Positions 1 to 64,000 of a stretch of DNA of 64,000 nucleotides are shown here, in pieces. The position numbers and the translations under genes were made by a program. The notes under the pieces are model-generated. The model was not told where the DNA came from. It saw only the letters and a list, made by a program, of their open reading frames with translations, and made no database searches. Position 1 is the stretch's first letter, and every line of letters begins with the position of its first letter. Source of the stretch: Nitrospiraceae bacterium (GTDB taxonomy: Bacteria; Nitrospirota; Nitrospiria; Nitrospirales; Nitrospiraceae); NCBI GenBank assembly GCA_050246315.1, contig JBFWWG010000005.1:160001-224000 (forward strand). Reading direction: 5' to 3'.

Positions 1-1
1 G

Positions 2-265
2 CGGGATAGTCAGGGGCGCTCCCTGTTGTGCCGGTACGTGCAGGAGAAACGATCGAGCGAGCCTCAGCTCTGGGACAGTTTCCGCGCCTGCGTGCAAGGA
101 CTCTGCCGGTTCAGGCAGACGCATCTGGACTATGCCGATCGGTACATTCAACGGCAGAGTCAGCGGACATCGAGCAACCCCACCGCAGTTGGCACCGGTG
201 GGACTCCTTTCATGGCCTACCTCAAGAAGCATCTGGACGAAACCACCGCGCTTATTGCAGAGTAA
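2..265 (+). CDS. Indoleamine 2,3-dioxygenase family protein, C-terminal fragment (5' truncated by window edge)
   Basis: Frame is open from base 2. FRQTH (proximal heme His context) followed by GTGGTPFMAYLK matches the conserved IDO C-terminus. Confidence 0.75.
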   Translation, partial: RDSQGRSLLCRYVQEKRSSEPQLWDSFRACVQGLCRFRQTHLDYADRYIQRQSQRTSSNPTAVGTGGTPFMAYLKKHLDETTALIAE

Positions 266-345
266 CATCCCGCATCATTTCCTTGTCCTTATCGTGAGCC
301 TCGCGCATTGATCGAAGCGGAGGCGCGGGAGAGAGGTCCGTCTAC

Positions 346-1641
346 ATGGGTGAGTCGATCGTGGTGGAGATCGAGAAGTTGGTGCAGAGAGGTTACGGAC
401 TCGCCCGTTTCGAAGGGCGTACGCTCTTTGTCCGCAGGGCGGTCCCGGAAGAACAGGTCGTCATTCGACTTGGCTCCGCGCAAGGGCAGTATCAAGTGGC
501 CGAGGTCCAGCGGATCGTGAGGGCTTCGCTGGATCGCGTGACGCCTCCTTGCGACATCTACGGCCGTTGCGGGGGTTGCCAATTCCAGCACCTGGGCTAT
601 GGGAGCGAGGTGCACTGGAAACGTGAAATCTTGCTGGAGACGCTCAAACGGGTGGGTAAGATTGACGAATTCCCGATACCGAAGGTCATGCCGTCCCCGT
701 TGGAGTACGGCAGTCGCGGAGCTGTGCGGTTCGGGTTGTTGCGCCGGGGTGAGGGCTTTGCGCTCGGGTTTCATCAGGAAGGGTCGGCCCGGCTGGTTGC
801 GGTTACGGACTGCCTCCTCCTTGCAACCGTCCTGCGGGAGCAAGTGCGTGTGCTCCAAACGCGACTGGGCACCATGCCCTCGCTGGGATGTCTGGTACGT
901 TCGATCGAATTGCGAGCCTCCTCGACCTTCGATCAGACCTTGATGATCGTCAGGACCGATGCCTCCCATAAACGGGCTGTCGCCCGGCTGTTGGAATTGG
1001 CTCAGGGGCTGCCGAGTTTGGTGGGATTGGTGATCTTCGGAGAGCGAAACGGACGGGAGGAGCGGTGGATCGAGGGACAGGACTGGATCTCGGAACGATC
1101 CGACGATCTCCTATTTCGGATCGGCGATCGTTCGTTTATGCAGGCAAATTGGGCCGTCACCCAATCCTTGGTGCAGGCGGTCATCGATTGGGTGGAGCCG
1201 ACAGTCGGGCTTCGGGTACTGGAGCTGTATGCGGGCATTGGTGTGCTGGGATTGCCGCTTGCCAGACGAGGTTCGTTGGTCACGCTGGTGGAGAGCAATC
1301 CTTGGGCTTTAGCCGATGCCAGGAGGGCGGCCAAAGGCAATCATATCGGCCGGTGTCGGTTTCGAGTGGCGGCGGTCGAGCAATTCCTGACTACGGAACC
1401 CTCGATGGAGTACGACGTGGTTCTGCTAGATCCGCCCCGCACCGGCTTGAGTCGGGACTGTGTGCAGGGGTTACTTCAGGCCAACGTTGCTCGGGTGCTC
1501 TATGTATCCTGCGATCCGCCGACCCTCGCGCGGGACCTGCGCCGGTTGATCGATGGAGGATACCGCGTTGACCGTCTCCAAGCCTTTGACATGTTCCCGC
1601 GTACGGCCCATCTGGAAACATTGACCGAATTGCACCGCTGA
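346..1641 (+). CDS. rlmD: 23S rRNA (uracil-C5)-methyltransferase RlmD/RumA
   Basis: N-terminal TRAM domain, CxxxxxCGGC Fe-S motif, [37 protein letters not shown]. Confidence 0.92.
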
Positions 1642-1712
1642 TCAGGACGATCGACGCGGAACCCTGGTTCTGCGTTGACCTCTTCGGCCTGGACGGCTAC
1701 ACTGCGCCTCCC

Positions 1713-2750
1713 ATGGCGACGTACCGGCAAGCGGGTGTCGATATCGAGGCGGGCAACGAGTTTGTCCGCCGCATCACGCCTCTCGTCCGCTCGACCTTCC
1801 GGCCGGAAGTCCTGACCGACCTCGGTGGATTCGGAGGGCTGTTCCAATTCGATCCGTCTCGGTATCGGCAGCCAGTGCTGGTATCCGGCACGGACGGCGT
1901 GGGGACCAAACTCAAGATCGCCTTCCTGATGGACAAGCACGACACCGTGGGGATCGATCTTGTGGCAATGTCCGTGAACGATATTGCCGTAAGCGGAGCA
2001 GAGCCGCTGTTCTTTCTCGACTACTTTGCCACGGGTAAATTGGCGATCGGCGTCGCCGAGACGGTGGTGCGCGGGATTGCCGAGGGCTGCCGGCAAACCG
2101 GTTGTGCGTTGATCGGGGGAGAGACGGCGGAGATGCCCTCGTTCTATCCGGATGGCGAGTACGACCTTGCCGGGTTTGCCGTGGGGGTGGTGGACCGACC
2201 GAAGATCATCGATGGTCACGACATCACGCCGGGAGATGTGTTGATCGGCCTGGCGTCAACTGGTCTCCACAGCAACGGCTTTTCGCTCGCGCGCCGGGTC
2301 TTACTCGAGGAGGCTGGCCTGACTGTTTCAAGCCGGGTAGAGGATCTCACTCACTCGATCGGCGAAACGTTGCTCGCTCCGACACGGATCTACGTGCGGA
2401 CAATTGCCAAACTCATCGCAGCCCATCGCATCAAGGGCATCGCCCACATCACGGGGGGAGGAATCACGGAAAATCTCCCCCGAGTGTTTCCACAGGGCGT
2501 CCTGGGTCGTGTTCGGCGGTCCAGTTGGACCGTTCCGCCTATTTTTCGCGTGATTCAACGGCTTGGATCTGTTGAGGACGACGAGATGTACCGGGTCTTC
2601 AACATGGGTATCGGCCTGATTCTCGCGGTTCCGGCAGAGGAGGCTGACGGGGTGGTCCTCACTGCCAAGCAGGCGGGAGAAACCGCTTGGCTCATCGGTG
2701 AGGTGACGAGGGGAAGTGCATCCGAGCGGCGAGTAGACTATGTCGGTTAA
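1713..2750 (+). CDS. purM: Phosphoribosylformylglycinamidine cyclo-ligase (AIR synthetase)
   Basis: [44 protein letters not shown]. Confidence 0.98.
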
Positions 2751-3420
2751 CGGGAAAAGCCAGCGGGTCCGCATCGGCGTGCTCGCGTCAGGGCGGGGAT
2801 CGAACCTCCAGGCGATTATCGATGCGGTCGAGGCCGGCACGGTACAGGCCCAAATCGTCGTGGTGATCAGCAACAAGCGGGACGCGGCGGCGCTCGAACG
2901 GGCGCGACGGCATGGCGTTCACGATGTGTTCGTCGATCCCAAACCCTTTGCCGGACAACCGGACAGCCGCGAAGCCTATGATCGAGCGGTGCTTGATGTG
3001 TTGCATAAGTACGAGGTCGAACTGGTGCTGTTGGCCGGTTATATGAAAATCGTGACGTCGGTGTTGATCCAGGCTTTTGAGAACCGCATCATGAACATCC
3101 ATCCGTCCCTGTTGCCTGCCTTTCCGGGATTAGATGTGCAGAAGAAGGCGTTGGAATGGGGCGTCAAGGTCGCCGGTTGCACCGTGCACTTTGTCACGCC
3201 GGGAGTCGATGAGGGGCCGATCATCATTCAAGCCGCGATTCCGGTCTTGGACCAGGATTCGCCGGAGACTTTGGCCGCCAGGATTCTGGCAGAGGAGCAT
3301 CGAATCTATCCCAAGGCCGTGCAGCTCTACGCAGAAGGCCGATTGCAGGTCGAGGGACGGCGGGTTCGAGTGGCGGGGCTGCCGGAGGCGACCACAAAAG
3401 CATTGCTGAATCCTTCCTGA
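2740..3420 (+). CDS. purN: Phosphoribosylglycinamide formyltransferase
   Basis: [41 protein letters not shown]; overlaps purM. Confidence 0.98.
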
Positions 3421-3663
3421 TCCTGACGGCTTTCCTGCATCCGAAACAGGAAACCAAAACAGGAATGGTGCTGTCAGGAAGGCCGACAGAGAGGTGGAGG
3501 TTTCGGGTAGCGGCTTGCCTGGTCGCTCGTGTATAATCCGACCACGAAATTCGCACCGAGTGCCGATCTTCCTCCCCGTCTCCTCCGCAGCTTGGGTTGC
3601 CGCGGCAATTCAGCCTCGGCCGTGCCTGCGGTCAAGAAGGACGGCACTCGGTCATCCCAAGGT

Positions 3664-3739
3664 GGGGGGCTAGCTCAGCTGGGAGAGCACTACGTTCGCA
3701 ACGTAGGGGTCGCGGGTTCGACTCCCGTGCCCTCCACCA
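3664..3739 (+). tRNA. tRNA-Ala (anticodon CGC)
   Basis: Full cloverleaf GGGGGGC...GCCCTCC-A-CCA; anticodon arm CTACG-TT-CGC-AA-CGTAG; T loop TTCGACT. Confidence 0.97.
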
Positions 3740-3900
3740 TACCTTGCTTGCCTAGTACCGCGGGCTCATCAGGCGCAGCCTTCTTCCTTGCGCCCGCAGA
3801 TAGACATCTCCAGTGAATTCGTTTTCTTGGTTTAACCTGCCAACCTTCGGTTGATGCGGCGGCTCTTCAGATGAGGCCTCTTATCCTTACCGCCGGAGGG
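3737..3900 (-). repeat. tRNA-Ala-linked array of structured repeat units (2 clear units, ~98 bp period; weaker relics to ~4330)
   Basis: Minus strand CTGCGGGC..GAAGGCTGCGCCTGATGA..GCCCGCGG..GGTATGG abuts the tRNA CCA. The second unit contains CAACCGAAGGTTG (3841-3853). Confidence 0.85.
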
Positions 3901-4574
3901 ACAGCTTCAGTCCAGCCCATCCTATTCCAATCCGCATTTCGTGAGATCCGGCGTCGATTCAACGGTATATCGCTGTTGACCTCGGCCGATCGACACCGAT
4001 AGGGTCCGTCTTAGAGGCCTGATTGCCTTTACCCTTCCACGAGTGTGGACACCTCGATGATCTCGGAATCGGCGCTAAGATCTTGCGGTTGCTGGCCGAG
4101 TCATTCGTCACGATCCTACAGGTATCCGGCCATGCCAAGAACGCGGCAAGCGGTTGGTGCATCTAATCCAGCGAGAGGTCCCCGTCTGGAAGGACGGGGT
4201 GAGGGCATGGTTCAGCGCTTTGCGCTGGACAAGTGCAGCTTGCATTGGAAGGAGACTTCGCCGGTCAGGGCGGGGTCTTCATGGCGAAACTCGCCAGTCC
4301 GCTTGTTTCATCGTCGGCGAGGGAAGACCTGACCTTATTTTGGCATCCCTGATCTGAGCGAGTGATGATAACCGCGTTGACTAATCGGTTGTCTGTGACC
4401 GCCGAGGAATGAACGGAAAAGAGCGAATTCGCACCGTCAGAACCGTGCGAAATCACACATTGAGGGAATTCTTCAAGGCGTGCACGGTATGTGCCTGGCC
4501 AGGCGGCGACCTGGCGCGACAGTTGCTCAATCATGCTGGGGTACCTGGTTCTGAGCCCTGCCAGTGTCTAAACA

Positions 4575-5177
4575 ATGAGAGAATTTTTGCAACCACTGGG
4601 TCTTCTCCTCATGGCAGGATGTGCTACGGCAATGCCGGCGTTGCCGGACTTGCCGAGGCATGTGGAGCGTGTCCCTCCAGGGACTGCAGTTGTCGTTGGC
4701 CATGTCATCACGGTTCTGCTCGGCCCTACAACCCGGATCTATAATCCGACATTGCATTTTTTTGAATTGATGAACAGCAACACACATGACCGGATTCGGG
4801 TCGACCTGAGCAGCGATGATGCTTGGTTTGTGCTCCCACTACCGGTGGGAAGCTACGAGGTCACCCTGCTCCAAATTGCGGAAGGCGCATTTTTGGCGAA
4901 TGCCGGCCTTAACTCGCGGTTTCATGTGGAAGAAGGCCTCACATTCGTCGGAACGTGGCGCCTGGGAATTGAATCTCCTCAATATGATCGGGAGGTTATC
5001 ATCTCAGTCGTGACAGACAATGAAGTTCACATCCGTGAGAAACTTGCTCCGTATTATTCGGTGATCGATCAATCTCTTGCCTTCAATCTGCTCAGTCCAG
5101 CAACCTCCGAGACCAGACTGTATGAGGTTCCACCGTATCCTCGATACTGGTGGTTTAAGCGCCATCATACCTCGTAG
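4575..5177 (+). CDS. Hypothetical lipoprotein
   Basis: 200 aa ORF; signal peptide with lipobox MAGC. Confidence 0.75.
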   Translation: MREFLQPLGLLLMAGCATAMPALPDLPRHVERVPPGTAVVVGHVITVLLGPTTRIYNPTLHFFELMNSNTHDRIRVDLSSDDAWFVLPLPVGSYEVTLLQIAEGAFLANAGLNSRFHVEEGLTFVGTWRLGIESPQYDREVIISVVTDNEVHIREKLAPYYSVIDQSLAFNLLSPATSETRLYEVPPYPRYWWFKRHHTS

Positions 5178-5261
5178 CTCGACACGATCTGTATCCTGTC
5201 ATTGAGGTCGAATGGGCGGTCACCCAAATTCGCCCTCGGGGTATGGATATTGCTTTATCCT

Positions 5262-5292
5262 AATACTAGAACTCGTTCTCAATTTCAATTTG
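5262..5292. promoter_or_regulatory. AT-rich Fur-box-like operator (tentative)
   Basis: AGAAC-TC-GTTCT dyad and GAAATT-GAGAAC-GAGTTC hexamers (minus strand) directly upstream of the porin/ApbE operon; imperfect match to the Fur consensus. Confidence 0.3.
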
Positions 5293-5301
5293 AGCCGCAG
5301 C

Positions 5302-5484
5302 ATGAACAAGAGGCCGTGTCACGAAATGTGCTGCCTTTGCGGGCGTCTTGTTGCGAGGTGGGAGAAGAGCGGCATTGAGTTGAAGTGTAAGCGCTGTAAA
5401 CGAATCGTGGTGGTTCGAGTCGAGGGTACCCAGTCAGCGAGATTACCCCGCACAGATCCCGCAGGAGATTCAGAAGTCATGTAA
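5302..5484 (+). CDS. Small zinc-ribbon protein (Mu Com-like)
   Basis: CCLCGRLVA...IELKCKRCKR pattern resembles the Com-family zinc ribbon; 60 aa. Confidence 0.55.
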   Translation: MNKRPCHEMCCLCGRLVARWEKSGIELKCKRCKRIVVVRVEGTQSARLPRTDPAGDSEVM

Positions 5485-5554
5485 TCGAGAAGAAGCGGTC
5501 TCAACTCTAGAGGACCATTGCGTCCCAGCAGATTTCCTATGAAAGGAGGAATCG

Positions 5555-7012
5555 ATGGGACGCGTATGGGTTGTTGTGATGTTGTTGTGTTTCGGTATGC
5601 TGAGCGGCCAAATTGTAGCTGCGGAGGATGTCGACGAGCGGTTGAAGAAGTTGGAGGAAGCCGTTGAACAGATGAAGCAGCGAGAATCACGCGAACGAGA
5701 GGTAGAGGGACAGCCCCCGGCGACGCATCCGGGTGAGACGCCGAACCTCCAACAGATGTCGGCTGAGGGGCAGGGCGCTGAGCGCAAATATGGGTCAATT
5801 ATGCAGGGGTCGGGAAAATTGATTTACGCCAAACCCTTCGTGACAAGTCCAAAGGCCATCGTGGGCGGGTATATGGACGTTGAGTACATCAATCGCGCTC
5901 ATCAGGGAACGCCCAGCACTATCGATGTGCATCGGTTTGTCCCGTTCATTTACGCTGACGTGAGCGAGCACGTCAAGATGGCCGCTGAGATCGAAATTGA
6001 ACATGGCATTTTGGAGAGCTCCTCGGTGCCGCACAGTGAAGTCAGCCTGGAGTTCGCCACGCTTGATTTCTTGATGAATGAAAAAATCAACCTCAGAGCC
6101 GGTATCATTCTGTTGCCGGTCGGCAAATTCAATCTGATCCATGACGCGCCATTGCGCGATCTCACGGAGCGGCCGCTGGTCACCCAGTTGCTGTATGGGT
6201 CGGTCTTGGCAGAGACCGGAGCCGGGTTCTACGGCACCTTCTATCCCTCTGCGCGGTCGAAGCTCGACTACGAGTTGTATGTCACGACCGGGTACAACGG
6301 CTATGGTAATTGTCAAGCAGGAAGCGCACAGGCCAATAGCCTTAACTGTGTCGCTCAAATCACGGAGCTGTCAGGTGTGGCCAATGCACGTCAACGGAAG
6401 TCCGACATCAGCAACGGGTTCGATAACAACAACGGCAAGGCGGTCGTCGGCAGGGCGGCCTTCAGTCCATTCCTGGGTGCCGAAGTGGGTCTCTCAGGCC
6501 ATTACGGCACGTATGACCCATTTGGGCAACGTCATTTGGGCATCTGGGCCGTGGACTGGACACTTGTCCGTGGTCCGCTGGAAATCATCGGAGAATCCAT
6601 CTGGACCTACGCACAGGACAATGCGTTGAACCTAAACGGCACTGCATGTACGAACGCCACCTCCATCGGTGGTATGGCGCCGGGGCACTTCTGTCCCCAG
6701 CGGATGCAAGGGTATTACATCCAGAGCAACTATCATTTTCTGCCACAGTGGATGACCAGGCTCGCGCCTTCCTTTTTCCGGCCGGAGATCTCGACGCTGA
6801 CAGCCATGGTGCGATGGGAGCAAGTAAATACGAATAAGGATATGGGAGGTGGGCTCGGAGATCTTCAGCGACTCACGTTGGGACTCAATTACCGACCAAC
6901 GGAAGATACTGTTTTCAAATTTGATTATCAGTATAGTCCGGAGGCGGTGAACCGGAACTTGCAGCGGATTCATGACACAGCCGTGCTGCTGTCAGTCGCC
7001 ACGTACTTCTAA
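5555..7012 (+). CDS. Outer-membrane beta-barrel porin (OprO/P-like) with N-terminal coiled coil
   Basis: Strong RBS AGGAGG, signal peptide, short coiled coil, alternating amphipathic strands, C-terminal ...SVATYF (Bam-type signal). Confidence 0.8.
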   Translation: MGRVWVVVMLLCFGMLSGQIVAAEDVDERLKKLEEAVEQMKQRESREREVEGQPPATHPGETPNLQQMSAEGQGAERKYGSIMQGSGKLIYAKPFVTSPKAIVGGYMDVEYINRAHQGTPSTIDVHRFVPFIYADVSEHVKMAAEIEIEHGILESSSVPHSEVSLEFATLDFLMNEKINLRAGIILLPVGKFNLIHDAPLRDLTERPLVTQLLYGSVLAETGAGFYGTFYPSARSKLDYELYVTTGYNGYGNCQAGSAQANSLNCVAQITELSGVANARQRKSDISNGFDNNNGKAVVGRAAFSPFLGAEVGLSGHYGTYDPFGQRHLGIWAVDWTLVRGPLEIIGESIWTYAQDNALNLNGTACTNATSIGGMAPGHFCPQRMQGYYIQSNYHFLPQWMTRLAPSFFRPEISTLTAMVRWEQVNTNKDMGGGLGDLQRLTLGLNYRPTEDTVFKFDYQYSPEAVNRNLQRIHDTAVLLSVATYF

Positions 7013-7074
7013 GCGGGAGTCGAGATTGACCGACCGTCCAGGCCCATCATGTCACGGATGAAGAAAGGCGCTAT

Positions 7075-7539
7075 ATGAGAAGTCGTCTCATCGTGGTGAT
7101 CGGTCTCAGCGCGCTGTTCGCAGGGTGTGCGCTGTTTCCGAAGGATCATTACGACCATTACCTGGTGTGTCCCTATGACACCGTGTGGACCGCCGCCACT
7201 TACACCATGAATATTTTCCCGCCCAAGAAGCAGGATAAAGATGCTGGCGTGATTGAAACGGGCTGGACTGAGATGGGAGGCGACATGCGCGCAGGATACG
7301 GAATCTTTCGGCGCACAACCACGGGATTTGGCAATAAAGAACGTGCGCGAATGATCTTGACCGTGAAGAGGGTCGATGAGGTGACGAAGGTGGAGTTGAT
7401 TGAAAATAGGGAGCGGTGGCATCTCAAGGGTGGTGTGACGAGTCAGGCGACTCGGTGGTGGCCGATCGAGCCGTCTGAGGAGGCGCTGGCGGCGGTCATG
7501 ACCCGCCTGAACACCAAGCTAAAGGATCAAGGATGTTGA
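7075..7539 (+). CDS. Hypothetical lipoprotein (BamC-like helix-grip type, tentative)
   Basis: Lipobox FAGC; DKDAGVIETGW motif. Confidence 0.7.
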   Translation: MRSRLIVVIGLSALFAGCALFPKDHYDHYLVCPYDTVWTAATYTMNIFPPKKQDKDAGVIETGWTEMGGDMRAGYGIFRRTTTGFGNKERARMILTVKRVDEVTKVELIENRERWHLKGGVTSQATRWWPIEPSEEALAAVMTRLNTKLKDQGC

Positions 7540-8216
7540 CCTTCATCGCCTATCACCTTGGGACTCTCGCCGTGGTGAGCCTTCTGAGCGCCACCTCCCT
7601 CTGGGCTGAGCAAGTCTGGGACGCCGAGTTGAAACGCTATTTGACCCCTCAGGAAATGGGGCAGGAGGATGTTTACCTCACGGAAGACGAAGCGGCTCGG
7701 CTGATGTTTCCGAAATCCGATCGTATCGGTCGAGAGGTCATGCGGTTGCCTCCTGAAAAGAAACAGATCGTCGAAGAACGCATTGGGTGGCATTTCCCAG
7801 AAGAACAATTCACGGTCTTTATCGGAAGGACGGAGGATAGGATTGACGGATATGCTGTGGTTCAGAACACCATCGGCAAGCATAAGCCGATCACGTATAT
7901 GGTGGGCGTCGATCCCAACGGCGAAGTGCTGAATATCGAAGTGCTAGTGTATCGAGAATCACGTGGAAGCGAAGTGCGCACCAAACGGTTCAATGCTCAA
8001 TACGAAGGGAAAACGGTTTTCGACCCGATACGGATGAACAAAGACATTATTAGTATCAGCGGGGCCACGATGTCTGTCCGCTCCCTCAGTGCGGGGGTCA
8101 AGCGGGCGCTCGTCATTGTCGATGAGATCTATCTCAAACCACTCGGAAACGGCAGTGACAGCGCACATGTTCAAAAGCGTCAGCAGGGCTTTTGGAAAGA
8201 CCTCTTCGGGTTTTAG
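7533..8216 (+). CDS. Exported FMN-binding domain protein (flavinylation substrate)
   Basis: Signal peptide; YRESRG and ISGATMS containing the [S/T]GA[S/T] flavinylation motif. Confidence 0.88.
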   Translation: MLTFIAYHLGTLAVVSLLSATSLWAEQVWDAELKRYLTPQEMGQEDVYLTEDEAARLMFPKSDRIGREVMRLPPEKKQIVEERIGWHFPEEQFTVFIGRTEDRIDGYAVVQNTIGKHKPITYMVGVDPNGEVLNIEVLVYRESRGSEVRTKRFNAQYEGKTVFDPIRMNKDIISISGATMSVRSLSAGVKRALVIVDEIYLKPLGNGSDSAHVQKRQQGFWKDLFGF

Positions 8217-8235
8217 TTGCGTTGAGATCGCATCG

Positions 8236-8739
8236 ATGCGGAATTTTAATTCGCGTTTCCGACTCCGTGATACGGACCGACACATCCGCCTCCTCTACAC
8301 CTTCTTCCTCTTCTGCATGTTCGGCGGGTTTATGTTCAGCGTGTTTTGGGCGCACAGTATGACGGGACTCTCTCCCCAGGGCATTGCTGATCACTATCTC
8401 GGTTCCGACGCGACGTTTGGCGAGCCGATGTCGTTTCGAGAATTGGCGGAAATCACGCATTTTCACTTGTTTACCATGCCTGTTGTGTTCATGATTCTAG
8501 TTCATGTGTTGTACCTGACCAAGGCAAGCAATCGAACGAAGGTGTGGATGACGTGGGCAGGATTCGGTGGGGTTCTGCTCGATGTGATCTCACCGTGGTT
8601 GATCAGCTACGTCTCGCCGGTCTTCGTCATCACGATGCTGACAGGAGACGTGCTCATGGTTGTTAGTTTCTTGGTGATGATGGTGATTCCGATGTATGAA
8701 ATGTGGGTTCATCAAGCACCGCTGATGGGCTCCAAATGA
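8236..8739 (+). CDS. Four-TM inner-membrane protein, possibly heme b-binding
   Basis: Four hydrophobic segments; His residues in WAH, THFH and LVHV; translationally coupled to apbE (ATGA overlap). Confidence 0.75.
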   Translation: MRNFNSRFRLRDTDRHIRLLYTFFLFCMFGGFMFSVFWAHSMTGLSPQGIADHYLGSDATFGEPMSFRELAEITHFHLFTMPVVFMILVHVLYLTKASNRTKVWMTWAGFGGVLLDVISPWLISYVSPVFVITMLTGDVLMVVSFLVMMVIPMYEMWVHQAPLMGSK

Positions 8740-9884
8740 AGTATGCGTGTGGCAGGCAGGTCTGCAAACCGCTGCTGCGGGCATTGCGCTGCTTCATACT
8801 GATGGTGGCATTACATGATCAGTCGGGATGGGCGGCGGACGACTCCATACCCGTTCAGGTTGTGAGGCGCAGCCAGGTGCTTATGGGCACCATCGTGCAG
8901 GTCACAGCCATGGGTGCAAACGAGCAGGTGGCCGGGTCGGCCGCCTCGGCCGCGCTCGCTGAAATTCGACGGCTGGAAGCCTTGTGGAGCACATGGATAC
9001 CAGGAAGCGAGGTCTCCCGGATCAATGCCGCGGCTAGTCTCAAAGCTGTGACCGTGAGTCCCGAGACTCTGGCACTCCTTCAGTGGTCCCTTCATGTCGG
9101 GAGATTGACGCATGGGGCCTTCAACATCGCCATCGGACCGGCCATGGACGCATGGAACTTCTCAGGTCAGCCTCGAATCCCGGAGGTGGCGGAGCTTGCT
9201 CGAGTGAAGCTCCTCACCGATCTTTCTCAGTTGAAAGTCGATGAACAGAACCGAACGGCCTTTCTGTCTCGGTTGCACATGCGGATCGATGTAGGAGGTA
9301 TTGGAAAGGGATATGCCGCGGATCTGGCTGTGGAGGTCATGCGACAAGCTGGTGCGTCGGCAGGAGTTGTGGCGTTATCAGGGGATATCAAGACGTTCGG
9401 TGAGCTGTCCGACGGACAGCCGTTTTTGTTCGGAGTGCGCCATCCCCGTGAGGAGGGCAAATTGCTGGCTCGCGTGGAGCTTATAAATGAGGCGATCTCA
9501 ACGGCAGGGGATTACGAGCGGTTCTTCGAACAAGAGGGCAGGAGATACCATCATATCCTGGATCCACACACCCTGTGGCCAGCTCGTGGTTGTCAGAGCG
9601 TGACGGTGGTGGCATCGCAAGGTGTTGTGGCCGATGGCTTGGATACCGGAATTTTTGTGCTCGGACTGGAACGCGGCCTCGAGTTGGTAGAGCGATTGCC
9701 GGAGGTTGAAGCGATCATTGTTGATGATGAAGGCCAAGTGTGGGTTTCATCCGGCCTAAAAAACCGTGTGCACCTTGAAGCTGATCCTGGAGGGAGCGGC
9801 CGACCATCACAATCGTCGGCGGCGGATCAACGCCACCATTTGTCCGTTCGCTCCCGAACATACCAGGATTTGCCCGGTGGGTAG
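8736..9884 (+). CDS. apbE: FAD:protein FMN transferase ApbE
   Basis: MGT, SEVSRIN, DVGGIGKGYAAD, STAGDYER, HHILDP, ADGLDT. Confidence 0.95.
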   Translation: MKYACGRQVCKPLLRALRCFILMVALHDQSGWAADDSIPVQVVRRSQVLMGTIVQVTAMGANEQVAGSAASAALAEIRRLEALWSTWIPGSEVSRINAAASLKAVTVSPETLALLQWSLHVGRLTHGAFNIAIGPAMDAWNFSGQPRIPEVAELARVKLLTDLSQLKVDEQNRTAFLSRLHMRIDVGGIGKGYAADLAVEVMRQAGASAGVVALSGDIKTFGELSDGQPFLFGVRHPREEGKLLARVELINEAISTAGDYERFFEQEGRRYHHILDPHTLWPARGCQSVTVVASQGVVADGLDTGIFVLGLERGLELVERLPEVEAIIVDDEGQVWVSSGLKNRVHLEADPGGSGRPSQSSAADQRHHLSVRSRTYQDLPGG

Positions 9885-9927
9885 GTCGCCTCCACTCTGA
9901 AGCTGGAAGCAAGAGACGCGTGCCAGG

Positions 9928-10253
9928 CTAGGCCACGTAGGTGATGTGGATCCGATCGAGGTACTCAACCAGTTTTGCGAGTTGCCGCTCAATACTGTCT
10001 CGGTCGCGCCTGGCCGCGGCCAGTTCCAAGGCAGCTCCGATGTCGCCGATGCCGTCGAATCCGTACCCCCCTCCGTCTCCCTTCATGCGATGTCCGAGCG
10101 TCTGAATCGTCGGGAACTCGGCCTGTCCCAGCGCGAGGCGGATCTTCTCAATGTCCTTCCTTCGATTCTCCAGGAATCCCGGAATCAGGTGCTTGAGCGA
10201 TTCATCAATTTCCACGCGAATGGGGGCCTGTCGGTCGCTCTGCATGCGCGGAT

Positions 10254-10260
<7 letters not shown>
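9928..10260 (-). CDS. Hpt phosphotransfer protein
   Basis: [13 protein letters not shown]pt motif; follows the hybrid kinase. Confidence 0.9.
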
Positions 10261-13277
<3,017 letters not shown>

Positions 13278-13361
13278 AGGCCTGTGCGCATGCCAAAATC
13301 CGTTGAGTTGGAGCCCGAAACCAAGCTGGTCTGTGGGGCGCGGCGAAGGCGAGCTGATCTC

Positions 13362-14333
13362 CTATGAGCCTCGGCGGACGAGGTTGCGCCCCTCTTCTTT
13401 GGCTTGATATAGGGCTTGATCCGCCGCACGGATCAGGTCGGTATGGTGCTTGTCACGTGAAGGGACTGTGCAGGCCATTCCAAGGCTGATCGTCACGCGG
13501 TGGCCCTTGGCGTCGGTAATGTCGAGGGCCTCGACCCGGCGGCGCAGCGATTCGGCGACTTGCGCGGCGCCCTCGGCGGGCGTGCCCGGAAGCACGATCG
13601 TAAATTCGTCCCCACCGTACCTCGCAACCAGGTCGCCGGGACGGTTGACTGCACCCATGAGCGCGTCGGCGACCTGCTTCAAACACTCGTCCCCGGCCTG
13701 ATGTCCGTGCGAGTCGTTGTATTCCTTGAACCGATCGATATCGACCATGATCAACGACAGCGGGGTGCTTTCACGGGCACCGCGGCGCCACTCCTGGTCG
13801 AGGAACTCATCGAACTGGCGACGGTTGGTGATGCCCGTGAGGCCGTCTAGGCTGGATAGTCTCAAGAGCATTTGATTGGCTTCCTGCAATTGCCGCATGA
13901 CCTCAAGCAATTCCTGCTCGCGGGATCGGCGGCGCTCGATTTCATGAATCAGCCGGAGTACCGACCGGACGCGAGTCAGGAGCTCCATCTTGTTGATGGG
14001 CTTCCCCACATAGTCCATAGCGCCAGCGGCGAAAGCCAACTGCAGATCAACAGGGTCGGTCTTGACCGTGACCATGATGATCGGGATCTCGCGCAACCGT
14101 TCCACTGCCTTGATTTGACGGCAGGCCTCGATGCCGTTCATCTCAGGCATGATGATGTCCATGAGAACCAGATCCACATGGTGAACGGATGGGGGTTGGC
14201 CGTCCAAACCGAGGAAGCGAAAGGCTGCCTCGGCGGACTCGGCGACCAACACATCGGTATACCCGGCCGACGTCAGGATCGATTTCAGCAACAGCCGATC
14301 GTCGGGAGAATCGTCAACAACCAGGATGGCCAT
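13362..14333 (-). CDS. Response-regulator diguanylate cyclase (REC-GGDEF)
   Basis: Receiver domain, DGLTG, RPGD I-site, RYGGDEF active site. Confidence 0.95.
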
Positions 14334-14392
14334 CGGGGGCGCTCGCGGACACTATGGGGAGCAAGGTTCGATACCCGTCGGAATGCTAGCAG

Positions 14393-15073
14393 TTACTCCG
14401 GATAAACGCCAGGATAAAGCCGCTTGGCGCAGGGGAGGCAGAGTCCGTGGCTAAAGGCAGCCTCGGAATGGTCCTGGATGTATTCTTCGATCTGCTGCCA
14501 GTATCCATGGTCGTTACGAATCTTCTTGCAGCCTGCGCAAATGGGGATGAGCCCCCGCAGCACCTTCACTTCGGCGAGCGCACGTTCGAGCTGTTGATTG
14601 CGCTCCTTCAGATCATGCTCGCGGGCTCTCCGGCGGTCCATCTCCCGTTTCAGCGTCAGGGCGGAGGCCACCCGCGCTGTGAGCTCGATTGTATTCACGG
14701 GTTTGGTCAGGAAATCGATGGCACCTGCGGCGAACGCGTCCTGCAAATAGAAGGTGTCGGTCTTGGCCGTGACCATGATGATCGGGATCTCGTCCACGGA
14801 GGAGCAGGCTTTGATTGTCCGGCAGGCCTCGACCCCGTTGATACCGGGCATCATGATATCCAACAGGATGAGATCCGGCGCCGGCCCGGACTGGTTGTCG
14901 CGATCCATCCCCAATTCCTGGTAGGCCTCCTGAGCAGACCCGGCCAGACGTACGTGCGCGTGGCCGGCCTGCCGAAGGATGGTTTCAAGCAGGGCGCGCT
15001 GATCCGGCGAATCATCGACGATGAGGATGCTCATTGGGGGCCTCTGCGGCTGCTCGTTGCGTTGGAGAGACAC
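14393..15073 (-). CDS. Response regulator with C-terminal Cys/His (Zn-binding-like) domain
   Basis: REC domain, coiled coil, then PICAGCKKIR...SHGLCLPC. Confidence 0.9.
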   Translation of the reverse strand: MSLQRNEQPQRPPMSILIVDDSPDQRALLETILRQAGHAHVRLAGSAQEAYQELGMDRDNQSGPAPDLILLDIMMPGINGVEACRTIKACSSVDEIPIIMVTAKTDTFYLQDAFAAGAIDFLTKPVNTIELTARVASALTLKREMDRRRAREHDLKERNQQLERALAEVKVLRGLIPICAGCKKIRNDHGYWQQIEEYIQDHSEAAFSHGLCLPCAKRLYPGVYPE

Positions 15074-15153
15074 GCTTTTCGTGTGGAGTCAGGGCGATCG
15101 CAATCGATCGTCTGTACCGGAGCAAGTATAGCAGGGTCGAATGGTCGGAGGGG

Positions 15154-15600
15154 TCAGGTCAGTTTGGAACGGACGAGCTCACTCACCACTTTGCCGTCCG
15201 CCGGTCGTCCGCCAAGCTGCGCCATAACGGCCTTCATGACCGCACCCATGTCCTTCATGGTAGGCGAACCGAACTCCCGGATGACCACCTCGACCAGTTG
15301 TCCGAGTTGATCGGTCGAGAGAGCGTGCGGGAGATACCCCTCGATGATCGTGATTTCCTGGCGCTCCTTGGCAGCCAAATCCTCGCGCCGAGCCTTCTCG
15401 AACTGATCCACCGATTCGCGGCGTTGTTTGATCAGAGTGGCCATCACACGGCTCATTTCGGCATCGTCAAGGTCGCGCTTGAGTTCGATCTCGCGCCGTT
15501 GGATCGCCGCCTTGATCATCCTGATGACATCCATGCGCAGTTGGTCTTTGGCCTTCATGGCTTGCTGCAGATCGCGTGTGAGGCGGTCGGACATCGACAT
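15154..15600 (-). CDS. GatB/YqeY domain protein
   Basis: AMKAKD, KQRRES, YLP, MKDMGAVM, GRPADGK. Confidence 0.93.
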   Translation of the reverse strand: MSMSDRLTRDLQQAMKAKDQLRMDVIRMIKAAIQRREIELKRDLDDAEMSRVMATLIKQRRESVDQFEKARREDLAAKERQEITIIEGYLPHALSTDQLGQLVEVVIREFGSPTMKDMGAVMKAVMAQLGGRPADGKVVSELVRSKLT

Positions 15601-15798
15601 AGGCGGCCTCCTTGTATGGCGGCGATGGGAACCTCGTCACCTTAGCTAATCCCGGAATGGCCGTCAATCGGAGATGTCGATCCAAAGCGCCCTGTTCGTG
15701 GCGTTGATCCAGGACATGCAGTATGATTTGGTCGCATGCGGCATAGGGTGACCAACCCAGGTGATCAAGAAGGTTGGGGGCATCACTGGACAAGTTAG

Positions 15799-15862
15799 CT
15801 CCGGCCGTCGAGCGCAACGCAATTGGAGGGACGGCCGGTTCAACCGTGAGGTGGGAAGGAGG
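15799..15862 (+). repeat. Single variant structured repeat unit in a 5' UTR, ending at the Shine-Dalgarno
   Basis: CT-CCGGCCGTC...GACGGCCGG-TTCAACCGTGAGGTG..GGAGG, 4 nt before ATG 15867. Confidence 0.65.
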
Positions 15863-15866
15863 CGCC

Positions 15867-16097
15867 ATGGAAACCGGAGCCGACAGGAAGTGGACAGAAA
15901 CGAAATCGGGCCGCATTGTGATGGAGGGTTTGCTTGCACTCTGGCTGCTCACTGCGGTCGGCTGTAGCTCGCCGGAATCGGTCAAGGGGCTTCCACCACC
16001 CTCCAATCAGGATGTACGGGGGCACGCCGACAGCACATTCGACAAGCTGAAAGAGGAGGAACGGCAGGGGAGGGGTGGTACCCGGCCGATGCAGTAG
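15867..16097 (+). CDS. Small hypothetical lipoprotein
   Basis: RBS GGAGG; hydrophobic stretch ending AVGC. Confidence 0.6.
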   Translation: METGADRKWTETKSGRIVMEGLLALWLLTAVGCSSPESVKGLPPPSNQDVRGHADSTFDKLKEEERQGRGGTRPMQ

Positions 16098-16140
16098 CGG
16101 CTATCCGGCCATCAACACAACCGGGGCGCCAATCGATAGA

Positions 16141-17619
16141 CTAGCCTCGACTGCGAAGAAATAGTCGGTGGAGCGGCTGAAGGACCGGCAGATGGGCCAG
16201 AAGGCGACGTGGCGAGCAAGTGCTCTCCGTGCGAAGCTCCCGCAGCTTGGGCAGGAACAGGATCGCGACGACCAACCGTAATGAGCCGGAGATAAGGAAT
16301 AACAAGGGGAGGTTTGAGTCGACGGACCAGTCGATCCCCAAACCCGAGATCCGAGAAGGAAGCCATCCCGCCAACCATCCGCCAGTCAGGGCTCCGACAA
16401 ACCAACCCATTGCGTTGATCGTATTGGCCAAGGCGACCGCGCGCCCCTTGTCCTCCACCGGGACCGCATCGAAAATGTAATTTTGGAGTCCAAGCGAAAA
16501 GCCAGCCCAAATCATCCCGCCAAAAAGATTGACGCAGATCAGAAACGGAACAGAGCTGCTGAACAGATACAATGTGGGCAGGAGCGGCACAAGGGATCCG
16601 GTGATGGTCAGGGTCGCGGCGTGTCCACAACGGTCTCCCAGCCGTCCCCAGGCCTTGAGCGAGATGAATTGTCCTACCATCTGAGCCGCGAGCCACGAGC
16701 CGTACTCCACATAGCTCAGATGAAGGTCATGCAGGAGATAGACCACGAAGTACGGGCCGGCCAGCAGAGTCGCCGCGTGCATCAGGCCGGAAAAATAGAG
16801 AAACCGCCTAAAATCGGTACTGCCGTGGCGGATCAAGAGTTCGACGAACCCGGCTGGTTGAATGGGCGAACGTGGACACGGCAGGTCAGTCAAACGCCCA
16901 AGAAAGAAGGTAGAGAGCACTCTGCCTGTTGCGGCGAGGAGAAAGATCGCGGCAAAGCCTCCCCAGTCGAGGGACCATCGCTCGCTGATGTGGAGCAGAA
17001 GGCCGCCGGCGGTCAGGCCGGCGAAATTGGCCACTGACATGAGCTGGGCTCTCCGGCCGAAATAGTGACCGCGCAGATTGGGACCGACGATATCGGTGAA
17101 GAGACTGTTCCAAGCCGGGACTGTCATGTGCCCCAGAGCGGCGTAGAGGACCACACAAATGATGAACAGCGCGGCGGCCTGGTCCGTAAAGAGCAAGGGC
17201 AATGTGAAGAGAGGGAACCAAGCCAACGCCTGTCCCAGCGATCCGGAGATGAGCAGCTGTTTGCGGGAGAGATGCGACAGGGGGTGGCTAGCGGCGCAGA
17301 GCTGTGCCCATGTGCCGACCAACTGCGGGAGGGCGGAGAGCAGCCCGATTTGGAGAGGGGTGGCCTTGAGCAGCAATGCAAAGGCCGAGAAGTAGTGTTC
17401 ACCGATCCCCTGCGTGACGGCCTGGCAGAGGCCGTCACGGATACCGCTAGCCCGGTTTTCCTGCAAGTCCTTTCTGGTTGGGCTGAGCGAGCGGTGTAGG
17501 GAGTAGGGGGTTGGTGTGATGAATTGTTGTGTCGGTCTGTTGGAAATGTCTGTTGTATCGAATGCCGTGGCGTTGGGGGCATCCCGGGGAGGCTGATCTG
17601 TCACTGAGGATTGGTCCAC
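16141..17619 (-). CDS. MFS transporter
   Basis: About 12 TM segments, WGRLGDRCG motif-A-like loop; start uncertain. Confidence 0.88.
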   Translation of the reverse strand: MDQSSVTDQPPRDAPNATAFDTTDISNRPTQQFITPTPYSLHRSLSPTRKDLQENRASGIRDGLCQAVTQGIGEHYFSAFALLLKATPLQIGLLSALPQLVGTWAQLCAASHPLSHLSRKQLLISGSLGQALAWFPLFTLPLLFTDQAAALFIICVVLYAALGHMTVPAWNSLFTDIVGPNLRGHYFGRRAQLMSVANFAGLTAGGLLLHISERWSLDWGGFAAIFLLAATGRVLSTFFLGRLTDLPCPRSPIQPAGFVELLIRHGSTDFRRFLYFSGLMHAATLLAGPYFVVYLLHDLHLSYVEYGSWLAAQMVGQFISLKAWGRLGDRCGHAATLTITGSLVPLLPTLYLFSSSVPFLICVNLFGGMIWAGFSLGLQNYIFDAVPVEDKGRAVALANTINAMGWFVGALTGGWLAGWLPSRISGLGIDWSVDSNLPLLFLISGSLRLVVAILFLPKLRELRTESTCSPRRLLAHLPVLQPLHRLFLRSRG

Positions 17620-17813
17620 GGTACAGACGAGGGGGAGTGCGGTGAATCTATTGAGGTAGAGTGATCAAAATTGAATTATATCAAAAGCCAGCCAAGCCGC
17701 TTGGGGATTGTCGGGAGAGGCCCTATCGTCCGACTGACCGTCGTGGCACAATGGACAGAAGGTAGGAGTAACCGACTCCGCTAAGAACCGGGTCGATTGT
17801 TGAGAGGGATGCC

Positions 17814-18467
17814 ATGAAGAGATGGATATCACAGGATCGATCAGTTGAGACCGGCGATCGCCTGCGACTCTGTTTTCTGGGAATCTTGTCTCTGGTCGCA
17901 TCGCCGGGAGCAGCCACGGCGGTGGATCTGATGGCACCGAAGGAACAGCAGAATACGGAAGTAGATCACACGCAGTTGCAGGAATTCGACCAGCAGCGGA
18001 GGGGCACCCCACAGGCCATTTTCATTTGGATCAAATTGGCCGAAGCGTTCGAAGAGGAATGGGACAGCTTCGGGAGGAAGGGATGGTACACGCAGGACCC
18101 AAGGCTGAAGCCCGTCGGGGGCGGTAGCACGGTGTTCAAGCCCGACACCCCTATCATTTATATCGTATTCGAAGCGGCCCCCTTGGAAGATCCCGCGTTG
18201 TTCAGCGCCCAGTGGTTCCTGGAGGGAGAAGGCGGGAAATTCTCCGAGAACCCGATTGGAAAGGATGCGCTGGAGGTGCCGGGCCATTCGCGATATGGGT
18301 ATTTGGAACTGAAGAAACCCGATGGGGCCTGGCCCAGAGGCAACTACATGGTAAAAATCTACATCACACCCCTTGGCCAGCAAGCCTTCCATGCTGCCAA
18401 TCAGGTGGGGACCATGAAGTTCACCATTGCCGATCAACCTCCACAGACCGGCCAGACAAGACCATAG
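17814..18467 (+). CDS. Hypothetical exported protein (Ig-like beta fold likely)
   Basis: Signal peptide; WPRGNYMVKIYI. Confidence 0.7.
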   Translation: MKRWISQDRSVETGDRLRLCFLGILSLVASPGAATAVDLMAPKEQQNTEVDHTQLQEFDQQRRGTPQAIFIWIKLAEAFEEEWDSFGRKGWYTQDPRLKPVGGGSTVFKPDTPIIYIVFEAAPLEDPALFSAQWFLEGEGGKFSENPIGKDALEVPGHSRYGYLELKKPDGAWPRGNYMVKIYITPLGQQAFHAANQVGTMKFTIADQPPQTGQTRP

Positions 18468-18531
18468 CCACCTCCATGGTCTTGCGTTCGGTTAGCCATC
18501 CTTTGTAGAGTCACATTCTTTGAGGTATGTC

Positions 18532-18828
18532 GTGCCGATTTATGAGTATGTGGCGCAGCACTGTCTGCGTGGATCGCCCTGCTCCAAGCGATTGGAGTAT
18601 TTGCAATCGGTGACGGAGGGCCCCCTGGACTGCTGCCGCGAATGCGGTGCCGCGATACAGCGGGTGTTCTCTACCTTTGCGGCTAGGACCGGCGCGGTCA
18701 GTCCGTCGGCACCTGATCCAACCCCGCTGAATATCACCGGAATGCCGGCGCCATCTTCGATGCCGACCGCGGAAGGAGGAGGGGGCTGTGAGGGGCATGA
18801 TCACGGAGGGGGGCGTGATTCAAAATGA
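18532..18828 (+). CDS. FmdB-family zinc-ribbon protein
   Basis: (M)PIYEY...C...CRECG..IQRVFS signature. Confidence 0.8.
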   Translation: MPIYEYVAQHCLRGSPCSKRLEYLQSVTEGPLDCCRECGAAIQRVFSTFAARTGAVSPSAPDPTPLNITGMPAPSSMPTAEGGGGCEGHDHGGGRDSK

Positions 18829-18846
18829 AAAGGGAGATGGTAGGAG

Positions 18847-19131
18847 ATGGCCGAGCGTGTAAAGGAAATCGACCCAGAGAAGTTAGCCTTGCTCTGTGAG
18901 CGGTTTCGGGATGTCTGTCTCGTGGAGAAGGAAGTCTGGACGGAAATCTACCTCCCGCGCGATGTCAAGCAGGGACCGATCCTGACGAATGTACAGGTAC
19001 GCTACGACGTCGAAATTGACGATGTCCACGTCACGGATGTGCTCGAAGCCAACATTCCGATGGGCAAAGCCGCACTCGGTGCGGCGATCGAACAATACCG
19101 CAGCCATATCAGTTTCTATCGGAAGGGGTAG
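18847..19131 (+). CDS. Hypothetical protein
   Basis: RBS AGGAG; 94 aa, protein-like composition; co-oriented with the FmdB gene. Confidence 0.7.
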   Translation: MAERVKEIDPEKLALLCERFRDVCLVEKEVWTEIYLPRDVKQGPILTNVQVRYDVEIDDVHVTDVLEANIPMGKAALGAAIEQYRSHISFYRKG

Positions 19132-19157
19132 TCTGCCTGGTAGGGTTGAGGCCTTGG

Positions 19158-19775
19158 TCAGTCGGCCAGGGTCTTCTCGACATCTTGGACGATCTGGTCA
19201 GATAACGGCTTGGTTCGGTGATGGTACTTGGCCACGACGCTGCCGGAACGATCCACCAAGTATTTCTGGAAGTTCCATTCGACCTCGCCAGGAAACGGGC
19301 TTTCTTCCGTCAAATACCGGTAAAGGGGATGCTTGTCCGGTCCCTTGACGCTGATCTTGCTGAACAGCGGAAACGTCAGACTGTACTTCGTAAAACAGAA
19401 GTTCTTGATCTCCTGATTCGTTCCCGGCTCCTGTTGGCCGAAATTGTTGGCCGGAAAAGCCAGAATCTCAAAGCCTTGCTCCTTGAACTTGTCGTACATG
19501 GCTTGGAGATCCGAATACTGCGGTGTATTGCCGCAGAAGCTGGCCGTGTTCACGAGCAACAACACCTTGCCCTTAAACTGTCCGAGCGACAGGGGATGGC
19601 CGTCGATGTCATCCAGGGTAAAATCGTAGAGGCCGGTGGTCTTGGCCGCCATGACCATCGTTCCTTCCTGAGCAGCTTGCGCCCCGTTCAATTCAAAGAG
19701 ATAGCTGGAATTGCATCCTGCGACGAGTCCTGCACCGAGACCGAGTCCCGTCACCCATCGACGGACAGTAGACAT
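19158..19775 (-). CDS. Glutathione peroxidase family protein (Cys type), predicted lipoprotein
   Basis: VNTASFCG, FPANNFGQQEPG, WNFQKYL; N-terminal LVAGC lipobox; RBS GGAGGGG. Confidence 0.93.
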   Translation of the reverse strand: MSTVRRWVTGLGLGAGLVAGCNSSYLFELNGAQAAQEGTMVMAAKTTGLYDFTLDDIDGHPLSLGQFKGKVLLLVNTASFCGNTPQYSDLQAMYDKFKEQGFEILAFPANNFGQQEPGTNQEIKNFCFTKYSLTFPLFSKISVKGPDKHPLYRYLTEESPFPGEVEWNFQKYLVDRSGSVVAKYHHRTKPLSDQIVQDVEKTLAD

Positions 19776-19780
19776 GGCAC

Positions 19781-19840
19781 CCCTCCATACCAAGCTTGCT
19801 TCATCCGGCCGCCCATCGGATTCTTCTTTGCGTCTGGAGA
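19781..19840 (-). repeat. Single structured repeat unit in the GPx 5' UTR, ending at the Shine-Dalgarno
   Basis: CCATACCAAGCTTGCT (19785-19800) is identical to 26187-26202 at the tRNA-Pro 3' end. Confidence 0.75.
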
Positions 19841-19883
19841 TGACTCCTCCAGTGATTTCACCTTCTTCCGATGCTTGATCGAA

Positions 19884-20777
19884 TCAGGCCCGCAACTGTT
19901 GTAACGCCGCGATTCGGTCCTCAATCGGCGGATGCGTGGCAAACAAACTCATGATCCCCCCAGTGCGACCTGAGATCTTCATCGTCGCTAGCGCGTCTTG
20001 TTGGGCCGGCTCAAATTGATTTTGCGCAACCCACCGATCGATCGCGCGAAGTGCGGAGATCATCGAATCTTTCCCGTAGACCTTCGCTGAGAAGGCATCA
20101 GCTCCATACTCGCGGTGGCGGGAGAACCAACTGATCAGGATCGAGGCCAGGATGCTGACGACGATTTGCAGCACGAGAGAGAGACCGAAGCCCAGCGCGG
20201 CCTGATCGCGTTCCGCGAAGAAGCGCCTCACCCACATGGCGATGAAATACACGAAGGTATTCATCAAACCGGCCAGCACCGTGGTAGCGAACATGTCGCC
20301 GTTGAACACGTGGCCCATTTCGTGAGCCAGAACGGCTTTGACCTCCTCTTCACTCAGGTTGCGCAAAAGCCCGGTCGAGACCGCCACCATCGAGTTGTTC
20401 TTGCTGGGTCCGGTCGCGAACGCATTGGGGTCGGGGGATTCATACACCCAGACCTCCGGCATCTCGATATGGAGGCGGGCGGCAATCTCCTTCACCGATC
20501 CATAGATAAGCTGTTCCGCTTGCGTCCTCGGATTGGTGATTTGAGAGCAATCGAGCATGGCCCGAGCCATCTGCTTCGAGAACGCTAAGCTGATAAAGGC
20601 ACCACCGAACCCGAAGACCAACGCCCAGACCAAGGACGTGAGATCGACCGATCCCCGCACATCAATGCCGAACATCGGCAAGATCACGTTGATCACGATG
20701 GGAACCGTGATCGAGAGCGTCACCATGATCAGGATGTTGGCGGCGAGCAACAGCATGATTCCCTTCATTGACTTCAT
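19884..20777 (-). CDS. htpX: Zinc metalloprotease HtpX
   Basis: PNAFATG, AHEMGH, SRHREYGAD, THPP; RBS AAGGAGG. Confidence 0.95.
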   Translation of the reverse strand: MKSMKGIMLLLAANILIMVTLSITVPIVINVILPMFGIDVRGSVDLTSLVWALVFGFGGAFISLAFSKQMARAMLDCSQITNPRTQAEQLIYGSVKEIAARLHIEMPEVWVYESPDPNAFATGPSKNNSMVAVSTGLLRNLSEEEVKAVLAHEMGHVFNGDMFATTVLAGLMNTFVYFIAMWVRRFFAERDQAALGFGLSLVLQIVVSILASILISWFSRHREYGADAFSAKVYGKDSMISALRAIDRWVAQNQFEPAQQDALATMKISGRTGGIMSLFATHPPIEDRIAALQQLRA

Positions 20778-21074
20778 CTGCCTTATCCTCCTTCGCTGGA
20801 CCGCCGGAACTGGATGCCCGGAGCCAGCCGTATCGTAAACTTGCCAGATTATACTACAAGCACCGGGCATGTTCCTGAAGATTGCGCTGGCGTCCTTCGT
20901 GAGGACCTGAGCGTCCTTTATAGATAAGCCGGACCTCAGCGGAGGTCAATACCGTGAAATGTGTCATAAATCACGGGGTCGTGGTGAGAACGACAAGGTG
21001 GCAAGCTACGGCTCCAACCGCTGGAGAACCGCCCATCAGGTTGACCCCCGGAAGTCGTTTTGTTAGAAGTGCGC

Positions 21075-21527
21075 ATGGCTGCTCTGGTCCCACAGCATGG
21101 CGTTGTCCTGCTGCTGGTTGTGCTAGCTGGGGGTGCAATGGCGTCCGTTTCGGGGCAGTCCAGGGCAGAGGATGCAGCTCGATCTCCGAGCGTATCCCCT
21201 GTGGTCGCTGAGATGGGTGAGGACAATGTGCAACGGCTTACACTGACGCTCGACAGCTATTCCTATAGTCCAAGCTGGATTGCGGTCCAAGTCGGCAAAC
21301 CGGTCGAGCTTGTTCTAAAGAGTGTGACAGTGCTCACCCCACACAATTTTGTATTGAAAGAGGGCGGACTGTCCATTGACCAGGACGTAAGCGCCGGAGG
21401 CACCAAGAGTGTGCGATTCGTTCCCATGCAGACCGGGCAATTCACCTTCTATTGTGACAAGCAATTGTTGTTCTTCAAGAGCCATCAAGAAAAGGGTATG
21501 GAAGGCCTCTTGGATGTAAGGCCGTGA
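21075..21527 (+). CDS. Exported cupredoxin-domain protein
   Basis: Signal peptide; PHN...FYCDK...SHQEKGM gives a complete type-1 copper ligand set (H, C, H, M). Confidence 0.85.
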   Translation: MAALVPQHGVVLLLVVLAGGAMASVSGQSRAEDAARSPSVSPVVAEMGEDNVQRLTLTLDSYSYSPSWIAVQVGKPVELVLKSVTVLTPHNFVLKEGGLSIDQDVSAGGTKSVRFVPMQTGQFTFYCDKQLLFFKSHQEKGMEGLLDVRP

Positions 21528-22573
21528 CCATTCCTCCCGAGCATCCCAACAAGAGCCTCCTCCTCCGCGATCTTCTCAAGCAAGTTTCCCGTCTGTTCTA
21601 TACGACTCTGACAGTGGTGCCGCAAGGTGTCCGAGATCAGGTGAGTCTGGCGTACCTCTTTGCCAGAGCAGCCGATACTATTGCCGACACCGATCTAATC
21701 GACAGGTCCAAGAGACTGGCCTACCTGAAACAGTTTCAGAAGCAATTCGAGGGCGACAGTCTGGACCGGAACGCGATCCACGCGATCCAGAGGGAGATGG
21801 CTCCGCTTCAACAAGACTCGGCCGAACGGGTGTTGTTGCAGCGGCTGGACGACTGCTTCCGCCTGTTCAGCGAATTCCGGCCCGACGACCGGCAACGGGT
21901 GCAACGCCTCATGACCACGCTGACCAAGGGCATGGAGCTGGATCTGAATTGTTTCCCCGGAGAGTCGGCCATGCAGGTGACGGCGCTCAAGAGCCTCGAG
22001 GATCTGGACCGGTACACCTATTACGTGGCCGGCTGCGTCGGGGAATTCTGGACGGACCTGATGTGCGCGCACCGTCCAGCGCTGGCCGGGTGGAACGTCC
22101 GCGAGATGTCACAGGTCGGCATCCGATTCGGCAAGGGGTTGCAACTCACCAACATCGTGAAGGACGTGGCGCATGATCTTCAGCGCGGGCGTTGCTATGT
22201 GCCGGAACCGGTGCTCCAAGCGGCCGGCCTCACACCCCTCGATCTCGTCGATCCGGAGCGACTGCCACAATTCAGGCCGGCGCTCCGCACGCTGGTTAAG
22301 CTGGCCCTGTCCCATCTCGATCACGGGTGGCTCTACACGATGGCGATTCCGCGCCGGGAAATCCGTCTCCGACTGGCCTGCATGTGGCCGATCCTCTCGG
22401 CCGGCGAGTCGCTCAAGCTGATCCAGCTCTCACCCGACCTGTTGAATCCCGTAGTGAAGGTGAAGATTCCCCGCCGCAGGGTCTATCGCATGATGGCGCT
22501 GACCATCGGGACCGCCGGCTGCGGCTACGTCGGCACCGCCTATTGGTGCCGGCTCAGAAAGCAACTTGAATGA
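21524..22573 (+). CDS. Squalene/phytoene synthase family protein
   Basis: ARAADTIAD, YTYYVAGCVG, LQLTNIVKD, GRCYVP. Confidence 0.92.
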   Translation: MTIPPEHPNKSLLLRDLLKQVSRLFYTTLTVVPQGVRDQVSLAYLFARAADTIADTDLIDRSKRLAYLKQFQKQFEGDSLDRNAIHAIQREMAPLQQDSAERVLLQRLDDCFRLFSEFRPDDRQRVQRLMTTLTKGMELDLNCFPGESAMQVTALKSLEDLDRYTYYVAGCVGEFWTDLMCAHRPALAGWNVREMSQVGIRFGKGLQLTNIVKDVAHDLQRGRCYVPEPVLQAAGLTPLDLVDPERLPQFRPALRTLVKLALSHLDHGWLYTMAIPRREIRLRLACMWPILSAGESLKLIQLSPDLLNPVVKVKIPRRRVYRMMALTIGTAGCGYVGTAYWCRLRKQLE

Positions 22574-22588
22574 CGGCATCGCTGCGTT

Positions 22589-22786
22589 CTAACAGGGGCA
22601 TTGGATGCCGTTCAGCCAATAGAAGAACCAGATGCTCAGCGCCACCGTGATGTAGAAAATGGTCTTGCCCAACGTCGTTTCCCACTCGGGGACTTCACGC
22701 TCGCCCGAGCTGAAATCCGGTTCGTCTTCTTGATAGGTCGGCGTTTCCCAACGTGGGTACGGCTGAAATTTTCTGGCTGGTTCCAT
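22589..22786 (-). CDS. Small single-TM hypothetical protein
   Basis: RBS GGGAGG; acidic N-terminus, one TM helix, C-terminal CPC. Confidence 0.65.
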   Translation of the reverse strand: MEPARKFQPYPRWETPTYQEDEPDFSSGEREVPEWETTLGKTIFYITVALSIWFFYWLNGIQCPC

Positions 22787-23128
22787 GGTTCAACCTCCCG
22801 GGTACCCTCGTTTCAACCAGGTCGGTCCAGTTCACCTCCTGCTCTCTTCTGACAGCGCAACGGCGAAGTTTATGCACGTAGCACCTGCTTCGGCTGGTCG
22901 GACTGCCTATTGCGGGAAGAGGGAGTTCCTGTTGCGAGGGTAGGAACCGGAGCCAACGATCGCGCGCAAGGAATTCCGCTCGCGCAAGGCATGTCCGAGA
23001 ACGGACCTGCACCGTCTATGCTAACTCCACCTCATTGCCCTGGGCAAGGTGAGGGCAGCGCGCGGGACCGCCCCTTGGGATGCGGGGCACGTCAGGCTCA
23101 TGGGGGAGGCTGGAAATGGCAGGTCTCG

Positions 23129-23159
23129 AAACAGAAAAGGAGGGAGTGACGGACTCCCT
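23129..23159 (-). terminator. Probable intrinsic terminator of the ferredoxin operon
   Basis: AGGGAGT/ACTCCCT stem followed on the minus strand by CCTTTTCTGTTT. Confidence 0.5.
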
Positions 23160-23287
23160 TGAAGGCTGTCCTTTCGCGAGCCTGCGAGGGCAGCCTCGGG
23201 AAGCAATCCGGTCTCAGGGACAAGATCGAGTGGAGACCGGATGGTCGTGCTGCCGCGGTCTCGGGCCGTTCGATGGCTGTGGCGGCG

Positions 23288-23590
23288 CTATTTTGCCTGT
23301 GGCACCAGCAGCTTCTCTCCCTTCCTGAACACCCCATAGATGGCGTGTGAGGGACAGGAGTCCAGGCAGAGGCGGCAGCTTTCGAGGCAGCGCGACGCAT
23401 CGAACTTGAACGGAGGCGTGGACAGCCAGGCGCCGGTCGGGCAGATCGGCACACAGATCGCTTGGTGCGTGCAGCGGTCGGGGTGGCGGACCAGATGATC
23501 ACGGACAACCATCATCGGTTTGACTCCTTCAAAAAGTGCCTGCGAGAAGATCTCGAACATGTTCTTGGTGTGGAATTCGTTCACGTCCAT
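23288..23590 (-). CDS. Dicluster-type ferredoxin
   Basis: CTHQAICVPICP and CLESCRLCLDSCP. Confidence 0.85.
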   Translation of the reverse strand: MDVNEFHTKNMFEIFSQALFEGVKPMMVVRDHLVRHPDRCTHQAICVPICPTGAWLSTPPFKFDASRCLESCRLCLDSCPSHAIYGVFRKGEKLLVPQAK

Positions 23591-23994
23591 TCCTTGACCA
23601 GAGCCCTCAACCGGTCCTTCAATTCAGGAATCTGTTCCAGATTGTTCTGGATCGCCCCGAGAATTTTTTCCAACCTGGCGGCGCGGAGAGCGTCGCGGTC
23701 CTTCTGAGCGAGCCGGTCATACTCAGCATACGCCTGCTGATGTTTCTCCACCAGATACGAGCGCGCCTGTTTCAAACCCTCCCCGATCTCCCAGGGCTCG
23801 GGCGCAAGCGGCGGAGCCAGAGCGAACGACCCGTCGGTGAACACCAACACCACCGCGCCGGGTTTTCCGCCCAGTGGTGCAATAGCCTCAACCGTCCTGC
23901 CGCTGAGCTGAGCCCAGTCCGTCACCAGGCCGGGGAAGCGCTTCATAAACGCCACCTTCTCGGCGTTCGCTTTCCATTTGTCCTCGGTGGCCAT
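23581..23994 (-). CDS. Hypothetical protein
   Basis: 137 aa; overlaps the ferredoxin start; helical C-terminus. Confidence 0.7.
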   Translation of the reverse strand: MATEDKWKANAEKVAFMKRFPGLVTDWAQLSGRTVEAIAPLGGKPGAVVLVFTDGSFALAPPLAPEPWEIGEGLKQARSYLVEKHQQAYAEYDRLAQKDRDALRAARLEKILGAIQNNLEQIPELKDRLRALVKEWT

Positions 23995-24023
23995 GGGGGC
24001 GGCGCGGGCAAGCCGCGGACAAC

Positions 24024-24374
24024 TTACAGATGAGGAAGTCCGGGCGCCGTGCCCGGTTGATGGTTGGGCATCAACAGCCGTTCGACAATCTCGCCCTTGA
24101 CGATATGACGTTCCATGATTTCCGTGACGTCTGCCTCCGAACCCACCCAATACCAGACCCCTTCGGGGTAGATCACCACGCTGGGGCCGTATTCGCAGTG
24201 GTCAAGGCACCCAGCCTTGTTGGCCCGGACCAACCTCTTGAGTCCGAGTCTCTCGACTTCCTTCTTAAAAAAGGCATGCAGCCTCTCTGAGCCCTGATTG
24301 GCACAGCAACCGCGCGGGTCGTCCTTGGGTCGCTGATTGATACAGATGAAAATGTGATGCTTGAAGCCCGACAT
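24024..24374 (-). CDS. Thioredoxin-like [2Fe-2S] ferredoxin
   Basis: HIFICINQR..GCC..RANKAGCLDHCEYGP..YPEGVWY. Confidence 0.92.
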   Translation of the reverse strand: MSGFKHHIFICINQRPKDDPRGCCANQGSERLHAFFKKEVERLGLKRLVRANKAGCLDHCEYGPSVVIYPEGVWYWVGSEADVTEIMERHIVKGEIVERLLMPNHQPGTAPGLPHL

Positions 24375-24392
24375 GGCGTCTCGAAAATGTGC

Positions 24393-24770
24393 TCAGGCCG
24401 GCTGCGACTGCGAGAGTGCTTGAATGTTGCCGAGCAGGTGCGCGACATCTCCCGTGGCGAGCAGGGCGTGAGGCGCTGCGGAGGCGTTCAACAGGGTGAT
24501 GATCTCGCGCAGACGCAACAGGGCGCGCTGTAGTTCATCAGGGCGATCGAGCATGGATCCGTTGCGCTGCTGAAGCTTTTCGAACTCGCCGCGGATGTCC
24601 CGATAGTCGCGCTGCATGTTTTTTTGCATGGAACAGGGCTCGCAATACCATTTCGGGCTTTGATCGGCCGACGGGGAAAGCCGATCATAGGGACGTCCGA
24701 AAAAGTCTTTTCCAAGCGAGAGTTTCATCAAGGGGCCCTGTTGAGCCCCACATCCGTCACAGGTTGTCAT
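24393..24770 (-). CDS. Hypothetical protein with two CxxC motifs
   Basis: CDGC...CEPC followed by a helical region. Confidence 0.7.
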   Translation of the reverse strand: MTTCDGCGAQQGPLMKLSLGKDFFGRPYDRLSPSADQSPKWYCEPCSMQKNMQRDYRDIRGEFEKLQQRNGSMLDRPDELQRALLRLREIITLLNASAAPHALLATGDVAHLLGNIQALSQSQPA

Positions 24771-24977
24771 CGTCGCGATCCTTCATCCGGTGAGATGACC
24801 GGAGCGCCGCTCCAGTCACGATGTCAGGGGAGTGTACAACAGGGCTTTCCTGACTGTCCACCGAGCCGGATGCCCCGTCGTCTCCGTCGGATACCGCGAG
24901 GGCGCTGTGCTTCAGAGCCGAGCAAGGAGGGCGTATAATAGAAATGAGTAACGGTACGCAACGCCCGGGAGGTGCCG

Positions 24978-26081
24978 ATGATCATCGGGATACCCAAAGA
25001 GATCAAGGATCATGAATATCGGGTCAGCCTCACGCCGGATGGCGCCAGGACGCTCGTGGGTCTTGGCCATCGGGTGCTGGTAGAACCCTCGGCCGGGAAC
25101 GGCTCTGGATTCTCAGATGAAGAGTATCGAAAGGCTGGCGCGCAAACCGCTCGCGATAAGACTCATCTGTTCGCCGAGGCCGAGTTGATCGTCAAGGTGA
25201 AAGAGCCCCTGCTGGACGAGTGTTCGTTGTTCCGTCCGCGACAGGCGCTCTTCACCTATCTCCATCTGGCCTCGTTGCCGGCGTTGACCAAAGCGTTGCT
25301 AGACGCGCACGTGCTGGCTATCGCCTATGAAACGACGGCCTTGGCCGACGGCAGCCTACCGATGCTGAAACCGATGAGCGAAATCGCCGGCCGCATGGCC
25401 GTGCAGATCGGTGCGCACTATCTTGAGGGGCTTCAGGGAGGCCGAGGCCTGTTGCTCGGAGGAGTGGCCGGGGTAGCGCCAGCACATGTTGTGGTGTTGG
25501 GGGCCGGGGTGGTGGGCAGCGCCGCCACGCAAATCGCCGTGGGAATGGGCGCGAGGGTGACCGTGATCAATCTGGATCTCGAACGGCTGCGGGCGTTGGA
25601 TGCCCTCTACCGCGGCCGCATCGTCACGCTGGCGCCCAATCAATGGGCGATCGACCAGGCTGTGCTGGAGGCCGATTTGGTGATCGGTGCCGTCCTGGTG
25701 CCGGGAGCCAAAGCTCCCAGGCTGGTCAGTCGCGCCGTCGTCGAGAGGATGAAACCCGGCTCGGTCATTGTCGATGTGGCGGTCGATCAGGGTGGTTGCA
25801 TCGAAACGATCCGTCCCACTACCCACACGGATCAGGTCTATAAGGTTGGCGGTGTCCTGCACTACGGCGTGCCGAACATGCCGGGTATTGTGCCGCGAAC
25901 CTCTACTTTAGCCTTGACCAACGCCACCCTGCCCTTTATAGTCCGCCTTTCGTCGGAGGGACCTGAACGGGCGATCCGTTCGGAGCCCGCCTTGGGCAAG
26001 GGCGTTAATCTGATCGACGGGAAAGTCGCACACCGAGGCGTCGCGGAAGCGCACGGTCTCCCATTCGAGCCCTTGACCTAG
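24978..26081 (+). CDS. ald: Alanine dehydrogenase
   Basis: [48 protein letters not shown]. Confidence 0.97.
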
Positions 26082-26112
26082 CCGTTCTCTATGGTTTAGG
26101 AATTTGCCTTGT

Positions 26113-26765
<653 letters not shown>

Positions 26766-26994
26766 CAGTGATCCCATCGTCGTCAACCAGTCTTGCCTCA
26801 CACTCTCCATGATGCGTACAAACCATCAGTCTGTGCCCTAGCCCCCATCTGAGCAGAGAAGGGCCTGGACATGGTACCGTGTCGTTGGCCACCTCATGTG
26901 GAACGATGCGCGTCAGCTCGCCTCTGTGACCGCACGAATCGCCCATTTGCTTGTGCCAGGAGGATGTTGTGCTAATCTGCCAGGAGCATTGACC

Positions 26995-27276
26995 ATGAGC
27001 GAGTTGATTCGTGCGCGTGTGCTGGTAAGTGGAATTGTACAGGGAGTGGCATTCAGGGCATTTACGCAGCGTCAGGCCCTTCGTCTGAACCTTCATGGTG
27101 GTGTCCGGAATCTGGACGACGGCCGCGTGGAAGCCATCGTCGAAGGCTCGCGGAAGAACGTGGACGCGTTGATCGTGTTGCTGGGGCAGGGGCCGCCTAT
27201 GGCCAAGGTCGAGCGGGTGGAGGTCGAGTGGAGTTCACCGGCCGGCAGTGAGCAACCCTTTCAGATTTGGTACTAG
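26995..27276 (+). CDS. acyP: Acylphosphatase
   Basis: SGIVQGVAFR, GGVRNLDDGRVE, GPPMAKV. Confidence 0.93.
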   Translation: MSELIRARVLVSGIVQGVAFRAFTQRQALRLNLHGGVRNLDDGRVEAIVEGSRKNVDALIVLLGQGPPMAKVERVEVEWSSPAGSEQPFQIWY

Positions 27277-27700
27277 CAGGATGTTGAAACAGTCCGCCAG
27301 CTTTGTTGGGGTACCCACTGTTGTACGTTCGTCGTGCCATGAGTCTCATGCGATGAGGCTCACCCTGAAGGTGTTTCTCCGTTTACCAAGATCAATCCGA
27401 CGAGCGAACGGATCACACGAACTGCGGATGAGACACGAAGCTTCCTTGTGGATTGCTCCAGCGGCGTCAATAGGGACGGGCTTTGCCTGATGAGCCGTTG
27501 GTTCACACGACGTGCGGTGTGCGCGCCTCACCACTTCGCTGGCTGCGCTCGCGAATGTAGGAAGGCGCGTCTCGGCGCAACGGGGTCGGGCAGGTGAGAA
27601 TACCGGCCTCTGTGAACATCCTGTGGGCTCTTCCGACTCCATGTGCGAGCGAGTGCGGGTCTATGATTGCAGGAGTGCCAAACAGTTTTTCAACGGCCTG
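27277..27700. mobile_element. MITE-like element A (424 bp), carrying two structured repeat units
   Basis: TIR CAGGATGTTGAAA / TTTCAACGGCCTG flanked by CTAG (27273-27276 and 27701-27704); internal second end GAACATCCTG at ~27614-27623. Confidence 0.8.
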
Positions 27701-27704
27701 CTAG

Positions 27705-27862
27705 AACCTATCTCAAAATCAAGAAAGCTCACTTCTGACGATAGTCGGTTGGGCAAATTAAGAGTTCTTAGGCGCGTTTCACAGGAAAACATCAATTCGT
27801 TGATGACTCAGGAACCTCTTGGAAAATGCATTCCCGCTCGACAAGCAATTTTGAGATAGGTT
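27705..27862. mobile_element. MITE-like element B (158 bp)
   Basis: Perfect TIR AACCTATCTCAAAAT / ATTTTGAGATAGGTT flanked by CTAG; AT-rich interior. Confidence 0.85.
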
Positions 27863-27866
27863 CTAG

Positions 27867-27968
27867 TGTCCTGTCTCTGAAATTCGTCGAAGAAGTCCAG
27901 CATATGAAGTTGTCATCAATCAAGCAGTTGGCTACTAAAATTATGATGAGAACTTCGGAGTCAGGACA
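27867..27968. mobile_element. MITE-like element C (102 bp)
   Basis: TIR TGTCCTGTCTCTGAAATTC / GAACTTCGGAGTCAGGACA (16/19) flanked by CTAG. Confidence 0.8.
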
Positions 27969-27972
27969 CTAG

Positions 27973-28131
27973 CCTGCGTTATTCATGACGGTTCGTTGCG
28001 AAATGGTAGGGTCGTATTGCGAGACGAGCGGCGAGCCCGCCCGCTTGCGCGCCGAAACTCCGTACGCGGGCTTGTCGCAGCAGCGAACCCGCAATTGTAA
28101 TTGTAGTGGAACCGTTCATGAATAAGATGGG
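27973..28131. mobile_element. MITE-like element D (159 bp)
   Basis: TIR CCTGCGTTATTCATGACGGTTC / GAACCGTTCATGAATAAGATGGG flanked by CTAG (27969-27972 and 28132-28135); palindromic interior. Confidence 0.8.
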
Positions 28132-28163
28132 CTAGCCCCGTCGAGAAGCGAGCACAGACTTCC

Positions 28164-29120
28164 ATGGCCTATGCAAACAGGAAGCGCGCTCGGGCCGTCG
28201 ATGCTGACGAGGACCCGGCCATCGGCGACGAAGACGGTACAGACGGATCGGAGACCTCAAAGGGACGCGGCCGAGGCGAAGGTCGCTCGGAGGGACTGGA
28301 TACCGTCAAAACCTACCTCCGTGAGATCCGCAGTTCCACGTTGCTCAACTTCAAGCAGGAACAAGAGCTCGGCAAGCGGGTCATGGCCGGCGATGAACAG
28401 GCCAGAACCCAGATGATTGAGTCGAACCTGCGGTTGGTGATCAGCATTGGCAAACGCTACATGAACCGTGGATTTCCCTTCGCCGACATCGTCGAGGAGG
28501 GTAATCTTGGGTTGATCAAGGCCGTCGAGAAGTTCAATTACAAGCGTGGGTTCCGCTTCAGTACCTACGCGTCCTGGTGGATTCGCCAGTTCATCGAGCG
28601 GGCGATCATCAATCAATCGAAACTGGTGCGCCTGCCCGTTCATGTCGTCGAACGGCTGAATCGGTACCTCGGGGATGTCGAAAAGCTGGTTCGGGAACTC
28701 GGTCGGGAGCCGACGATTGAGGAGATCTCCCTGCGCACCAAGCTACCGAAGGAAGATGTGGAGGACCTTAAGCAGTTGATCCGGACCACCTGTTCCCTGG
28801 ACAGTCCCATAAACGATCGCAGCGATACGTTTCTTCGCGACGTGATCGAGGATCCCGGCGTAGTGTCGCCGGCGGATAGCGCAGAGGGGATTCAGAGGCG
28901 GGAAGAGCTCATGAACTGGGTCCGCCAGCTTCCCGACAAAGAACGGATGGTGGTGATCTCGCGTTTTGGACTTGATGGAGGGGAGGCAAAAACGTTAGAA
29001 GAGATCGGCCGCGAACTGGGATTGACCCGCGAGCGGGTCCGCCAAATAGAGATGGCGGCGCTGGGAAAAATCCGGGCGGCGATGGAACGGAAGACCATCA
29101 GGCAGGATGACCTCCTGTAG
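28164..29120 (+). CDS. RNA polymerase sigma-70 factor, RpoS/RpoD family (no region 1.1)
   Basis: [51 protein letters not shown]. Confidence 0.95.
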
Positions 29121-29134
29121 AACTCGATCGCCAC

Positions 29135-29650
29135 GTGAACTATAAAGCGCTCATCCGGGAAGTCCCGGATTTCCCCAAGCCAGGCATCCTCTTCTACGAC
29201 ATCACAACCCTCCTGAAGGATGCAGCGGCCTTTCGGGCTATCCTGGCCGAGATCCAACGTTCCTTTGATCACGATCAGGTCACAAAAGTTGTCGGTATCG
29301 AGTCCCGCGGGTTTATTATGGGTGGCGTGCTGGCGGCCCAGCTCAATGCCGGGTTTGTGCCGGTTCGGCGGCCAGGCAAACTACCGGCCGATACCTTCGA
29401 GGTGAAGTACGATCTCGAATATGGATCCAACTCGCTGGCCATCCACCGGGATGCCATTCTTCCGGGTGAACGCGTCTTGATCGTGGATGACCTGTTGGCG
29501 ACCGGAGGCACTGCGGAAGCGACGGTGCATCTGGTGGAGCAGTTGGGAGGCCAGGTGGCCGGATTGGGGTTTCTGGTAGAACTCGAATTTCTGAAGGGCC
29601 GGGAACGGCTACAGGGCTATAACCTGTTTGCCGCGGTGGCCTATCCATAA
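29135..29650 (+). CDS. apt: Adenine phosphoribosyltransferase
   Basis: [34 protein letters not shown]. Confidence 0.97.
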
Positions 29651-29794
29651 CCGCCAACCCTGACTGGGTGCGGGCTTCTCGATTGGGAGGAGCCAGAAGT
29701 ACCGGCGGATCGCGCCCTTGTAAAAGGTAAGACGGCGTGTTATAGATTCCGATCTTTTTCAGCCCCCACGCGCAACGCCTCACATGAGGACCCC

Positions 29795-30376
29795 ATGGCG
29801 GCGAAGGCTCAATCCAAGAAGCAGGTCACTGAGAAGGCAAAGCAACCGATAAAAGCCATGAGTAAAGCCAAATCGACATCCCCAACGAAAGAATCTCTCA
29901 GCAGCAAGGAAGCGACGAGGACAGATCCAGTTCCGGTCGAGCCGGACTCTGAGGCCAAACCGAAGCGGGCGGTCATGTTGACGCCGGATCAGCAAGAACG
30001 GTACGACTCATTGCACCGGATGTTGATGACCAAGCGGCAGGAGATCCTCAAGGAAATCGGGGGCAGCTTTGGACAGTCCGTGACCGAAGATCAACAGCAG
30101 CGACTGGAGTCCGCCAAGGACGTCGGCGATCAGGCCCTGATGGACTTGGAACGCGAAGTCGGGATCTCCCTGATGGAGATGCGCAATCGCAAGCGTCAAA
30201 TGATCGACGAAGCGGTGGCGCGGCTGCGCGACGGGTTGTACGGCATTTGCGCCGAATGCGGAGTGGAGATCAGTGAACGACGGTTGGCCGTCATGCCGTT
30301 TGCAAAGCTCTGCGTGGAATGCCAGGCGCGACAGGAATTGTTGGAACGAATTGAGAAGGAAGAGGAGCGGGACTAG
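29795..30376 (+). CDS. dksA: DksA/TraR family C4 zinc-finger protein
   Basis: Coiled coil with DVGDQA tip (DxxDxA), YGICAECG...RL...LCVECQ. Confidence 0.88.
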   Translation: MAAKAQSKKQVTEKAKQPIKAMSKAKSTSPTKESLSSKEATRTDPVPVEPDSEAKPKRAVMLTPDQQERYDSLHRMLMTKRQEILKEIGGSFGQSVTEDQQQRLESAKDVGDQALMDLEREVGISLMEMRNRKRQMIDEAVARLRDGLYGICAECGVEISERRLAVMPFAKLCVECQARQELLERIEKEEERD

Positions 30377-30566
30377 CGGGGTGCATCGCGCCTCCGTTTG
30401 TTAGAGACCTGGTTCCGTCCCTTGTTCCAGACGTCAGTCCCAGTGCCGCCCCGCCTTCTTGGCTGCGTTCCACCCGATGCAGACGGTTGATTTAGCCCTT
30501 GACGGCATGTGAGTCTCTGTTCCGTCGATGACGGGACGCCCCTCGTAGTCTCGACCGAGACCAGAC

Positions 30567-31250
30567 ATGAAAGCCGTTGTTCTTGCGAGCGGCGGGCTGG
30601 ATTCCACAGTCGCCGCGGCCCTCGCCAAAGATGAGGGACACGAACTCTTCTTTCTTACGGTGCAGTATGGGCAGCGTCACGAGATCGAGGTCGCACGGGC
30701 CTTGGCCGTCGGCCGGGCGCTAGGGGTGGCGGATCACCGGATCGTCCAACTCGACCTTCGTTCTATCGGGGGGTCTGCCCTGACCGGCGACGCGGAGGTC
30801 CCGAAGGGACGATCCGCTGCCGATCGGGCGGCTGGCATTCCGGTCACCTATGTGCCGGCGCGCAACAGCCTGTTCTTGGCCCTGGCCTTGGGATATGCCG
30901 AAACGGTTACTGCCCAACAGATTTATATCGGTGCGAACGTGGTGGACTATTCCGGCTACCCGGATTGCCGCCCCGAGTTCTTGCGCGCGTTCGAAGAGAT
31001 CGCCCGCTTGGGAACCAAGGTCGGCGTGGAAGGGCAAAGAATCGAGATTTGCGCGCCGTTGCTCCAAAAATCCAAGGCCGAGATCGTCCGGATCGGCATG
31101 GCCCTACAGGCGCCGTTGCACCTTACCCACAGTTGTTACGATCCCTCTTCGGACGGGACGTCCTGCGGGCGGTGCGACAGTTGCCAGATTCGTCTGGCAG
31201 GATTTGAGTCGGCAGGGTTCACCGATCCCATCGCCTATGCCGATGTCTGA
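30567..31250 (+). CDS. queC: 7-cyano-7-deazaguanine synthase
   Basis: SGGLDS, YGQRH, TYVPARN, YPDCRPEF, SCY..CGRCDSC. Confidence 0.97.
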   Translation: MKAVVLASGGLDSTVAAALAKDEGHELFFLTVQYGQRHEIEVARALAVGRALGVADHRIVQLDLRSIGGSALTGDAEVPKGRSAADRAAGIPVTYVPARNSLFLALALGYAETVTAQQIYIGANVVDYSGYPDCRPEFLRAFEEIARLGTKVGVEGQRIEICAPLLQKSKAEIVRIGMALQAPLHLTHSCYDPSSDGTSCGRCDSCQIRLAGFESAGFTDPIAYADV

Positions 31251-31259
31251 GGAGTCAGT

Positions 31260-31445
31260 ATGAGCGTCTCGCCTGAAGAGTTTTTCATGTACCTGACGAT
31301 CGGGCTCATCGTCGTGATCCCCGTGTCGGTGCGAATCTATCGCCGCCTCACCATGAATCGCACGGCGCAGATGCTGAAGGAAGAGTTTGGCGTGGACCCG
31401 GACTCGCCTGCTTCCGATACATCGACAGACTCGAAGCGATCCTAG
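31260..31445 (+). CDS. Small single-TM hypothetical protein
   Basis: RBS GAGGAG; one TM helix; 61 aa. Confidence 0.65.
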   Translation: MSVSPEEFFMYLTIGLIVVIPVSVRIYRRLTMNRTAQMLKEEFGVDPDSPASDTSTDSKRS

Positions 31446-31873
31446 CCCACATTGATTCATAACCGCCTCGACGGCAACCACGATTCGACCGGGTGCTCTT
31501 CTCCATGTAATGAGTCTACGATCTCGATATGAACAGGTGAAATGTCACGAACCAGCATGAATCATGGAAGCCAATCCGCATTATTCATGAACGATTCTAC
31601 TGCGACTGCGTATACGCCGCCGCGACAAGCCTGGCCAGTCGAAGGGATTTCTCCGGCGGCGACAATGAAGAGGGGCTCGGCCCGACGAGCCGTCGGCTCA
31701 CATGAAGTGCGGTATGGCGCACGGGCTCACCACTGGCGACCCCGACATACTGTTTCAAGTATGCCGTGGTCTCTCGTGGCTCCGCGTGGGGGTACCCATT
31801 GCTTTTCCGATACAATGGGTCCAACGCGTGGCGTCTCCGGACTTTCGTCACGAATCTTCATGAATAATGTGGG
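31446..31873. mobile_element. Family-D MITE-like element(s), probably two tandem copies; carries one structured repeat unit (31648-31717)
   Basis: CTAG-CCCACATTGATTCATAA ... TTCATGAATAATGTGGG-CTAG; internal CATGAATCATGG/CCAA/TCCGCATTATTCATGAACGATTC junction at ~31556-31597. Confidence 0.78.
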
Positions 31874-31948
31874 CTAGGTACTGGCGGACCCTCTGTTGCT
31901 GAAGAAGATCTGATTCGGACTGATGACAATTTCGGGAGGAGGAGACGA

Positions 31949-32362
31949 GTGATCCGACAGATATCATGCGCCGGTCGGCATCGATCATGGCCATGCGCGA
32001 TCCTCGGACTCGTGGTCGTGGCAGGCGTGGTCAGCCTGCTGGCCGGTGGGTCTTGTGCCAACCAGGAGGCCGGAACGACCCCAGCCGATGTCCAAAAGGG
32101 CGAAGGGCTCTTCAAAGCGAACTGTTTCCGTTGTCATGGAGAGCGGGGAGCCGGTACCGCTCAGGGGCCGCCGCTCGTCCACAAGATCTACGAGCCGAAT
32201 CACCACGCTGACGCAGCGTTTCAGCGAGCGGCCGCCAGCGGGGTTCGGGCGCACCATTGGCAGTTTGGAGATATGCCCAAGATCGACGGCGTGACGCCGC
32301 AGGAAGTGGCGGAGATCATCCGATACGTGCGATGGCTGCAACGCCAGGCCGGAATTTATTGA
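31949..32362 (+). CDS. Monoheme cytochrome c
   Basis: RBS GGAGGAG, signal/lipoprotein peptide, CFRCH, distal DMP. Confidence 0.9.
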   Translation: MIRQISCAGRHRSWPCAILGLVVVAGVVSLLAGGSCANQEAGTTPADVQKGEGLFKANCFRCHGERGAGTAQGPPLVHKIYEPNHHADAAFQRAAASGVRAHHWQFGDMPKIDGVTPQEVAEIIRYVRWLQRQAGIY

Positions 32363-32505
32363 GTCTGGCCGCGAGAGAACTTCGACCAACCGTCCCGTTT
32401 GACAGTCTGATTTTCCGATGCGTAAGCTTACAAGGAACGTTACCGCGGGCGATGTGGGCCGGCGGCTATTGGGCAGAGGACAAGGAGAGAAGAGGCTTGT
32501 GACGC

Positions 32506-32840
32506 GCCTTCTCCGGCTGCCGCAAACCATGTGGGTGGCAACCGATTCAACCGCAGGTGATGGAGGCAAGCGATGCAGACCCGTTACAGTGTTTTTCTCC
32601 GCCCGACATGACCCATGTGATGAGTGGCCGATCCAACGAAGGTTCGTACGGAGAAAGACGAGAGAAATCCTGTGGGGGATGGGCTTCGGCCACCAGGAGC
32701 AATCGAAGGGCGGCTGGTTCAACCGAAGGTTGGATTCAATATGAAAAGAGGCCAAGAAACTGTAGGGTTTCTCCGGCGGCGTCAATGGGGAGGGGCTGCG
32801 CCCAATGTGCCGCCGGCTCAACCGAAGGTTGGTATGGAGG
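32506..32840 (+). repeat. Four-unit array of the structured repeat in the SPFH gene leader
   Basis: CAAC(C)GMAGGT hairpins at ~32548, 32634, 32720 and 32819 (86/86/99 bp period); last unit ends GGTATGGAGG, 5 nt before ATG 32846. Confidence 0.85.
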
Positions 32841-32845
32841 ACCTT

Positions 32846-33688
32846 ATGCGGAATGGAATGCAGGCCTGTGTCTTGACGTCCGCCATGCTGGGCGTGATGA
32901 CCCTCTCCGCGGGCTGCGCCCTCGTGGCGATCGATGCGGGACATGAAGGAGTCATGGTCGAAAAGCCATTCTTCTTCGGACATGGGGGAGTCGATCCCGA
33001 CCCGGTCAAGACAGGCCGCCAGACGGTGGCCATCACGACGCAGGTGATCGATGTGGATGTGCGTCCGATCCAATATTCGGAGCACTTCGACATCATCTCG
33101 TCGGAGAACGCGCCGGTGTCGTTTGACGCCTTCATGATCGCGAATGTGATCGAGGGACGGTCGCCGGATCTCATCAGCCGATTCGGACCGAACTGGTATG
33201 CGAACAACGTGAAGGAGGCCTTTCGTACGATGGTCCGGGAAGAGGTCCAGAAATACCCGCTCTTTCAGTTGACCACTGATCCCACCACCCGGACGAAATT
33301 GCAGGAAGCTATCGCCCAGCAATTGCGCGTGAACTTGCTGGAGAAGCAGAACATCCCGGTTCGTCTCAATCGGGTCGTCGTCGGCAGCATCTTGCCACCC
33401 AAAGGCGTGCTGGAACAGACCGCCCAAACGATCATTCAGGAGCAGCGCCGTATCACGATGATCGAATTCCAGAAAGCCGAAGAGGCCCGGGAGAAGGCCG
33501 AGAAGCAGCGTGGCATCGCAGACCGCGCCTATCGGGAGGCCCTAGGGCTCACCGCGCCGGAATTCGTGGATTTGCGCCGCATCGAAGTCCAGAAGGAGAT
33601 CGTGCAGCATTCGCCGTCGGCCCTGACCGTCATCATGGGATTGGAGCGAATGGGGATCAACCTCCCTCCGTTAGGATCGGAGAAATAA
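32846..33688 (+). CDS. SPFH/Band 7 domain protein (probable lipoprotein)
   Basis: LSAGC, IDAGHEGVMV, C-terminal EQ/EA-rich coiled coil; RBS GGAGG. Confidence 0.85.
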   Translation: MRNGMQACVLTSAMLGVMTLSAGCALVAIDAGHEGVMVEKPFFFGHGGVDPDPVKTGRQTVAITTQVIDVDVRPIQYSEHFDIISSENAPVSFDAFMIANVIEGRSPDLISRFGPNWYANNVKEAFRTMVREEVQKYPLFQLTTDPTTRTKLQEAIAQQLRVNLLEKQNIPVRLNRVVVGSILPPKGVLEQTAQTIIQEQRRITMIEFQKAEEAREKAEKQRGIADRAYREALGLTAPEFVDLRRIEVQKEIVQHSPSALTVIMGLERMGINLPPLGSEK

Positions 33689-33719
33689 CGCCGACCTGTT
33701 GTGGCACGGTGGCGAGATC

Positions 33720-33762
33720 ACACAGAGCCGGGTGAGAGGTGGTCTCTCACCCGGCTCTGTGT
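33720..33762. terminator. Perfect 19-bp stem hairpin between convergent genes
   Basis: ACACAGAGCCGGGTGAGAG-GTGGT-CTCTCACCCGGCTCTGTGT; no U-tract, so its function is uncertain. Confidence 0.5.
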
Positions 33763-33864
33763 CCGTATCGAGCGATCGTTGATCTGGCAGGCTGCGGAAC
33801 AACTCTTTTCGACACCTGCAATCGTCACGGACAACGAGGTTTCAGACGACAATGGCCACCCCGG

Positions 33865-33991
33865 CAGAATGTTCAAAAAGGCCGTTCAGCAAGGCTGCAG
33901 CAAGCGAGGAGGCGAGGCGACCTCAGGTCCGTACGTTGAGGCTCTGAGCGATGGGAGAACGCCGCTGGCGGACTTCTTTTTCAGCATCATG
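33865..33991. mobile_element. Short (127 bp) family-A MITE-like element
   Basis: CAGAATGTTCAAAAAG ... CTTTTTCAGCATCATG-TTAG; its right end (reverse complement ...AGTCCGCCAGC) matches the left end of 27277-27700. Confidence 0.78.
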
Positions 33992-34765
33992 TTAGGGAGC
34001 CACCCAGACTCGATGGGATGCGGTGTTGAGGGGTTTAGGAATCTTGTGCACGCCGATCTGGCCGGCGTTCATGACATCGTCGCCTCCCTGGGTTCTTCTG
34101 GCCGGAATGCGCGTGGTCGCGAGCAGGACCCCCCTGGCATCAAAAAATTCCACCATCACGTCGGCTTGATCGCGCAACGTCCCTTGATAGGCTGTATTCT
34201 GCCAGTCCAATCGGCGGAGGGCTTGGAAGGTCACCAAGAGATGACCCTCCCGATCGTCCTGCACATCGAGAATTTTGATGATGCGGTTTTGATCGGTCCC
34301 TAGCGCGGCGGTTTCGGTGCTTCCCCGAGTGCCGGCCAGCACGATGCGGGCGACCTCCTCGGAGTCCAACCAGCCGGACACCTTACAGGACACTGTTGCT
34401 CCCTTTTCGGTCTGCTCGAGGATCCGAGAATCCTTTAGAGAGTCTTTCACAACCTGGTCAAGGATCTGTCGGTCCAAGGCTGAGTCCACCAGCGAGGCCG
34501 TCGCCTCCCGATAAACCGACGAGGCACTCACTGCCATCCGTGCGGCCTCACGGCAGGCCAAAGCCTTGGCGTCGGCCGGGGTCTCGGGAGCATGAAAGGT
34601 ATAACGGTAATCCCCGGTGACCTCGATCTTGGTGGCCTCGGCAGTCTGAGGCAGCCCGGAGAGGACGACCATCGTGAACAGACCCATGACCGAATAGGCA
34701 CCGGGTGATCGTCGGGGCTTGTTCATGGGAGCCTCCAAGGCTGGGACCATCATGGAACGTTGCAC
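33992..34765 (-). CDS. Hypothetical exported protein
   Basis: Signal peptide ending AEA; start uncertain. Confidence 0.75.
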   Translation of the reverse strand: MQRSMMVPALEAPMNKPRRSPGAYSVMGLFTMVVLSGLPQTAEATKIEVTGDYRYTFHAPETPADAKALACREAARMAVSASSVYREATASLVDSALDRQILDQVVKDSLKDSRILEQTEKGATVSCKVSGWLDSEEVARIVLAGTRGSTETAALGTDQNRIIKILDVQDDREGHLLVTFQALRRLDWQNTAYQGTLRDQADVMVEFFDARGVLLATTRIPARRTQGGDDVMNAGQIGVHKIPKPLNTASHRVWVAP

Positions 34766-34837
34766 AGTGCCGCCGCCATCGGGGTTATCTTACCAACCGC
34801 ATGCTCGCCGAGCAATTGCCGCCTTGGTCCCGCGAAG

Positions 34838-35794
34838 TCAGGATTTCAAGAGGGCGACAAGCTGCTGGATCGTCATTGGGGCGTTGCCCTCTGCGCGATT
34901 GTTGACCAATACATAGACCGACCGGTGCTCGGACTGCGCCTGCCGGATCAGGGCCACGGTGTCCTGCCTCATCCGCGGCTGAGGCAGAACCAGACGATTG
35001 TACGGAGCGAACCGCTCGACCGCCTCCGCGTAGGCCAGGCCCAAGGGGGTCAAGAGTCTGGCAACGGTGAACGGGGCAGAGAACCGGCTGCCGAGCGACC
35101 GATGTTGCGCCGCGAGGTCCGGCATGAGCGACCAATGGTTGTACACATGGGCGATGCCGTGGGCTGCAAGTAAATCCCGGTAGCGCGGGCCAAGGATGGC
35201 CGGATTGCGGACTTCGATCGCATATCGAGAACCTTGTGGAATATGAGCGAGAAAGGGTTCAAGTCGGTCCAGAAACTCGTCGACCGTCAGCCCCGTCCGT
35301 TGGAATTCGAGCAGAAAGACCCCTAGATTCGTCCCCAGTCCCTGCTGGGCTGGCTGATAGACCACATCTCGAAAGATCTCGGCATCGAGGAATCGAGAGT
35401 TTCGAGTTCCGGCCTTGGTCCCGTAACGGGGAAGTCGCGCAAAAGTCGGGATCGTCAGTTCCTCCCATACCTTGAGGCAAAAGCGAAAGGTTGGTGGAAC
35501 CTGAGCGGCATAGGATGCCAATTGGGAAGACGTAGCCGGACGATAAAAGGTATGATCGATCCCGACGGTGTCGAACAGAGGCTTCCCTTCATGCGGGAAG
35601 GCAGCATATTCGGACAGACAGTCTCGACTGAAACGGCTCTTGGCATAATGCCGATGGTAGATCAGCCCCTGCCATCCTTGATAGGCCCAAGAGCTAGTTC
35701 CGAAACGAAGCGGAGCATCGGGAACATCGGAGGGAGCGACCACATCCTGCTTGTCGAGATCAGCGTTCGCCGGCAGTTCCATTGGGGTCGTCAT
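34838..35794 (-). CDS. DUF72 domain protein
   Basis: GTSSWAY..W.G..Y, TVGIDHTFY, FCLKV, YAIEVRN, YVLVNN. Confidence 0.9.
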   Translation of the reverse strand: MTTPMELPANADLDKQDVVAPSDVPDAPLRFGTSSWAYQGWQGLIYHRHYAKSRFSRDCLSEYAAFPHEGKPLFDTVGIDHTFYRPATSSQLASYAAQVPPTFRFCLKVWEELTIPTFARLPRYGTKAGTRNSRFLDAEIFRDVVYQPAQQGLGTNLGVFLLEFQRTGLTVDEFLDRLEPFLAHIPQGSRYAIEVRNPAILGPRYRDLLAAHGIAHVYNHWSLMPDLAAQHRSLGSRFSAPFTVARLLTPLGLAYAEAVERFAPYNRLVLPQPRMRQDTVALIRQAQSEHRSVYVLVNNRAEGNAPMTIQQLVALLKS

Positions 35795-35931
35795 CGCCGG
35801 AATGCTTATCGGTGACCAGGAGGGACTGACCTCACATCGTTATGCCGGCGCCCGATTGTACTGCTGTCCGGGCGGTGCCGTCATCTTGACTTGACAGGCG
35901 GGTGTTCATCTCGCAGACTTCTACAGATTCC

Positions 35932-38253
35932 ATGGCCGACCATCACGAACCCGATCGTCTCCCTCAACTGCTCCACCATTACGGCATCGCCGACCACTAC
36001 TACGATGTCTGGGGGCGGCGTCACGTCGTCTCCGAGAAAACAAAGCTGGCCGTGCTGGAGGCCATGGGCGTCCAGGTCGGGTCTACAGAGAAGCTTGTCC
36101 AATCCTGGGAGGCGGTGCAGCGTGGGTCCTGGCGGCAGATCTGTGATCCTGTGTTCATCGTTCGGGCCGGCCAATCGTCATTTTCCTGTGCGGTGCGGGT
36201 ACCTTCACAGGAGAGCCAAGACCATGGCTGGACCCTTGCCTGGTCCCTCCGCAACGAATCGGGGCAGACGGTCGCGGGCGACAGCGTCGGTCCGAGCTTG
36301 GTCCCATCCGATTCAAGATGCGTCCAAGAAACCCGTCATATCCGGTTCCATCTCGACATCCCCTCCGACTTTCCGCTTGGCTACTATGATTTGGTGATTG
36401 GCGCGACCGTCGGCTCCACCAATATCCAAGGACACGCTCTTCTCATTATTACTCCTATGACTTGCTTTGCGTCCGAGGCCTTTCGAGATGGTGGACGAGT
36501 CTGGGGACTGTGGACGCAGGTCTACGCGCTCCGTTCGCAGCGCAATTGGGGTATCGGAGACTTTACGGATCTCGAGGTCCTGGTTCGTTGGGCGGCGGCC
36601 GATCTCGGCGCCGAGGTGATCGGGGTCAATCCGCTGCATGCTCTCAAGAACCGGCGTCCTCACCACATCAGCCCGTATTCACCGAACAGCAGGGTTTACC
36701 TCAATGAACTCTATGTTGATCTGGAGCGGGTGCCAGAATTCGCAGCAAGCCCAGGTGCGCAGCGGTTGGTGGCCACCGACGAATATCGGTCCCGCATCGA
36801 GGCCTGTCGAAAATCCGACTGGGTAGACTACGAAGGAGTGCAGGTCGCGAAATGGGCCGTGTTCGAGCAGCTTTTTCAAACATTCGAAACCATGCATTTT
36901 ACCGAGACAGACCAAGGCCGTCAGGCCTCTACCGGCCGCGGCCAATCATTCGAACGGTATTGCCGGGAGCAGGGTGATTCGTTGGAGCGCTATGCGACCT
37001 TTATCGCCTTGTCCGAGCATTTTCAACGGTCGTCGCCTCCGATATGGGTCTGGCGCGCGTGGCCCGCTGAGTACCAGCATCCCGACAACGAAGCGGTGCG
37101 GGACTTTGCCGGACGTCATCGGGATCGAATCCGGTTGCATCAATACATGCAATGGGTGGCCGAGGAGCAGTTGGCCGAGATCGCTCGGCTTACGGCGGAT
37201 CTCGGAATGCCGGTCGGACTGTACCATGATCTGGCGTTGGGGAACGACCCGAGCGGGGCTGAAGGCTGGCTGCTTCAGGATGTGCTGGCCATGGAAGCTG
37301 ACTGTGGCTGTCCGCCGGACGCCTTTGCCATGCAGGGGCAGAATTGGGGGTTTCCCCCGTTCAACCCAGTGGCTCTACGCGAACAGGCGTATCGCCCCTT
37401 TATCCGGTTGGTGAGGCAAAATCTCTCCCGCGGCGGTGCGTTGCGGATCGACCATGTCATGGGCCTGTTTCGCCTGTTCTGGATCCCCCGCGGCCAGCCG
37501 GCGTCGGCCGGAACCTATGTACACTATCCATTCGACGATTTGCTCGGCATCCTGGCACTGGAGAGCGTCAGGGCGAAAACCGTGGTGGTCGGCGAGGATC
37601 TCGGGACCGTGCCGGACTGGGTTCGCGAAAAACTCGAGGCCGCGAACATTCTCTCCTATCGAGTCTTTTATTTCGAGCGGGAGGCCGACGGATCGTGGAA
37701 ACAGCCCGGCGACTATCCGGTTCGATCCTTGGCGGTCACGACGACGCACGATCTGCCGACGTGGCTGGGATTTTGGACCGGGGAAGATCTGCAGATGCGG
37801 GCGAAGCTCGGGTTGTTTCCGACGGAAGAGGCAAAACGACAGGCATGGGTAGAACGGGAGCGGGACAAGACAAGAATAGTGGAGGCTCTGGTTCGCGCCT
37901 CGCTGCTTTCTGGACCGCTGGATCGCGGCGAGGTGTCTCTCGCGCATCAGGCTGAGAGCCTGTTGGAGCCGGTCCATCGATTCCTTGCTCGCTCATCGTC
38001 CTGTCTGGCGCTGGCCAGTCTTGATGATTGGTTGAGGGAATCGTCGCAGGTGAACATGCCGGGGACGGTCGACCAGTACCCCAACTGGTCGCGGAAACAT
38101 TCTATTCCCCTTGAAACTATGAAGGATGAACACGACGATCACCAGGTGCGAGGACTCGCGCGGGTCATGCGGGAGGAGCGGCCTCCTCGTCGCCCTCCTG
38201 ATGCGGAGACGGCGACCGGGAGTGAGTCGTCACCAAGGCCTCCGATACCATGA
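35932..38253 (+). CDS. malQ: 4-alpha-glucanotransferase (amylomaltase, GH77)
   Basis: WGIGDF, SPYSP, GQNWG, LRIDHVMG, GEDLG, TTHD, NMPGT..YPNW. Confidence 0.96.
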   Translation: MADHHEPDRLPQLLHHYGIADHYYDVWGRRHVVSEKTKLAVLEAMGVQVGSTEKLVQSWEAVQRGSWRQICDPVFIVRAGQSSFSCAVRVPSQESQDHGWTLAWSLRNESGQTVAGDSVGPSLVPSDSRCVQETRHIRFHLDIPSDFPLGYYDLVIGATVGSTNIQGHALLIITPMTCFASEAFRDGGRVWGLWTQVYALRSQRNWGIGDFTDLEVLVRWAAADLGAEVIGVNPLHALKNRRPHHISPYSPNSRVYLNELYVDLERVPEFAASPGAQRLVATDEYRSRIEACRKSDWVDYEGVQVAKWAVFEQLFQTFETMHFTETDQGRQASTGRGQSFERYCREQGDSLERYATFIALSEHFQRSSPPIWVWRAWPAEYQHPDNEAVRDFAGRHRDRIRLHQYMQWVAEEQLAEIARLTADLGMPVGLYHDLALGNDPSGAEGWLLQDVLAMEADCGCPPDAFAMQGQNWGFPPFNPVALREQAYRPFIRLVRQNLSRGGALRIDHVMGLFRLFWIPRGQPASAGTYVHYPFDDLLGILALESVRAKTVVVGEDLGTVPDWVREKLEAANILSYRVFYFEREADGSWKQPGDYPVRSLAVTTTHDLPTWLGFWTGEDLQMRAKLGLFPTEEAKRQAWVERERDKTRIVEALVRASLLSGPLDRGEVSLAHQAESLLEPVHRFLARSSSCLALASLDDWLRESSQVNMPGTVDQYPNWSRKHSIPLETMKDEHDDHQVRGLARVMREERPPRRPPDAETATGSESSPRPPIP

Positions 38254-39401
38254 CCAACCGCAATCGAATCGTTCTGGTTATTGCGGCCCTGCTGTTCGTA
38301 GCGGTGGTGGTAGTTGAGACAGTCCTGCCAGCCAATGTCGTCGGGGCCTATGCGTTTGTACTCCCCATCCTGCTGGTCGCTTCTACCCGTAACCGGAAAC
38401 TGCTCTACCTCACCTTGGTCTTCTGCATGCTTGCTACCTACATCGGGCTGATGCGGCCTGCCAAGCCTGGCCGATTCGTGTCCGCGGTCATCAACCGGAC
38501 ATTGGTGGTGTGCGTGCTCGGAGGGGTGGCCTATCTGGGGCTGACCTGGGAAGAACGGAAGGCCAGAGAAGAAGCGGCCAGGGCAGCCTTGGGCCTCCAA
38601 ACCGAAAATCTCCTCAAGGCCCATGCCCAGTTAGCCGAGGTGAAGGACGCCTTGAATCGCGCGGAGCGCTTGGCGGCCGTCGGGCAGCTCGTGGCTTCTG
38701 TGGCGCATGAAGTCGGGACGCCGCTCCATTCCATCGCCTGGCATGTGCGCGCGCTGCGTGAGGAAGTCGCGTTGACGCCCGATATCGCCAAGCGCATCGA
38801 TACGGTCGAGTCGCAAATCAATCGGGTGGTCCTCATCATCCAGGACCTGCTGAGCACGACCAGGCAGCGCCAGCCTAATCCGGCCTGGACCGGGGCGCGC
38901 GAACTGCTCCATTCGGTTGCGATGCTCATGGAGCCCACGTATGTGACCAAGGGGGTAAAGTTGTCGGTGATCTGTAAGCCCGAGAGCTTGATTCTCTGGG
39001 CCGATCCGAAGCAAATGCAACAGGTCTTAGTCAATCTCCTGTCCAACGCCCTGGCGGCGACGCCGTCGGGCGGTGAGGTGCTATTGGCCGCGGAACGGCA
39101 CCCTGTCGATCCGAATGAAGCGGAGGAGTGGCAGCGGATTCGAGAAGAGGTGCCAGGAAGCGTGGCCCTCCTGTCGGTGGACGACAGCGGGTGCGGGATG
39201 CCACCCGAACATGTCAGGCAAACCGCCGAGCCGTTCTTTACGACCAAGGAGATCGGAAAGGGCAGCGGCCTCGGCCTGTTTCTGAGCCGAGAAATCGTTA
39301 AGGCGCATGGGGGCAGACTGTCGATCCACAGTGAGGTCGGCAAAGGCACCAAGGTAGTGATCGCGCTGCCCATGGATGACCGAGCCGATCGGGCTGCGTA
39401 G
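38250..39401 (+). CDS. Membrane sensor histidine kinase
   Basis: N-terminal TM helices; AHEVGTPL, NLLSNA, DSGCG, FFTTK, GSGLGL. Confidence 0.93.
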   Translation: MTNRNRIVLVIAALLFVAVVVVETVLPANVVGAYAFVLPILLVASTRNRKLLYLTLVFCMLATYIGLMRPAKPGRFVSAVINRTLVVCVLGGVAYLGLTWEERKAREEAARAALGLQTENLLKAHAQLAEVKDALNRAERLAAVGQLVASVAHEVGTPLHSIAWHVRALREEVALTPDIAKRIDTVESQINRVVLIIQDLLSTTRQRQPNPAWTGARELLHSVAMLMEPTYVTKGVKLSVICKPESLILWADPKQMQQVLVNLLSNALAATPSGGEVLLAAERHPVDPNEAEEWQRIREEVPGSVALLSVDDSGCGMPPEHVRQTAEPFFTTKEIGKGSGLGLFLSREIVKAHGGRLSIHSEVGKGTKVVIALPMDDRADRAA

Positions 39402-39410
39402 GTACGCATC

Positions 39411-40838
39411 ATGCCATCCAAGGCCAAAATTCTGGTGGTCGATGACGACGAGGTCGCCCGCGAGCTGCTGGTGGAGGCGCTCCAGAAGGAAGGCTACGAC
39501 GTCGAGAGTTTCGGGAACGGACTGGACGCGATCGGACGAGGCCAGCAGATTCCGGTCGACCTCGTGCTGACGGACATCCGGATGGGAGCGGTAGACGGCT
39601 ATCATGTACTCCGCGAGTTCAAACGCCTCAGGCCGGGCACGCCCATCGTGCTGCTCACGGCTTTCGGTTCGTTGGAAGGAGCGATAGAAGCAATCAAACA
39701 GGGTGCGTATGACTATCTGGCGAAGCCCTTCCGCAAGGAAGAGGTCTGCTTGGTTGTTCAGCGCAGCCTCGATCACGCGAGGTTATTGAGGGAAAACAGC
39801 CGATTCCGCGAGGAACTGCGGGAACGGGCGGTGCTGACCGGGCTTGTAGGGAGCAGTCCGGCCATGTTGGAGGTCTACAAGCTCGTGGCGCGTGTGGCGC
39901 AGGGAAAGAGCACCGTGCTACTGGAGGGCGAGAGCGGTACCGGCAAGGAACTCGTGGCGCGGGCCATCCATGGGAACAGCCCCCGACATGGGATGCCGTT
40001 TGTGCCGGTCAACTGTGGAGCGCTGCCCGACACGTTGTTGGAATCCGAAATGTTCGGTCATGAGAAGGGCGCATTTACCGGTGCCGTCGGCGTCAAGCAT
40101 GGGCTGTTCGAAACCGCGGACGGAGGCAGTTTATTTCTGGACGAGATCGGAGAATTGGGCCAAGCGTTGCAGGTGAAACTGCTCCGCGTGATGCAGGATC
40201 AGGAAATCCGCCGGGTGGGAAGCACCAGTTCAATCAAGGTGGACGTGAGGTTGATCGCCGCGACGAATCGCGATCTGCCGACCATGGTCGCAGAGGGGAG
40301 GTTTCGGGAAGACCTCTTCTATCGCCTCAACGTTGTGCGGATCAAGCTGCCGCCGCTTCGAGAACGGCGCGAGGACCTGGCGATGTTGGCCCACCATTTT
40401 TTGCAGAAGTATACGGGGACGCCCGACCATCCGGTGCGTGGGTTCGCCAGGGAATCCCTCCTGTTGCTCGACCAATACTCGTGGCCGGGCAACGTGAGGG
40501 AATTGGAAAACGCTGTCGAGCGGGCTGTGTCCTTGAGCCACGGTCCGGTAGTTTTGCCGGAAGATCTCCCGGAATCCGTCCGGCGCAAGCCGCCCGCTGC
40601 AATGTCGTCTGCGGGATCCGCGACAGAAAAGGAAGACCGCTCGGAATCGCTGTTAACGCTCGATGAAGTGGAACGGCGACATTTGCTGCGCGTGCTGAAA
40701 GAAATGAAAGGCAACAAGGTGAAGACGGCGAAAATTCTTGGGATCGATCGTCGGACGCTCTACCGCATGGCCGAGCGTTTCGGCATCGAGTTGGGGGAGG
40801 ACGGCGAGGGGACCGGAGAGTTCCCTACAAGAGCTTGA
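39411..40838 (+). CDS. Sigma-54-dependent response regulator (NtrC/AtoC family)
   Basis: [25 protein letters not shown], Fis-type HTH. Confidence 0.96.
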
Positions 40839-41298
40839 GCTCGTATCTGATCAGACGGAGATAGTGTTCGGCGCTCTGTTGGAGCGGCGGCTCTGAAGGA
40901 GTCCAGCTTCCCGCGAGCGATCCCTTGCTCTCATGGATCACCGTCAATACGAGTTTGGTGGAGTGATCGCCCTCTCCGTTCAGATCGGCCTCGGCCTGAG
41001 TGCGGCCCACTCCGAAGCGAACGCGTAACATCCAATCCCATGGGGCGCGAATTTCCTCTCGATAGCCGGTTCGAATCAATTCGGATCGGTTCTCGGACCT
41101 GCTCTGGGAGGATTCGACCGTATAGCCCTGGGAAGCGAAGACATTCAGCACTGCGTCCCGGACCTGTTCCACTGGAGCCTCGAACCGGGCTTCTACTGAG
41201 TCGGCCGGCTGGGTTCCGGAAGGCGAGGCACACCCGTAGGAGAGCGCGATAGCCACGATCCAGGCCCACTGGAGTTGACGACACGACAAGGACGTCAT
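40825..41298 (-). CDS. Hypothetical lipoprotein
   Basis: Lipobox SYGC; IRTGY motif similar in style to 7075-7539. Confidence 0.7.
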   Translation of the reverse strand: MTSLSCRQLQWAWIVAIALSYGCASPSGTQPADSVEARFEAPVEQVRDAVLNVFASQGYTVESSQSRSENRSELIRTGYREEIRAPWDWMLRVRFGVGRTQAEADLNGEGDHSTKLVLTVIHESKGSLAGSWTPSEPPLQQSAEHYLRLIRYELKLL

Positions 41299-41305
41299 GT
41301 TCGGA

Positions 41306-41548
41306 TTAACTCGCCAAACGGTGAACCAGATGCGTCTGGGTTTGAGTCACGCCTTCGATGGCGTGAATCTTCTGCAACACCAGCGAGGTCAGTGCGTCCT
41401 GATCGGGCACCTCCACGAGCGCAATAATATCGGGCTTGCCCCAGCAGGTATCAATCGTTTTCATCTCTTTGATTTGGGAAAGAAATTTCACCACAACCCG
41501 GGTTTGTCCTGGAGCCACGTTGATTAGAATGTAAGCACGGTCGGCCAT
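41306..41548 (-). CDS. Stand-alone Lrp/AsnC ligand-binding (RAM) domain protein
   Basis: RAYILINV..G, G.PDII, I.GV..T.T pattern; no HTH. Confidence 0.88.
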   Translation of the reverse strand: MADRAYILINVAPGQTRVVVKFLSQIKEMKTIDTCWGKPDIIALVEVPDQDALTSLVLQKIHAIEGVTQTQTHLVHRLAS

Positions 41549-41672
41549 TTTGCTACTCCGCAGAGAGGATGAGCACCATGCAGCGCGAGGACACTAACGG
41601 ATCGTGATCGATGAAGTCAACGTGGCAGCGGGTAAAAACGACGAACGAGTGCCAGCCGATCCCGGCAGTCAT

Positions 41673-43151
41673 TTATTTGGGGGCGATAAACACCTCGACG
41701 ATCTGGGCGTCACTGACACGCGTCAGCTCCGCCTCAAGGCCGCGAGGATTACCGATGCGGCCATCCGGATCGTACACAAAGCAGAACAGAGTTTGATGTC
41801 CCGTGGCAGGAAATGCTATGGCATCGGCCGTCACCCGCTCGGCGACTTCACGGGACCCGATCCCGCTCTTCGTCATCCCCGCCAGAACGGCGAGATGGTG
41901 ACTTGGCAAGAGCGACATGGCGCGCGGAGTCGCTGTTGGCTCACCGGCGGACCATTCCCTTTGAGCCACCTCGTCGAACTCGTATCGTAGCAACACATAT
42001 AAGAGATCTTGTACGTCCTGCTCGTCCTGCACATCCAGGGGAGTCCGATGATTTCCCCGGAGGCGGAGCTGCCGGACAACGGCGTGGAACCTTGTACAGA
42101 CCTTTCGGACGAGATCGAGAGGATCCTCCGGCCCGCTCGCACTCCAGGCGGGTGGATCGGCGACCTGTCCGGCAGCACGTGCTGCGGTGGCCTGGGGTGC
42201 AGCGGCCTCGGTCGTGAGCTCAGCAACCCGTGCCGGGAGTGCGGAGGAGGGTGGCGGTTCGTGAAAAACCGAGTTAGCTGGGCGCTCAAATGCGAGCCCA
42301 TGGGACGGATGCCCCGCCCCGGCGGTTGGATGCGACACAGGTGGTGGAGGATCGGAAAGGGGCCCCGGGGCTGCAGCAGGCGCGTCTCCCTGATGTGCAG
42401 AATCCCGAACCTGCTCACGGGGCTCGGGTATGCTTGGGACGCCCGGACCTTGGCTGATCCCGGGCGATGCGGGAGAAGGGTCTGTCTGGAGCGCCGGGGC
42501 CTGATGCGAAGGCGGAAGCCCGCGAAGGGCCATGCCCTGGTCCGGTAACGGCGTCGGAGGCTGGGCGACAAGCGTCGGTTTTTCGGACGGTGGACTCGGA
42601 AGGACAGACCGCTCAGCGAGAGCGGTGGGGTGGTCAGCCAGAATGGTGGTCGTCGGAGGGGGGGCGACGAGAGGAGCGGGCAAGGTGGGCATGATTTCAG
42701 CGAGTGTAGCAGATGAGGACGAGGACACAGCCATGACGACCGTCGCGGCTGGCGGCGGGGCATCTGGCGCTGGTCGAACGGCGGGGGTGTGGCTGGGAGG
42801 GGGTGGCGCGATCCCCTGCAATTCCAACTTTTTTCGCTCCAATTGAGCGATCAATGAATGGAGCAACGAAATCGTCTCGGCCACTTCCGACGGAGAGCTG
42901 GTGCGGAGGTGATGCGTTTTCCACTGATGGAATTCAGGGGACCGCTCTCCGAAGATGCACTTGATGCACTCGCGAACCTGGAGCTCGGCCCGCGCTCGCA
43001 CGGCATCGCGATATGGGAACCCTTCCTGTCGCAGATCCTCAACCTGAGTGAGTTGATCTTGCAGCTTGCGGATGTTCTCATTCACCGCTTCGAGAGAGGC
43101 GGTATGCTTGGCCTTGGTGCGGGCGGGATCCTTGGCAGCGGCTCTGGGCAT
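41673..43151 (-). CDS. Protein with helical N-domain, Pro-rich linker and C-terminal REase_DpnII-MboI-like domain (apparently inactive)
   Basis: DEQDVQDLLYVLLR..FDEV..REW and LFCFVYDPDGRIGNPRGLEAEL recall that family; the expected D...ExK residues are not seen. Confidence 0.65.
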   Translation of the reverse strand: MPRAAAKDPARTKAKHTASLEAVNENIRKLQDQLTQVEDLRQEGFPYRDAVRARAELQVRECIKCIFGERSPEFHQWKTHHLRTSSPSEVAETISLLHSLIAQLERKKLELQGIAPPPPSHTPAVRPAPDAPPPAATVVMAVSSSSSATLAEIMPTLPAPLVAPPPTTTILADHPTALAERSVLPSPPSEKPTLVAQPPTPLPDQGMALRGLPPSHQAPALQTDPSPASPGISQGPGVPSIPEPREQVRDSAHQGDAPAAAPGPLSDPPPPVSHPTAGAGHPSHGLAFERPANSVFHEPPPSSALPARVAELTTEAAAPQATAARAAGQVADPPAWSASGPEDPLDLVRKVCTRFHAVVRQLRLRGNHRTPLDVQDEQDVQDLLYVLLRYEFDEVAQREWSAGEPTATPRAMSLLPSHHLAVLAGMTKSGIGSREVAERVTADAIAFPATGHQTLFCFVYDPDGRIGNPRGLEAELTRVSDAQIVEVFIAPK

Positions 43152-43276
43152 CGGACGATGGATGCGGCGTTCGTCGGTTCGGACAATTACATGGGTGAAA
43201 GTCTAGCCGAGGGCTTCCGGACCGGCAAGAAACATGGTGATTTGTGCACCGATCTGGCAGACGAGCCAGAGGGACG

Positions 43277-43621
43277 CTAGCCGTGCCAGGCAATGTCCGG
43301 ACCGGCAGATCCGCCATGGTTGCGGAGTCGCCGGATTCCGGACAAACGTTCCTTGGCGGCTCGGGAGTACTTGAGAAACTCTACCCCGAAAGTAGACCCT
43401 TTGACCCAACGCACGCGGGCCAGAGCGATCGCGATGGGGTCCTCGCCACCCTGGCATTCGATTTGGAGAGAGAGGTAGGTTCCGATGACGGGAACGACCT
43501 CACTTCGAACGGCGCAGCCTGGGCCGGACAGATCGACAAGCCTGCCTTTTCCGGCAATATCGTCTCCGCAGAATCGAACGGGATACCGCAGAGACACCCG
43601 GTGATGAGATCTGGCGCGCAT
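43277..43621 (-). CDS. PilZ domain protein
   Basis: RSHHR and DLSGPG (RxxxR / DxSxxG), ARVRW, FGVEF. Confidence 0.88.
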   Translation of the reverse strand: MRARSHHRVSLRYPVRFCGDDIAGKGRLVDLSGPGCAVRSEVVPVIGTYLSLQIECQGGEDPIAIALARVRWVKGSTFGVEFLKYSRAAKERLSGIRRLRNHGGSAGPDIAWHG

Positions 43622-43868
43622 AGCGTGTCCTTCGAACTGATGCCACAGAAACCGGCTTCAGAGGATTGGGCCAAGATGATCCTCACCAAATGTAGTCGAT
43701 AATTCAGGATTCAGCCAGTAAACGGGTGGATCCGGTCGTTGTGCGGGACAAGGTATGGGGGAGTCAGGGGAGGGAGGGCACGATCAGCTCCGAGACTTTG
43801 GACGTGATGGGCGATTCTCAAGGCCCGTCGGTCCCTGTTGTAGCGGAGAGGAATGGTCGATACCATCC

Positions 43869-44168
43869 CTATCCGTTCTGAAGCTGCTCCAGTTGCTCTC
43901 TCGCGCTCCCCTCATAACGGAGGAACTCAAGGCCGAGCCGACCTTCGCGGACCCAACGGACCTTGGCCAGTGAAATGCAGACAGGCTGGGATTCCTCCTG
44001 GACCAGGATTTCGAGGGCGACATAGGCCCCCTGTTGGAGCGAGGTGCGGCTTTCGATGGCACAGCCCGGAGTGCACAGGTTGACAAGCTGCCCCCGGCCT
44101 GCCGACTTATCTCCCAAGAATCGAATGGGAAGCTGGAGCAGTGTTCGTGGGCTCGATCGGAAATTCAT
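43869..44168 (-). CDS. PilZ domain protein
   Basis: RSSPR and NLCTPG, AKVRW, LGLEF; paralog of 43277-43621. Confidence 0.85.
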   Translation of the reverse strand: MNFRSSPRTLLQLPIRFLGDKSAGRGQLVNLCTPGCAIESRTSLQQGAYVALEILVQEESQPVCISLAKVRWVREGRLGLEFLRYEGSAREQLEQLQNG

Positions 44169-44300
44169 GATGGTTATGCGGATCAGGGTTCATGATGAAA
44201 TGGGCGATGCCGACGCTGAGACCATGCTACGACAATGGGATCGAAATCGGGAAGAGGACGAAAGTAGGGGGCTGTGAAGGATCAATCGTACCGGAAGGTC

Positions 44301-44463
44301 CTCTCCGGCGGCGGCAATGGGGAGGGCTGCACCCGATGAGCCGCCGGTTCACACGAAGGTGAATTATCTGGAAGTGAAGGAATCACTTGAGGGGTTCTCG
44401 GCGGGCGGCAATAAAGAGAGGCTCCGCCTGAATAGCCCGCCGATCAACCGAAGGTTGGTATGG
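44301..44463 (+). repeat. tRNA-Arg-linked array of two structured repeat units
   Basis: CCGGCGGC/GCCGCCGG (44305-44347) and TCGGCGGGC/GCCCGCCGA (44398-44443), then CAACCGAAGGTTG-GTA-TGG, where TGG is the tRNA CCA. Confidence 0.88.
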
Positions 44464-44537
44464 TGCCCCCGACACGAATTGAACGTGCGACACGCGGTTT
44501 AGGAAACCGCTGCTCTATCCAACTGAGCTACGGGGGC
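44461..44537 (-). tRNA. tRNA-Arg (anticodon CCT)
   Basis: GCCCCCG...CGGGGGC-A-CCA; arm GCGGT-TT-CCT-AA-ACCGC. Confidence 0.96.
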
Positions 44538-44660
44538 GTGGGGGAAGTCTCGCACAGTCCTGTCCACTGAGGCAAGGGAACGAGAGCGCCGGGCCTGACC
44601 GGCTCCGAGGACGCGTGGCGTCGTCGGAGCACGTCCCTTGGATTTCAGGAACCCGCAGCC

Positions 44661-45083
44661 CTACTGACGGTTGGCCTGATCCCGCTTGCAGCTTTCTTCC
44701 GCGAGCATGCGCTGTCCTGCTGAGGCATCCTTGGGAATGCGCGCCATGCAGGCATCCAACGTGTCTCCTTGCGTTCCTGACGATACCCGGTCGCCGCTCT
44801 TCGTCGAGGCGGTTCCGACGACGCTTTGCCGAACGGCTTCGTCGCGGCGGCAGCTTTCTTCGGCCACCATGCGGGTACCAGGGCTGGAATCCTTCGGGAT
44901 TCTGGCCAGACAGGCATTCAGCTCCGCGTTGGAATCTGCCGCGCCTTTGGCGGCGGTCCCTGACGTTGTTGAAGAGGTCGCGGCGGAGCCGCCCGTCATA
45001 CTACCCTGTTCGGTGGCGCACGCAGCCAAACCAAACATGAAGGCGACACTTAGTACAGTTGATCGGACGGACATCCTGTTCAT
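44661..45083 (-). CDS. Lipoprotein with two internal Cys-pair repeats
   Basis: RBS GAGGAGG; lipobox LAAC; repeats AC.ARIPKD...G.RM.AEESC.RD.A. Confidence 0.8.
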   Translation of the reverse strand: MNRMSVRSTVLSVAFMFGLAACATEQGSMTGGSAATSSTTSGTAAKGAADSNAELNACLARIPKDSSPGTRMVAEESCRRDEAVRQSVVGTASTKSGDRVSSGTQGDTLDACMARIPKDASAGQRMLAEESCKRDQANRQ

Positions 45084-45181
45084 ACGGTAAACCCTCCTCA
45101 ATGGAATAAATAGTCGGCGATGGGTCGAGTCCTGTCGGCTGAGGGAAGGGTTATAGCGAACTGGCATGACGAAGGCAAGCG

Positions 45182-46558
45182 CTACGGCTTCTTTTCGGCT
45201 GGCTCAACCGGCTTGATCAGTGACAATTTTTCGGGAATTTGAGTCAAGATGTCGGCGCGAGCCTGGAAAACGCCCGGCATGGCTTGGCCGATGGCATAGA
45301 CCAGACCGCTGGATTGATTCCCGAGGACCAAGCGGCCGCTCTGACTGCCGTCCTTTCCCGTGGCCGTAAACTCGGCGGTTGGAGCGACCAGTCCGTAGGG
45401 CGCCAGGGACCCAGGCTGTTTGACCACCCGTATCTCGGCTGGCAAGTTGACAACCCGGCTCACGAACAGATCCACGGTTTCTTGATTCAATTTCTCTTCC
45501 GGTCGATCCTCCAATACCCACTGGCCGCTTTGATTGATGAGCTGGTATTGCTCGGTGCGGGTCTTCACGGCCAGCATGGCGACCATCTCAAAGTCGAGCC
45601 CCAGCAATCGTTTGTCCTGCAAGGTAAAGAGATCCTTGGTCAGGTCCTTCAGCATGGCCGGACTAATTCGATAGAGCGGTCCCGCTGCGGAGGTCTCGGC
45701 GAACGCCTCGCCGCTGCTGGTCTCGCTTTGATAGAGCTTGACCGTATGGTCCGCGCCAGCTGCATGGACGGTGATCTGCGCCAGCGGTTTCTTCAGCGTC
45801 TTGGCGATTTCCACTCGTTCCGGACCCGGATCGATGATGCCGATGGCTTTCAGAGCCTCCAGGCGAAACAGAAAGGACCGAACCTCGCTCTGGTCGGCAT
45901 TGGCTTCGATCGGAGCCCGGATCTTCCACTTTTTGGCCGGTTTATCATCCATCAGGTACAGGACGATTTCTGTCGGTGGATAGGTTAGGCGTAGGCGATC
46001 GGCTTGGGCGTGCTCGAACGGAAGAATTTCCTTGCGGCGGAAGGTCATCACCGTCTTGTTCAAGAAATCCTTGACCGCCAAATCGGTGAGGAGCACCTGT
46101 TTGTCGGACTCGCGCAACACGTAGAGCGTGGAGGAAAGGGGACCGACATCGCCGATGCCGAAGGTCTCCTGCTGATCCTGCGTTCTGACCGTCACCGTCA
46201 CCGGCGGGTGTTCGAGCCCGAAAGGACGGAGCGACTCCTGTGTCGTCTCGATCACACGCGAGACCTTCCCGAGGACTAAGGCGCGGATCATCGATTGGGC
46301 CTCGCGGGTGTCCGCCTCGGCCTGCACCGGAGCGGTCATCATCCAGTTGCGAGACTCGTCAGTTTTCAGCTCGATGGTGCCCTGAGCGGACTTGATCCCG
46401 AGCCCGGTGATGGCCTTTTCTTCGAAAGAGAGCAGTTTGGATTTCTGCGCCTCGGTCTCTTCCTCTCGTTGTTGGCTCGGCAGTTCGACGAAATAGAGGT
46501 AGGCTCCCAACCCCGCCAGGAGCAATGCCAGCGCGATGCTGCCTCGGTAGCGGGACAT
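45182..46558 (-). CDS. DUF4340 domain protein
   Basis: N-terminal TM, repeated W...P....AD and FGL..P/YGL..P modules; follows GldG-like gene. Confidence 0.82.
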   Translation of the reverse strand: MSRYRGSIALALLLAGLGAYLYFVELPSQQREEETEAQKSKLLSFEEKAITGLGIKSAQGTIELKTDESRNWMMTAPVQAEADTREAQSMIRALVLGKVSRVIETTQESLRPFGLEHPPVTVTVRTQDQQETFGIGDVGPLSSTLYVLRESDKQVLLTDLAVKDFLNKTVMTFRRKEILPFEHAQADRLRLTYPPTEIVLYLMDDKPAKKWKIRAPIEANADQSEVRSFLFRLEALKAIGIIDPGPERVEIAKTLKKPLAQITVHAAGADHTVKLYQSETSSGEAFAETSAAGPLYRISPAMLKDLTKDLFTLQDKRLLGLDFEMVAMLAVKTRTEQYQLINQSGQWVLEDRPEEKLNQETVDLFVSRVVNLPAEIRVVKQPGSLAPYGLVAPTAEFTATGKDGSQSGRLVLGNQSSGLVYAIGQAMPGVFQARADILTQIPEKLSLIKPVEPAEKKP

Positions 46559-46561
46559 AGC

Positions 46562-48091
46562 TTACAAGCGGCGGCGGCGTCGCCAGACGGAGAGGCCGTA
46601 GAAAAAGGTGGCGGCGGGAAGCAGCAACACCTGCACGTAGAGCAGAATCCGTTCCTGGTTGGGATTGGGGACGAAGGGGCGGAACGCCGGTTCCTTCGGT
46701 GTGATTGAGACCAGATCACGCTCTTGAGCGAGCCAGCCGATGACGTGCAGGAAGAAATCCGTGTTGCCTGGAAAGTTGACGTACGCGTTGCTGGCAAAGG
46801 TGGAATTGCCGACGATGACGACCGCGGGTCGCGGCTGACCTTCTGCCGGGGTTTGCTTAGGGGTCAGGGTGCCGGCAAGCGGCAAGGGACCCTGCACGTC
46901 CTTGCCGGTGTTGAAGCTGATCACCTTCCCATCGAGTTCCGTTTCGGCCCAACTGCGCGGGGAGGTACGGGCCAGCGGCACAAAATCCCACTCCTTGGCG
47001 GCCTCGTCGGAGAACGAGAGATGCCGCGTGCTCGGCATCAAGACTGCGGAGTTCAAATCCTGCGTGATCTCATGTTCGGTGAAGGTGCGCACGAGCAGGG
47101 CGGTGAGGTCTCCCAACGCGAGCCGGTCCTGCATGTCTACCAGCACGCCGGGACCAAGGGTTACGCCCCATTGCTGCAGCAATGGGTCCAGGCCGGTCTT
47201 GATCTCAGGATCAACCATGATCAGGAGGCGCCCCCCCTTTGCGACGAATTGCTTCAATCGCTCCCGCTCGTCCGCGGTGACCGCTCGTTGGGGACCGCCG
47301 ATCACCAGAACGGATGTGTTCTCCGGCACGGCGGCCTCTTGGAGCAGGGAAAGGGAAGCCACGTCATAGCCCTGTTTAGTCAAGGCCTCCTTCACCGTTT
47401 CGAACCCGGTCCGCTCTCGATCGTTGAGGCTATGCTCCCCGTGCCCTTCCAGGAACAGAATCCGCTTCTTGGTATCGCGGGTCACCCGGATCAGGGCACT
47501 GGTCAGTTCGGCTTCCGAAGGCGTGGTGATGCGCACCGTTTCGGTTCCGCTTTCGAGCACGGCCGTGTTCAGCCTGGTGATCCCATGTTTGCGGGCCTCG
47601 TCAGGCCTCCGCTCAGGATCGACGAACTCAACCGTGACCCGGTCGTTGCTTCCTCGATAACTGTCCAACAGGTCTCTGTAGGCAGTGGCTCCCGGACTCC
47701 GGTCCTGCGCAAAGACCGTGACTCGGACCTCTTGTTTAAGGCTGCGAAGGATCTTGTGGGTCTGCGGCGCCAGGGTAAAGCTTTGCGTCTCGGAGAGGTC
47801 CCAGTTCTTGACGTGACGGGCCGCGAGAAAATTGACGATGCCGAGAATCGCCGAGAACATTGCGACCATGAGGAAGCTGTTCGCGCCGAGTCTCGTGGAC
47901 CGTCGAGCCGAGAACTCCTTGAGCCTGTGGAAGCGGGAGACAAGAAAGAGGATCAAGCAACAGGTCGCAAGTCCGAATATGAGCAACACCAACCAGGTCC
48001 GTTCGGGCGCCAGGCTATAGAGGATGATGCTCGTCGCTGCAAGGATGCCCCCGGCCACACCGGCGAGGGATGCGAATCGCGTTACTTCCAT
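46562..48091 (-). CDS. GldG-like ABC transporter auxiliary component
   Basis: WDLSE..SFTLAP, FVDPE, FLEGHGE, GGRLLIMVDP, C-terminal TM then WRRRRR. Confidence 0.88.
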   Translation of the reverse strand: MEVTRFASLAGVAGGILAATSIILYSLAPERTWLVLLIFGLATCCLILFLVSRFHRLKEFSARRSTRLGANSFLMVAMFSAILGIVNFLAARHVKNWDLSETQSFTLAPQTHKILRSLKQEVRVTVFAQDRSPGATAYRDLLDSYRGSNDRVTVEFVDPERRPDEARKHGITRLNTAVLESGTETVRITTPSEAELTSALIRVTRDTKKRILFLEGHGEHSLNDRERTGFETVKEALTKQGYDVASLSLLQEAAVPENTSVLVIGGPQRAVTADERERLKQFVAKGGRLLIMVDPEIKTGLDPLLQQWGVTLGPGVLVDMQDRLALGDLTALLVRTFTEHEITQDLNSAVLMPSTRHLSFSDEAAKEWDFVPLARTSPRSWAETELDGKVISFNTGKDVQGPLPLAGTLTPKQTPAEGQPRPAVVIVGNSTFASNAYVNFPGNTDFFLHVIGWLAQERDLVSITPKEPAFRPFVPNPNQERILLYVQVLLLPAATFFYGLSVWRRRRRL

Positions 48092-48858
48092 CGCTGTGAC
48101 TCCACGACGCGATGGGCTAGGAAGAGCATCAACGCGATCCCAGAGATGAAATACACCAAGTCCTTGGTGCTCACGAGGCCTCTCACCAATCGATCGAAGT
48201 GCTCGATGACGGAGAGATATGAAATGGCATGGCCAAGGGGGTTGTCCCCGAGGAGCGAACCCACGGCGAACAGAAACCAAACTAGGACCGAGAGGCCAAA
48301 ACTCAGGAAGGCGGCGACGATCTGGTTTTCGGTCAGGGTGGAGGCGAACACGCCGGTGGCCAACAGTAACCCTCCCAGCAAGACAAGCCCCAGATAGCCG
48401 GTCCACACCGGATACCAATCGAAACTGCTGAACAGCGAGAGCACGACGGGCACGAGTCCGGTCAGAGCGAGCATGCCGAGAAAAGTCAGAAAGACGCTCA
48501 AGAATTTTCCCAGCACCATATCGGTGACGCTGATCGGTGCCGTCATCAAGAATTCAAACGTGCGCAGTTTGCGCTCTTCTGCAAATAGCCGCATCGTCAG
48601 GAGCGGCAGAATTAACAGGAGGATCGTCGAGGTCGTTCCGAAGATCGGACGAAAGACCATGTCGTTCAGATTGACTTGGGCCATCCCTCCCTGCATTTGC
48701 ATCATACGGATGGCTTGGTTGCCGGCGCTGACCACCGCGATCTGGGCGAGGACGCCGAATATCAGAAGGAACACGGCCGCGACCACATAAATGATCGGCG
48801 ACACAAACGCGGAACGCAGTTCCTTGGCGATGATGGCCTTGATCGGAGTCATAATCAC
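48082..48858 (-). CDS. ABC-2 permease, GldF-like
   Basis: KELRSAFVSP, PLLTMRLFAEERKLRTFE, LGKF, TENQIVA. Confidence 0.9.
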   Translation of the reverse strand: MIMTPIKAIIAKELRSAFVSPIIYVVAAVFLLIFGVLAQIAVVSAGNQAIRMMQMQGGMAQVNLNDMVFRPIFGTTSTILLLILPLLTMRLFAEERKLRTFEFLMTAPISVTDMVLGKFLSVFLTFLGMLALTGLVPVVLSLFSSFDWYPVWTGYLGLVLLGGLLLATGVFASTLTENQIVAAFLSFGLSVLVWFLFAVGSLLGDNPLGHAISYLSVIEHFDRLVRGLVSTKDLVYFISGIALMLFLAHRVVESQRWK

Positions 48859-49856
48859 GCAGGCGGCAAGACGGCTCGACCGGCCTCCTTCTCATCGGTG
48901 TCGGAGGCGGCAGCCGTTCCGGCTGGGATCCCTTCTTCATGTTGGGTCAGGCGCAGGAAGACGTCTTCCAACGTCATCGAGACGGTGCGCAGCTCCAAGA
49001 GTCCCCAGTTGCGGGCAACCACGAAGCGAGCAATCTCCTCCCTCATATCGCGTCCGAGTTCGGATTCGATCAAGGCCGATTGCGCATGCTCGGCCGGAAT
49101 AACCGACAGGATGCCGGGCATCGTCCGCAATTGCTCCACCCAATCTGCGGGAGGGGTCTTGAGCGTCACGCTTATTTTTTCCGACCGGCGGAGGCGTGCC
49201 GATAATTGCTCGGGGCTGTCCTCGGCCACGATGCGCCCGCCGTTGATGATGACCACCCGGCGGCACAGTGCGGTCGCTTCCGGTAGGATATGCGTGCTGA
49301 GGATAATCGTATGGGACTGGGCCAGGTCCTTGATCAATTGCCGGATTTCGAGGATTTGCTTTGGGTCCAATCCGACCGTCGGTTCATCCAGGATCAAGAC
49401 CGGCGGATCGTGGATCAGCGCCTGGGCGAGGCCGACCCGTTGCCGATATCCACGTGACAGGTTCGCGATCAGCCTGCCGCGAACGGTGCCGAGCGAAAGG
49501 CGGTCCACCACCGCGTCCATCCGCTGGCGCAGGGTTGCGCCGGACAACGCACGCAATCGGGCGACGAATGTCAGGTATTCCTCAACAGTCAGTTCCTGGT
49601 AAACCGGAGGGGTTTCAGGCAGATAGCCGATATGGCGTTTGACTTCGGTGGGCTGCTCAAAACAATCAAATCCTGCCACGGTGGCCCGGCCTTCTGTCGC
49701 CGGCATGAAGCAGGTAAGGATACGCATCGTCGTGGTCTTGCCGGCGCCGTTCGGGCCCAAAAAGGCCAGCACTTCACCCTTCTCAACAGAGAATGACACA
49801 TCCTGAATCGCGGTCAGTTGGCCGTACCGCTTTGTGACGTGGTGAACGTGGATCAT
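48855..49856 (-). CDS. ABC transporter ATP-binding protein, GldA-like
   Basis: GPNGAGKT, LSRGYRQR, LDEPT, STH. Confidence 0.95.
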   Translation of the reverse strand: MIHVHHVTKRYGQLTAIQDVSFSVEKGEVLAFLGPNGAGKTTTMRILTCFMPATEGRATVAGFDCFEQPTEVKRHIGYLPETPPVYQELTVEEYLTFVARLRALSGATLRQRMDAVVDRLSLGTVRGRLIANLSRGYRQRVGLAQALIHDPPVLILDEPTVGLDPKQILEIRQLIKDLAQSHTIILSTHILPEATALCRRVVIINGGRIVAEDSPEQLSARLRRSEKISVTLKTPPADWVEQLRTMPGILSVIPAEHAQSALIESELGRDMREEIARFVVARNWGLLELRTVSMTLEDVFLRLTQHEEGIPAGTAAASDTDEKEAGRAVLPPA

Positions 49857-50054
49857 GGAGCCGGAGTCATGAATCTAAGTCTACGGAGGTGTGAGGCGGT
49901 TTATGAGAAGCAAGGGTCCAACGGTATCGTGCGCGGTGACACAGGGTGTTCGCGGATACTACTAAGTCGCCGCCGCAGCGTCAAGGCATCTGCGCCTAAC
50001 CCGACCAGGTTTTTTGTTGGACCCGCACGGCCTGAGCTGAGAAGGAGATGCGGC

Positions 50055-50083
50055 TTTACAGAAAGGGCGGGACTCGCTATAGT
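50055..50083 (+). promoter_or_regulatory. Sigma-70-type promoter
   Basis: TTTACA-17 bp-TATAGT upstream of the lipoprotein gene. Confidence 0.6.
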
Positions 50084-50251
50084 TCGCACCCATTCCCAAT
50101 ACGGCGCCTCCGGTCTCGCTCGTGCTGCCTCGCAAGGACGCAGGTACTCGGAGGCGTACAGCAAGGTGGGGTTGTCGCGTTGGGACCAAGAGAGATCATG
50201 AGAAAAGGTGAATTGGGGGAGAGCAGTGCGTCTTTGGTAAGGGAGGAGATT

Positions 50252-50875
50252 GTGAAGAGACTAATTGCTGGACTAGGAATCGGGCTCGGGGTCGTCATGA
50301 TGCTCGGCTGTTCGGGCCCAAGCGAAATGATCAGCTTGTCGATTCCCAGCATGCGCGATCCGGCGGCGGCCAAGACGGCCAAGAGTGCCGGTCCGACGGT
50401 CGGGGTCGTTCGGTTCGAAGACAAGCGGGCCAACCGGTCGCACCTCGGCACGAAAACCGGCAGACTGGGCGGCATCGAGAATTTCGGCGTACGAGGCAAT
50501 GATCCTGGTCAGGCCGCGGCCACTGCCCTCACCGATTACCTGCGAAGCAAAGGCTGGAATGCATCCGTCATGTCCGAGAACGCGGCCAGTTCAGCCGATG
50601 TCATGGTATCCGGCGAGATCCAGGAAATGGAAGTGGACGCCAAGAACGGTTTCTTTTCCACTGACCTCTGGTCCAAGGTGAAGATCCTTGTCCAGGGTAA
50701 CAACAAGAACGACGGCAGCAAGGTCCGAATGACATTGACCGGCAGCGGTACGGACAGCGTGTTTTGGTTCAGCCCGGACGATGCGCAAGGATTGGTCAAC
50801 GATGTGATGACGGAAAGCTTCTCAAAGCTAGTGTCTTCGACGAAATTCGAGAACGGCGCACTACGTCTCAATTGA
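50252..50875 (+). CDS. Lipoprotein (YajG-like)
   Basis: RBS GGAGGAG, GTG start, MLGC lipobox, FEDKR motif. Confidence 0.75.
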   Translation: MKRLIAGLGIGLGVVMMLGCSGPSEMISLSIPSMRDPAAAKTAKSAGPTVGVVRFEDKRANRSHLGTKTGRLGGIENFGVRGNDPGQAAATALTDYLRSKGWNASVMSENAASSADVMVSGEIQEMEVDAKNGFFSTDLWSKVKILVQGNNKNDGSKVRMTLTGSGTDSVFWFSPDDAQGLVNDVMTESFSKLVSSTKFENGALRLN

Positions 50876-51116
50876 CCTCATGATCTCGGCAGGGCGGATG
50901 CGTTCCGGTCTCCGCCTCTTTACTATCCTGCACTATCCTGCTCAATCGGGGGAGAGCCGGATCGATCGGGGACCTGCCTGGGGCGGTGTGTTTCCTCAGC
51001 ATGCAGCGGAACCGTTCGTCCTACCTCGCGACGAATTTTCGCCTCCCGCGGATGAGAGGAAAGGGGTACCTCAAGGGGGTTGGCGCTTGTGGTCGGTTGG
51101 CTTACGGTGAGTCGTC

Positions 51117-51749
51117 ATGCAGCCGATGGTTTCGAATTCCACCCGGAGCGAGCGTAGCATGAACGCCATCTCTCTTGATCGTCGCGTGAGCACCCTGTTG
51201 GCCGGTGTCTTGCTGGTGGGGTTGAGTGGGTGCAGTGTTTTACCCAAGGGTGTTGTCACGCTGGATGTTGGGGAGCAGGATCGCGGCGTGGCCTCGTGGT
51301 ATGGCGAATCCTTTCACGGCAGACTGGCTGCCGACGGCAAAATCTTTGATATGTATGCGCTAACGGGTGCCCATCGAACCTTGCCCCTGGGCACGGTCGT
51401 TCGAGTCGTCAATGCCGTCAACGGCAGGTCGGTGCTGATCCGGATTACCGATCGGGGGCCCTATATCGAAGGCCGCATGCTTGACCTCTCGTATGCCGCG
51501 GCCGAGCGCTTGGGGATGGCGGTCCAGGGTCTCTCGCCGGTCTTGGTTGAGGTCGTCGGGAGTCAAGACTTCCTGGTTCAACACGTTGGCATCGCAGTGG
51601 CCACCCTCGAAACGGCGGTCGGTTGGAACACGAACATGGGACGCTTACCGTCAGCCCGTTCAGTTCCGAGTGTCGAAGCGCTGATCCCTCTCCGACCCGG
51701 GGATGTGTGGGGCGGGCGGCGCGAGCGTCGCTGGTTGATCGAAGTGTGA
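51117..51749 (+). CDS. rlpA: Septal ring lytic transglycosylase RlpA family lipoprotein
   Basis: GVASWYG..FHG, AHRTLPLGT, ITDRGP, LDLSYAAA; start uncertain. Confidence 0.9.
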   Translation: MQPMVSNSTRSERSMNAISLDRRVSTLLAGVLLVGLSGCSVLPKGVVTLDVGEQDRGVASWYGESFHGRLAADGKIFDMYALTGAHRTLPLGTVVRVVNAVNGRSVLIRITDRGPYIEGRMLDLSYAAAERLGMAVQGLSPVLVEVVGSQDFLVQHVGIAVATLETAVGWNTNMGRLPSARSVPSVEALIPLRPGDVWGGRRERRWLIEV

Positions 51750-51882
51750 CCTCATTACTCCCTCCTCCTACCTTCTCTCGTAGGGTCGGTCTGGTTGACA
51801 GGGCTCGAAACAACACACTACACTTCGAGAAATCCAGGGGGTGGTTTACTGTGCCATCTGCAAGAAGGAGCAGCGCATCTCT

Positions 51883-52086
51883 ATGCCCAAGAAAACGCAA
51901 GAGGAGAAGGACGAATCCAGGCTCAAGACCAAACTGCGCGAAAGGCTGGCAGGTCACGCCAACCCGGAAGGGGATGCGGCGTTGCGGGCTCTTCACAAAC
52001 GACTGAAGCGGACTCAACGCAAGCGGCGTGCGTTGGCAGCCCGGAAGGTCCGAGCCGCCGGAGCCGCAAGTACCGAGCAAAAGTAG
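51883..52086 (+). CDS. Small basic hypothetical protein
   Basis: RBS-like AAGGAG; K/R-rich helical 67 aa. Confidence 0.55.
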   Translation: MPKKTQEEKDESRLKTKLRERLAGHANPEGDAALRALHKRLKRTQRKRRALAARKVRAAGAASTEQK

Positions 52087-52125
52087 ATTGACAGACTGAT
52101 TCGATCGACAGGAGCATGGCAGACA

Positions 52126-52971
52126 ATGGATAAACCGAATCACGAACCGACCCCCCCTGAGGGGGTTTCCGCTTCCGCGGATCAAGCGGCTCAGGATGAA
52201 TTGACCGACCAGCTGTCCGCCCGGTTGACCGCCGAAGCATCGGCTCCAGAGGGAGAGGTTCAGGCTGCGGATCAGACCGCCGAGGAAACCGTCATCCTTG
52301 AAGAGGAAGTGGTCAAGGATGAGATCGATATCCAGATCGATCTTTTGAAAGACTCCGATTGGGTCGTGCGCCGGGAGGCTGTGGTCACGCTTGGTGAGAT
52401 GGCCGATGAACGGTGTGTGGAGCCGTTGTGCAATGCCCTCCGCGACGGTGATTGGCAGGTTCGTGAGGCGGCGGTGGAGGGTTTGGCGAATGTCGGGTCT
52501 CCCGCCGTCGAGTTGCTCATCAAACTGCTGCGCGATTGGGATGTTCGGAAATATGCCATCCAAAGCCTGGGCAAGATCAAAGATGAACGGGTGTTGGAGC
52601 CCTTGGTCGCGCAGTTGCGCAGCGATGAGTTTCGGGAAGACGCCACCACTGCGCTCTCCGAGCTCGGAAAGCCCGCGGTGGACCGGCTGGTCAAGGCGCT
52701 GAAGGATAAGGACGAGACCGTTCGCAAACAGGTGGTCCTCATTCTGGGTCGGATCAAGGATGGGAGTGCGGTCGATTCGCTCATCGGGATGCTCGGCGAT
52801 CCGGATTGGTTTGTGCGCCTTACCGCGGCGGCGGCCTTGGAAGCCATTCACGACGAGCGGGGGCGGGAAGCGATCAAGCCGTTAATGAAAGATCCGGACC
52901 TGGTGGTCCGCCTGCGCGTCGAACGTATTCTCGCTGCGTGGAAGAAGCGACAGCAGGAAGTCAACGCCTGA
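52126..52971 (+). CDS. HEAT/PBS-lyase repeat protein
   Basis: Repeated D.DW.VR..A...LG units. Confidence 0.9.
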   Translation: MDKPNHEPTPPEGVSASADQAAQDELTDQLSARLTAEASAPEGEVQAADQTAEETVILEEEVVKDEIDIQIDLLKDSDWVVRREAVVTLGEMADERCVEPLCNALRDGDWQVREAAVEGLANVGSPAVELLIKLLRDWDVRKYAIQSLGKIKDERVLEPLVAQLRSDEFREDATTALSELGKPAVDRLVKALKDKDETVRKQVVLILGRIKDGSAVDSLIGMLGDPDWFVRLTAAAALEAIHDERGREAIKPLMKDPDLVVRLRVERILAAWKKRQQEVNA

Positions 52972-52982
52972 GCATGGCGGAC

Positions 52983-53417
52983 CTACTTTTGTAACAGCTC
53001 GTCCATTTCCTTCTGGATTCCGTCCAGTTTCGTCGGGCCGAATTTCTTCCCGATCGTCAGCTCCAACCGCACTTCCTTCACCTGCGCGACCAGCGTGCGC
53101 AACCTGGCGGAAACGGCAGGCTCCCGAGTTCCGTGGAGCGCCTGCTCCATGGCATCAATAGTTTCCGCCAGTTCCTTTCCCGCATGACCGTAGTTCCGCT
53201 CCGCCAGATCCAGCTTGGCCTGCACCAACCGTGCTTTGGCATCGACGAGTCCTTGGCGACGGCGGAGGTCACGCTCGATTCCCAATGTGGTGTCCATGAC
53301 ATTTTTCGACAGTTCTCTGACCTTCTCCGACAATGGCTTGAGCGGAAGCTGTCCGAATACATAGCCAGCGGCGAACGCGACGGAGATGAGGACAAGCAGG
53401 CCGAGAAATCTCAACAT
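52983..53417 (-). CDS. Hypothetical membrane-anchored helical protein
   Basis: N-terminal TM; AR..L..A..DLAERNYG.A motif. Confidence 0.75.
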   Translation of the reverse strand: MLRFLGLLVLISVAFAAGYVFGQLPLKPLSEKVRELSKNVMDTTLGIERDLRRRQGLVDAKARLVQAKLDLAERNYGHAGKELAETIDAMEQALHGTREPAVSARLRTLVAQVKEVRLELTIGKKFGPTKLDGIQKEMDELLQK

Positions 53418-53433
53418 GGCGTAGGCTCGTGCG

Positions 53434-54804
53434 TCAGCTCGTTCGCATTCGTCCGTTGTCGATGACCCGAAGCAACCCGCCGCCCGCTGTGATCCTGACG
53501 GCAGGTTCGGAATCTTGGATGGCCTTCTTGAGCGCGGGAATTACCGCACGTCCGCCGACACGGCCCAGGGCGCGGGCTGCGGCCAATCGAGGTTGCGGTT
53601 GCGGATCGCGCAGCATCTGGTCAAGCAGAGGGATCGCCTGCGTGTAGCCGTTGACGGCAAGCGATTGTGCCACGGCAGCCCGCACTTGCGGAGCCGCATG
53701 TTTGGCCAAGTGTGCAGCCGTGAACAGAACGTCCTGATCTCCCGCGCGCACCAATCCCTCTAAGGCGCTGGCCCGTACGAAGTCGTCGGCATCCCGCAAG
53801 AGTGGCTGCAGCAGCGACCGGATATGAGGGCCGCCCAAGCGGCCGGCGCTCGTCGCCGCAATCGCTCGAACCCGAGGGTCCTCATCGGCCAGCGCATGCG
53901 AGAGCGCGGAGAGTCCAGACATCTGCCCGAACTCGCCGAGCGCACCTGCTGCGAATGCTCGAACGGAGGCCTCGGGATCATACACCGCCTGGGTGAGTAA
54001 GGACAGTGTGGCCGGTCGTTTCAGACGACCGAGAACACCCAGTGCCGCCATACGGATCTCGGGGTCGGGATACGTCGCTGCAGCCAGGACATCTGCCGTC
54101 ATGTCTTCTCGGCCCAGCCGGATCAAGGCTCCAGCGGCAAATACCGATTCCGGACCTTCATCGCGCCGAGCGATTTCAACCAGGCGATCACGAACGGAGG
54201 TGACGCCAAGCTCGCCCAATGAGGTCATGGCGGCGATCCGAACCGAAGGGGCGCGGTCGTCGAGGGCTCTGATCAACGTTCCGGCTCGCGATGTCAATTT
54301 CGTGCGTCCGATGGCCTCGGCTGCCTTCGCGCGAATGACCACGGACGGATCCAGAAGGCTGTCTTCCAGCAACGGGCCGAATTCTTTGGTGGAGGACTCG
54401 GCCACGACGGCGAAGGCGGCGAGCCGGATATGTTCCTGCGAGTCGCGCATCCGGCTGGTGACCGTGGACCAGGCGATCTCGTGCAGCAAAGCAAGATCGT
54501 CAGTGGAGCCTTCCGGGATCAACTGTTGGTACAGCGGCCACGCGTCTTCCGGACGTCCCAGTCGGGCATAGCTGCGCAGGGCCAGTCGAGACAGGTCCGG
54601 AGGGGGGGATTGACCACCATCTGATCGTGCGGCTTGATACAACCGAATCACCCGATCATATTCGCCTGCGTCGAATGCTTGTGCGGCGGGACTCGCCGTC
54701 TGTGCATGAGGGGAGGATCGTGCTTTCGCCGATACAGAAACAACCTGGTGGGAAACTGAGGCCAGGCACAGGAGAGACAGGATGAGCGAATTCAGGGACA
54801 GCAT
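53434..54804 (-). CDS. Exported HEAT repeat protein
   Basis: Signal peptide, TPR-like start, about 10 HEAT repeats. Confidence 0.88.
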   Translation of the reverse strand: MLSLNSLILSLLCLASVSHQVVSVSAKARSSPHAQTASPAAQAFDAGEYDRVIRLYQAARSDGGQSPPPDLSRLALRSYARLGRPEDAWPLYQQLIPEGSTDDLALLHEIAWSTVTSRMRDSQEHIRLAAFAVVAESSTKEFGPLLEDSLLDPSVVIRAKAAEAIGRTKLTSRAGTLIRALDDRAPSVRIAAMTSLGELGVTSVRDRLVEIARRDEGPESVFAAGALIRLGREDMTADVLAAATYPDPEIRMAALGVLGRLKRPATLSLLTQAVYDPEASVRAFAAGALGEFGQMSGLSALSHALADEDPRVRAIAATSAGRLGGPHIRSLLQPLLRDADDFVRASALEGLVRAGDQDVLFTAAHLAKHAAPQVRAAVAQSLAVNGYTQAIPLLDQMLRDPQPQPRLAAARALGRVGGRAVIPALKKAIQDSEPAVRITAGGGLLRVIDNGRMRTS

Positions 54805-54896
54805 AGTCGCCCAGGTTTTGAGGAGATACCGACGGCGGCGCGGAGATCGAGCGAGCGGAACCGGCTTCCGGCTCCGTCACCCATGCGTCGTTCGTC

Positions 54897-57032
54897 CTAC
54901 CATGAAGAGGGAGCTTTCGTCGAGGCTGGAGCGTACACGAGATCCATGTACTCTTTTACCATCCGCCTGGCGCTGAATCGGGGCGCGTTGGTCCGGATCG
55001 ACTGTTTGACCACCTGGAGCCATGCACGAGGGACCCCATCGAGATCCCGCTGGTAATAGAGCGGAATTACTTCCTCTTCTAACAGGCGGTACAGTTCCTT
55101 ACTGTCGAGGTCATCTTCCACCGTCGGGTCCTGCAGATGACTGGATGAGGGAATGCCCCATCCGTTGCTACCGTCGTAGCCTTCCTGCCACCAGCCGTCC
55201 AGCACGCTGAGATGAAGGACTCCGTTGAGCGTGGCCTTCTGACCGCTGGTGCCGCTGGCTTCCATCGGGGCGCGCGGAGTGTTGAGCCACACGTCCACTC
55301 CCTGCACCAGATATTTGGCCATGTGCATGTCGTAGTTCTCAAGGAAAGCGATATGGCCGGCCAGCTTGTGGTCGTGACAATAGGACAAGACCTGATGGAT
55401 AAATTGACGGCCGGGTTCGTCTGCGGGATGAGCTTTGCCGGCAAAGACGATCTGGACTGGCCGCCATCGGTCATGGAGCAGGCGGCGCAGCCGGTCCAGG
55501 TCTCGGAAGAGCAAGGTGGCCCGCTTGTAGGTCGCAAACCTGCGGGCAAATCCGATCGTGAGGGCTTCCGGGTCCAACATCGTACCGCGGGAGAGGACTT
55601 GAGAGGCGAGCAGGCGGCCCTCGGCCCATCCACCTCTCGCCCGCTCTCGGATGAAGGACATCAGCTTCCGCTTCATGAATTGCCGGACACCCCAGAGTTC
55701 CGCGTCGGGAATGTCCGGCACCCGTTGCCAGATAGCCGGATCGTCCGATCGATCCACCCAATCAGGTCCCAAGTATTTTCCATAGAGTTGATGGAGCTCC
55801 GCCGCAATCCAGGTCGGGACATGCACGCCGTTGGTGAGACTGCGGATCGGGACCAGCTCTTCCGATAGGCCCGGCCACAGACTCTGCCACATTTGACGCG
55901 TGACGCGCCCGTGCTCGCGGCTGACGCCGTTCACATGCGCGGACAGACGCATCGTCAGCGCCGTCATGTTGAAGCCGGCTTCGGGATGGTCCGGGTGCTC
56001 GCCCAGTCGGAAGAACGCCGATCGGGTCAGTCCAAGCTGATCCCAGTAACCGTTGAAATATCGCTCCATCAGGTCCAACGGAAAGACATCGTGACCGGCG
56101 GGAACCGGCGTATGGGTGGTGAAAACCGTGCTGTGTCGGACCGCCTCCACAGCTTCACTGTGGGTGAGACCGGCGCGCACGTGTTCGCGCAGACGCTCCA
56201 GGGTCAGAAAGGCCGAATGGCCTTCGTTCGCATGCCACACGGTCGGATTGTGACCGAGGGCACGCAGGGCGCGGACTCCGCCGAGGCCGAGCAGGATCTC
56301 CTGACACAGTCGCATTTCCTGCCCTCCGCCATAGAGACGGGCCGACAGCCCTCGATCCTCCGGAGCGTTGTTCGGGACGTCCGTATCCAGCAGGTAAATG
56401 GGAATTCTCCCGATCTGCACTTTCCACACGGTCGCCGAAACCTGGCGGCCGCCCATTTCCACACTGATGTGGCAAGGGCTCCCTTCCGGTGTGAGGGCCG
56501 GATTGATAGGGGACTCGTCCCGGTTGAACGGCGCATATTCCGCTTCCTGCCAGCCATCAGGCGTGATGGACTGCCGGAAATAGCCTTGCTGATACATGAA
56601 CCCCAGGCCGATCAACGGCAGACCAAGATCACTGGCTTCTTTGCAGTGGTCACCTGCGAGGATTCCAAGCCCGCCGCTGTAAATCGGAATGGAGTTGTGG
56701 AATCCGAACTCGGCCGACATGTAGGCGACTTGAAAATTGGTCATGGTCGCATAACGGGTCGCGAACCAGGTCTGGCGATCCGAGCGGTATTCATCGAAGG
56801 CCTTGATGACGGCGGAATACTGCCGGGCGAATCCGGGATCGGCGGCCAGCGCGGTCAGCCGCTCGGGGTTGACGCTTTGGAGCAGAAGCACCGGGTTGTG
56901 GTGGCAGTGAAACCACAGGACGGGATCGATGGCTTCGAAGAGCCAGCGCGCGTCCAGGCGCCAACTCCACCAGGGGTTTTGGGCAAGATCATGCAGCCGA
57001 GCGATCGAATGGGGAAGACGGTGGACGGACAT
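54897..57032 (-). CDS. glgP: Alpha-glucan (glycogen/maltodextrin) phosphorylase
   Basis: YSGGLG, HANEGH, TTHTPVPAGHD, ARRFATYKR, EASGTSGQK (PLP lysine). Confidence 0.96.
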   Translation of the reverse strand: MSVHRLPHSIARLHDLAQNPWWSWRLDARWLFEAIDPVLWFHCHHNPVLLLQSVNPERLTALAADPGFARQYSAVIKAFDEYRSDRQTWFATRYATMTNFQVAYMSAEFGFHNSIPIYSGGLGILAGDHCKEASDLGLPLIGLGFMYQQGYFRQSITPDGWQEAEYAPFNRDESPINPALTPEGSPCHISVEMGGRQVSATVWKVQIGRIPIYLLDTDVPNNAPEDRGLSARLYGGGQEMRLCQEILLGLGGVRALRALGHNPTVWHANEGHSAFLTLERLREHVRAGLTHSEAVEAVRHSTVFTTHTPVPAGHDVFPLDLMERYFNGYWDQLGLTRSAFFRLGEHPDHPEAGFNMTALTMRLSAHVNGVSREHGRVTRQMWQSLWPGLSEELVPIRSLTNGVHVPTWIAAELHQLYGKYLGPDWVDRSDDPAIWQRVPDIPDAELWGVRQFMKRKLMSFIRERARGGWAEGRLLASQVLSRGTMLDPEALTIGFARRFATYKRATLLFRDLDRLRRLLHDRWRPVQIVFAGKAHPADEPGRQFIHQVLSYCHDHKLAGHIAFLENYDMHMAKYLVQGVDVWLNTPRAPMEASGTSGQKATLNGVLHLSVLDGWWQEGYDGSNGWGIPSSSHLQDPTVEDDLDSKELYRLLEEEVIPLYYQRDLDGVPRAWLQVVKQSIRTNAPRFSARRMVKEYMDLVYAPASTKAPSSW

Positions 57033-57056
57033 GCGTGTTATGCCAACCCCTCCATA

Positions 57057-57893
57057 TCAGGCATGTCCCGCCTCATGCCAGGTGGCCCAATTGTCCGAAA
57101 AGGCGACCGCAGCGTAGCGCTCCCCGAGGATCTTGGTCACCCGGTTCATCAGGCGTGTGAGTTCCTGTGCTTCCTGGGCCCTGAGGTCGCGACGGAATCG
57201 GGGATGCAAACCCCAACGGGTCTCCACCTCTTCTCCCGTGATGGCGGCGACGACACTCACAAGTTTAATCTCATGGCCGGTGCTCGACGACTGAGACGGA
57301 CGTTCAGCCTGGCCCACAGCGGCCGCGGGCGCCGCCGGTTGCTGATCCGGTTGCCGGCCTTCGAAGAGCGCGTTCATGGCCGGAATGACTGCACCGGCGC
57401 ACAGCATCGCGGAAGCCGCCACCTGGCCGTTCGACGGATCACCCATCGCCTGCGCAATTCGGACGCCGAACTGCGATAGCATCTCCTGCTTCTGTTTCGA
57501 GTCCTCGGTCACCATGAACTTGAACGGTTCGTACAGGCGGCGGCTCTCGGCCACGGTCAAGCCCACGGTCATGACGAGTTCCATGGGATCGCTGGTGTTG
57601 CTGATGGCTTGAGCGAACAAGGTTTTCAGTTGATAGCTGACCGCATCTTCCAATTGATTCATGAATTCCGGCTGGTCTGCCAGAGGCACGTGCATGGCGG
57701 ACAAACGATCCGCCAGATTGAACAGAACCTTGAGAAACTCCAGATAGACTTCCCACTCCTCTTTGCGTTTCAGCTTCAGAGCACGATCGGGTGCACTTTT
57801 CTTCGCAAGTGTGACCGATTCACCGGCAATCGCCAGCATGAGTTCGGCCAAGGCTCGAATTCTGTCACGATATTGGACCAACGCCGTGGGCAC
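57057..57893 (-). CDS. Hypothetical protein
   Basis: 278 aa, protein-like; co-oriented with glgP. Confidence 0.75.
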   Translation of the reverse strand: MPTALVQYRDRIRALAELMLAIAGESVTLAKKSAPDRALKLKRKEEWEVYLEFLKVLFNLADRLSAMHVPLADQPEFMNQLEDAVSYQLKTLFAQAISNTSDPMELVMTVGLTVAESRRLYEPFKFMVTEDSKQKQEMLSQFGVRIAQAMGDPSNGQVAASAMLCAGAVIPAMNALFEGRQPDQQPAAPAAAVGQAERPSQSSSTGHEIKLVSVVAAITGEEVETRWGLHPRFRRDLRAQEAQELTRLMNRVTKILGERYAAVAFSDNWATWHEAGHA

Positions 57894-58105
57894 CGCGGTT
57901 CCTCAAATCGCAGTATTATAGCCGACTCATGCGTGACCTCCAAGGTATTTAATATCACGGCGGCCAAGCAGAGTCGGTCGTGCTGGTGAAGGAACGCGCA
58001 ATCGCGCATGGCCAGGTGCATTGCGGTCAAGCGGACGGTCATGGTATACAGCGCGAAGTAGAACGCGATTCTCTCGCGAACGATTGCAACCTTCTCCCCT
58101 GCGCT

Positions 58106-60127
58106 GTGAACTCTGACGTCAAGCCCTACATCCTTCGCCGGAGCGAGGAGCTGGCGGCGCGGCGGCTGTCGCTTGATTACGAGCGGGCTCTCAATCCACA
58201 ACAACTTGCGGCGGTGAAGGCGGTTGACGGCCCGGCTCTGGTGATTGCCGGCGCCGGCAGTGGCAAAACCCGCACGCTGATCTACCGGCTTGCCTATCTG
58301 ATCGATTCCGGGGCGGATCCGGCCTCGATTCTGTTGATGACCTTCACCCGCAAGGCGGCTCAAGAGATGGTGGAACGCGCGAGCGCGCTCATCGGCCCTG
58401 GGGCGGAGCGCGTCTGGGGCGGCACCTTCCACTCGATCGCCAATTCGTTGCTTCGGCGGTATGGCACGGCCATTGGAATCGGCCATGGCTTCACGATACT
58501 TGACCGCAGCGATGCCGAAGATCTCGTGAACCTCGTTCGTGGCCAGCTCGGCTTGGGCGACAAGGATAAACGGTTCCCTCGCAAGGGGACCATCGCCGAG
58601 ATCTTCAGCAAGTGTGAGAATACCCTTCAGTCGATCGAAGATGTGGTTTTAGATGAGTTTTCTCATTTCAGCGAGTTCTTGGAAGACCTGATCAAACTCA
58701 AGGAGGCGTACGACACGCAAAAACAGCAACGCCAGTTGCTCGACTACGACGATCTGCTGGTCAAGTTGTCCGGGTTGTTGGCGGAGACCGAGGGGGTGGG
58801 CGGCAAGGTAACGGAGCAGTTCCGCTACATTTTGGTCGACGAGTATCAGGATACCAATCGATTGCAGGCGCAGGTGATTCGCCGGCTGGCGCGCGGGCAC
58901 CACAATGTCATGGTGGTGGGAGACGATTCGCAGTCTATCTATGCCTTCCGTGGCGCCACATTCCGCAACATCATGGATTTTCCGCAGCTCTTTCCCGGTG
59001 CGCAGATCTATAAGCTCGAAGAAAACTACCGCAGCACCCAGCCGGTCCTCCACTTGGCGAACGCCGTCATTCAACAGGCCGCTGAGAAGTACGAGAAGAG
59101 GCTGTTCACACGGCAATTGGACGGGCCGCCGCCGGTCCTGGTCGAGGCAGGAAGCGAAAATGCCCAATCGCGTTTCGTGGTCCAAAAGATCCTGGAGCTG
59201 TGCGAAGAAGGCGTACCGCTCAACGAGGTCGCTGTGCTGTTTCGCTCGGGCTTTCACTCCTTTGATCTGGAACTGGAGCTCTCACGGCGCAATGTGCCGT
59301 TTATCAAACGCGGCGGCATCAAATTCATTGAAGCCGCGCATGTGAAGGATCTGTTGGCGCACTTGCGCGTTGTCCAGAATCCGTTTGATGTCGTGAGCTG
59401 GAACCGCGTGTTGCTCTTGATCGAGGGCGTGGGACCCAAGAAGGCGCGCGAGCTGATTGCCGGGATCATGAAGACCGACCGGGCTTGGGACGTCCTGCGG
59501 GCCGCAGGAGGGCGTTCGGGTGGCGGGTTGCGGGAGCTTGCCGCGATGCTGGAGGAATTGGCCAGGAAACCATTGGAGCAGGTCGGGGATGTCGTGGGAT
59601 GCACGTATGAGTACTACCTTCCCCTGTTGAAGCAACAGTACGACGACTACCCGAAGCGGATGCGAGATCTCGAACAATTGCACGCCATGGCTGGCCGCTA
59701 CCAGGCGTTGGAAGCATTTCTCGCCGACCTTGCGCTGGAACCGCCGGAAGGGGCGACCAGAGGTCTGAGCGGAGGAGACGAGCAGGATGAGGCTCTCATT
59801 CTTTCAACAATCCATTCGGCCAAGGGATTGGAATGGCGGAGCGTGTTCGTCATTTGGGTGGCGGATGGACGATTTCCCTCGATCTATTCGGCAACGAGCG
59901 AGGAGGACCTCGAGGAGGAGCGGCGTCTGTTTTATGTCGCGGTGACGCGAGCCAAGCGGCATCTCTATCTCACTTATCCGACCAACGTGTACGAGCGCAG
60001 CAGTGGATTTGTCTTCTCTCGGCCTTCGCGCTTTCTCGACGACCTCCCGCCTCATCTGTGGGAAACGTGGAAACTCCAGGAAGAAGACTCACCGGAGTGG
60101 GGTACGCGCACCCAGTCATCGTGGTAA
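58106..60127 (+). CDS. ATP-dependent DNA helicase, UvrD/PcrA/Rep family
   Basis: AGAGSGKT, DEYQD, GDDSQSIY, ENYRS, TIHSAKGLE, YVAVTRA; start uncertain. Confidence 0.95.
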   Translation: MNSDVKPYILRRSEELAARRLSLDYERALNPQQLAAVKAVDGPALVIAGAGSGKTRTLIYRLAYLIDSGADPASILLMTFTRKAAQEMVERASALIGPGAERVWGGTFHSIANSLLRRYGTAIGIGHGFTILDRSDAEDLVNLVRGQLGLGDKDKRFPRKGTIAEIFSKCENTLQSIEDVVLDEFSHFSEFLEDLIKLKEAYDTQKQQRQLLDYDDLLVKLSGLLAETEGVGGKVTEQFRYILVDEYQDTNRLQAQVIRRLARGHHNVMVVGDDSQSIYAFRGATFRNIMDFPQLFPGAQIYKLEENYRSTQPVLHLANAVIQQAAEKYEKRLFTRQLDGPPPVLVEAGSENAQSRFVVQKILELCEEGVPLNEVAVLFRSGFHSFDLELELSRRNVPFIKRGGIKFIEAAHVKDLLAHLRVVQNPFDVVSWNRVLLLIEGVGPKKARELIAGIMKTDRAWDVLRAAGGRSGGGLRELAAMLEELARKPLEQVGDVVGCTYEYYLPLLKQQYDDYPKRMRDLEQLHAMAGRYQALEAFLADLALEPPEGATRGLSGGDEQDEALILSTIHSAKGLEWRSVFVIWVADGRFPSIYSATSEEDLEEERRLFYVAVTRAKRHLYLTYPTNVYERSSGFVFSRPSRFLDDLPPHLWETWKLQEEDSPEWGTRTQSSW

Positions 60128-60168
60128 GGCGTCGTGTTCGTCCTGTCGGAGAATTATTCAGATCCGGC

Positions 60169-61119
60169 ATGCTGAAACAGGCTGTGTGTGCGGGCGCGGC
60201 TATCCTCATCCTGTCATGGGGAGGGATCAGCCGGTCAGCGCTGGCCCACGCCGAGAGTGACGTGTCTGCTCCGCCCGTTCAGGCTGCATCGGATCCCTGG
60301 GCACAGGTGATTCGTGAGGCTGCTTCCTTGGGCTTGCCCACCGGGTTTCTTCGCGAACTTCCGACTTCCTTCGTGACCATCGAGTTTGAGGATTTGCATA
60401 CCTATGCGGCCGAATACCATCCGGCCGACCATCGCATGGTGCTCAACCGCGCTCTGTCGTTCAATCAGGCGGGGCTGGTTTTGCGGCCGTTGCGAGACCT
60501 GAACCGTCGCGACCTCGGTACGCTCTTTCATGAACTCTTTCACGCCTATCTGGACTATCTGGTGACCATGCCGGCGGCTGATCGAAGCCAAACCGGAGCA
60601 GACCTGCTCCGGTTTGCACAGGATCGACGAGCTTGCCGGTATGCCAAGGTGCTCATCACGCCGATCGTCCAAAGAAAAGGCGCGACCGAGGAGCGTGAGC
60701 TCAGTGAGCAGGAGGCTTGGGAGGCGTTGAATGAAACCTGGGCCGTCGCCATCGGGTGGGCGGTGTGGACCAGGCTTGAAGCTGCCTCAACGGGGAAAGG
60801 AAGGCCGGATAAGACTTCGATGCAACGTGAGTGGTTTAAGCGGATGCAAGCTGCTGAAAGAAGTGGGGAATTGCGTGGATATTACGAGCCGGAAGATGCC
60901 GCTGAACAGGCGTTGACCAAGAAGCGGTACCTCGCGCATGCGTATCGTATCACCGCGGATGAGCTTCGCGCATTGTTGGAGTTGGTGCTGGAAGTGCCGC
61001 GCGAGGTGGCGGCGCAGGCAGCCAAAACCATTGCCGGTGACAAGCCCGGCCCGTTTCCCGGCCGAGACTGTTCGCCCTATCCTCTGCCGTCGGATGTCCA
61101 TTCCAGGGGCGCTCGATAG
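60169..61119 (+). CDS. Exported hypothetical protein with HExxH zincin-like motif
   Basis: Signal peptide ending AHA; LFHELFHAY, downstream EALNE. Confidence 0.7.
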   Translation: MLKQAVCAGAAILILSWGGISRSALAHAESDVSAPPVQAASDPWAQVIREAASLGLPTGFLRELPTSFVTIEFEDLHTYAAEYHPADHRMVLNRALSFNQAGLVLRPLRDLNRRDLGTLFHELFHAYLDYLVTMPAADRSQTGADLLRFAQDRRACRYAKVLITPIVQRKGATEERELSEQEAWEALNETWAVAIGWAVWTRLEAASTGKGRPDKTSMQREWFKRMQAAERSGELRGYYEPEDAAEQALTKKRYLAHAYRITADELRALLELVLEVPREVAAQAAKTIAGDKPGPFPGRDCSPYPLPSDVHSRGAR

Positions 61120-61158
61120 TGGACGAACCCCACCCACACTATTCGTCCGTTGGCCCAC

Positions 61159-61187
61159 TTGACATCTCCGCCTTTCATCAATACAAT
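61159..61187 (+). promoter_or_regulatory. Sigma-70 promoter of the tRNA-tuf operon
   Basis: TTGACA-17 bp-TACAAT followed by a GC-rich discriminator (CGGGCG). Confidence 0.8.
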
Positions 61188-61333
61188 CGGGCGTTTCAAA
61201 AACCAAGCCTTTCCTGCTCAGTGTAATCCAGCCATTCGAAGAAAAGCGGCTGCTACCGTGCAGTGAGGGTGTTTTTGTCTTTGTGTGGTGGTCTGCCTGC
61301 CTCGTGTAGGCGTCATCGTGGTAACGGTTTCAT

Positions 61334-61419
61334 GGTCAGGTACCCAAGTGGCCAACGGGGGCAGACTGTAAATCTGCTGCTTACGAGCTTCCAAGGTTCG
61401 AATCCTTGCCTGACCACCA
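61334..61419 (+). tRNA. tRNA-Tyr (GTA)
   Basis: GGTCAGG...CCTGACC-A-CCA; GCAGA-CT-GTA-AA-TCTGC; long variable arm. Confidence 0.97.
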
Positions 61420-61485
61420 TCACCAAGCTCCGGACGAGCCGGAATTAAGAGCTGCTATCTCCAGAGGTGGTCGAAAAAGATCGAG

Positions 61486-61560
61486 GCGGGCGTAGCTCAG
61501 TGGTAGAGTCCCAGCCTTCCAAGCTGGCTGTCACGGGTTCAAATCCCGTCGCCCGCTCCA
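61486..61560 (+). tRNA. tRNA-Gly (TCC)
   Basis: GCGGGCG...CGCCCGC-T-CCA; CCAGC-CT-TCC-AA-GCTGG. Confidence 0.97.
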
Positions 61561-61689
61561 AAAAGAAGATGTCAAGCGGTTACTCGCGAAACGTCACTCG
61601 TCGGAAAGCGGACCGGCTAGAGCAAGAGGCTAGCGGTTTTTTGTTGTATGGGTATTGACCGTTGACGCATGGCGAATGACAGTGGATGT

Positions 61690-61765
61690 GCCCACGTAGC
61701 TCAGTTGGTAGAGCACGTCCTTGGTAAGGACGAGGTCACGCGTTCGATCCGCGTCGTGGGCTCCA
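61690..61765 (+). tRNA. tRNA-Thr (GGT)
   Basis: GCCCACG...CGTGGGC-T-CCA; CGTCC-TT-GGT-AA-GGACG. Confidence 0.97.
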
Positions 61766-61880
61766 TCCAACCTATGCTCGGACCGGCCGGTTGGGTTCGC
61801 GCACGCGTAGTCGGGTCGGTGTCTGCAGGCGGGACGGAGTCTTAATTTAATCGGCACGAATATTCCAGGGGGAGCAAGCG

Positions 61881-63086
<1,206 letters not shown>

Positions 63087-63173
63087 CAAGACCGTCAATC
63101 ATTATGGGTCGATCGAGTCAGGAAGGTCACGGTGCGATTGACCCTTGACGTGTGACGAATTACGGGGGCTTTC

Positions 63174-63323
63174 ATGCGCGAAATTATTGATCTGGCATGC
63201 ACCGAATGCAAGCGTCGGAACTACTCGACGATGAAGAACAAGAAGAACGACCCGGACCGCCTTGAGTTGAAAAAGTTTTGTCGATCCTGCCGAAAGCACG
63301 TGCCGCACAAGGAAGTGAAGTAA
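63174..63323 (+). CDS. rpmG: 50S ribosomal protein L33 (zinc-binding C+ type)
   Basis: Translated by hand: [49 protein letters not shown] (below the ORF-track cutoff). Confidence 0.97.
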
Positions 63324-63395
63324 GTGGTGAGGCTGGGGAGTGCAGGGCGGGAGTGCGCTATGAGCGCTCAGCACTCGTTTCTCAGCATTGAGGAG

Positions 63396-63471
63396 AGGGG
63401 CATGGTGTCAATGGCTAGCACATCGGTCTCCAAAACCGAGAGTCTAGGTTCGAATCCTAGTGCCCCTGCCA
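63396..63471 (+). tRNA. tRNA-Trp (CCA)
   Basis: AGGGGCA...TGCCCCT-G-CCA; TCGGT-CT-CCA-AA-ACCGA; canonical rpmG-trp-secE position. Confidence 0.96.
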
Positions 63472-63553
63472 TCTAGGATCGTCGCTCGTAGGCAGATCAC
63501 TCCAGCACCGGGGCAGGCCGGTTGTCAGGCTGGCGGGAGCGGAAGGGGAGAGC

Positions 63554-63748
63554 GTGTTCAAGAAATTATGGGCGTCGGTGGTCGAGTTTGTGGCGGATGT
63601 TCGAGGCGAGATCAAGAAGATCTCGTTTCCGACCAGGGCTGAGACCATTGGGTCAACCACGGTGGTGATCGTCTTCTGCATTATCATGTCGCTCTATCTG
63701 TCCGTCTTGGATTCATTTCTCGTCTGGCTCGTGAGCAAGATCATCTAG
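63554..63748 (+). CDS. secE: Preprotein translocase subunit SecE
   Basis: EIKKISFPTRAE plus one TM; gene context. Confidence 0.93.
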   Translation: MFKKLWASVVEFVADVRGEIKKISFPTRAETIGSTTVVIVFCIIMSLYLSVLDSFLVWLVSKII

Positions 63749-63832
63749 TCCGGTCATGTCAAGCCCTGCGGACGGAATGGCCGTACCTGCCGGGCAATCG
63801 TAGAGTGAGAGATGCAATGAGGAAGCCAAGCC

Positions 63833-64000
63833 ATGAGTGAGCAAGAGACCGCGACGACACCCAAGCAGTGGTATGTGATTCATACCTATGCGGGATTCGA
63901 AGGTCGGGTGAAAACCAGTCTCATGGAGCGGGCCGGCCAGATGGGTATGACGGAGAAGCTGGGTCAGGTCCTCGTTCCGACGGAAGATGTGATCGAGATC
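63833..64000 (+). CDS. nusG: Transcription factor NusG (3' truncated by window edge)
   Basis: WYVIHTYAGFEGRVK...VLVPTEDVIEI. Confidence 0.95.
   Translation, partial: MSEQETATTPKQWYVIHTYAGFEGRVKTSLMERAGQMGMTEKLGQVLVPTEDVIEI

Follow-up and report, generated by a model that had tools for sequence, protein, structure and literature searches.

A repeat unit joined base-precisely to the CCA ends of tRNA genes, a possible non-autonomous mobile element of one bacterial family

In the 64,000-nt stretch of DNA analysed here (the window), three tRNA genes run straight from their CCA ends into copies of one repeat. What is this repeat, and how did it come to be joined to tRNA genes at exactly that base? 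The preliminary description proposed that units are added repeatedly at the CCA junction, either by insertion targeted to CCA or by tRNA-primed copying of a unit RNA. The underlying observation was confirmed by ARAGORN and by the sequence: tRNA-Ala, tRNA-Pro and tRNA-Arg are each fused to the repeat without a gap (CCA/TACCTTGCTT, CCA/TACCAAGCTT and CCA/TACCAACCTT, respectively; a slash marks the junction throughout), and the repeat has the same orientation relative to the tRNA at all three. The interpretation as a whole is partly supported.

tRNA-Ala(CGC) (3664–3739, plus strand; ARAGORN and Rfam RF00005), with its CCA at 3737–3739, is followed on the same strand by a unit at 3740–3816 whose TACC lies directly 3′ of CCA, a second at 3838–3913 and a decayed, weakly matching third at 3930–4005. 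These score 70.7, 52.2 and 11.7 bits (E 0.13 for the third) with R1, a covariance model of the unit that was built mostly from tRNA-proximal units and so favours such units in scoring. tRNA-Pro(CGG) (26113–26189, plus strand; ARAGORN and Rfam) leads into five plus-strand units found with R1 between 26190 and 26771, at 26190–26265 (74.0 bits), 26293–26364 (32.6 bits), 26376–26457 (42.9 bits), 26471–26547 (26.8 bits) and 26699–26771 (23.3 bits). tRNA-Arg(CCT) (44461–44537, minus strand; ARAGORN and Rfam) is followed on the minus strand by two units spanning 44288–44460, identified with R1 and from the sequence, the first at 44383–44460 (85.7 bits) and the second at 44288–44366 (54.9 bits). The window also holds a weak, degenerate unit at 15783–15857 (minus strand; 19.7 bits, E 0.00018) and a degenerate solitary unit at 19788–19855 (plus strand; 33.2 bits; repeat family D12) that follows CCCCTCCA. 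The 16-nt match between 19785–19800 and 26187–26202, taken earlier as a hint of copying between loci, is real (family D12) and is part of this solitary unit. Rfam at its gathering score returned only the tRNAs in the window and no family matching the unit, a search of 31400–33100 with E up to 10 gave chance-level matches only, and Tandem Repeats Finder missed the arrays. A hammerhead-like or k-turn-like interpretation of the GAUGA loop was rejected: the strand order does not fit, and Rfam gave no ribozyme match.

The reported absence of an integrase near the repeats also held: PF00589 (Phage_integrase) has no match on the window's contig, and all six matches in the genome lie on other contigs. 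One integrase adjoins tRNA-Ser(CGA) elsewhere in the genome. Nor is there a duplicated tRNA 3′ fragment, as the last 22 nt of the three tRNAs have no second copy in the window with up to four substitutions. A separate element of ~170–190 nt in these genomes does carry a duplicated tRNA 3′ segment.

The unit measures ~79–99 nt and runs from TACC to YCA, with a full length of about 93–99 nt and a conserved core of about 79 nt. It consists, in order, of TAC, a 5-bp hairpin, an 8-bp GC stem enclosing a small hairpin, GGAGAAACACCTCCAGTG and a pyrimidine-rich tail that ends in YCA. Covariation backs three helices: paired cells amounted to 92.0% compared with 76.7% in shuffles (0 of 500 shuffles reached 92.0%), the covariation score was 0.349 compared with 0.117, and sliding the partner by 1–3 columns reduced pairing to 45.5% or less. 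G:T and A:C mismatches in the long stem are about equally frequent (11 and 17), which fits reading of both strands or of DNA. Neither end is an inverted copy of the other, so that the unit has no terminal inverted repeats, and no T-run of the kind found in ordinary intrinsic terminators follows its stems. Units of other genera vary in the core but keep the ends (WACC plus hairpin, and GGAKAAACACCTCCAGTG), as expected if mobilising machinery recognises the termini.

Tabulating tRNA 3′ flanks across the whole genome, as had been suggested, gave a base-precise junction in one orientation and a strong enrichment at tRNA ends. CCA/TACC followed by a unit occurs at 13 of 46 tRNA genes, at the tmRNA gene and at one tRNA 3′ fragment, whereas chance predicts ~0.2 such tRNA junctions (46 × 1/256). 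The genome contains ~142 units at 90 loci. We sorted the 109 unit starts with model position 2 or lower by the letters that precede them. Those at tRNAs (13), the tmRNA (1) and the tRNA 3′ fragment (1) all follow CCA, and CCA precedes 21 of the 23 at gene starts; nested units follow CTA (9 of 14) or CCA (3 of 14). Within arrays, inner units that begin with TACC are preceded by CCA or YCA, whereas those that begin with AACC, CACC or GACC are not. At about 23 gene starts the units follow CCTCCA, the reverse of the Shine-Dalgarno site, and one unit abuts tRNA-Ser(TGA) at its 5′ end, in reverse orientation. CCA targeting is the simplest description of these junctions. tRNA and tmRNA ends, however, make up only 47 of the 7,377 CCA sites in ORF-free DNA yet 15 of the 61 CCA-preceded unit starts, and because YCA cannot account for this ~40-fold preference, more than a trinucleotide must be recognised.

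Units also lie away from tRNAs in the window. A lipoprotein-like gene (plus strand, ATG at 32846), whose promoter and orthologues we examined, has four minus-strand units in its 5′ UTR at 32509–32834 (R1 scores 87.3, 16.1, 12.1 and 10.7 bits), and the head unit (32757–32834) abuts TGGAGG, the Shine-Dalgarno site of the gene. This array is transcribed within the mRNA: RNA contigs from four runs (two studies) bridge the array and the coding sequence and begin at 32444–32457. RNA depth over the tRNA-Pro trailer was low, and contigs ending at 26189 bore unrelated loose ends. Two kinds of MITE-like repeat host units as well. A type A repeat, which has inverted ends, contains one at 31636–31714 (minus strand; 65.9 bits) with the junction GCGCCA/TACC, and a type C repeat contains two, at 27442–27519 and 27362–27429 (minus strand; 54.6 and 29.1 bits). 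In the congeneric genome G001, nested copies lie in host units after GGCCA, CCGCCA and CCCTCTA, and fresh arrays consist of head-to-tail TACC...YCA units with zero spacer, some of them identical copies and some of different subfamilies.

Copying between loci, at which the 16-nt match had hinted, is borne out by the units themselves. The nearest relative sits at another locus for 88 of 96 near-full units, including 44 of 52 units in arrays, so local duplication alone is insufficient to build the arrays. Comparing array lengths between the congeners G000 and G001, we found that unit number differs at all 14 pairable array loci; G000 alone has units at six tRNAs, and G001 alone at two or more. 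The claim of repeated addition at the CCA junction stood in part. One genome of a pair has extra tRNA-proximal or head-proximal units at tRNA-Glu(CTC), at tRNA-Cys and likewise at two gene-start arrays, but locus 6 shows the opposite pattern. The distal units, on whose decay the claim had drawn, are indeed the lowest-scoring ones with R1 in the window. Genome-wide the gradient is weak or absent: by paired positions in 31 arrays the head unit is better than the second in 18, worse in 10 and tied in 3, and an HMM built from inner units gives 15 versus 15, both for units that have not decayed beyond detection. Head units have another head as nearest relative elsewhere in 55 of 66 cases against a background of 69% heads, a weak figure, raised further by units that were copied as passengers of MITE-like repeats. 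Filled and empty sites could not be paired cleanly, the far flank being unaligned at three loci where G000 has no unit and G001 was compared, and the right boundary is therefore not fixed; a 3-bp target duplication or recombination core is possible.

We consider that the unit may well be a small mobile DNA element, non-autonomous and restricted to a single bacterial family, and we infer that it spreads by insertion of DNA. It would insert in one orientation directly 3′ of YCA, mostly CCA, with one hot spot where tRNA and tmRNA genes end in CCA and another at CCTCCA, the complement of the Shine-Dalgarno site. Because the element itself ends in YCA, each insertion recreates a landing site, and the recreated sites could give rise to head-to-tail arrays, nested copies and occasional tRNA-adjacent additions; the repeated junctions would later allow tandem duplications and deletions that reshape the arrays. 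By analogy with IS200/IS605 chemistry, which serves as a model for strand-specific cutting and joining, both unit ends would be cut and joined at YCA on one strand, the left flank being supplied by the target and the right end by the element. The putative mobilising enzyme would act in trans. A more specific form, which we rate as possible but rather unlikely, is that machinery recognising the acceptor stem plus CCA at the end of tRNA and tmRNA genes, read either as folded DNA or via the RNA product, sets the 95-nt hairpin element right after CCA, with CCTCCA acting as a sequence mimic.

Searches for Y1, integrase and reverse transcriptase genes yielded no mobilising gene. RAYT-like Y1 genes were rejected as the mobiliser: they are not flanked by units, and they do not co-occur with units across genomes. 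Five genomes (G007, G047, G050, G071 and G069) have 31–60 or more units and no RAYT-like protein match, and five others (G044, G051, G031, G013 and G011) have a RAYT-like protein and no units. With its filters off, R1 gave no convincing unit at the four full-length Y1 loci (best score 15.4 bits, not unit-like on reading), and the best NCBIfam match of the RAYT-like genes, NF047646, reached 76 bits, under its cut-off of 80. The Y1 transposase family PF01797 has no match in the unit-rich genomes G007 (95% complete) and G047 (100% complete), whereas G000 has eight Y1 matches. Known IS200/IS605 elements show a replication-orientation bias; judged by GC skew as a proxy on unordered contigs, the units show none, with 34 loci on the G-rich strand and 41 on the C-rich strand. 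The IS91-type Y2 transposase PF04986 had no match in five genomes, in a search to which control genomes were equally silent. We also rejected an IS630-like TA target duplication: nested copies can be read as TA...TA, but this is not general and there are no inverted ends. By eye, unit-free tRNA flanks rarely begin with TA.

The unit could instead serve a function as RNA or DNA: one strand would form a structured 3′ trailer on tRNA and tmRNA transcripts and the other a structured leader just before ribosome-binding sites, and selection would keep it there while recombination between copies homogenised or spread it. The exact junction would then be set by a functional requirement, for instance processing or protection at that point, and not by target choice. 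The distribution across genomes lends this some weight. Of the 61 genomes of the family, 55 have CCA/WACC tRNA junctions, which often recur at one tRNA species across many genera; the reversed pattern used as a control gave 0–1 matches on each strand of a genome and 12 altogether. Several tRNA arrays, among them those of tRNA-Thr(CGT) and tRNA-Pro(TGG), hold orthologous positions in G000 and G001, the transcribed leader array of the gene at 32846 is found in all four genomes of the genus, and the helices are maintained by compensatory changes. The first hairpin after tRNA-Ala in G007 has TTTT behind it and looks like a small terminator, which would also suit a trailer function. Several observations nevertheless lead us to doubt this reading. 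A single RNA function is unlikely, as the two main contexts have the unit transcribed in opposite directions, and no U-tract follows the GC stem. Units also occur nested within one another and within two MITE-like repeats. About two thirds of the tRNAs have no unit, and some of these, such as Pro(GGG) and Gln(TTG), carry ordinary terminators; occupancy differs between congeners; and leader copies precede genes that have no functional relation to one another. The unit model itself matched 42 of 61 family genomes, with widely varying copy number, and left 19 of 61 without a match; in a sample of the phylum it matched 13 of 14 genomes of the family and none of 106 genomes from 19 other families. 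For the mobile-element reading, in turn, the recurring tRNA species and the orthologous arrays are a difficulty: old, vertically kept and perhaps useful copies would account for them equally well.

An excised circle or multimer of the ~95-nt unit might alternatively recombine its YCA/TACC joint with a chromosomal CCA core through a host or unlinked recombinase of the tyrosine or serine type, as with integron cassettes or Xer hijackers. Insertion would leave CCA on both sides, and arrays would result from repeated integration or from integration of multimers. The YCA on both unit flanks and the zero spacer between YCA and TACC in arrays are consistent with such a route, arrays of identical units (three copies) fit multimers, and the observed absence of a replication-strand bias is what it predicts. 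The 3′ ends of tRNA and tmRNA genes are classic integrase targets, and one integrase of this genome lies beside tRNA-Ser(CGA). We nonetheless regard this route as unlikely. No recombinase is linked to any unit; known att cores are far longer than the 3-bp core that would be available here; and three unit-free gene-start sites have T rather than A after CCTCC or CCCCC, which suggests that CCA may not exist before insertion.

Copying through RNA, the second mechanism of the preliminary description, fared poorly. A reverse transcriptase would extend the CCA-3′OH of a tRNA on a unit RNA ending in ...GGUAUGG, or, at the 5′ end of the unit RNA, would switch template to a tRNA or tmRNA at its CCA-3′ end, and the chimeric cDNA would replace the flank. 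The partners do include both classes of CCA-ending stable RNA, YCA/TACC head-to-tail joints are the expected product of end-to-end template switching, units are transcribed in at least one 5′ UTR, and the genome has two reverse transcriptase genes. tRNA-primed retroelements, however, have a primer-binding site that pairs with 8–18 nt of the tRNA 3′ end and a linked reverse transcriptase. The unit has no primer-binding site, only the 3 nt of CCA being common to the 13 tRNAs, and the two reverse transcriptases lie far from any unit. They are 360-aa paralogues whose best family is the group II intron reverse transcriptases (140.7 bits against a cut-off of 300), and we take them to resemble those of diversity-generating retroelements. 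The same junction occurs after CCTCCA antisense to ~23 gene starts and inside units, where there is no tRNA, and neither these junctions nor the reversed one at the 5′ end of tRNA-Ser(TGA) are RNA 3′ ends. With no evident route of the cDNA into the chromosome, we judge both versions very unlikely. Least credible of all is local tandem duplication of a sequence that by chance adjoined tRNAs: identical neighbouring copies do occur (contig C9, 27471–27700, in the window's genome; loci 14, 12 and 2 in G001), but the nearest relative belongs to the same array for only 8 of 96 near-full units, which contradicts it, arrays mix different subfamilies (locus 0 in G001), and the same junction recurs at 13 tRNAs, the tmRNA and about 23 gene starts.

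If the unit is mobile, the rule YCA/TACC...YCA/ defines a specificity of cleavage and joining for which no matching enzyme was found in these genomes, and it would be a lead to a new mobilising activity. If it is kept for its function, it would be a family-wide module that shapes tRNA trailers and mRNA leaders. In either case, about 140 copies per genome in UTRs are relevant to annotation and bear on how tRNA-flank polymorphism is read in these sludge and wastewater bacteria; for assembly, one tRNA with its array stands at a contig break.

Small repeats with a folded structure are common among bacteria; we know of none joined base-for-base to the CCA of tRNA or tmRNA genes, although several known systems share features with the unit. 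Like REP/REPIN sequences and their RAYTs, it is a short, structured, intergenic and lineage-specific repeat in about a hundred copies, with a conserved tetranucleotide (TACC) before a hairpin and RAYT-like genes in the genome. Its arrays, however, are direct and head-to-tail on one strand rather than inverted pairs, the RAYT-like genes have neither flanking units nor matching occurrence across genomes, and base-precise fusion to tRNA CCA ends is not, to our knowledge, a property of REPs. IS200/IS605-derived PATEs resemble it in having asymmetric hairpin ends, no inverted terminal repeats and one orientation 3′ of a short target that forms the left flank; the unit differs in that Y1 was not found in G007 or G047, that there is no strand bias, and that its target is only a trinucleotide, combined with a preference for tRNA ends. 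Genomic islands and prophages use the same two classes of target gene, also at the 3′ end, whereas the unit is ~95 nt long and arrayed, with neither an integrase on the contig nor a duplicated tRNA 3′ segment. ERIC/IRU sequences of enterobacteria and Correia/NEMIS elements of Neisseria are likewise small structured repeats within transcribed leaders and trailers. ERIC/IRU and Correia elements have inverted terminal repeats and TA duplications; the unit has no inverted ends and no demonstrable TA duplication. The attC sites of integron cassette arrays are also folded, with conserved structure and variable sequence, and attC arrays grow at one end; such polarity is partly supported for the unit arrays, which have no cassette genes or integron integrase beside them. 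In the parts of the literature available to us, nothing concerns bacterial repeats fused to tRNA CCA ends, and the only tRNA-linked short tandem repeats are those of Entamoeba. The unit shares its association with tRNA genes with these repeats, with Ty3 and with the Dictyostelium TRE elements. The eukaryotic elements land some way from the gene, relying on RNA polymerase III factors or on other means, and none is known to be fused to CCA, which eukaryotic tRNA genes do not encode. Should machinery that reads the acceptor stem plus CCA prove to place the unit, it would constitute an insertion system for the 3′ ends of stable-RNA genes and a class of mobile element outside the known transposase families, and would be the first bacterial counterpart of the eukaryotic elements that home to tRNA genes.

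Three of the seven tRNA genes identified by ARAGORN in the window run without a gap from their CCA end into a repeat beginning TACC, in one orientation relative to the tRNA: tRNA-Ala(CGC) at 3664–3739, tRNA-Pro(CGG) at 26113–26189 and, on the minus strand, tRNA-Arg(CCT) at 44461–44537. This confirms the fusion of a repeat to tRNA CCA ends noted in the preliminary description. By R1, our covariance model of the repeat unit, the tRNA-Ala array has three units, the tRNA-Pro array five and the tRNA-Arg array two. The distal units had been described as the most decayed, and R1 scores in the window arrays do drop away from the tRNA, with a model that was built mostly from proximal units and favours those. 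We found no integrase on the window's contig, and the 3′ ends of these tRNAs are not repeated within the window, as had been stated, and the reported 16-nt match between loci is real, being part of a degenerate unit at 19788–19855 (R1). A tRNA-Tyr/Gly/Thr cluster at 61334–61765 lies upstream of an elongation-factor region; the flanks of its tRNA-Tyr (CCA-TCACCAAGCTCCGG) and tRNA-Thr(GGT) resemble decayed unit starts. In G001, a complete congener, the flanks of both tRNA-Tyr (CCA-TACCAAGC) and tRNA-Thr(GGT) (CCA-TACTAAGC) start unit-like, whereas in G002, another relative, tRNA-Tyr does (CCA-TACCAAGC) and tRNA-Thr(GGT) does not.

In fresh arrays of G001, a full unit is 93–99 nt long, extends from TACC to YCA and follows its neighbor head to tail without a spacer. 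Aligned units begin with TAC and a 5-bp hairpin whose loop is of the YTT(C)G type; GA leads into an 8-bp GC stem around ~ 28 nt that hold a 4-bp hairpin, and GGAGAAACACCTCCAGTG comes next. Well-kept copies have a pyrimidine-rich tail with YCA at its end. Compensatory changes argue for all three helices: 92.0% of helix cells are paired versus 76.7% in shuffles (0 of 500 reach 92.0%), the covariation score is 0.349 versus 0.117, and sliding the partner by 1–3 columns reduced pairing to 45.5% or less. Folding of single sequences recovered these helices at modest z-scores (−0.5 to −3.0). G:T and A:C mismatches occur at similarly low frequency in the long stem (11 and 17 of 576 cells) and thus give no sign of selection on one RNA strand only. 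An Rfam search returned no family matching the unit.

Across the window's own genome (G000; 4.39 Mb in 30 contigs), nhmmer at E < 0.01 detected 142 units at 90 loci, of which 59 hold one unit, 18 two, seven three, five four and one six. CCA-TACC followed by a unit occurs at 12 of the 46 tRNA genes. A 13th case, tRNA-Lys(CTT), spans a contig break, with gene and array exactly at the break (C22 end, C11 end), which suggests that unit repeats interrupt assembly. At three further tRNAs (Leu-CAG, Met, Ser-GCT) a unit is present and its junction has decayed. The tmRNA gene (C1 c[202840,203186], tag ANQELALAA) has a TACC array directly after its CCA, with several units of which three are above threshold, and a duplicated tRNA-Ser-like 3′ fragment (C2:515479) continues from CCA into a TACC unit.

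We then sorted the preceding trinucleotide for the 109 unit starts at model position ≤ 2. CCA precedes all 13 starts at tRNAs, the single starts at the tmRNA and the tRNA 3′ fragment, 21 of 23 at gene starts (...CAT-N(3–14)-CCTCCA-TACC) and 11 of 31 others, mostly inner array units. Among 14 units nested in other units, nine follow CTA and three CCA. The 16 starts inside type A, a MITE-like repeat with inverted ends, follow CCA in ten cases and CTA in five; all ten inside type C, a second such repeat, follow ACA. Type A is present in the window at 31440–31885 (minus-strand reading) and in ~ 19 genome copies, with inverted ends TAGCCCACATTATTCATGA and a conserved, covarying 130–170-nt body that ends in ...GCGAGCCCGCCCGCCA and has one unit embedded in it. 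Type C (27300–27620; ~ 12–18 copies) has inverted ends resembling GCAGGATGGTCAAAAAGGCCG and holds its unit in the loop of a central palindrome, at GGTACA-TACC. Each type probably took up a unit once, long ago, and this unit has since multiplied together with its host repeat.

Gene-start units lie on the strand opposite to the gene and immediately precede its TGGAGG and start codon. The proteins downstream are mutually unrelated; from their N-termini they look like lipoproteins, LeuA-like, L25-like and FlgC-like proteins and response regulators. One further unit adjoins tRNA-Ser(TGA) at its 5′ end, in reverse orientation; the CCTCC that flanks the unit there is complementary to GGAGG of the tRNA. 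CCA occurs at 161,072 sites on both strands of G000, 7,377 of them in the 240.7 kb outside any stop-to-stop ORF of at least 120 aa. The tRNA and tmRNA ends make up 47 of these 7,377 sites (0.64%) and account for 15 of the 61 unit starts that follow CCA. The trinucleotide is therefore insufficient to explain site choice, and some further feature is recognised or selected at unit sites. The same site census counted CCTCCA 152 times in ORF-free DNA (3,671 overall) and CCTCCATACC 33 times.

Three unit-free gene-start sites, comprising two G000 sites compared with G001 and an orthologous gene in two other genera, have T, not A, after CCTCC or CCCCC; the Shine-Dalgarno site of the orthologous gene is AGGAGG. 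At the reversed tRNA-Ser(TGA) junction, the tRNA contributes CC only. At sites of this kind, the element may therefore bring the A of CCA with it; tRNA ends are uninformative on this point. A 3-bp duplication upon insertion is possible, and no clean pair of filled and empty sites was obtained. Within window positions 32400–32848, RNA-library contigs from four runs of two studies start at 32444–32457, one with adapter at 32444, which fits a promoter-like TTGACA...TAAGCT conserved in genera without units; the apparent transcript start is near 32444. These contigs, which carry no strand or level information, run through four units into coding sequence. The leader upstream of the ATG at 32846 is thus 400 nt long and consists almost entirely of these units.

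The nearest relative lies at another locus for 88 of 96 near-full units and for 44 of 52 array units, although identical neighbors do occur in arrays. The arrays thus cannot be put down to local duplication alone, and the cross-locus copying suspected from the 16-nt match is upheld. In comparison with G001, units occur in G000 only at the Arg-CCT, Arg-TCG, Arg-CCG, Glu-CTC, Gly-CCC and Leu-CAG tRNAs, in G001 only at no fewer than two (Arg-TCT, Ser-CGA) and in both genomes at nine. G001 tRNAs without units are followed by unrelated, island-like sequence. Unit-free tRNAs are often followed by (A)TTTTTCAA... flanks (C2:507736–508419 in G000, several in G001 and G002) and, in one case, by an integrase gene, the arrangement that genomic islands integrated at a tRNA 3′ end are expected to show.

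Among 23 arrays in 800 kb of G001 DNA, 14 could be placed in G000, and unit number differs at all 14. The proposal that units are added repeatedly at the CCA junction held in part: extra CCA-side units are present at some loci, but one locus shows the opposite pattern and others match position by position. At tRNA-Glu(CTC), G000 has two extra units before the first unit of G002, the extra block running from TACC to ...TACCA, and at tRNA-Cys it has one extra proximal unit. G001 in turn has head units, at the CCA end, that are absent from G000: three identical ones at one locus and two at another. At locus 6, the units missing from G000 are decayed and head-side in G001, and the difference looks like a deletion. 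The tRNA-Thr(CGT) and tRNA-Pro(TGG) arrays match position by position between G000 and G001. Genome-wide the decay gradient is weak, the head unit doing better than the second by paired positions in 18 of 31 arrays, worse in 10 and equally well in 3, and it is gone with a model built from inner units (15 versus 15). G002 was used with care: at several tRNA loci this assembly carries one G000-like version and one almost identical to that of G001. It combines two strains or species, in line with its 9% contamination.

Within the same taxonomic family, R1 under Infernal's stricter filters matched 42 of the 61 genomes sampled, which represent 28 of 39 genera; counts ran from 1 to > 70 units per genome, with at most 77 candidates scored. 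With these filters, a phylum-wide sample gave matches in 13 of 14 genomes of the family versus none of 106 from 19 other families. The pattern GTTCRA-N15-CCAWACC (T-loop, acceptor end, CCA, then TACC or AACC) occurs in 55 of the 61 family genomes, up to 18 times per genome; its reversed control occurs 0–1 times per strand per genome, 12 in total across the 61. In other genera the junction is mostly CCA-AACC, and the unit termini are kept while the core varies. The tallies take in G009 and G066, flagged unpublished; no statement rests on those two alone.

A second element of ~ 170–190 nt, a GC-rich double hairpin (GGGGAGC..ACGAGGGGGC.GGCCCCCTC.GT.GGAGC), also follows tRNA CCA and closes with a second copy of the T-arm and acceptor 3′ end of that tRNA, resembling a miniature integrative element or a tRNA-like gene. 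It is found in G000 at C2:515285–515478, outside the window, and in other genera (L011, L014, L016, L157); in G000 and G016 (L014), its duplicated CCA runs on into TACC or AACC units.

A search of G000 for a machinery gave eight Y1_Tnp matches, four of them full length at ~ 310 aa; their best named relative is a REP-associated tyrosine transposase model (76 bits versus a cut-off of 80). No unit flanks the Y1 genes in G000, Y1 proteins do not track units across the 61 genomes, and PF01797 has no match in the unit-rich G007 and G047. Two paralogous 360-aa reverse transcriptases (C5:67538–68731 and C3:244931–246037), which we take to resemble those of diversity-generating retroelements, have a best family match far below its cut-off, and neither has a unit nearby in G000. 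The search for Y2 transposases gave no match, its control being silent too. Unit orientation shows no bias relative to GC skew (34 versus 41 loci).

With moderate confidence, we favor a non-autonomous mobile element, which fits better than any alternative because of the fixed junction and orientation, the nested copies, the copying between loci, the conserved termini with variable cores, the patchy copy number and the lineage-restricted distribution. Such an element would insert 3′ of YCA and bring its own YCA at the far end, which would explain head-to-tail arrays and nested copies. In the best-fitting chemistry, each end would be cut and joined strand-specifically beside a hairpin, as happens in IS200/IS605 and REP systems; the defining partner enzyme is absent, and we therefore claim membership in neither family. 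A functional role is less likely, but the persistence of tRNA-linked copies across genera keeps it in play; it could hold alongside mobility, not in its place. Excised circles that recombine at a CCA core come a close second among the chemistries, at low confidence. The suggested tRNA-primed reverse transcription of a unit RNA is unlikely, as most unit junctions involve no RNA 3′ end and complementarity ends at CCA.

Tandem repeats lie downstream of the tyrT gene in E. coli. In the portions of the literature accessible to us, we came across no account of bacterial repeats joined to the CCA ends of tRNAs. REP/REPIN elements and IS200/IS605-derived hairpin elements come closest, and each has some features in common with the unit but fails on a defining one; the same is true of UTR-resident MITEs and tRNA-targeting integrative elements. 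We regard the unit as a small non-autonomous repeat of a known kind with an unusual, testable target rule, its preferred sites being tRNA and tmRNA ends and the anti-Shine-Dalgarno-like CCTCCA.

Follow-up and report, generated by a model that had tools for sequence, protein, structure and literature searches.

Results

The window, i.e. the whole 64-kb stretch of Nitrospiraceae DNA analysed here, carries a real dispersed repeat that behaves as mobile DNA and not as a gene-specific RNA switch. Its unit of about 95 bases has three hairpins and one fixed end, GGTNT|GG, which lies flush on tRNA or tmRNA CCA ends, on the native Shine-Dalgarno (SD) sequences of unrelated genes, within two MITEs or in the repeat itself. 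This docking, exact to the base at both CCA ends and SD sequences, is the main feature and was missed by the first-pass annotation, which had listed copies of a covarying multi-stem repeat; all copies it named are present at the positions given, but the unit at 3923-4014 had been overlooked. Units and anchors in the window are as follows:

3664..3739, +, tRNA-Ala(CGC), whose encoded CCA anchors a three-unit array
3740..3825, -, unit flush on the tRNA-Ala CCA, beginning at CCA+1 (E = 1e-20)
3830..3922, -, second unit of the tRNA-Ala array (E = 9e-17)
3923..4014, -, third unit of the tRNA-Ala array, decayed (E = 0.003)
15774..15857, +, short-interior unit directly abutting the SD GGAGG (15858) of a small ORF, also in genomes G001 and G002
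19787..19864, -, short-interior unit directly abutting the SD of the glutathione peroxidase gene (covariance model)
26113..26189, +, tRNA-Pro(CGG), anchor of a five-unit array
26190..26274, -, unit flush on the tRNA-Pro CCA (E = 3e-21)
26305..26372, -, second unit of the tRNA-Pro array, end hairpin decayed (covariance model)
26368..26466, -, third unit of the tRNA-Pro array (covariance model)
26467..26556, -, fourth unit of the tRNA-Pro array, subtype II interior (covariance model)
26548..26678, no strand, unrelated small inverted-repeat element within the tRNA-Pro array, not seen here in G001-G003
26686..26780, -, fifth and distal unit of the tRNA-Pro array (covariance model)
27273..27704, no strand, MITE of family B with two units at its centre, terminal inverted repeats and CTAG ends; site without MITE in G001 and G003
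27353..27432, +, unit within MITE B (covariance model)
27433..27527, +, unit within MITE B (covariance model)
31573..31877, no strand, MITE of family A with one distally truncated unit; copy absent from G001-G003
31627..31722, +, unit within MITE A (covariance model)
32399..32428, +, promoter-like TTGACA-N18-TAAGCT upstream of the SPFH array, conserved in relatives, under the promoter-scan threshold
32486..32568, +, most distal unit of the SPFH 5'-leader array, decayed (E = 0.37)
32572..32656, +, decayed unit of the SPFH array (E = 0.033)
32660..32743, +, unit of the SPFH array (E = 2e-4)
32747..32835, +, reference unit, made up of a purine-rich linker, a weak hairpin H1, TTTCTCC, an 8-bp outer stem enclosing the inner C-TNC-G hairpin, the end hairpin C-GAA-G and GGTAT; directly abuts the SD GGAGG (32836) of the SPFH gene
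44279..44373, +, distal unit of the tRNA-Arg array (covariance model)
44374..44460, +, unit flush on the CCA of tRNA-Arg(CCT) (covariance model)
44461..44537, -, tRNA-Arg(CCT), anchor

A covariance model trained on 40 rows, including 8 of the window's 18 units, recovered 18 units in the window at E < 0.05 plus one weak copy, the decayed fourth unit of the 32.5-kb array (E = 0.37). Relative to the consensus given at first, the minus strand carries the groups at 3.7 kb, 19.8 kb and 26.2-26.8 kb. The source genome (G000) contains 160 matches at E < 0.01, or 164 with a broader profile, against 1 match (E = 0.078) and 0 matches for the two profiles in the reversed genome. The repeat is present in 126/140 Nitrospiraceae genomes, was not detected in the other 14, and had no match in 122 other genomes of the same phylum. 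Viral contigs gave 0 matches to three repeat patterns, and the single match outside Nitrospira in 51 stretches, from an Acidobacteriaceae MAG (L142), has no outer stem and is likely a chance match in coding DNA. Rfam, searched at two thresholds, returned only seven tRNAs for the window and 0 hits at E ≤ 10 for 32400-32900; no family matches the repeat, either at gathering score or with any E-value hit (E ≤ 10). A literature search found no description of the family. The main text of PMC11602168 lacks the word "Nitrospir" and that of PMC11893778 contains "tRNA" and "Nitrospir" 0 times, and the supplements of both might include such repeats.

The stems covary, as the first-pass annotation had claimed. 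In the alignment 91.2% of cells are paired compared with 76.7% in shuffled alignments (0/500) and 20-45% in slid controls, two-sided changes occur at 12 of the 17 stem pairs, and predicted pairs make up five of the six top column pairs by MI-APC (168 distinct genome units). The outer stem occurs in 13 different perfect 8-bp versions among 63 perfect-stem units; single units have modest MFE z-scores (-0.1 to -3.7). The original consensus fits one interior subtype only, and at least three exist, while some of the linkers described as unrelated are duplicated exactly or common to several loci. The unit foot is conserved as TTTCT or TTTAT. The loops are C-GNA-G triloops, carried by the two small hairpins on opposite strands, and AAC/GTT is missing from the end-hairpin variants. 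The unit ends are unrelated to each other in alignment, with no terminal inverted repeats.

At the fixed end the target reads (T)|GG-N-G, and on tRNA and tmRNA genes the element begins at CCA+1. Units stand on the CCA end of 15 of the 47 tRNA/tmRNA genes of G000; further tRNA cases in this genome are Arg(ccg), a Lys gene broken by a contig end, and Ser, once as a displaced 3' fragment and once at a 5' end. The 16S 3' end carries no unit. All 28 SD-type clusters of G000 have an ORF of at least 67 aa starting 2-8 nt past the SD motif, ORF length being the only independent test because the class was defined by SD and nearby start codon. By crude gene calls, only 85 of 573 intergenic TGGAGG sites are located at an SD, as are 168 of 3941 intergenic TGGNG[GC] sites; for the SD preference, sequence by itself is not a sufficient explanation. 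Anchors in other genomes comprised 28 SD and 15 tRNA sites among 56 matches, and 25 SD and 23 tRNA sites among 62. The base-exact junction on varied tRNAs, tmRNA and SD sequences spans 28 of 31 genera. Empty orthologues retain the native GGAGG, and in a few copies the final ATG of the unit may act as start codon. The far end is variable, with loss of target DNA; comparison with empty copies of MITE A and B shows that about 12-21 nt of the left hairpin arm gave way to the unit. The reading direction of units at SD sites is opposite to that at tRNAs. In terms of replication, 18/27 of the SD class are leading and 12/17 of the tRNA class lagging (background: 256/400 genes and 29/42 tRNAs leading); a replication bias was rejected, the counts matching expectation from gene orientation.

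Units within an array run head-to-tail (40 of 40 cases) and never alternate. Proximal units are better paired than their distal counterparts in 18 of 24 arrays and worse in three (p = 3e-4), neighbouring units are often of different subtypes, and internal units in ordinary arrays frequently lack the anchor end. G002 arrays with a G000 orthologue have the same anchor in 17 of 19 cases, and the unit number differs in 11 of these 17. The glutathione peroxidase orthologues have more units, two in G002 and three in G001 (by eye). The early idea of a self-propagating structured element is supported by the fixed junction, nesting, layering and array turnover. tRNA-targeting integrative islands with tyrosine integrases also use tRNA 3' ends and stack in tandem, whereas the repeat unit duplicates no tRNA sequence. 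An island-arm origin was rejected: islands displace the unit plus a tRNA 3' fragment, and island ends are not units. Neither is a CRISPR-like array indicated, as neighbouring subtypes differ, exact duplicates carry the linker and flanking ORFs contain no cas.

Small GIY-YIG nuclease cassettes sit at the same CCA+1 position as the repeat unit. Among 129 distinct small GIY-YIG hits, 57 have a tRNA or tmRNA at most 450 nt upstream, most with a hairpin leader from CCA+1, a share inflated by a second search seeded with tRNA-anchored proteins. A unit lies directly downstream of the gene in 19 of the 129 hits (16 of these without anchor end) and upstream in five, all readable as layering. Repeat units and cassettes cut into each other in alternating layers; at L345, L337 and L376 the unit lies on the CCA, ahead of a cut or decayed cassette leader. 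The full form, a nuclease gene behind the unit's own leader, was not found among the best-listed hits of 371 family genomes. No GIY-YIG gene led by an intact unit occurs near the unit-centred loci L012-L250 or the G000 units, and the 190 ORFs that read out of 697 unit ends include none. Cassette leaders are not matched by the unit profile; the C-TTC-G/C-GAA-G loops are all that the repeat and these leaders share. The sole small GIY-YIG gene of G000 (C1:182001-182303) has a different repeat on its flanks, and several high-copy genomes have one Pfam GIY-YIG match, UvrC-sized where listed (G001, G003, G016). NTS-flanked Ssn-like genes occur separately in Nitrospiraceae (L303, L297, L320).

Discussion

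We propose, with a probability of roughly 0.5, that the repeat is a non-autonomous, gene-less Nitrospiraceae member of a class of CCA+1 hairpin elements, whose coding forms carry a single-domain GIY-YIG protein of ~90 aa, and that an Ssn-like ssDNA nuclease mobilises it in trans. The link between the repeat and such an enzyme is unproven. According to the cited passages of PMC11893778, SsnA cleaves ssDNA upstream of its hairpin in a strand-specific manner, and cleavage of one strand at this place fits the position of the repeat's fixed end. The same passages describe many-copy oriented hairpin repeats and small single-domain GIY-YIG proteins, as found here, and in them the authors (Chenal et al. 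2025) propose a mobile-element origin for Ssn/NTS. In contrast to the NTS consensus, the repeat has ~95 nt and three hairpins; exact NTS copies in G000 number 0, and no clear cognate gene of the Ssn/NTS kind was found for the repeat.

In the proposed mechanism, an Ssn-like nuclease acting in trans and present only transiently would bind a GNA-loop hairpin and cut a few bases to its 5' side. The 3' end released in this way (..CC or ..CCA) would be extended on a donor copy and then rejoin downstream via microhomology, which would explain why one junction is exact and the other ragged. SD sequences, start codons and tRNA-Ser 5' ends would be secondary look-alike targets. Copies flush on essential sequence would persist because they would be hard to delete, and most recent copy-number change would come from local slippage, unequal recombination and MITE hitch-hiking. 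Docking and layering with nuclease cassettes point to a little-known route of spread for small DNA elements, and the tiny cassettes at tRNA sites probably move the repeat; the co-location at CCA may reflect a shared hot spot rather than a shared enzyme. More tentatively, we speculate that single-domain GIY-YIG ssDNA nucleases, in place of a transposase or recombinase, might drive a class of mobile DNA that spreads by nicking and copying into tRNA CCA ends and ribosome-binding sites; the repeat might be the gene-less, family-wide, high-copy form of this class, its layered stacks recording successive insertions.

A spread without any dedicated enzyme is rather unlikely. Replication slippage and template switching in the host, together with gene conversion, would then act at microhomologies (TGG, GGAGG, tRNA T-arm) on a hairpin that survives only flush on essential sequence, and palindrome correction could yield much of the covariation. 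This would agree with the lack of a resident mobiliser co-distributed with the repeat, with exact tandem duplicates that include the linker, with chimeric units of mismatched stems, with a longest exact match between loci of 72 nt (MITE-borne copies aside) and with mismatches without strand preference (G.T vs A.C: outer stem 50/37, inner 20/37, end hairpin 21/51). However, a base-exact junction on many tRNAs, tmRNA and SD sequences in so many genera is hard to obtain from 3-5 nt of homology, and the nuclease-gene cassettes share the insertion register.

That the repeat is a functional RNA module under selection, such as a 5'-UTR stabiliser, a translation control or an aid to tRNA 3'-trailer processing or termination, is improbable. 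Anchors are stable between relatives, and RNA contigs from two studies begin at 32447 and 32449 and cross the SPFH array into the gene, a weak hint from contigs that carry no level, strand or circle information. Yet opposite strands are transcribed at SD and tRNA anchors, the target genes are unrelated, their orthologues manage without the repeat and 14/140 family genomes show none at all. There is no G.U strand bias, and the triloops are of DNA type. SD sequestration is not supported, as the unpaired fraction of the SD is 0.39 compared with 0.35 in control genes (p = 0.44). Copies do not keep to one strand 5' of functionally related genes, in the manner of a riboswitch or cis-regulator. Due to the unrelated downstream genes, the opposite reading directions, the lack of mismatch strand preference and control-like SD pairing, we do not favour the regulatory ncRNA motif considered in the first-pass annotation.

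Quite improbable is a MITE or PATE of an HUH (IS200/IS605, RAYT, IS91) or recombinase (IS110, IS607, IntI) system. Rolling-circle elements have a one-ended geometry like that of the repeat, whose hairpins are of ssDNA type and which has GG at almost every junction. Against this, Y1 is missing from three of five high-copy genomes and no Y1 locus has full units on its flanks, IntI occurs in 18/140 genomes, target deletions misfit precise recombinases, and 75 ORFs on the far side of arrays gave no such gene save one IS3-like hit. In G000, none of eight Y1 transposases has units on its flanks, and six tyrosine recombinases and four IS110 genes are not bounded by units. Of the partners suggested early on, neither RT nor HUH/RAYT is co-distributed with the repeat; for the suggested recombinase the same holds for IntI, and other recombinases were located in G000 alone. 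As for a MITE, the repeat has no terminal inverted repeats or target-site duplication and its targets lose DNA; it likewise lacks an integron attC core (RYYYAAC..GTTRRRY) and a co-occurring IntI.

Least probable is a SINE-like retroposon, in which tRNA 3' processing would free a trailer ending at CCA+1 and an RT would copy it and jump to, or be primed by, tRNA ends: a fixed and a variable end would suit target-primed reverse transcription too, and G000 has two DGR-type RTs and G001-G003 one RT match each, but RT is found in just 48/140 genomes and is missing from several high-copy ones, an antisense primer would be needed at SD sites, no excess variation at A columns is evident (by eye), and both G000 RTs are DGR cassettes with no unit nearby.

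Among known repeats, REP, BIME and REPIN sequences are likewise GC-rich extragenic palindromes in mosaic arrays with more than 100 copies (PMC3733652, PMC3116915, PMC2817692). The repeat differs from REP/RAYT by its head-to-tail, never alternating arrays and its exact CCA/SD docking; it has no conserved GTAG/CGTC tag (these words occur in the first 30 nt of 17 and 22 of 169 units) and no Y1 gene flanked by or co-distributed with it. Neisseria REP2 and Borrelia IR-A, in the cited passages of Delihas 2011 (PMC3184786), are two-hairpin repeats immediately upstream of genes. REP2 is described there as bringing promoter, RBS and ATG, whereas the SD at our repeat is native, as is the promoter-like site of the SPFH gene, and in contrast to both many copies are reversed on tRNA ends. 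The betaproteobacterial repeat element BRE resembles the repeat in being ~90 nt long, GC-rich, tandem and variable in copy number, with mechanism unknown; by its description in the cited part of PMC3110155, BRE shows no tRNA or SD anchoring.

For many bacterial hairpin repeats the means of spread is not known. Since the repeat has a target defined to the base, an order of insertion that can be read and a candidate enzyme class at shared sites, the suggestion in the cited passages of PMC11893778 that Ssn nucleases act as mobilisers becomes directly testable. If our proposal is true, it would add new ssDNA nuclease specificities and an insertion chemistry whose two ends differ, one being exact and the other ragged; if the enzyme link fails, the repeat is still an undescribed family. 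Its arrays lengthen 5' leaders (~400 nt at the SPFH gene) and can mislead annotation and assembly of nitrifier genomes. In read-derived contigs, the joints seen are explicable by other copies of the repeat.

Structure and distribution of the repeat

The repeat family is real and has probably not been described so far. All copies named in the first-pass annotation were found in the window (G000:C5:160001-224000), where a covariance model trained on 40 units of about 95 bases from the window and relatives recovered 18 units at E<0.05, plus a single weak one. Profile searches of the 4.39-Mb genome returned 160-164 copies at E<0.01, in comparison to 1 and 0 matches in the reversed genome. The proposed survey of Nitrospirota placed model matches in 126 of 140 Nitrospiraceae genomes (28 of 31 genera; this survey counted no more than 29 matches per genome, and a separate search gave at least 138 in the relative G001) and in 0 of 122 genomes of other families in the phylum. 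An exact pattern gave 51 stretches across the genome collection, 50 of which are Nitrospira-group records. Novelty had been made dependent on Rfam, which matched only tRNAs in the window and gave no family for the repeat. Searches of the literature, covering main texts with few subscription papers among them, listed no description of either the family or the CCA-anchored GIY-YIG cassettes.

On the B strand, which is the orientation of the first-pass annotation and the complement of the A strand, a unit opens with a purine-rich variable linker, a weak hairpin H1 and TTTCT or TTTAT. Next come an outer stem of 8 bp and an interior that varies (three subtypes or more), and the unit closes with an end hairpin of 5 bp and GGTNT. 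The compensatory changes of the first-pass annotation stood up to analysis: two-sided changes uphold the pairing. Of the cells 91.2% are paired, a level reached by 0/500 shuffles, against 20-45% in slid controls, and there are 13 distinct perfect outer stems. The covariation scores are inflated by kinship among copies, and palindrome correction in replication could raise them further. The end-hairpin loop is GAA (n=91 units), AAA (n=18) or GTA (n=10), while the inner-hairpin loop is mainly TTC, TGC or TAC, corresponding to GNA on the opposite strand. C-GNA-G triloops form very stable DNA hairpins. In the unit stems G.T and A.C mismatches are roughly equal in frequency, thus neither strand looks like a selected RNA.

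Insertion sites and array dynamics

The 169 hits in the source genome (G000) form 105 clusters, and all 40 multi-unit clusters are arranged head-to-tail. The GGTNT end adjoins four kinds of site, a pattern that recurs in other genomes. The first is the reverse complement of the tRNA/tmRNA CCA end, occupied in 15 of 47 genes in G000, among them 3 of the 7 window tRNAs; the cluster at window 61334-63471 (tRNA-Tyr, Gly, Thr, tuf, tRNA-Trp) has no detectable unit on its four tRNAs. The second is the Shine-Dalgarno (SD) sequence GGAGG, which 28 clusters adjoin; an ORF of at least 67 aa comes after every one of them, and the functions of these genes are unrelated. Since orthologues without a unit have their own GGAGG, the SD is not supplied by the unit. 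Sequence does not account for the preference for SD over other GGNGG sites; our guess is retention where a unit lies flush with essential sequence. The third site is the centre of two MITE families (~45 clusters), and the fourth a GG- or AG-starting site within another unit. In rare cases the unit is anchored on a tRNA-Ser 5' end or a likely start codon, and one copy lies within an open DabA frame. Stretches L034:2803-6852 (genome G313) and L193 carry such a unit in DabA, apparently as an in-frame insertion in a coding gene.

Comparison with empty MITEs shows that, on the far side, the unit took the place of ~12-21 nt. Junctions are identical among the filled copies of a given MITE, so that each family presumably goes back to one old unit insertion that the MITE amplified afterwards. 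Families A and B (window 31573-31877 and 27273-27704) have also gained further small hairpin modules in several places, with some common to both; an empty MITE B copy lies at window 33873-33975.

Anchor-proximal units pair better than distal units in 18 of 24 arrays and worse in 3. Between G002 and G000 the anchor is common to 17 of 19 comparable arrays and unit number differs in 11 of the 17, in a comparison covering 30 of 128 matches of G002, which is 9% contaminated. L064 (G002) connects the flanks of two arrays in another way than G000 does at C9:29173 and C1:537253; either the DNA was rearranged at the repeat or one assembly is wrong. Islands entering tRNA-Ser or tRNA-Arg displace the array along with a tRNA fragment. 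A 6.7-kb island in tRNA-Arg(CCT) of G001 (L023, ~4553-11297), absent from G000, is followed by a displaced 42-nt tRNA fragment and then the array. Behind tRNA-Ser(CGA), the island region G000:C2:507825-524450 (L188) holds integrase, HTH, DDE transposase and HigBA genes with scattered displaced units, and MazEF directly past it; in G002 the array sits straight on this tRNA.

Probable mobility and a possible GIY-YIG link

The self-propagating element of the first-pass annotation remains our preferred reading: junction geometry, polarity and layering are observed, and we put the probability that the unit is mobile at about 0.85. On the A strand the unit junction lies ~5 nt 5' of the end hairpin. 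SsnA, a GIY-YIG protein of 94 aa, binds to a hairpin repeat and cleaves ssDNA on the upstream side of this repeat, in just one of the strands (PMC11893778); the geometry is the same. An enzyme of this kind may cut at the junction, whereupon the free 3' end would be extended by copying one donor unit, or several in a block, and rejoined through microhomology. REP-RAYT and NTS-Ssn are similar in tying a hairpin repeat to an ssDNA-cutting enzyme, but the unit, as tested, belongs to neither.

Whether the unit itself is linked to a GIY-YIG nuclease is evenly balanced. Among 129 distinct small GIY-YIG hits, taken from the top-listed matches of two family searches, 57 lie no more than 450 nt downstream of a tRNA or tmRNA; in most of these a hairpin leader, belonging to one of about four types, starts at CCA+1. 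The profile of the hits matches UPF0213 and SLX1 structures. In 19 of the listed cases a unit lies downstream of the gene, lacking its anchor end in 16 of them, and in L296, L298, L307 and L288 the cut unit starts within ~15 nt of the nuclease stop codon. L345 runs from tmRNA-CCA through an intact unit and a leader that lacks its first part to the nuclease gene and, last, older cut units; L337 and L376 are layered similarly. Both element kinds therefore insert at the same base, each removing the start of the earlier occupant. Against direct partnership count that intact units lead none of the listed nuclease genes, that cassette leaders do not match the unit profile, that small GIY-YIG matches are absent from several high-copy genomes and that the G000 gene is flanked by a different repeat.

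This 101-codon GIY-YIG frame (L251, G000:C1:181650-182750) is flanked by its own CCCTTCGAC-type hairpin repeat family, whose motif occurs 126 times genome-wide, and by a 21-nt tandem repeat, and is a candidate Ssn-type pair separate from the unit. Ssn-like genes between NTS-like palindromes also occur in Nitrospiraceae (L303, L297, L320, L290, L295). Another hairpin element, with an intact tRNA on one side and a duplicated tRNA 3' fragment on the other (L285, L293, L309, L355, L368, L390), often directly precedes a GIY-YIG cassette.

Alternative explanations

A side effect of the unit on expression is possible. RNA contigs X15 and X17 from two studies start at 32447 and 32449 and cover the four-unit array and start of the SPFH gene, and DNA contigs continue beyond these points; this hints weakly at a long 5' leader that contains the four units and follows a native promoter-like site, which the promoter scan did not call. 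A dedicated regulator is unlikely, and the regulatory ncRNA motif proposed earlier is disfavoured by the unrelated downstream functions, by strands that do not look like RNA and by a predicted SD accessibility equal to that of control genes.

The suggested co-distributed RT or HUH/RAYT partner did not emerge, as neither Y1, RT (48/140 genomes) nor IntI (18/140) tracks the unit, and one IS3-like transposase was the sole mobile-element match in a set of 75 ORFs lying beyond the far ends of arrays. The following loci were also noted:

G000:C5:66359-69997 (L009) and G000:C3:243662-247303 (L010), two diversity-generating retroelement-like cassettes; by eye, FGE-sulfatase-like target gene, avd-like gene, 360-aa RT and template-repeat-like region
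G000:C1:515191-516135 and C8:84930-85862, two integron integrases
Window 41673-43151, close to the tRNA-Arg array, a gene with a DpnII/MboI-type restriction nuclease domain and two PilZ genes next to it
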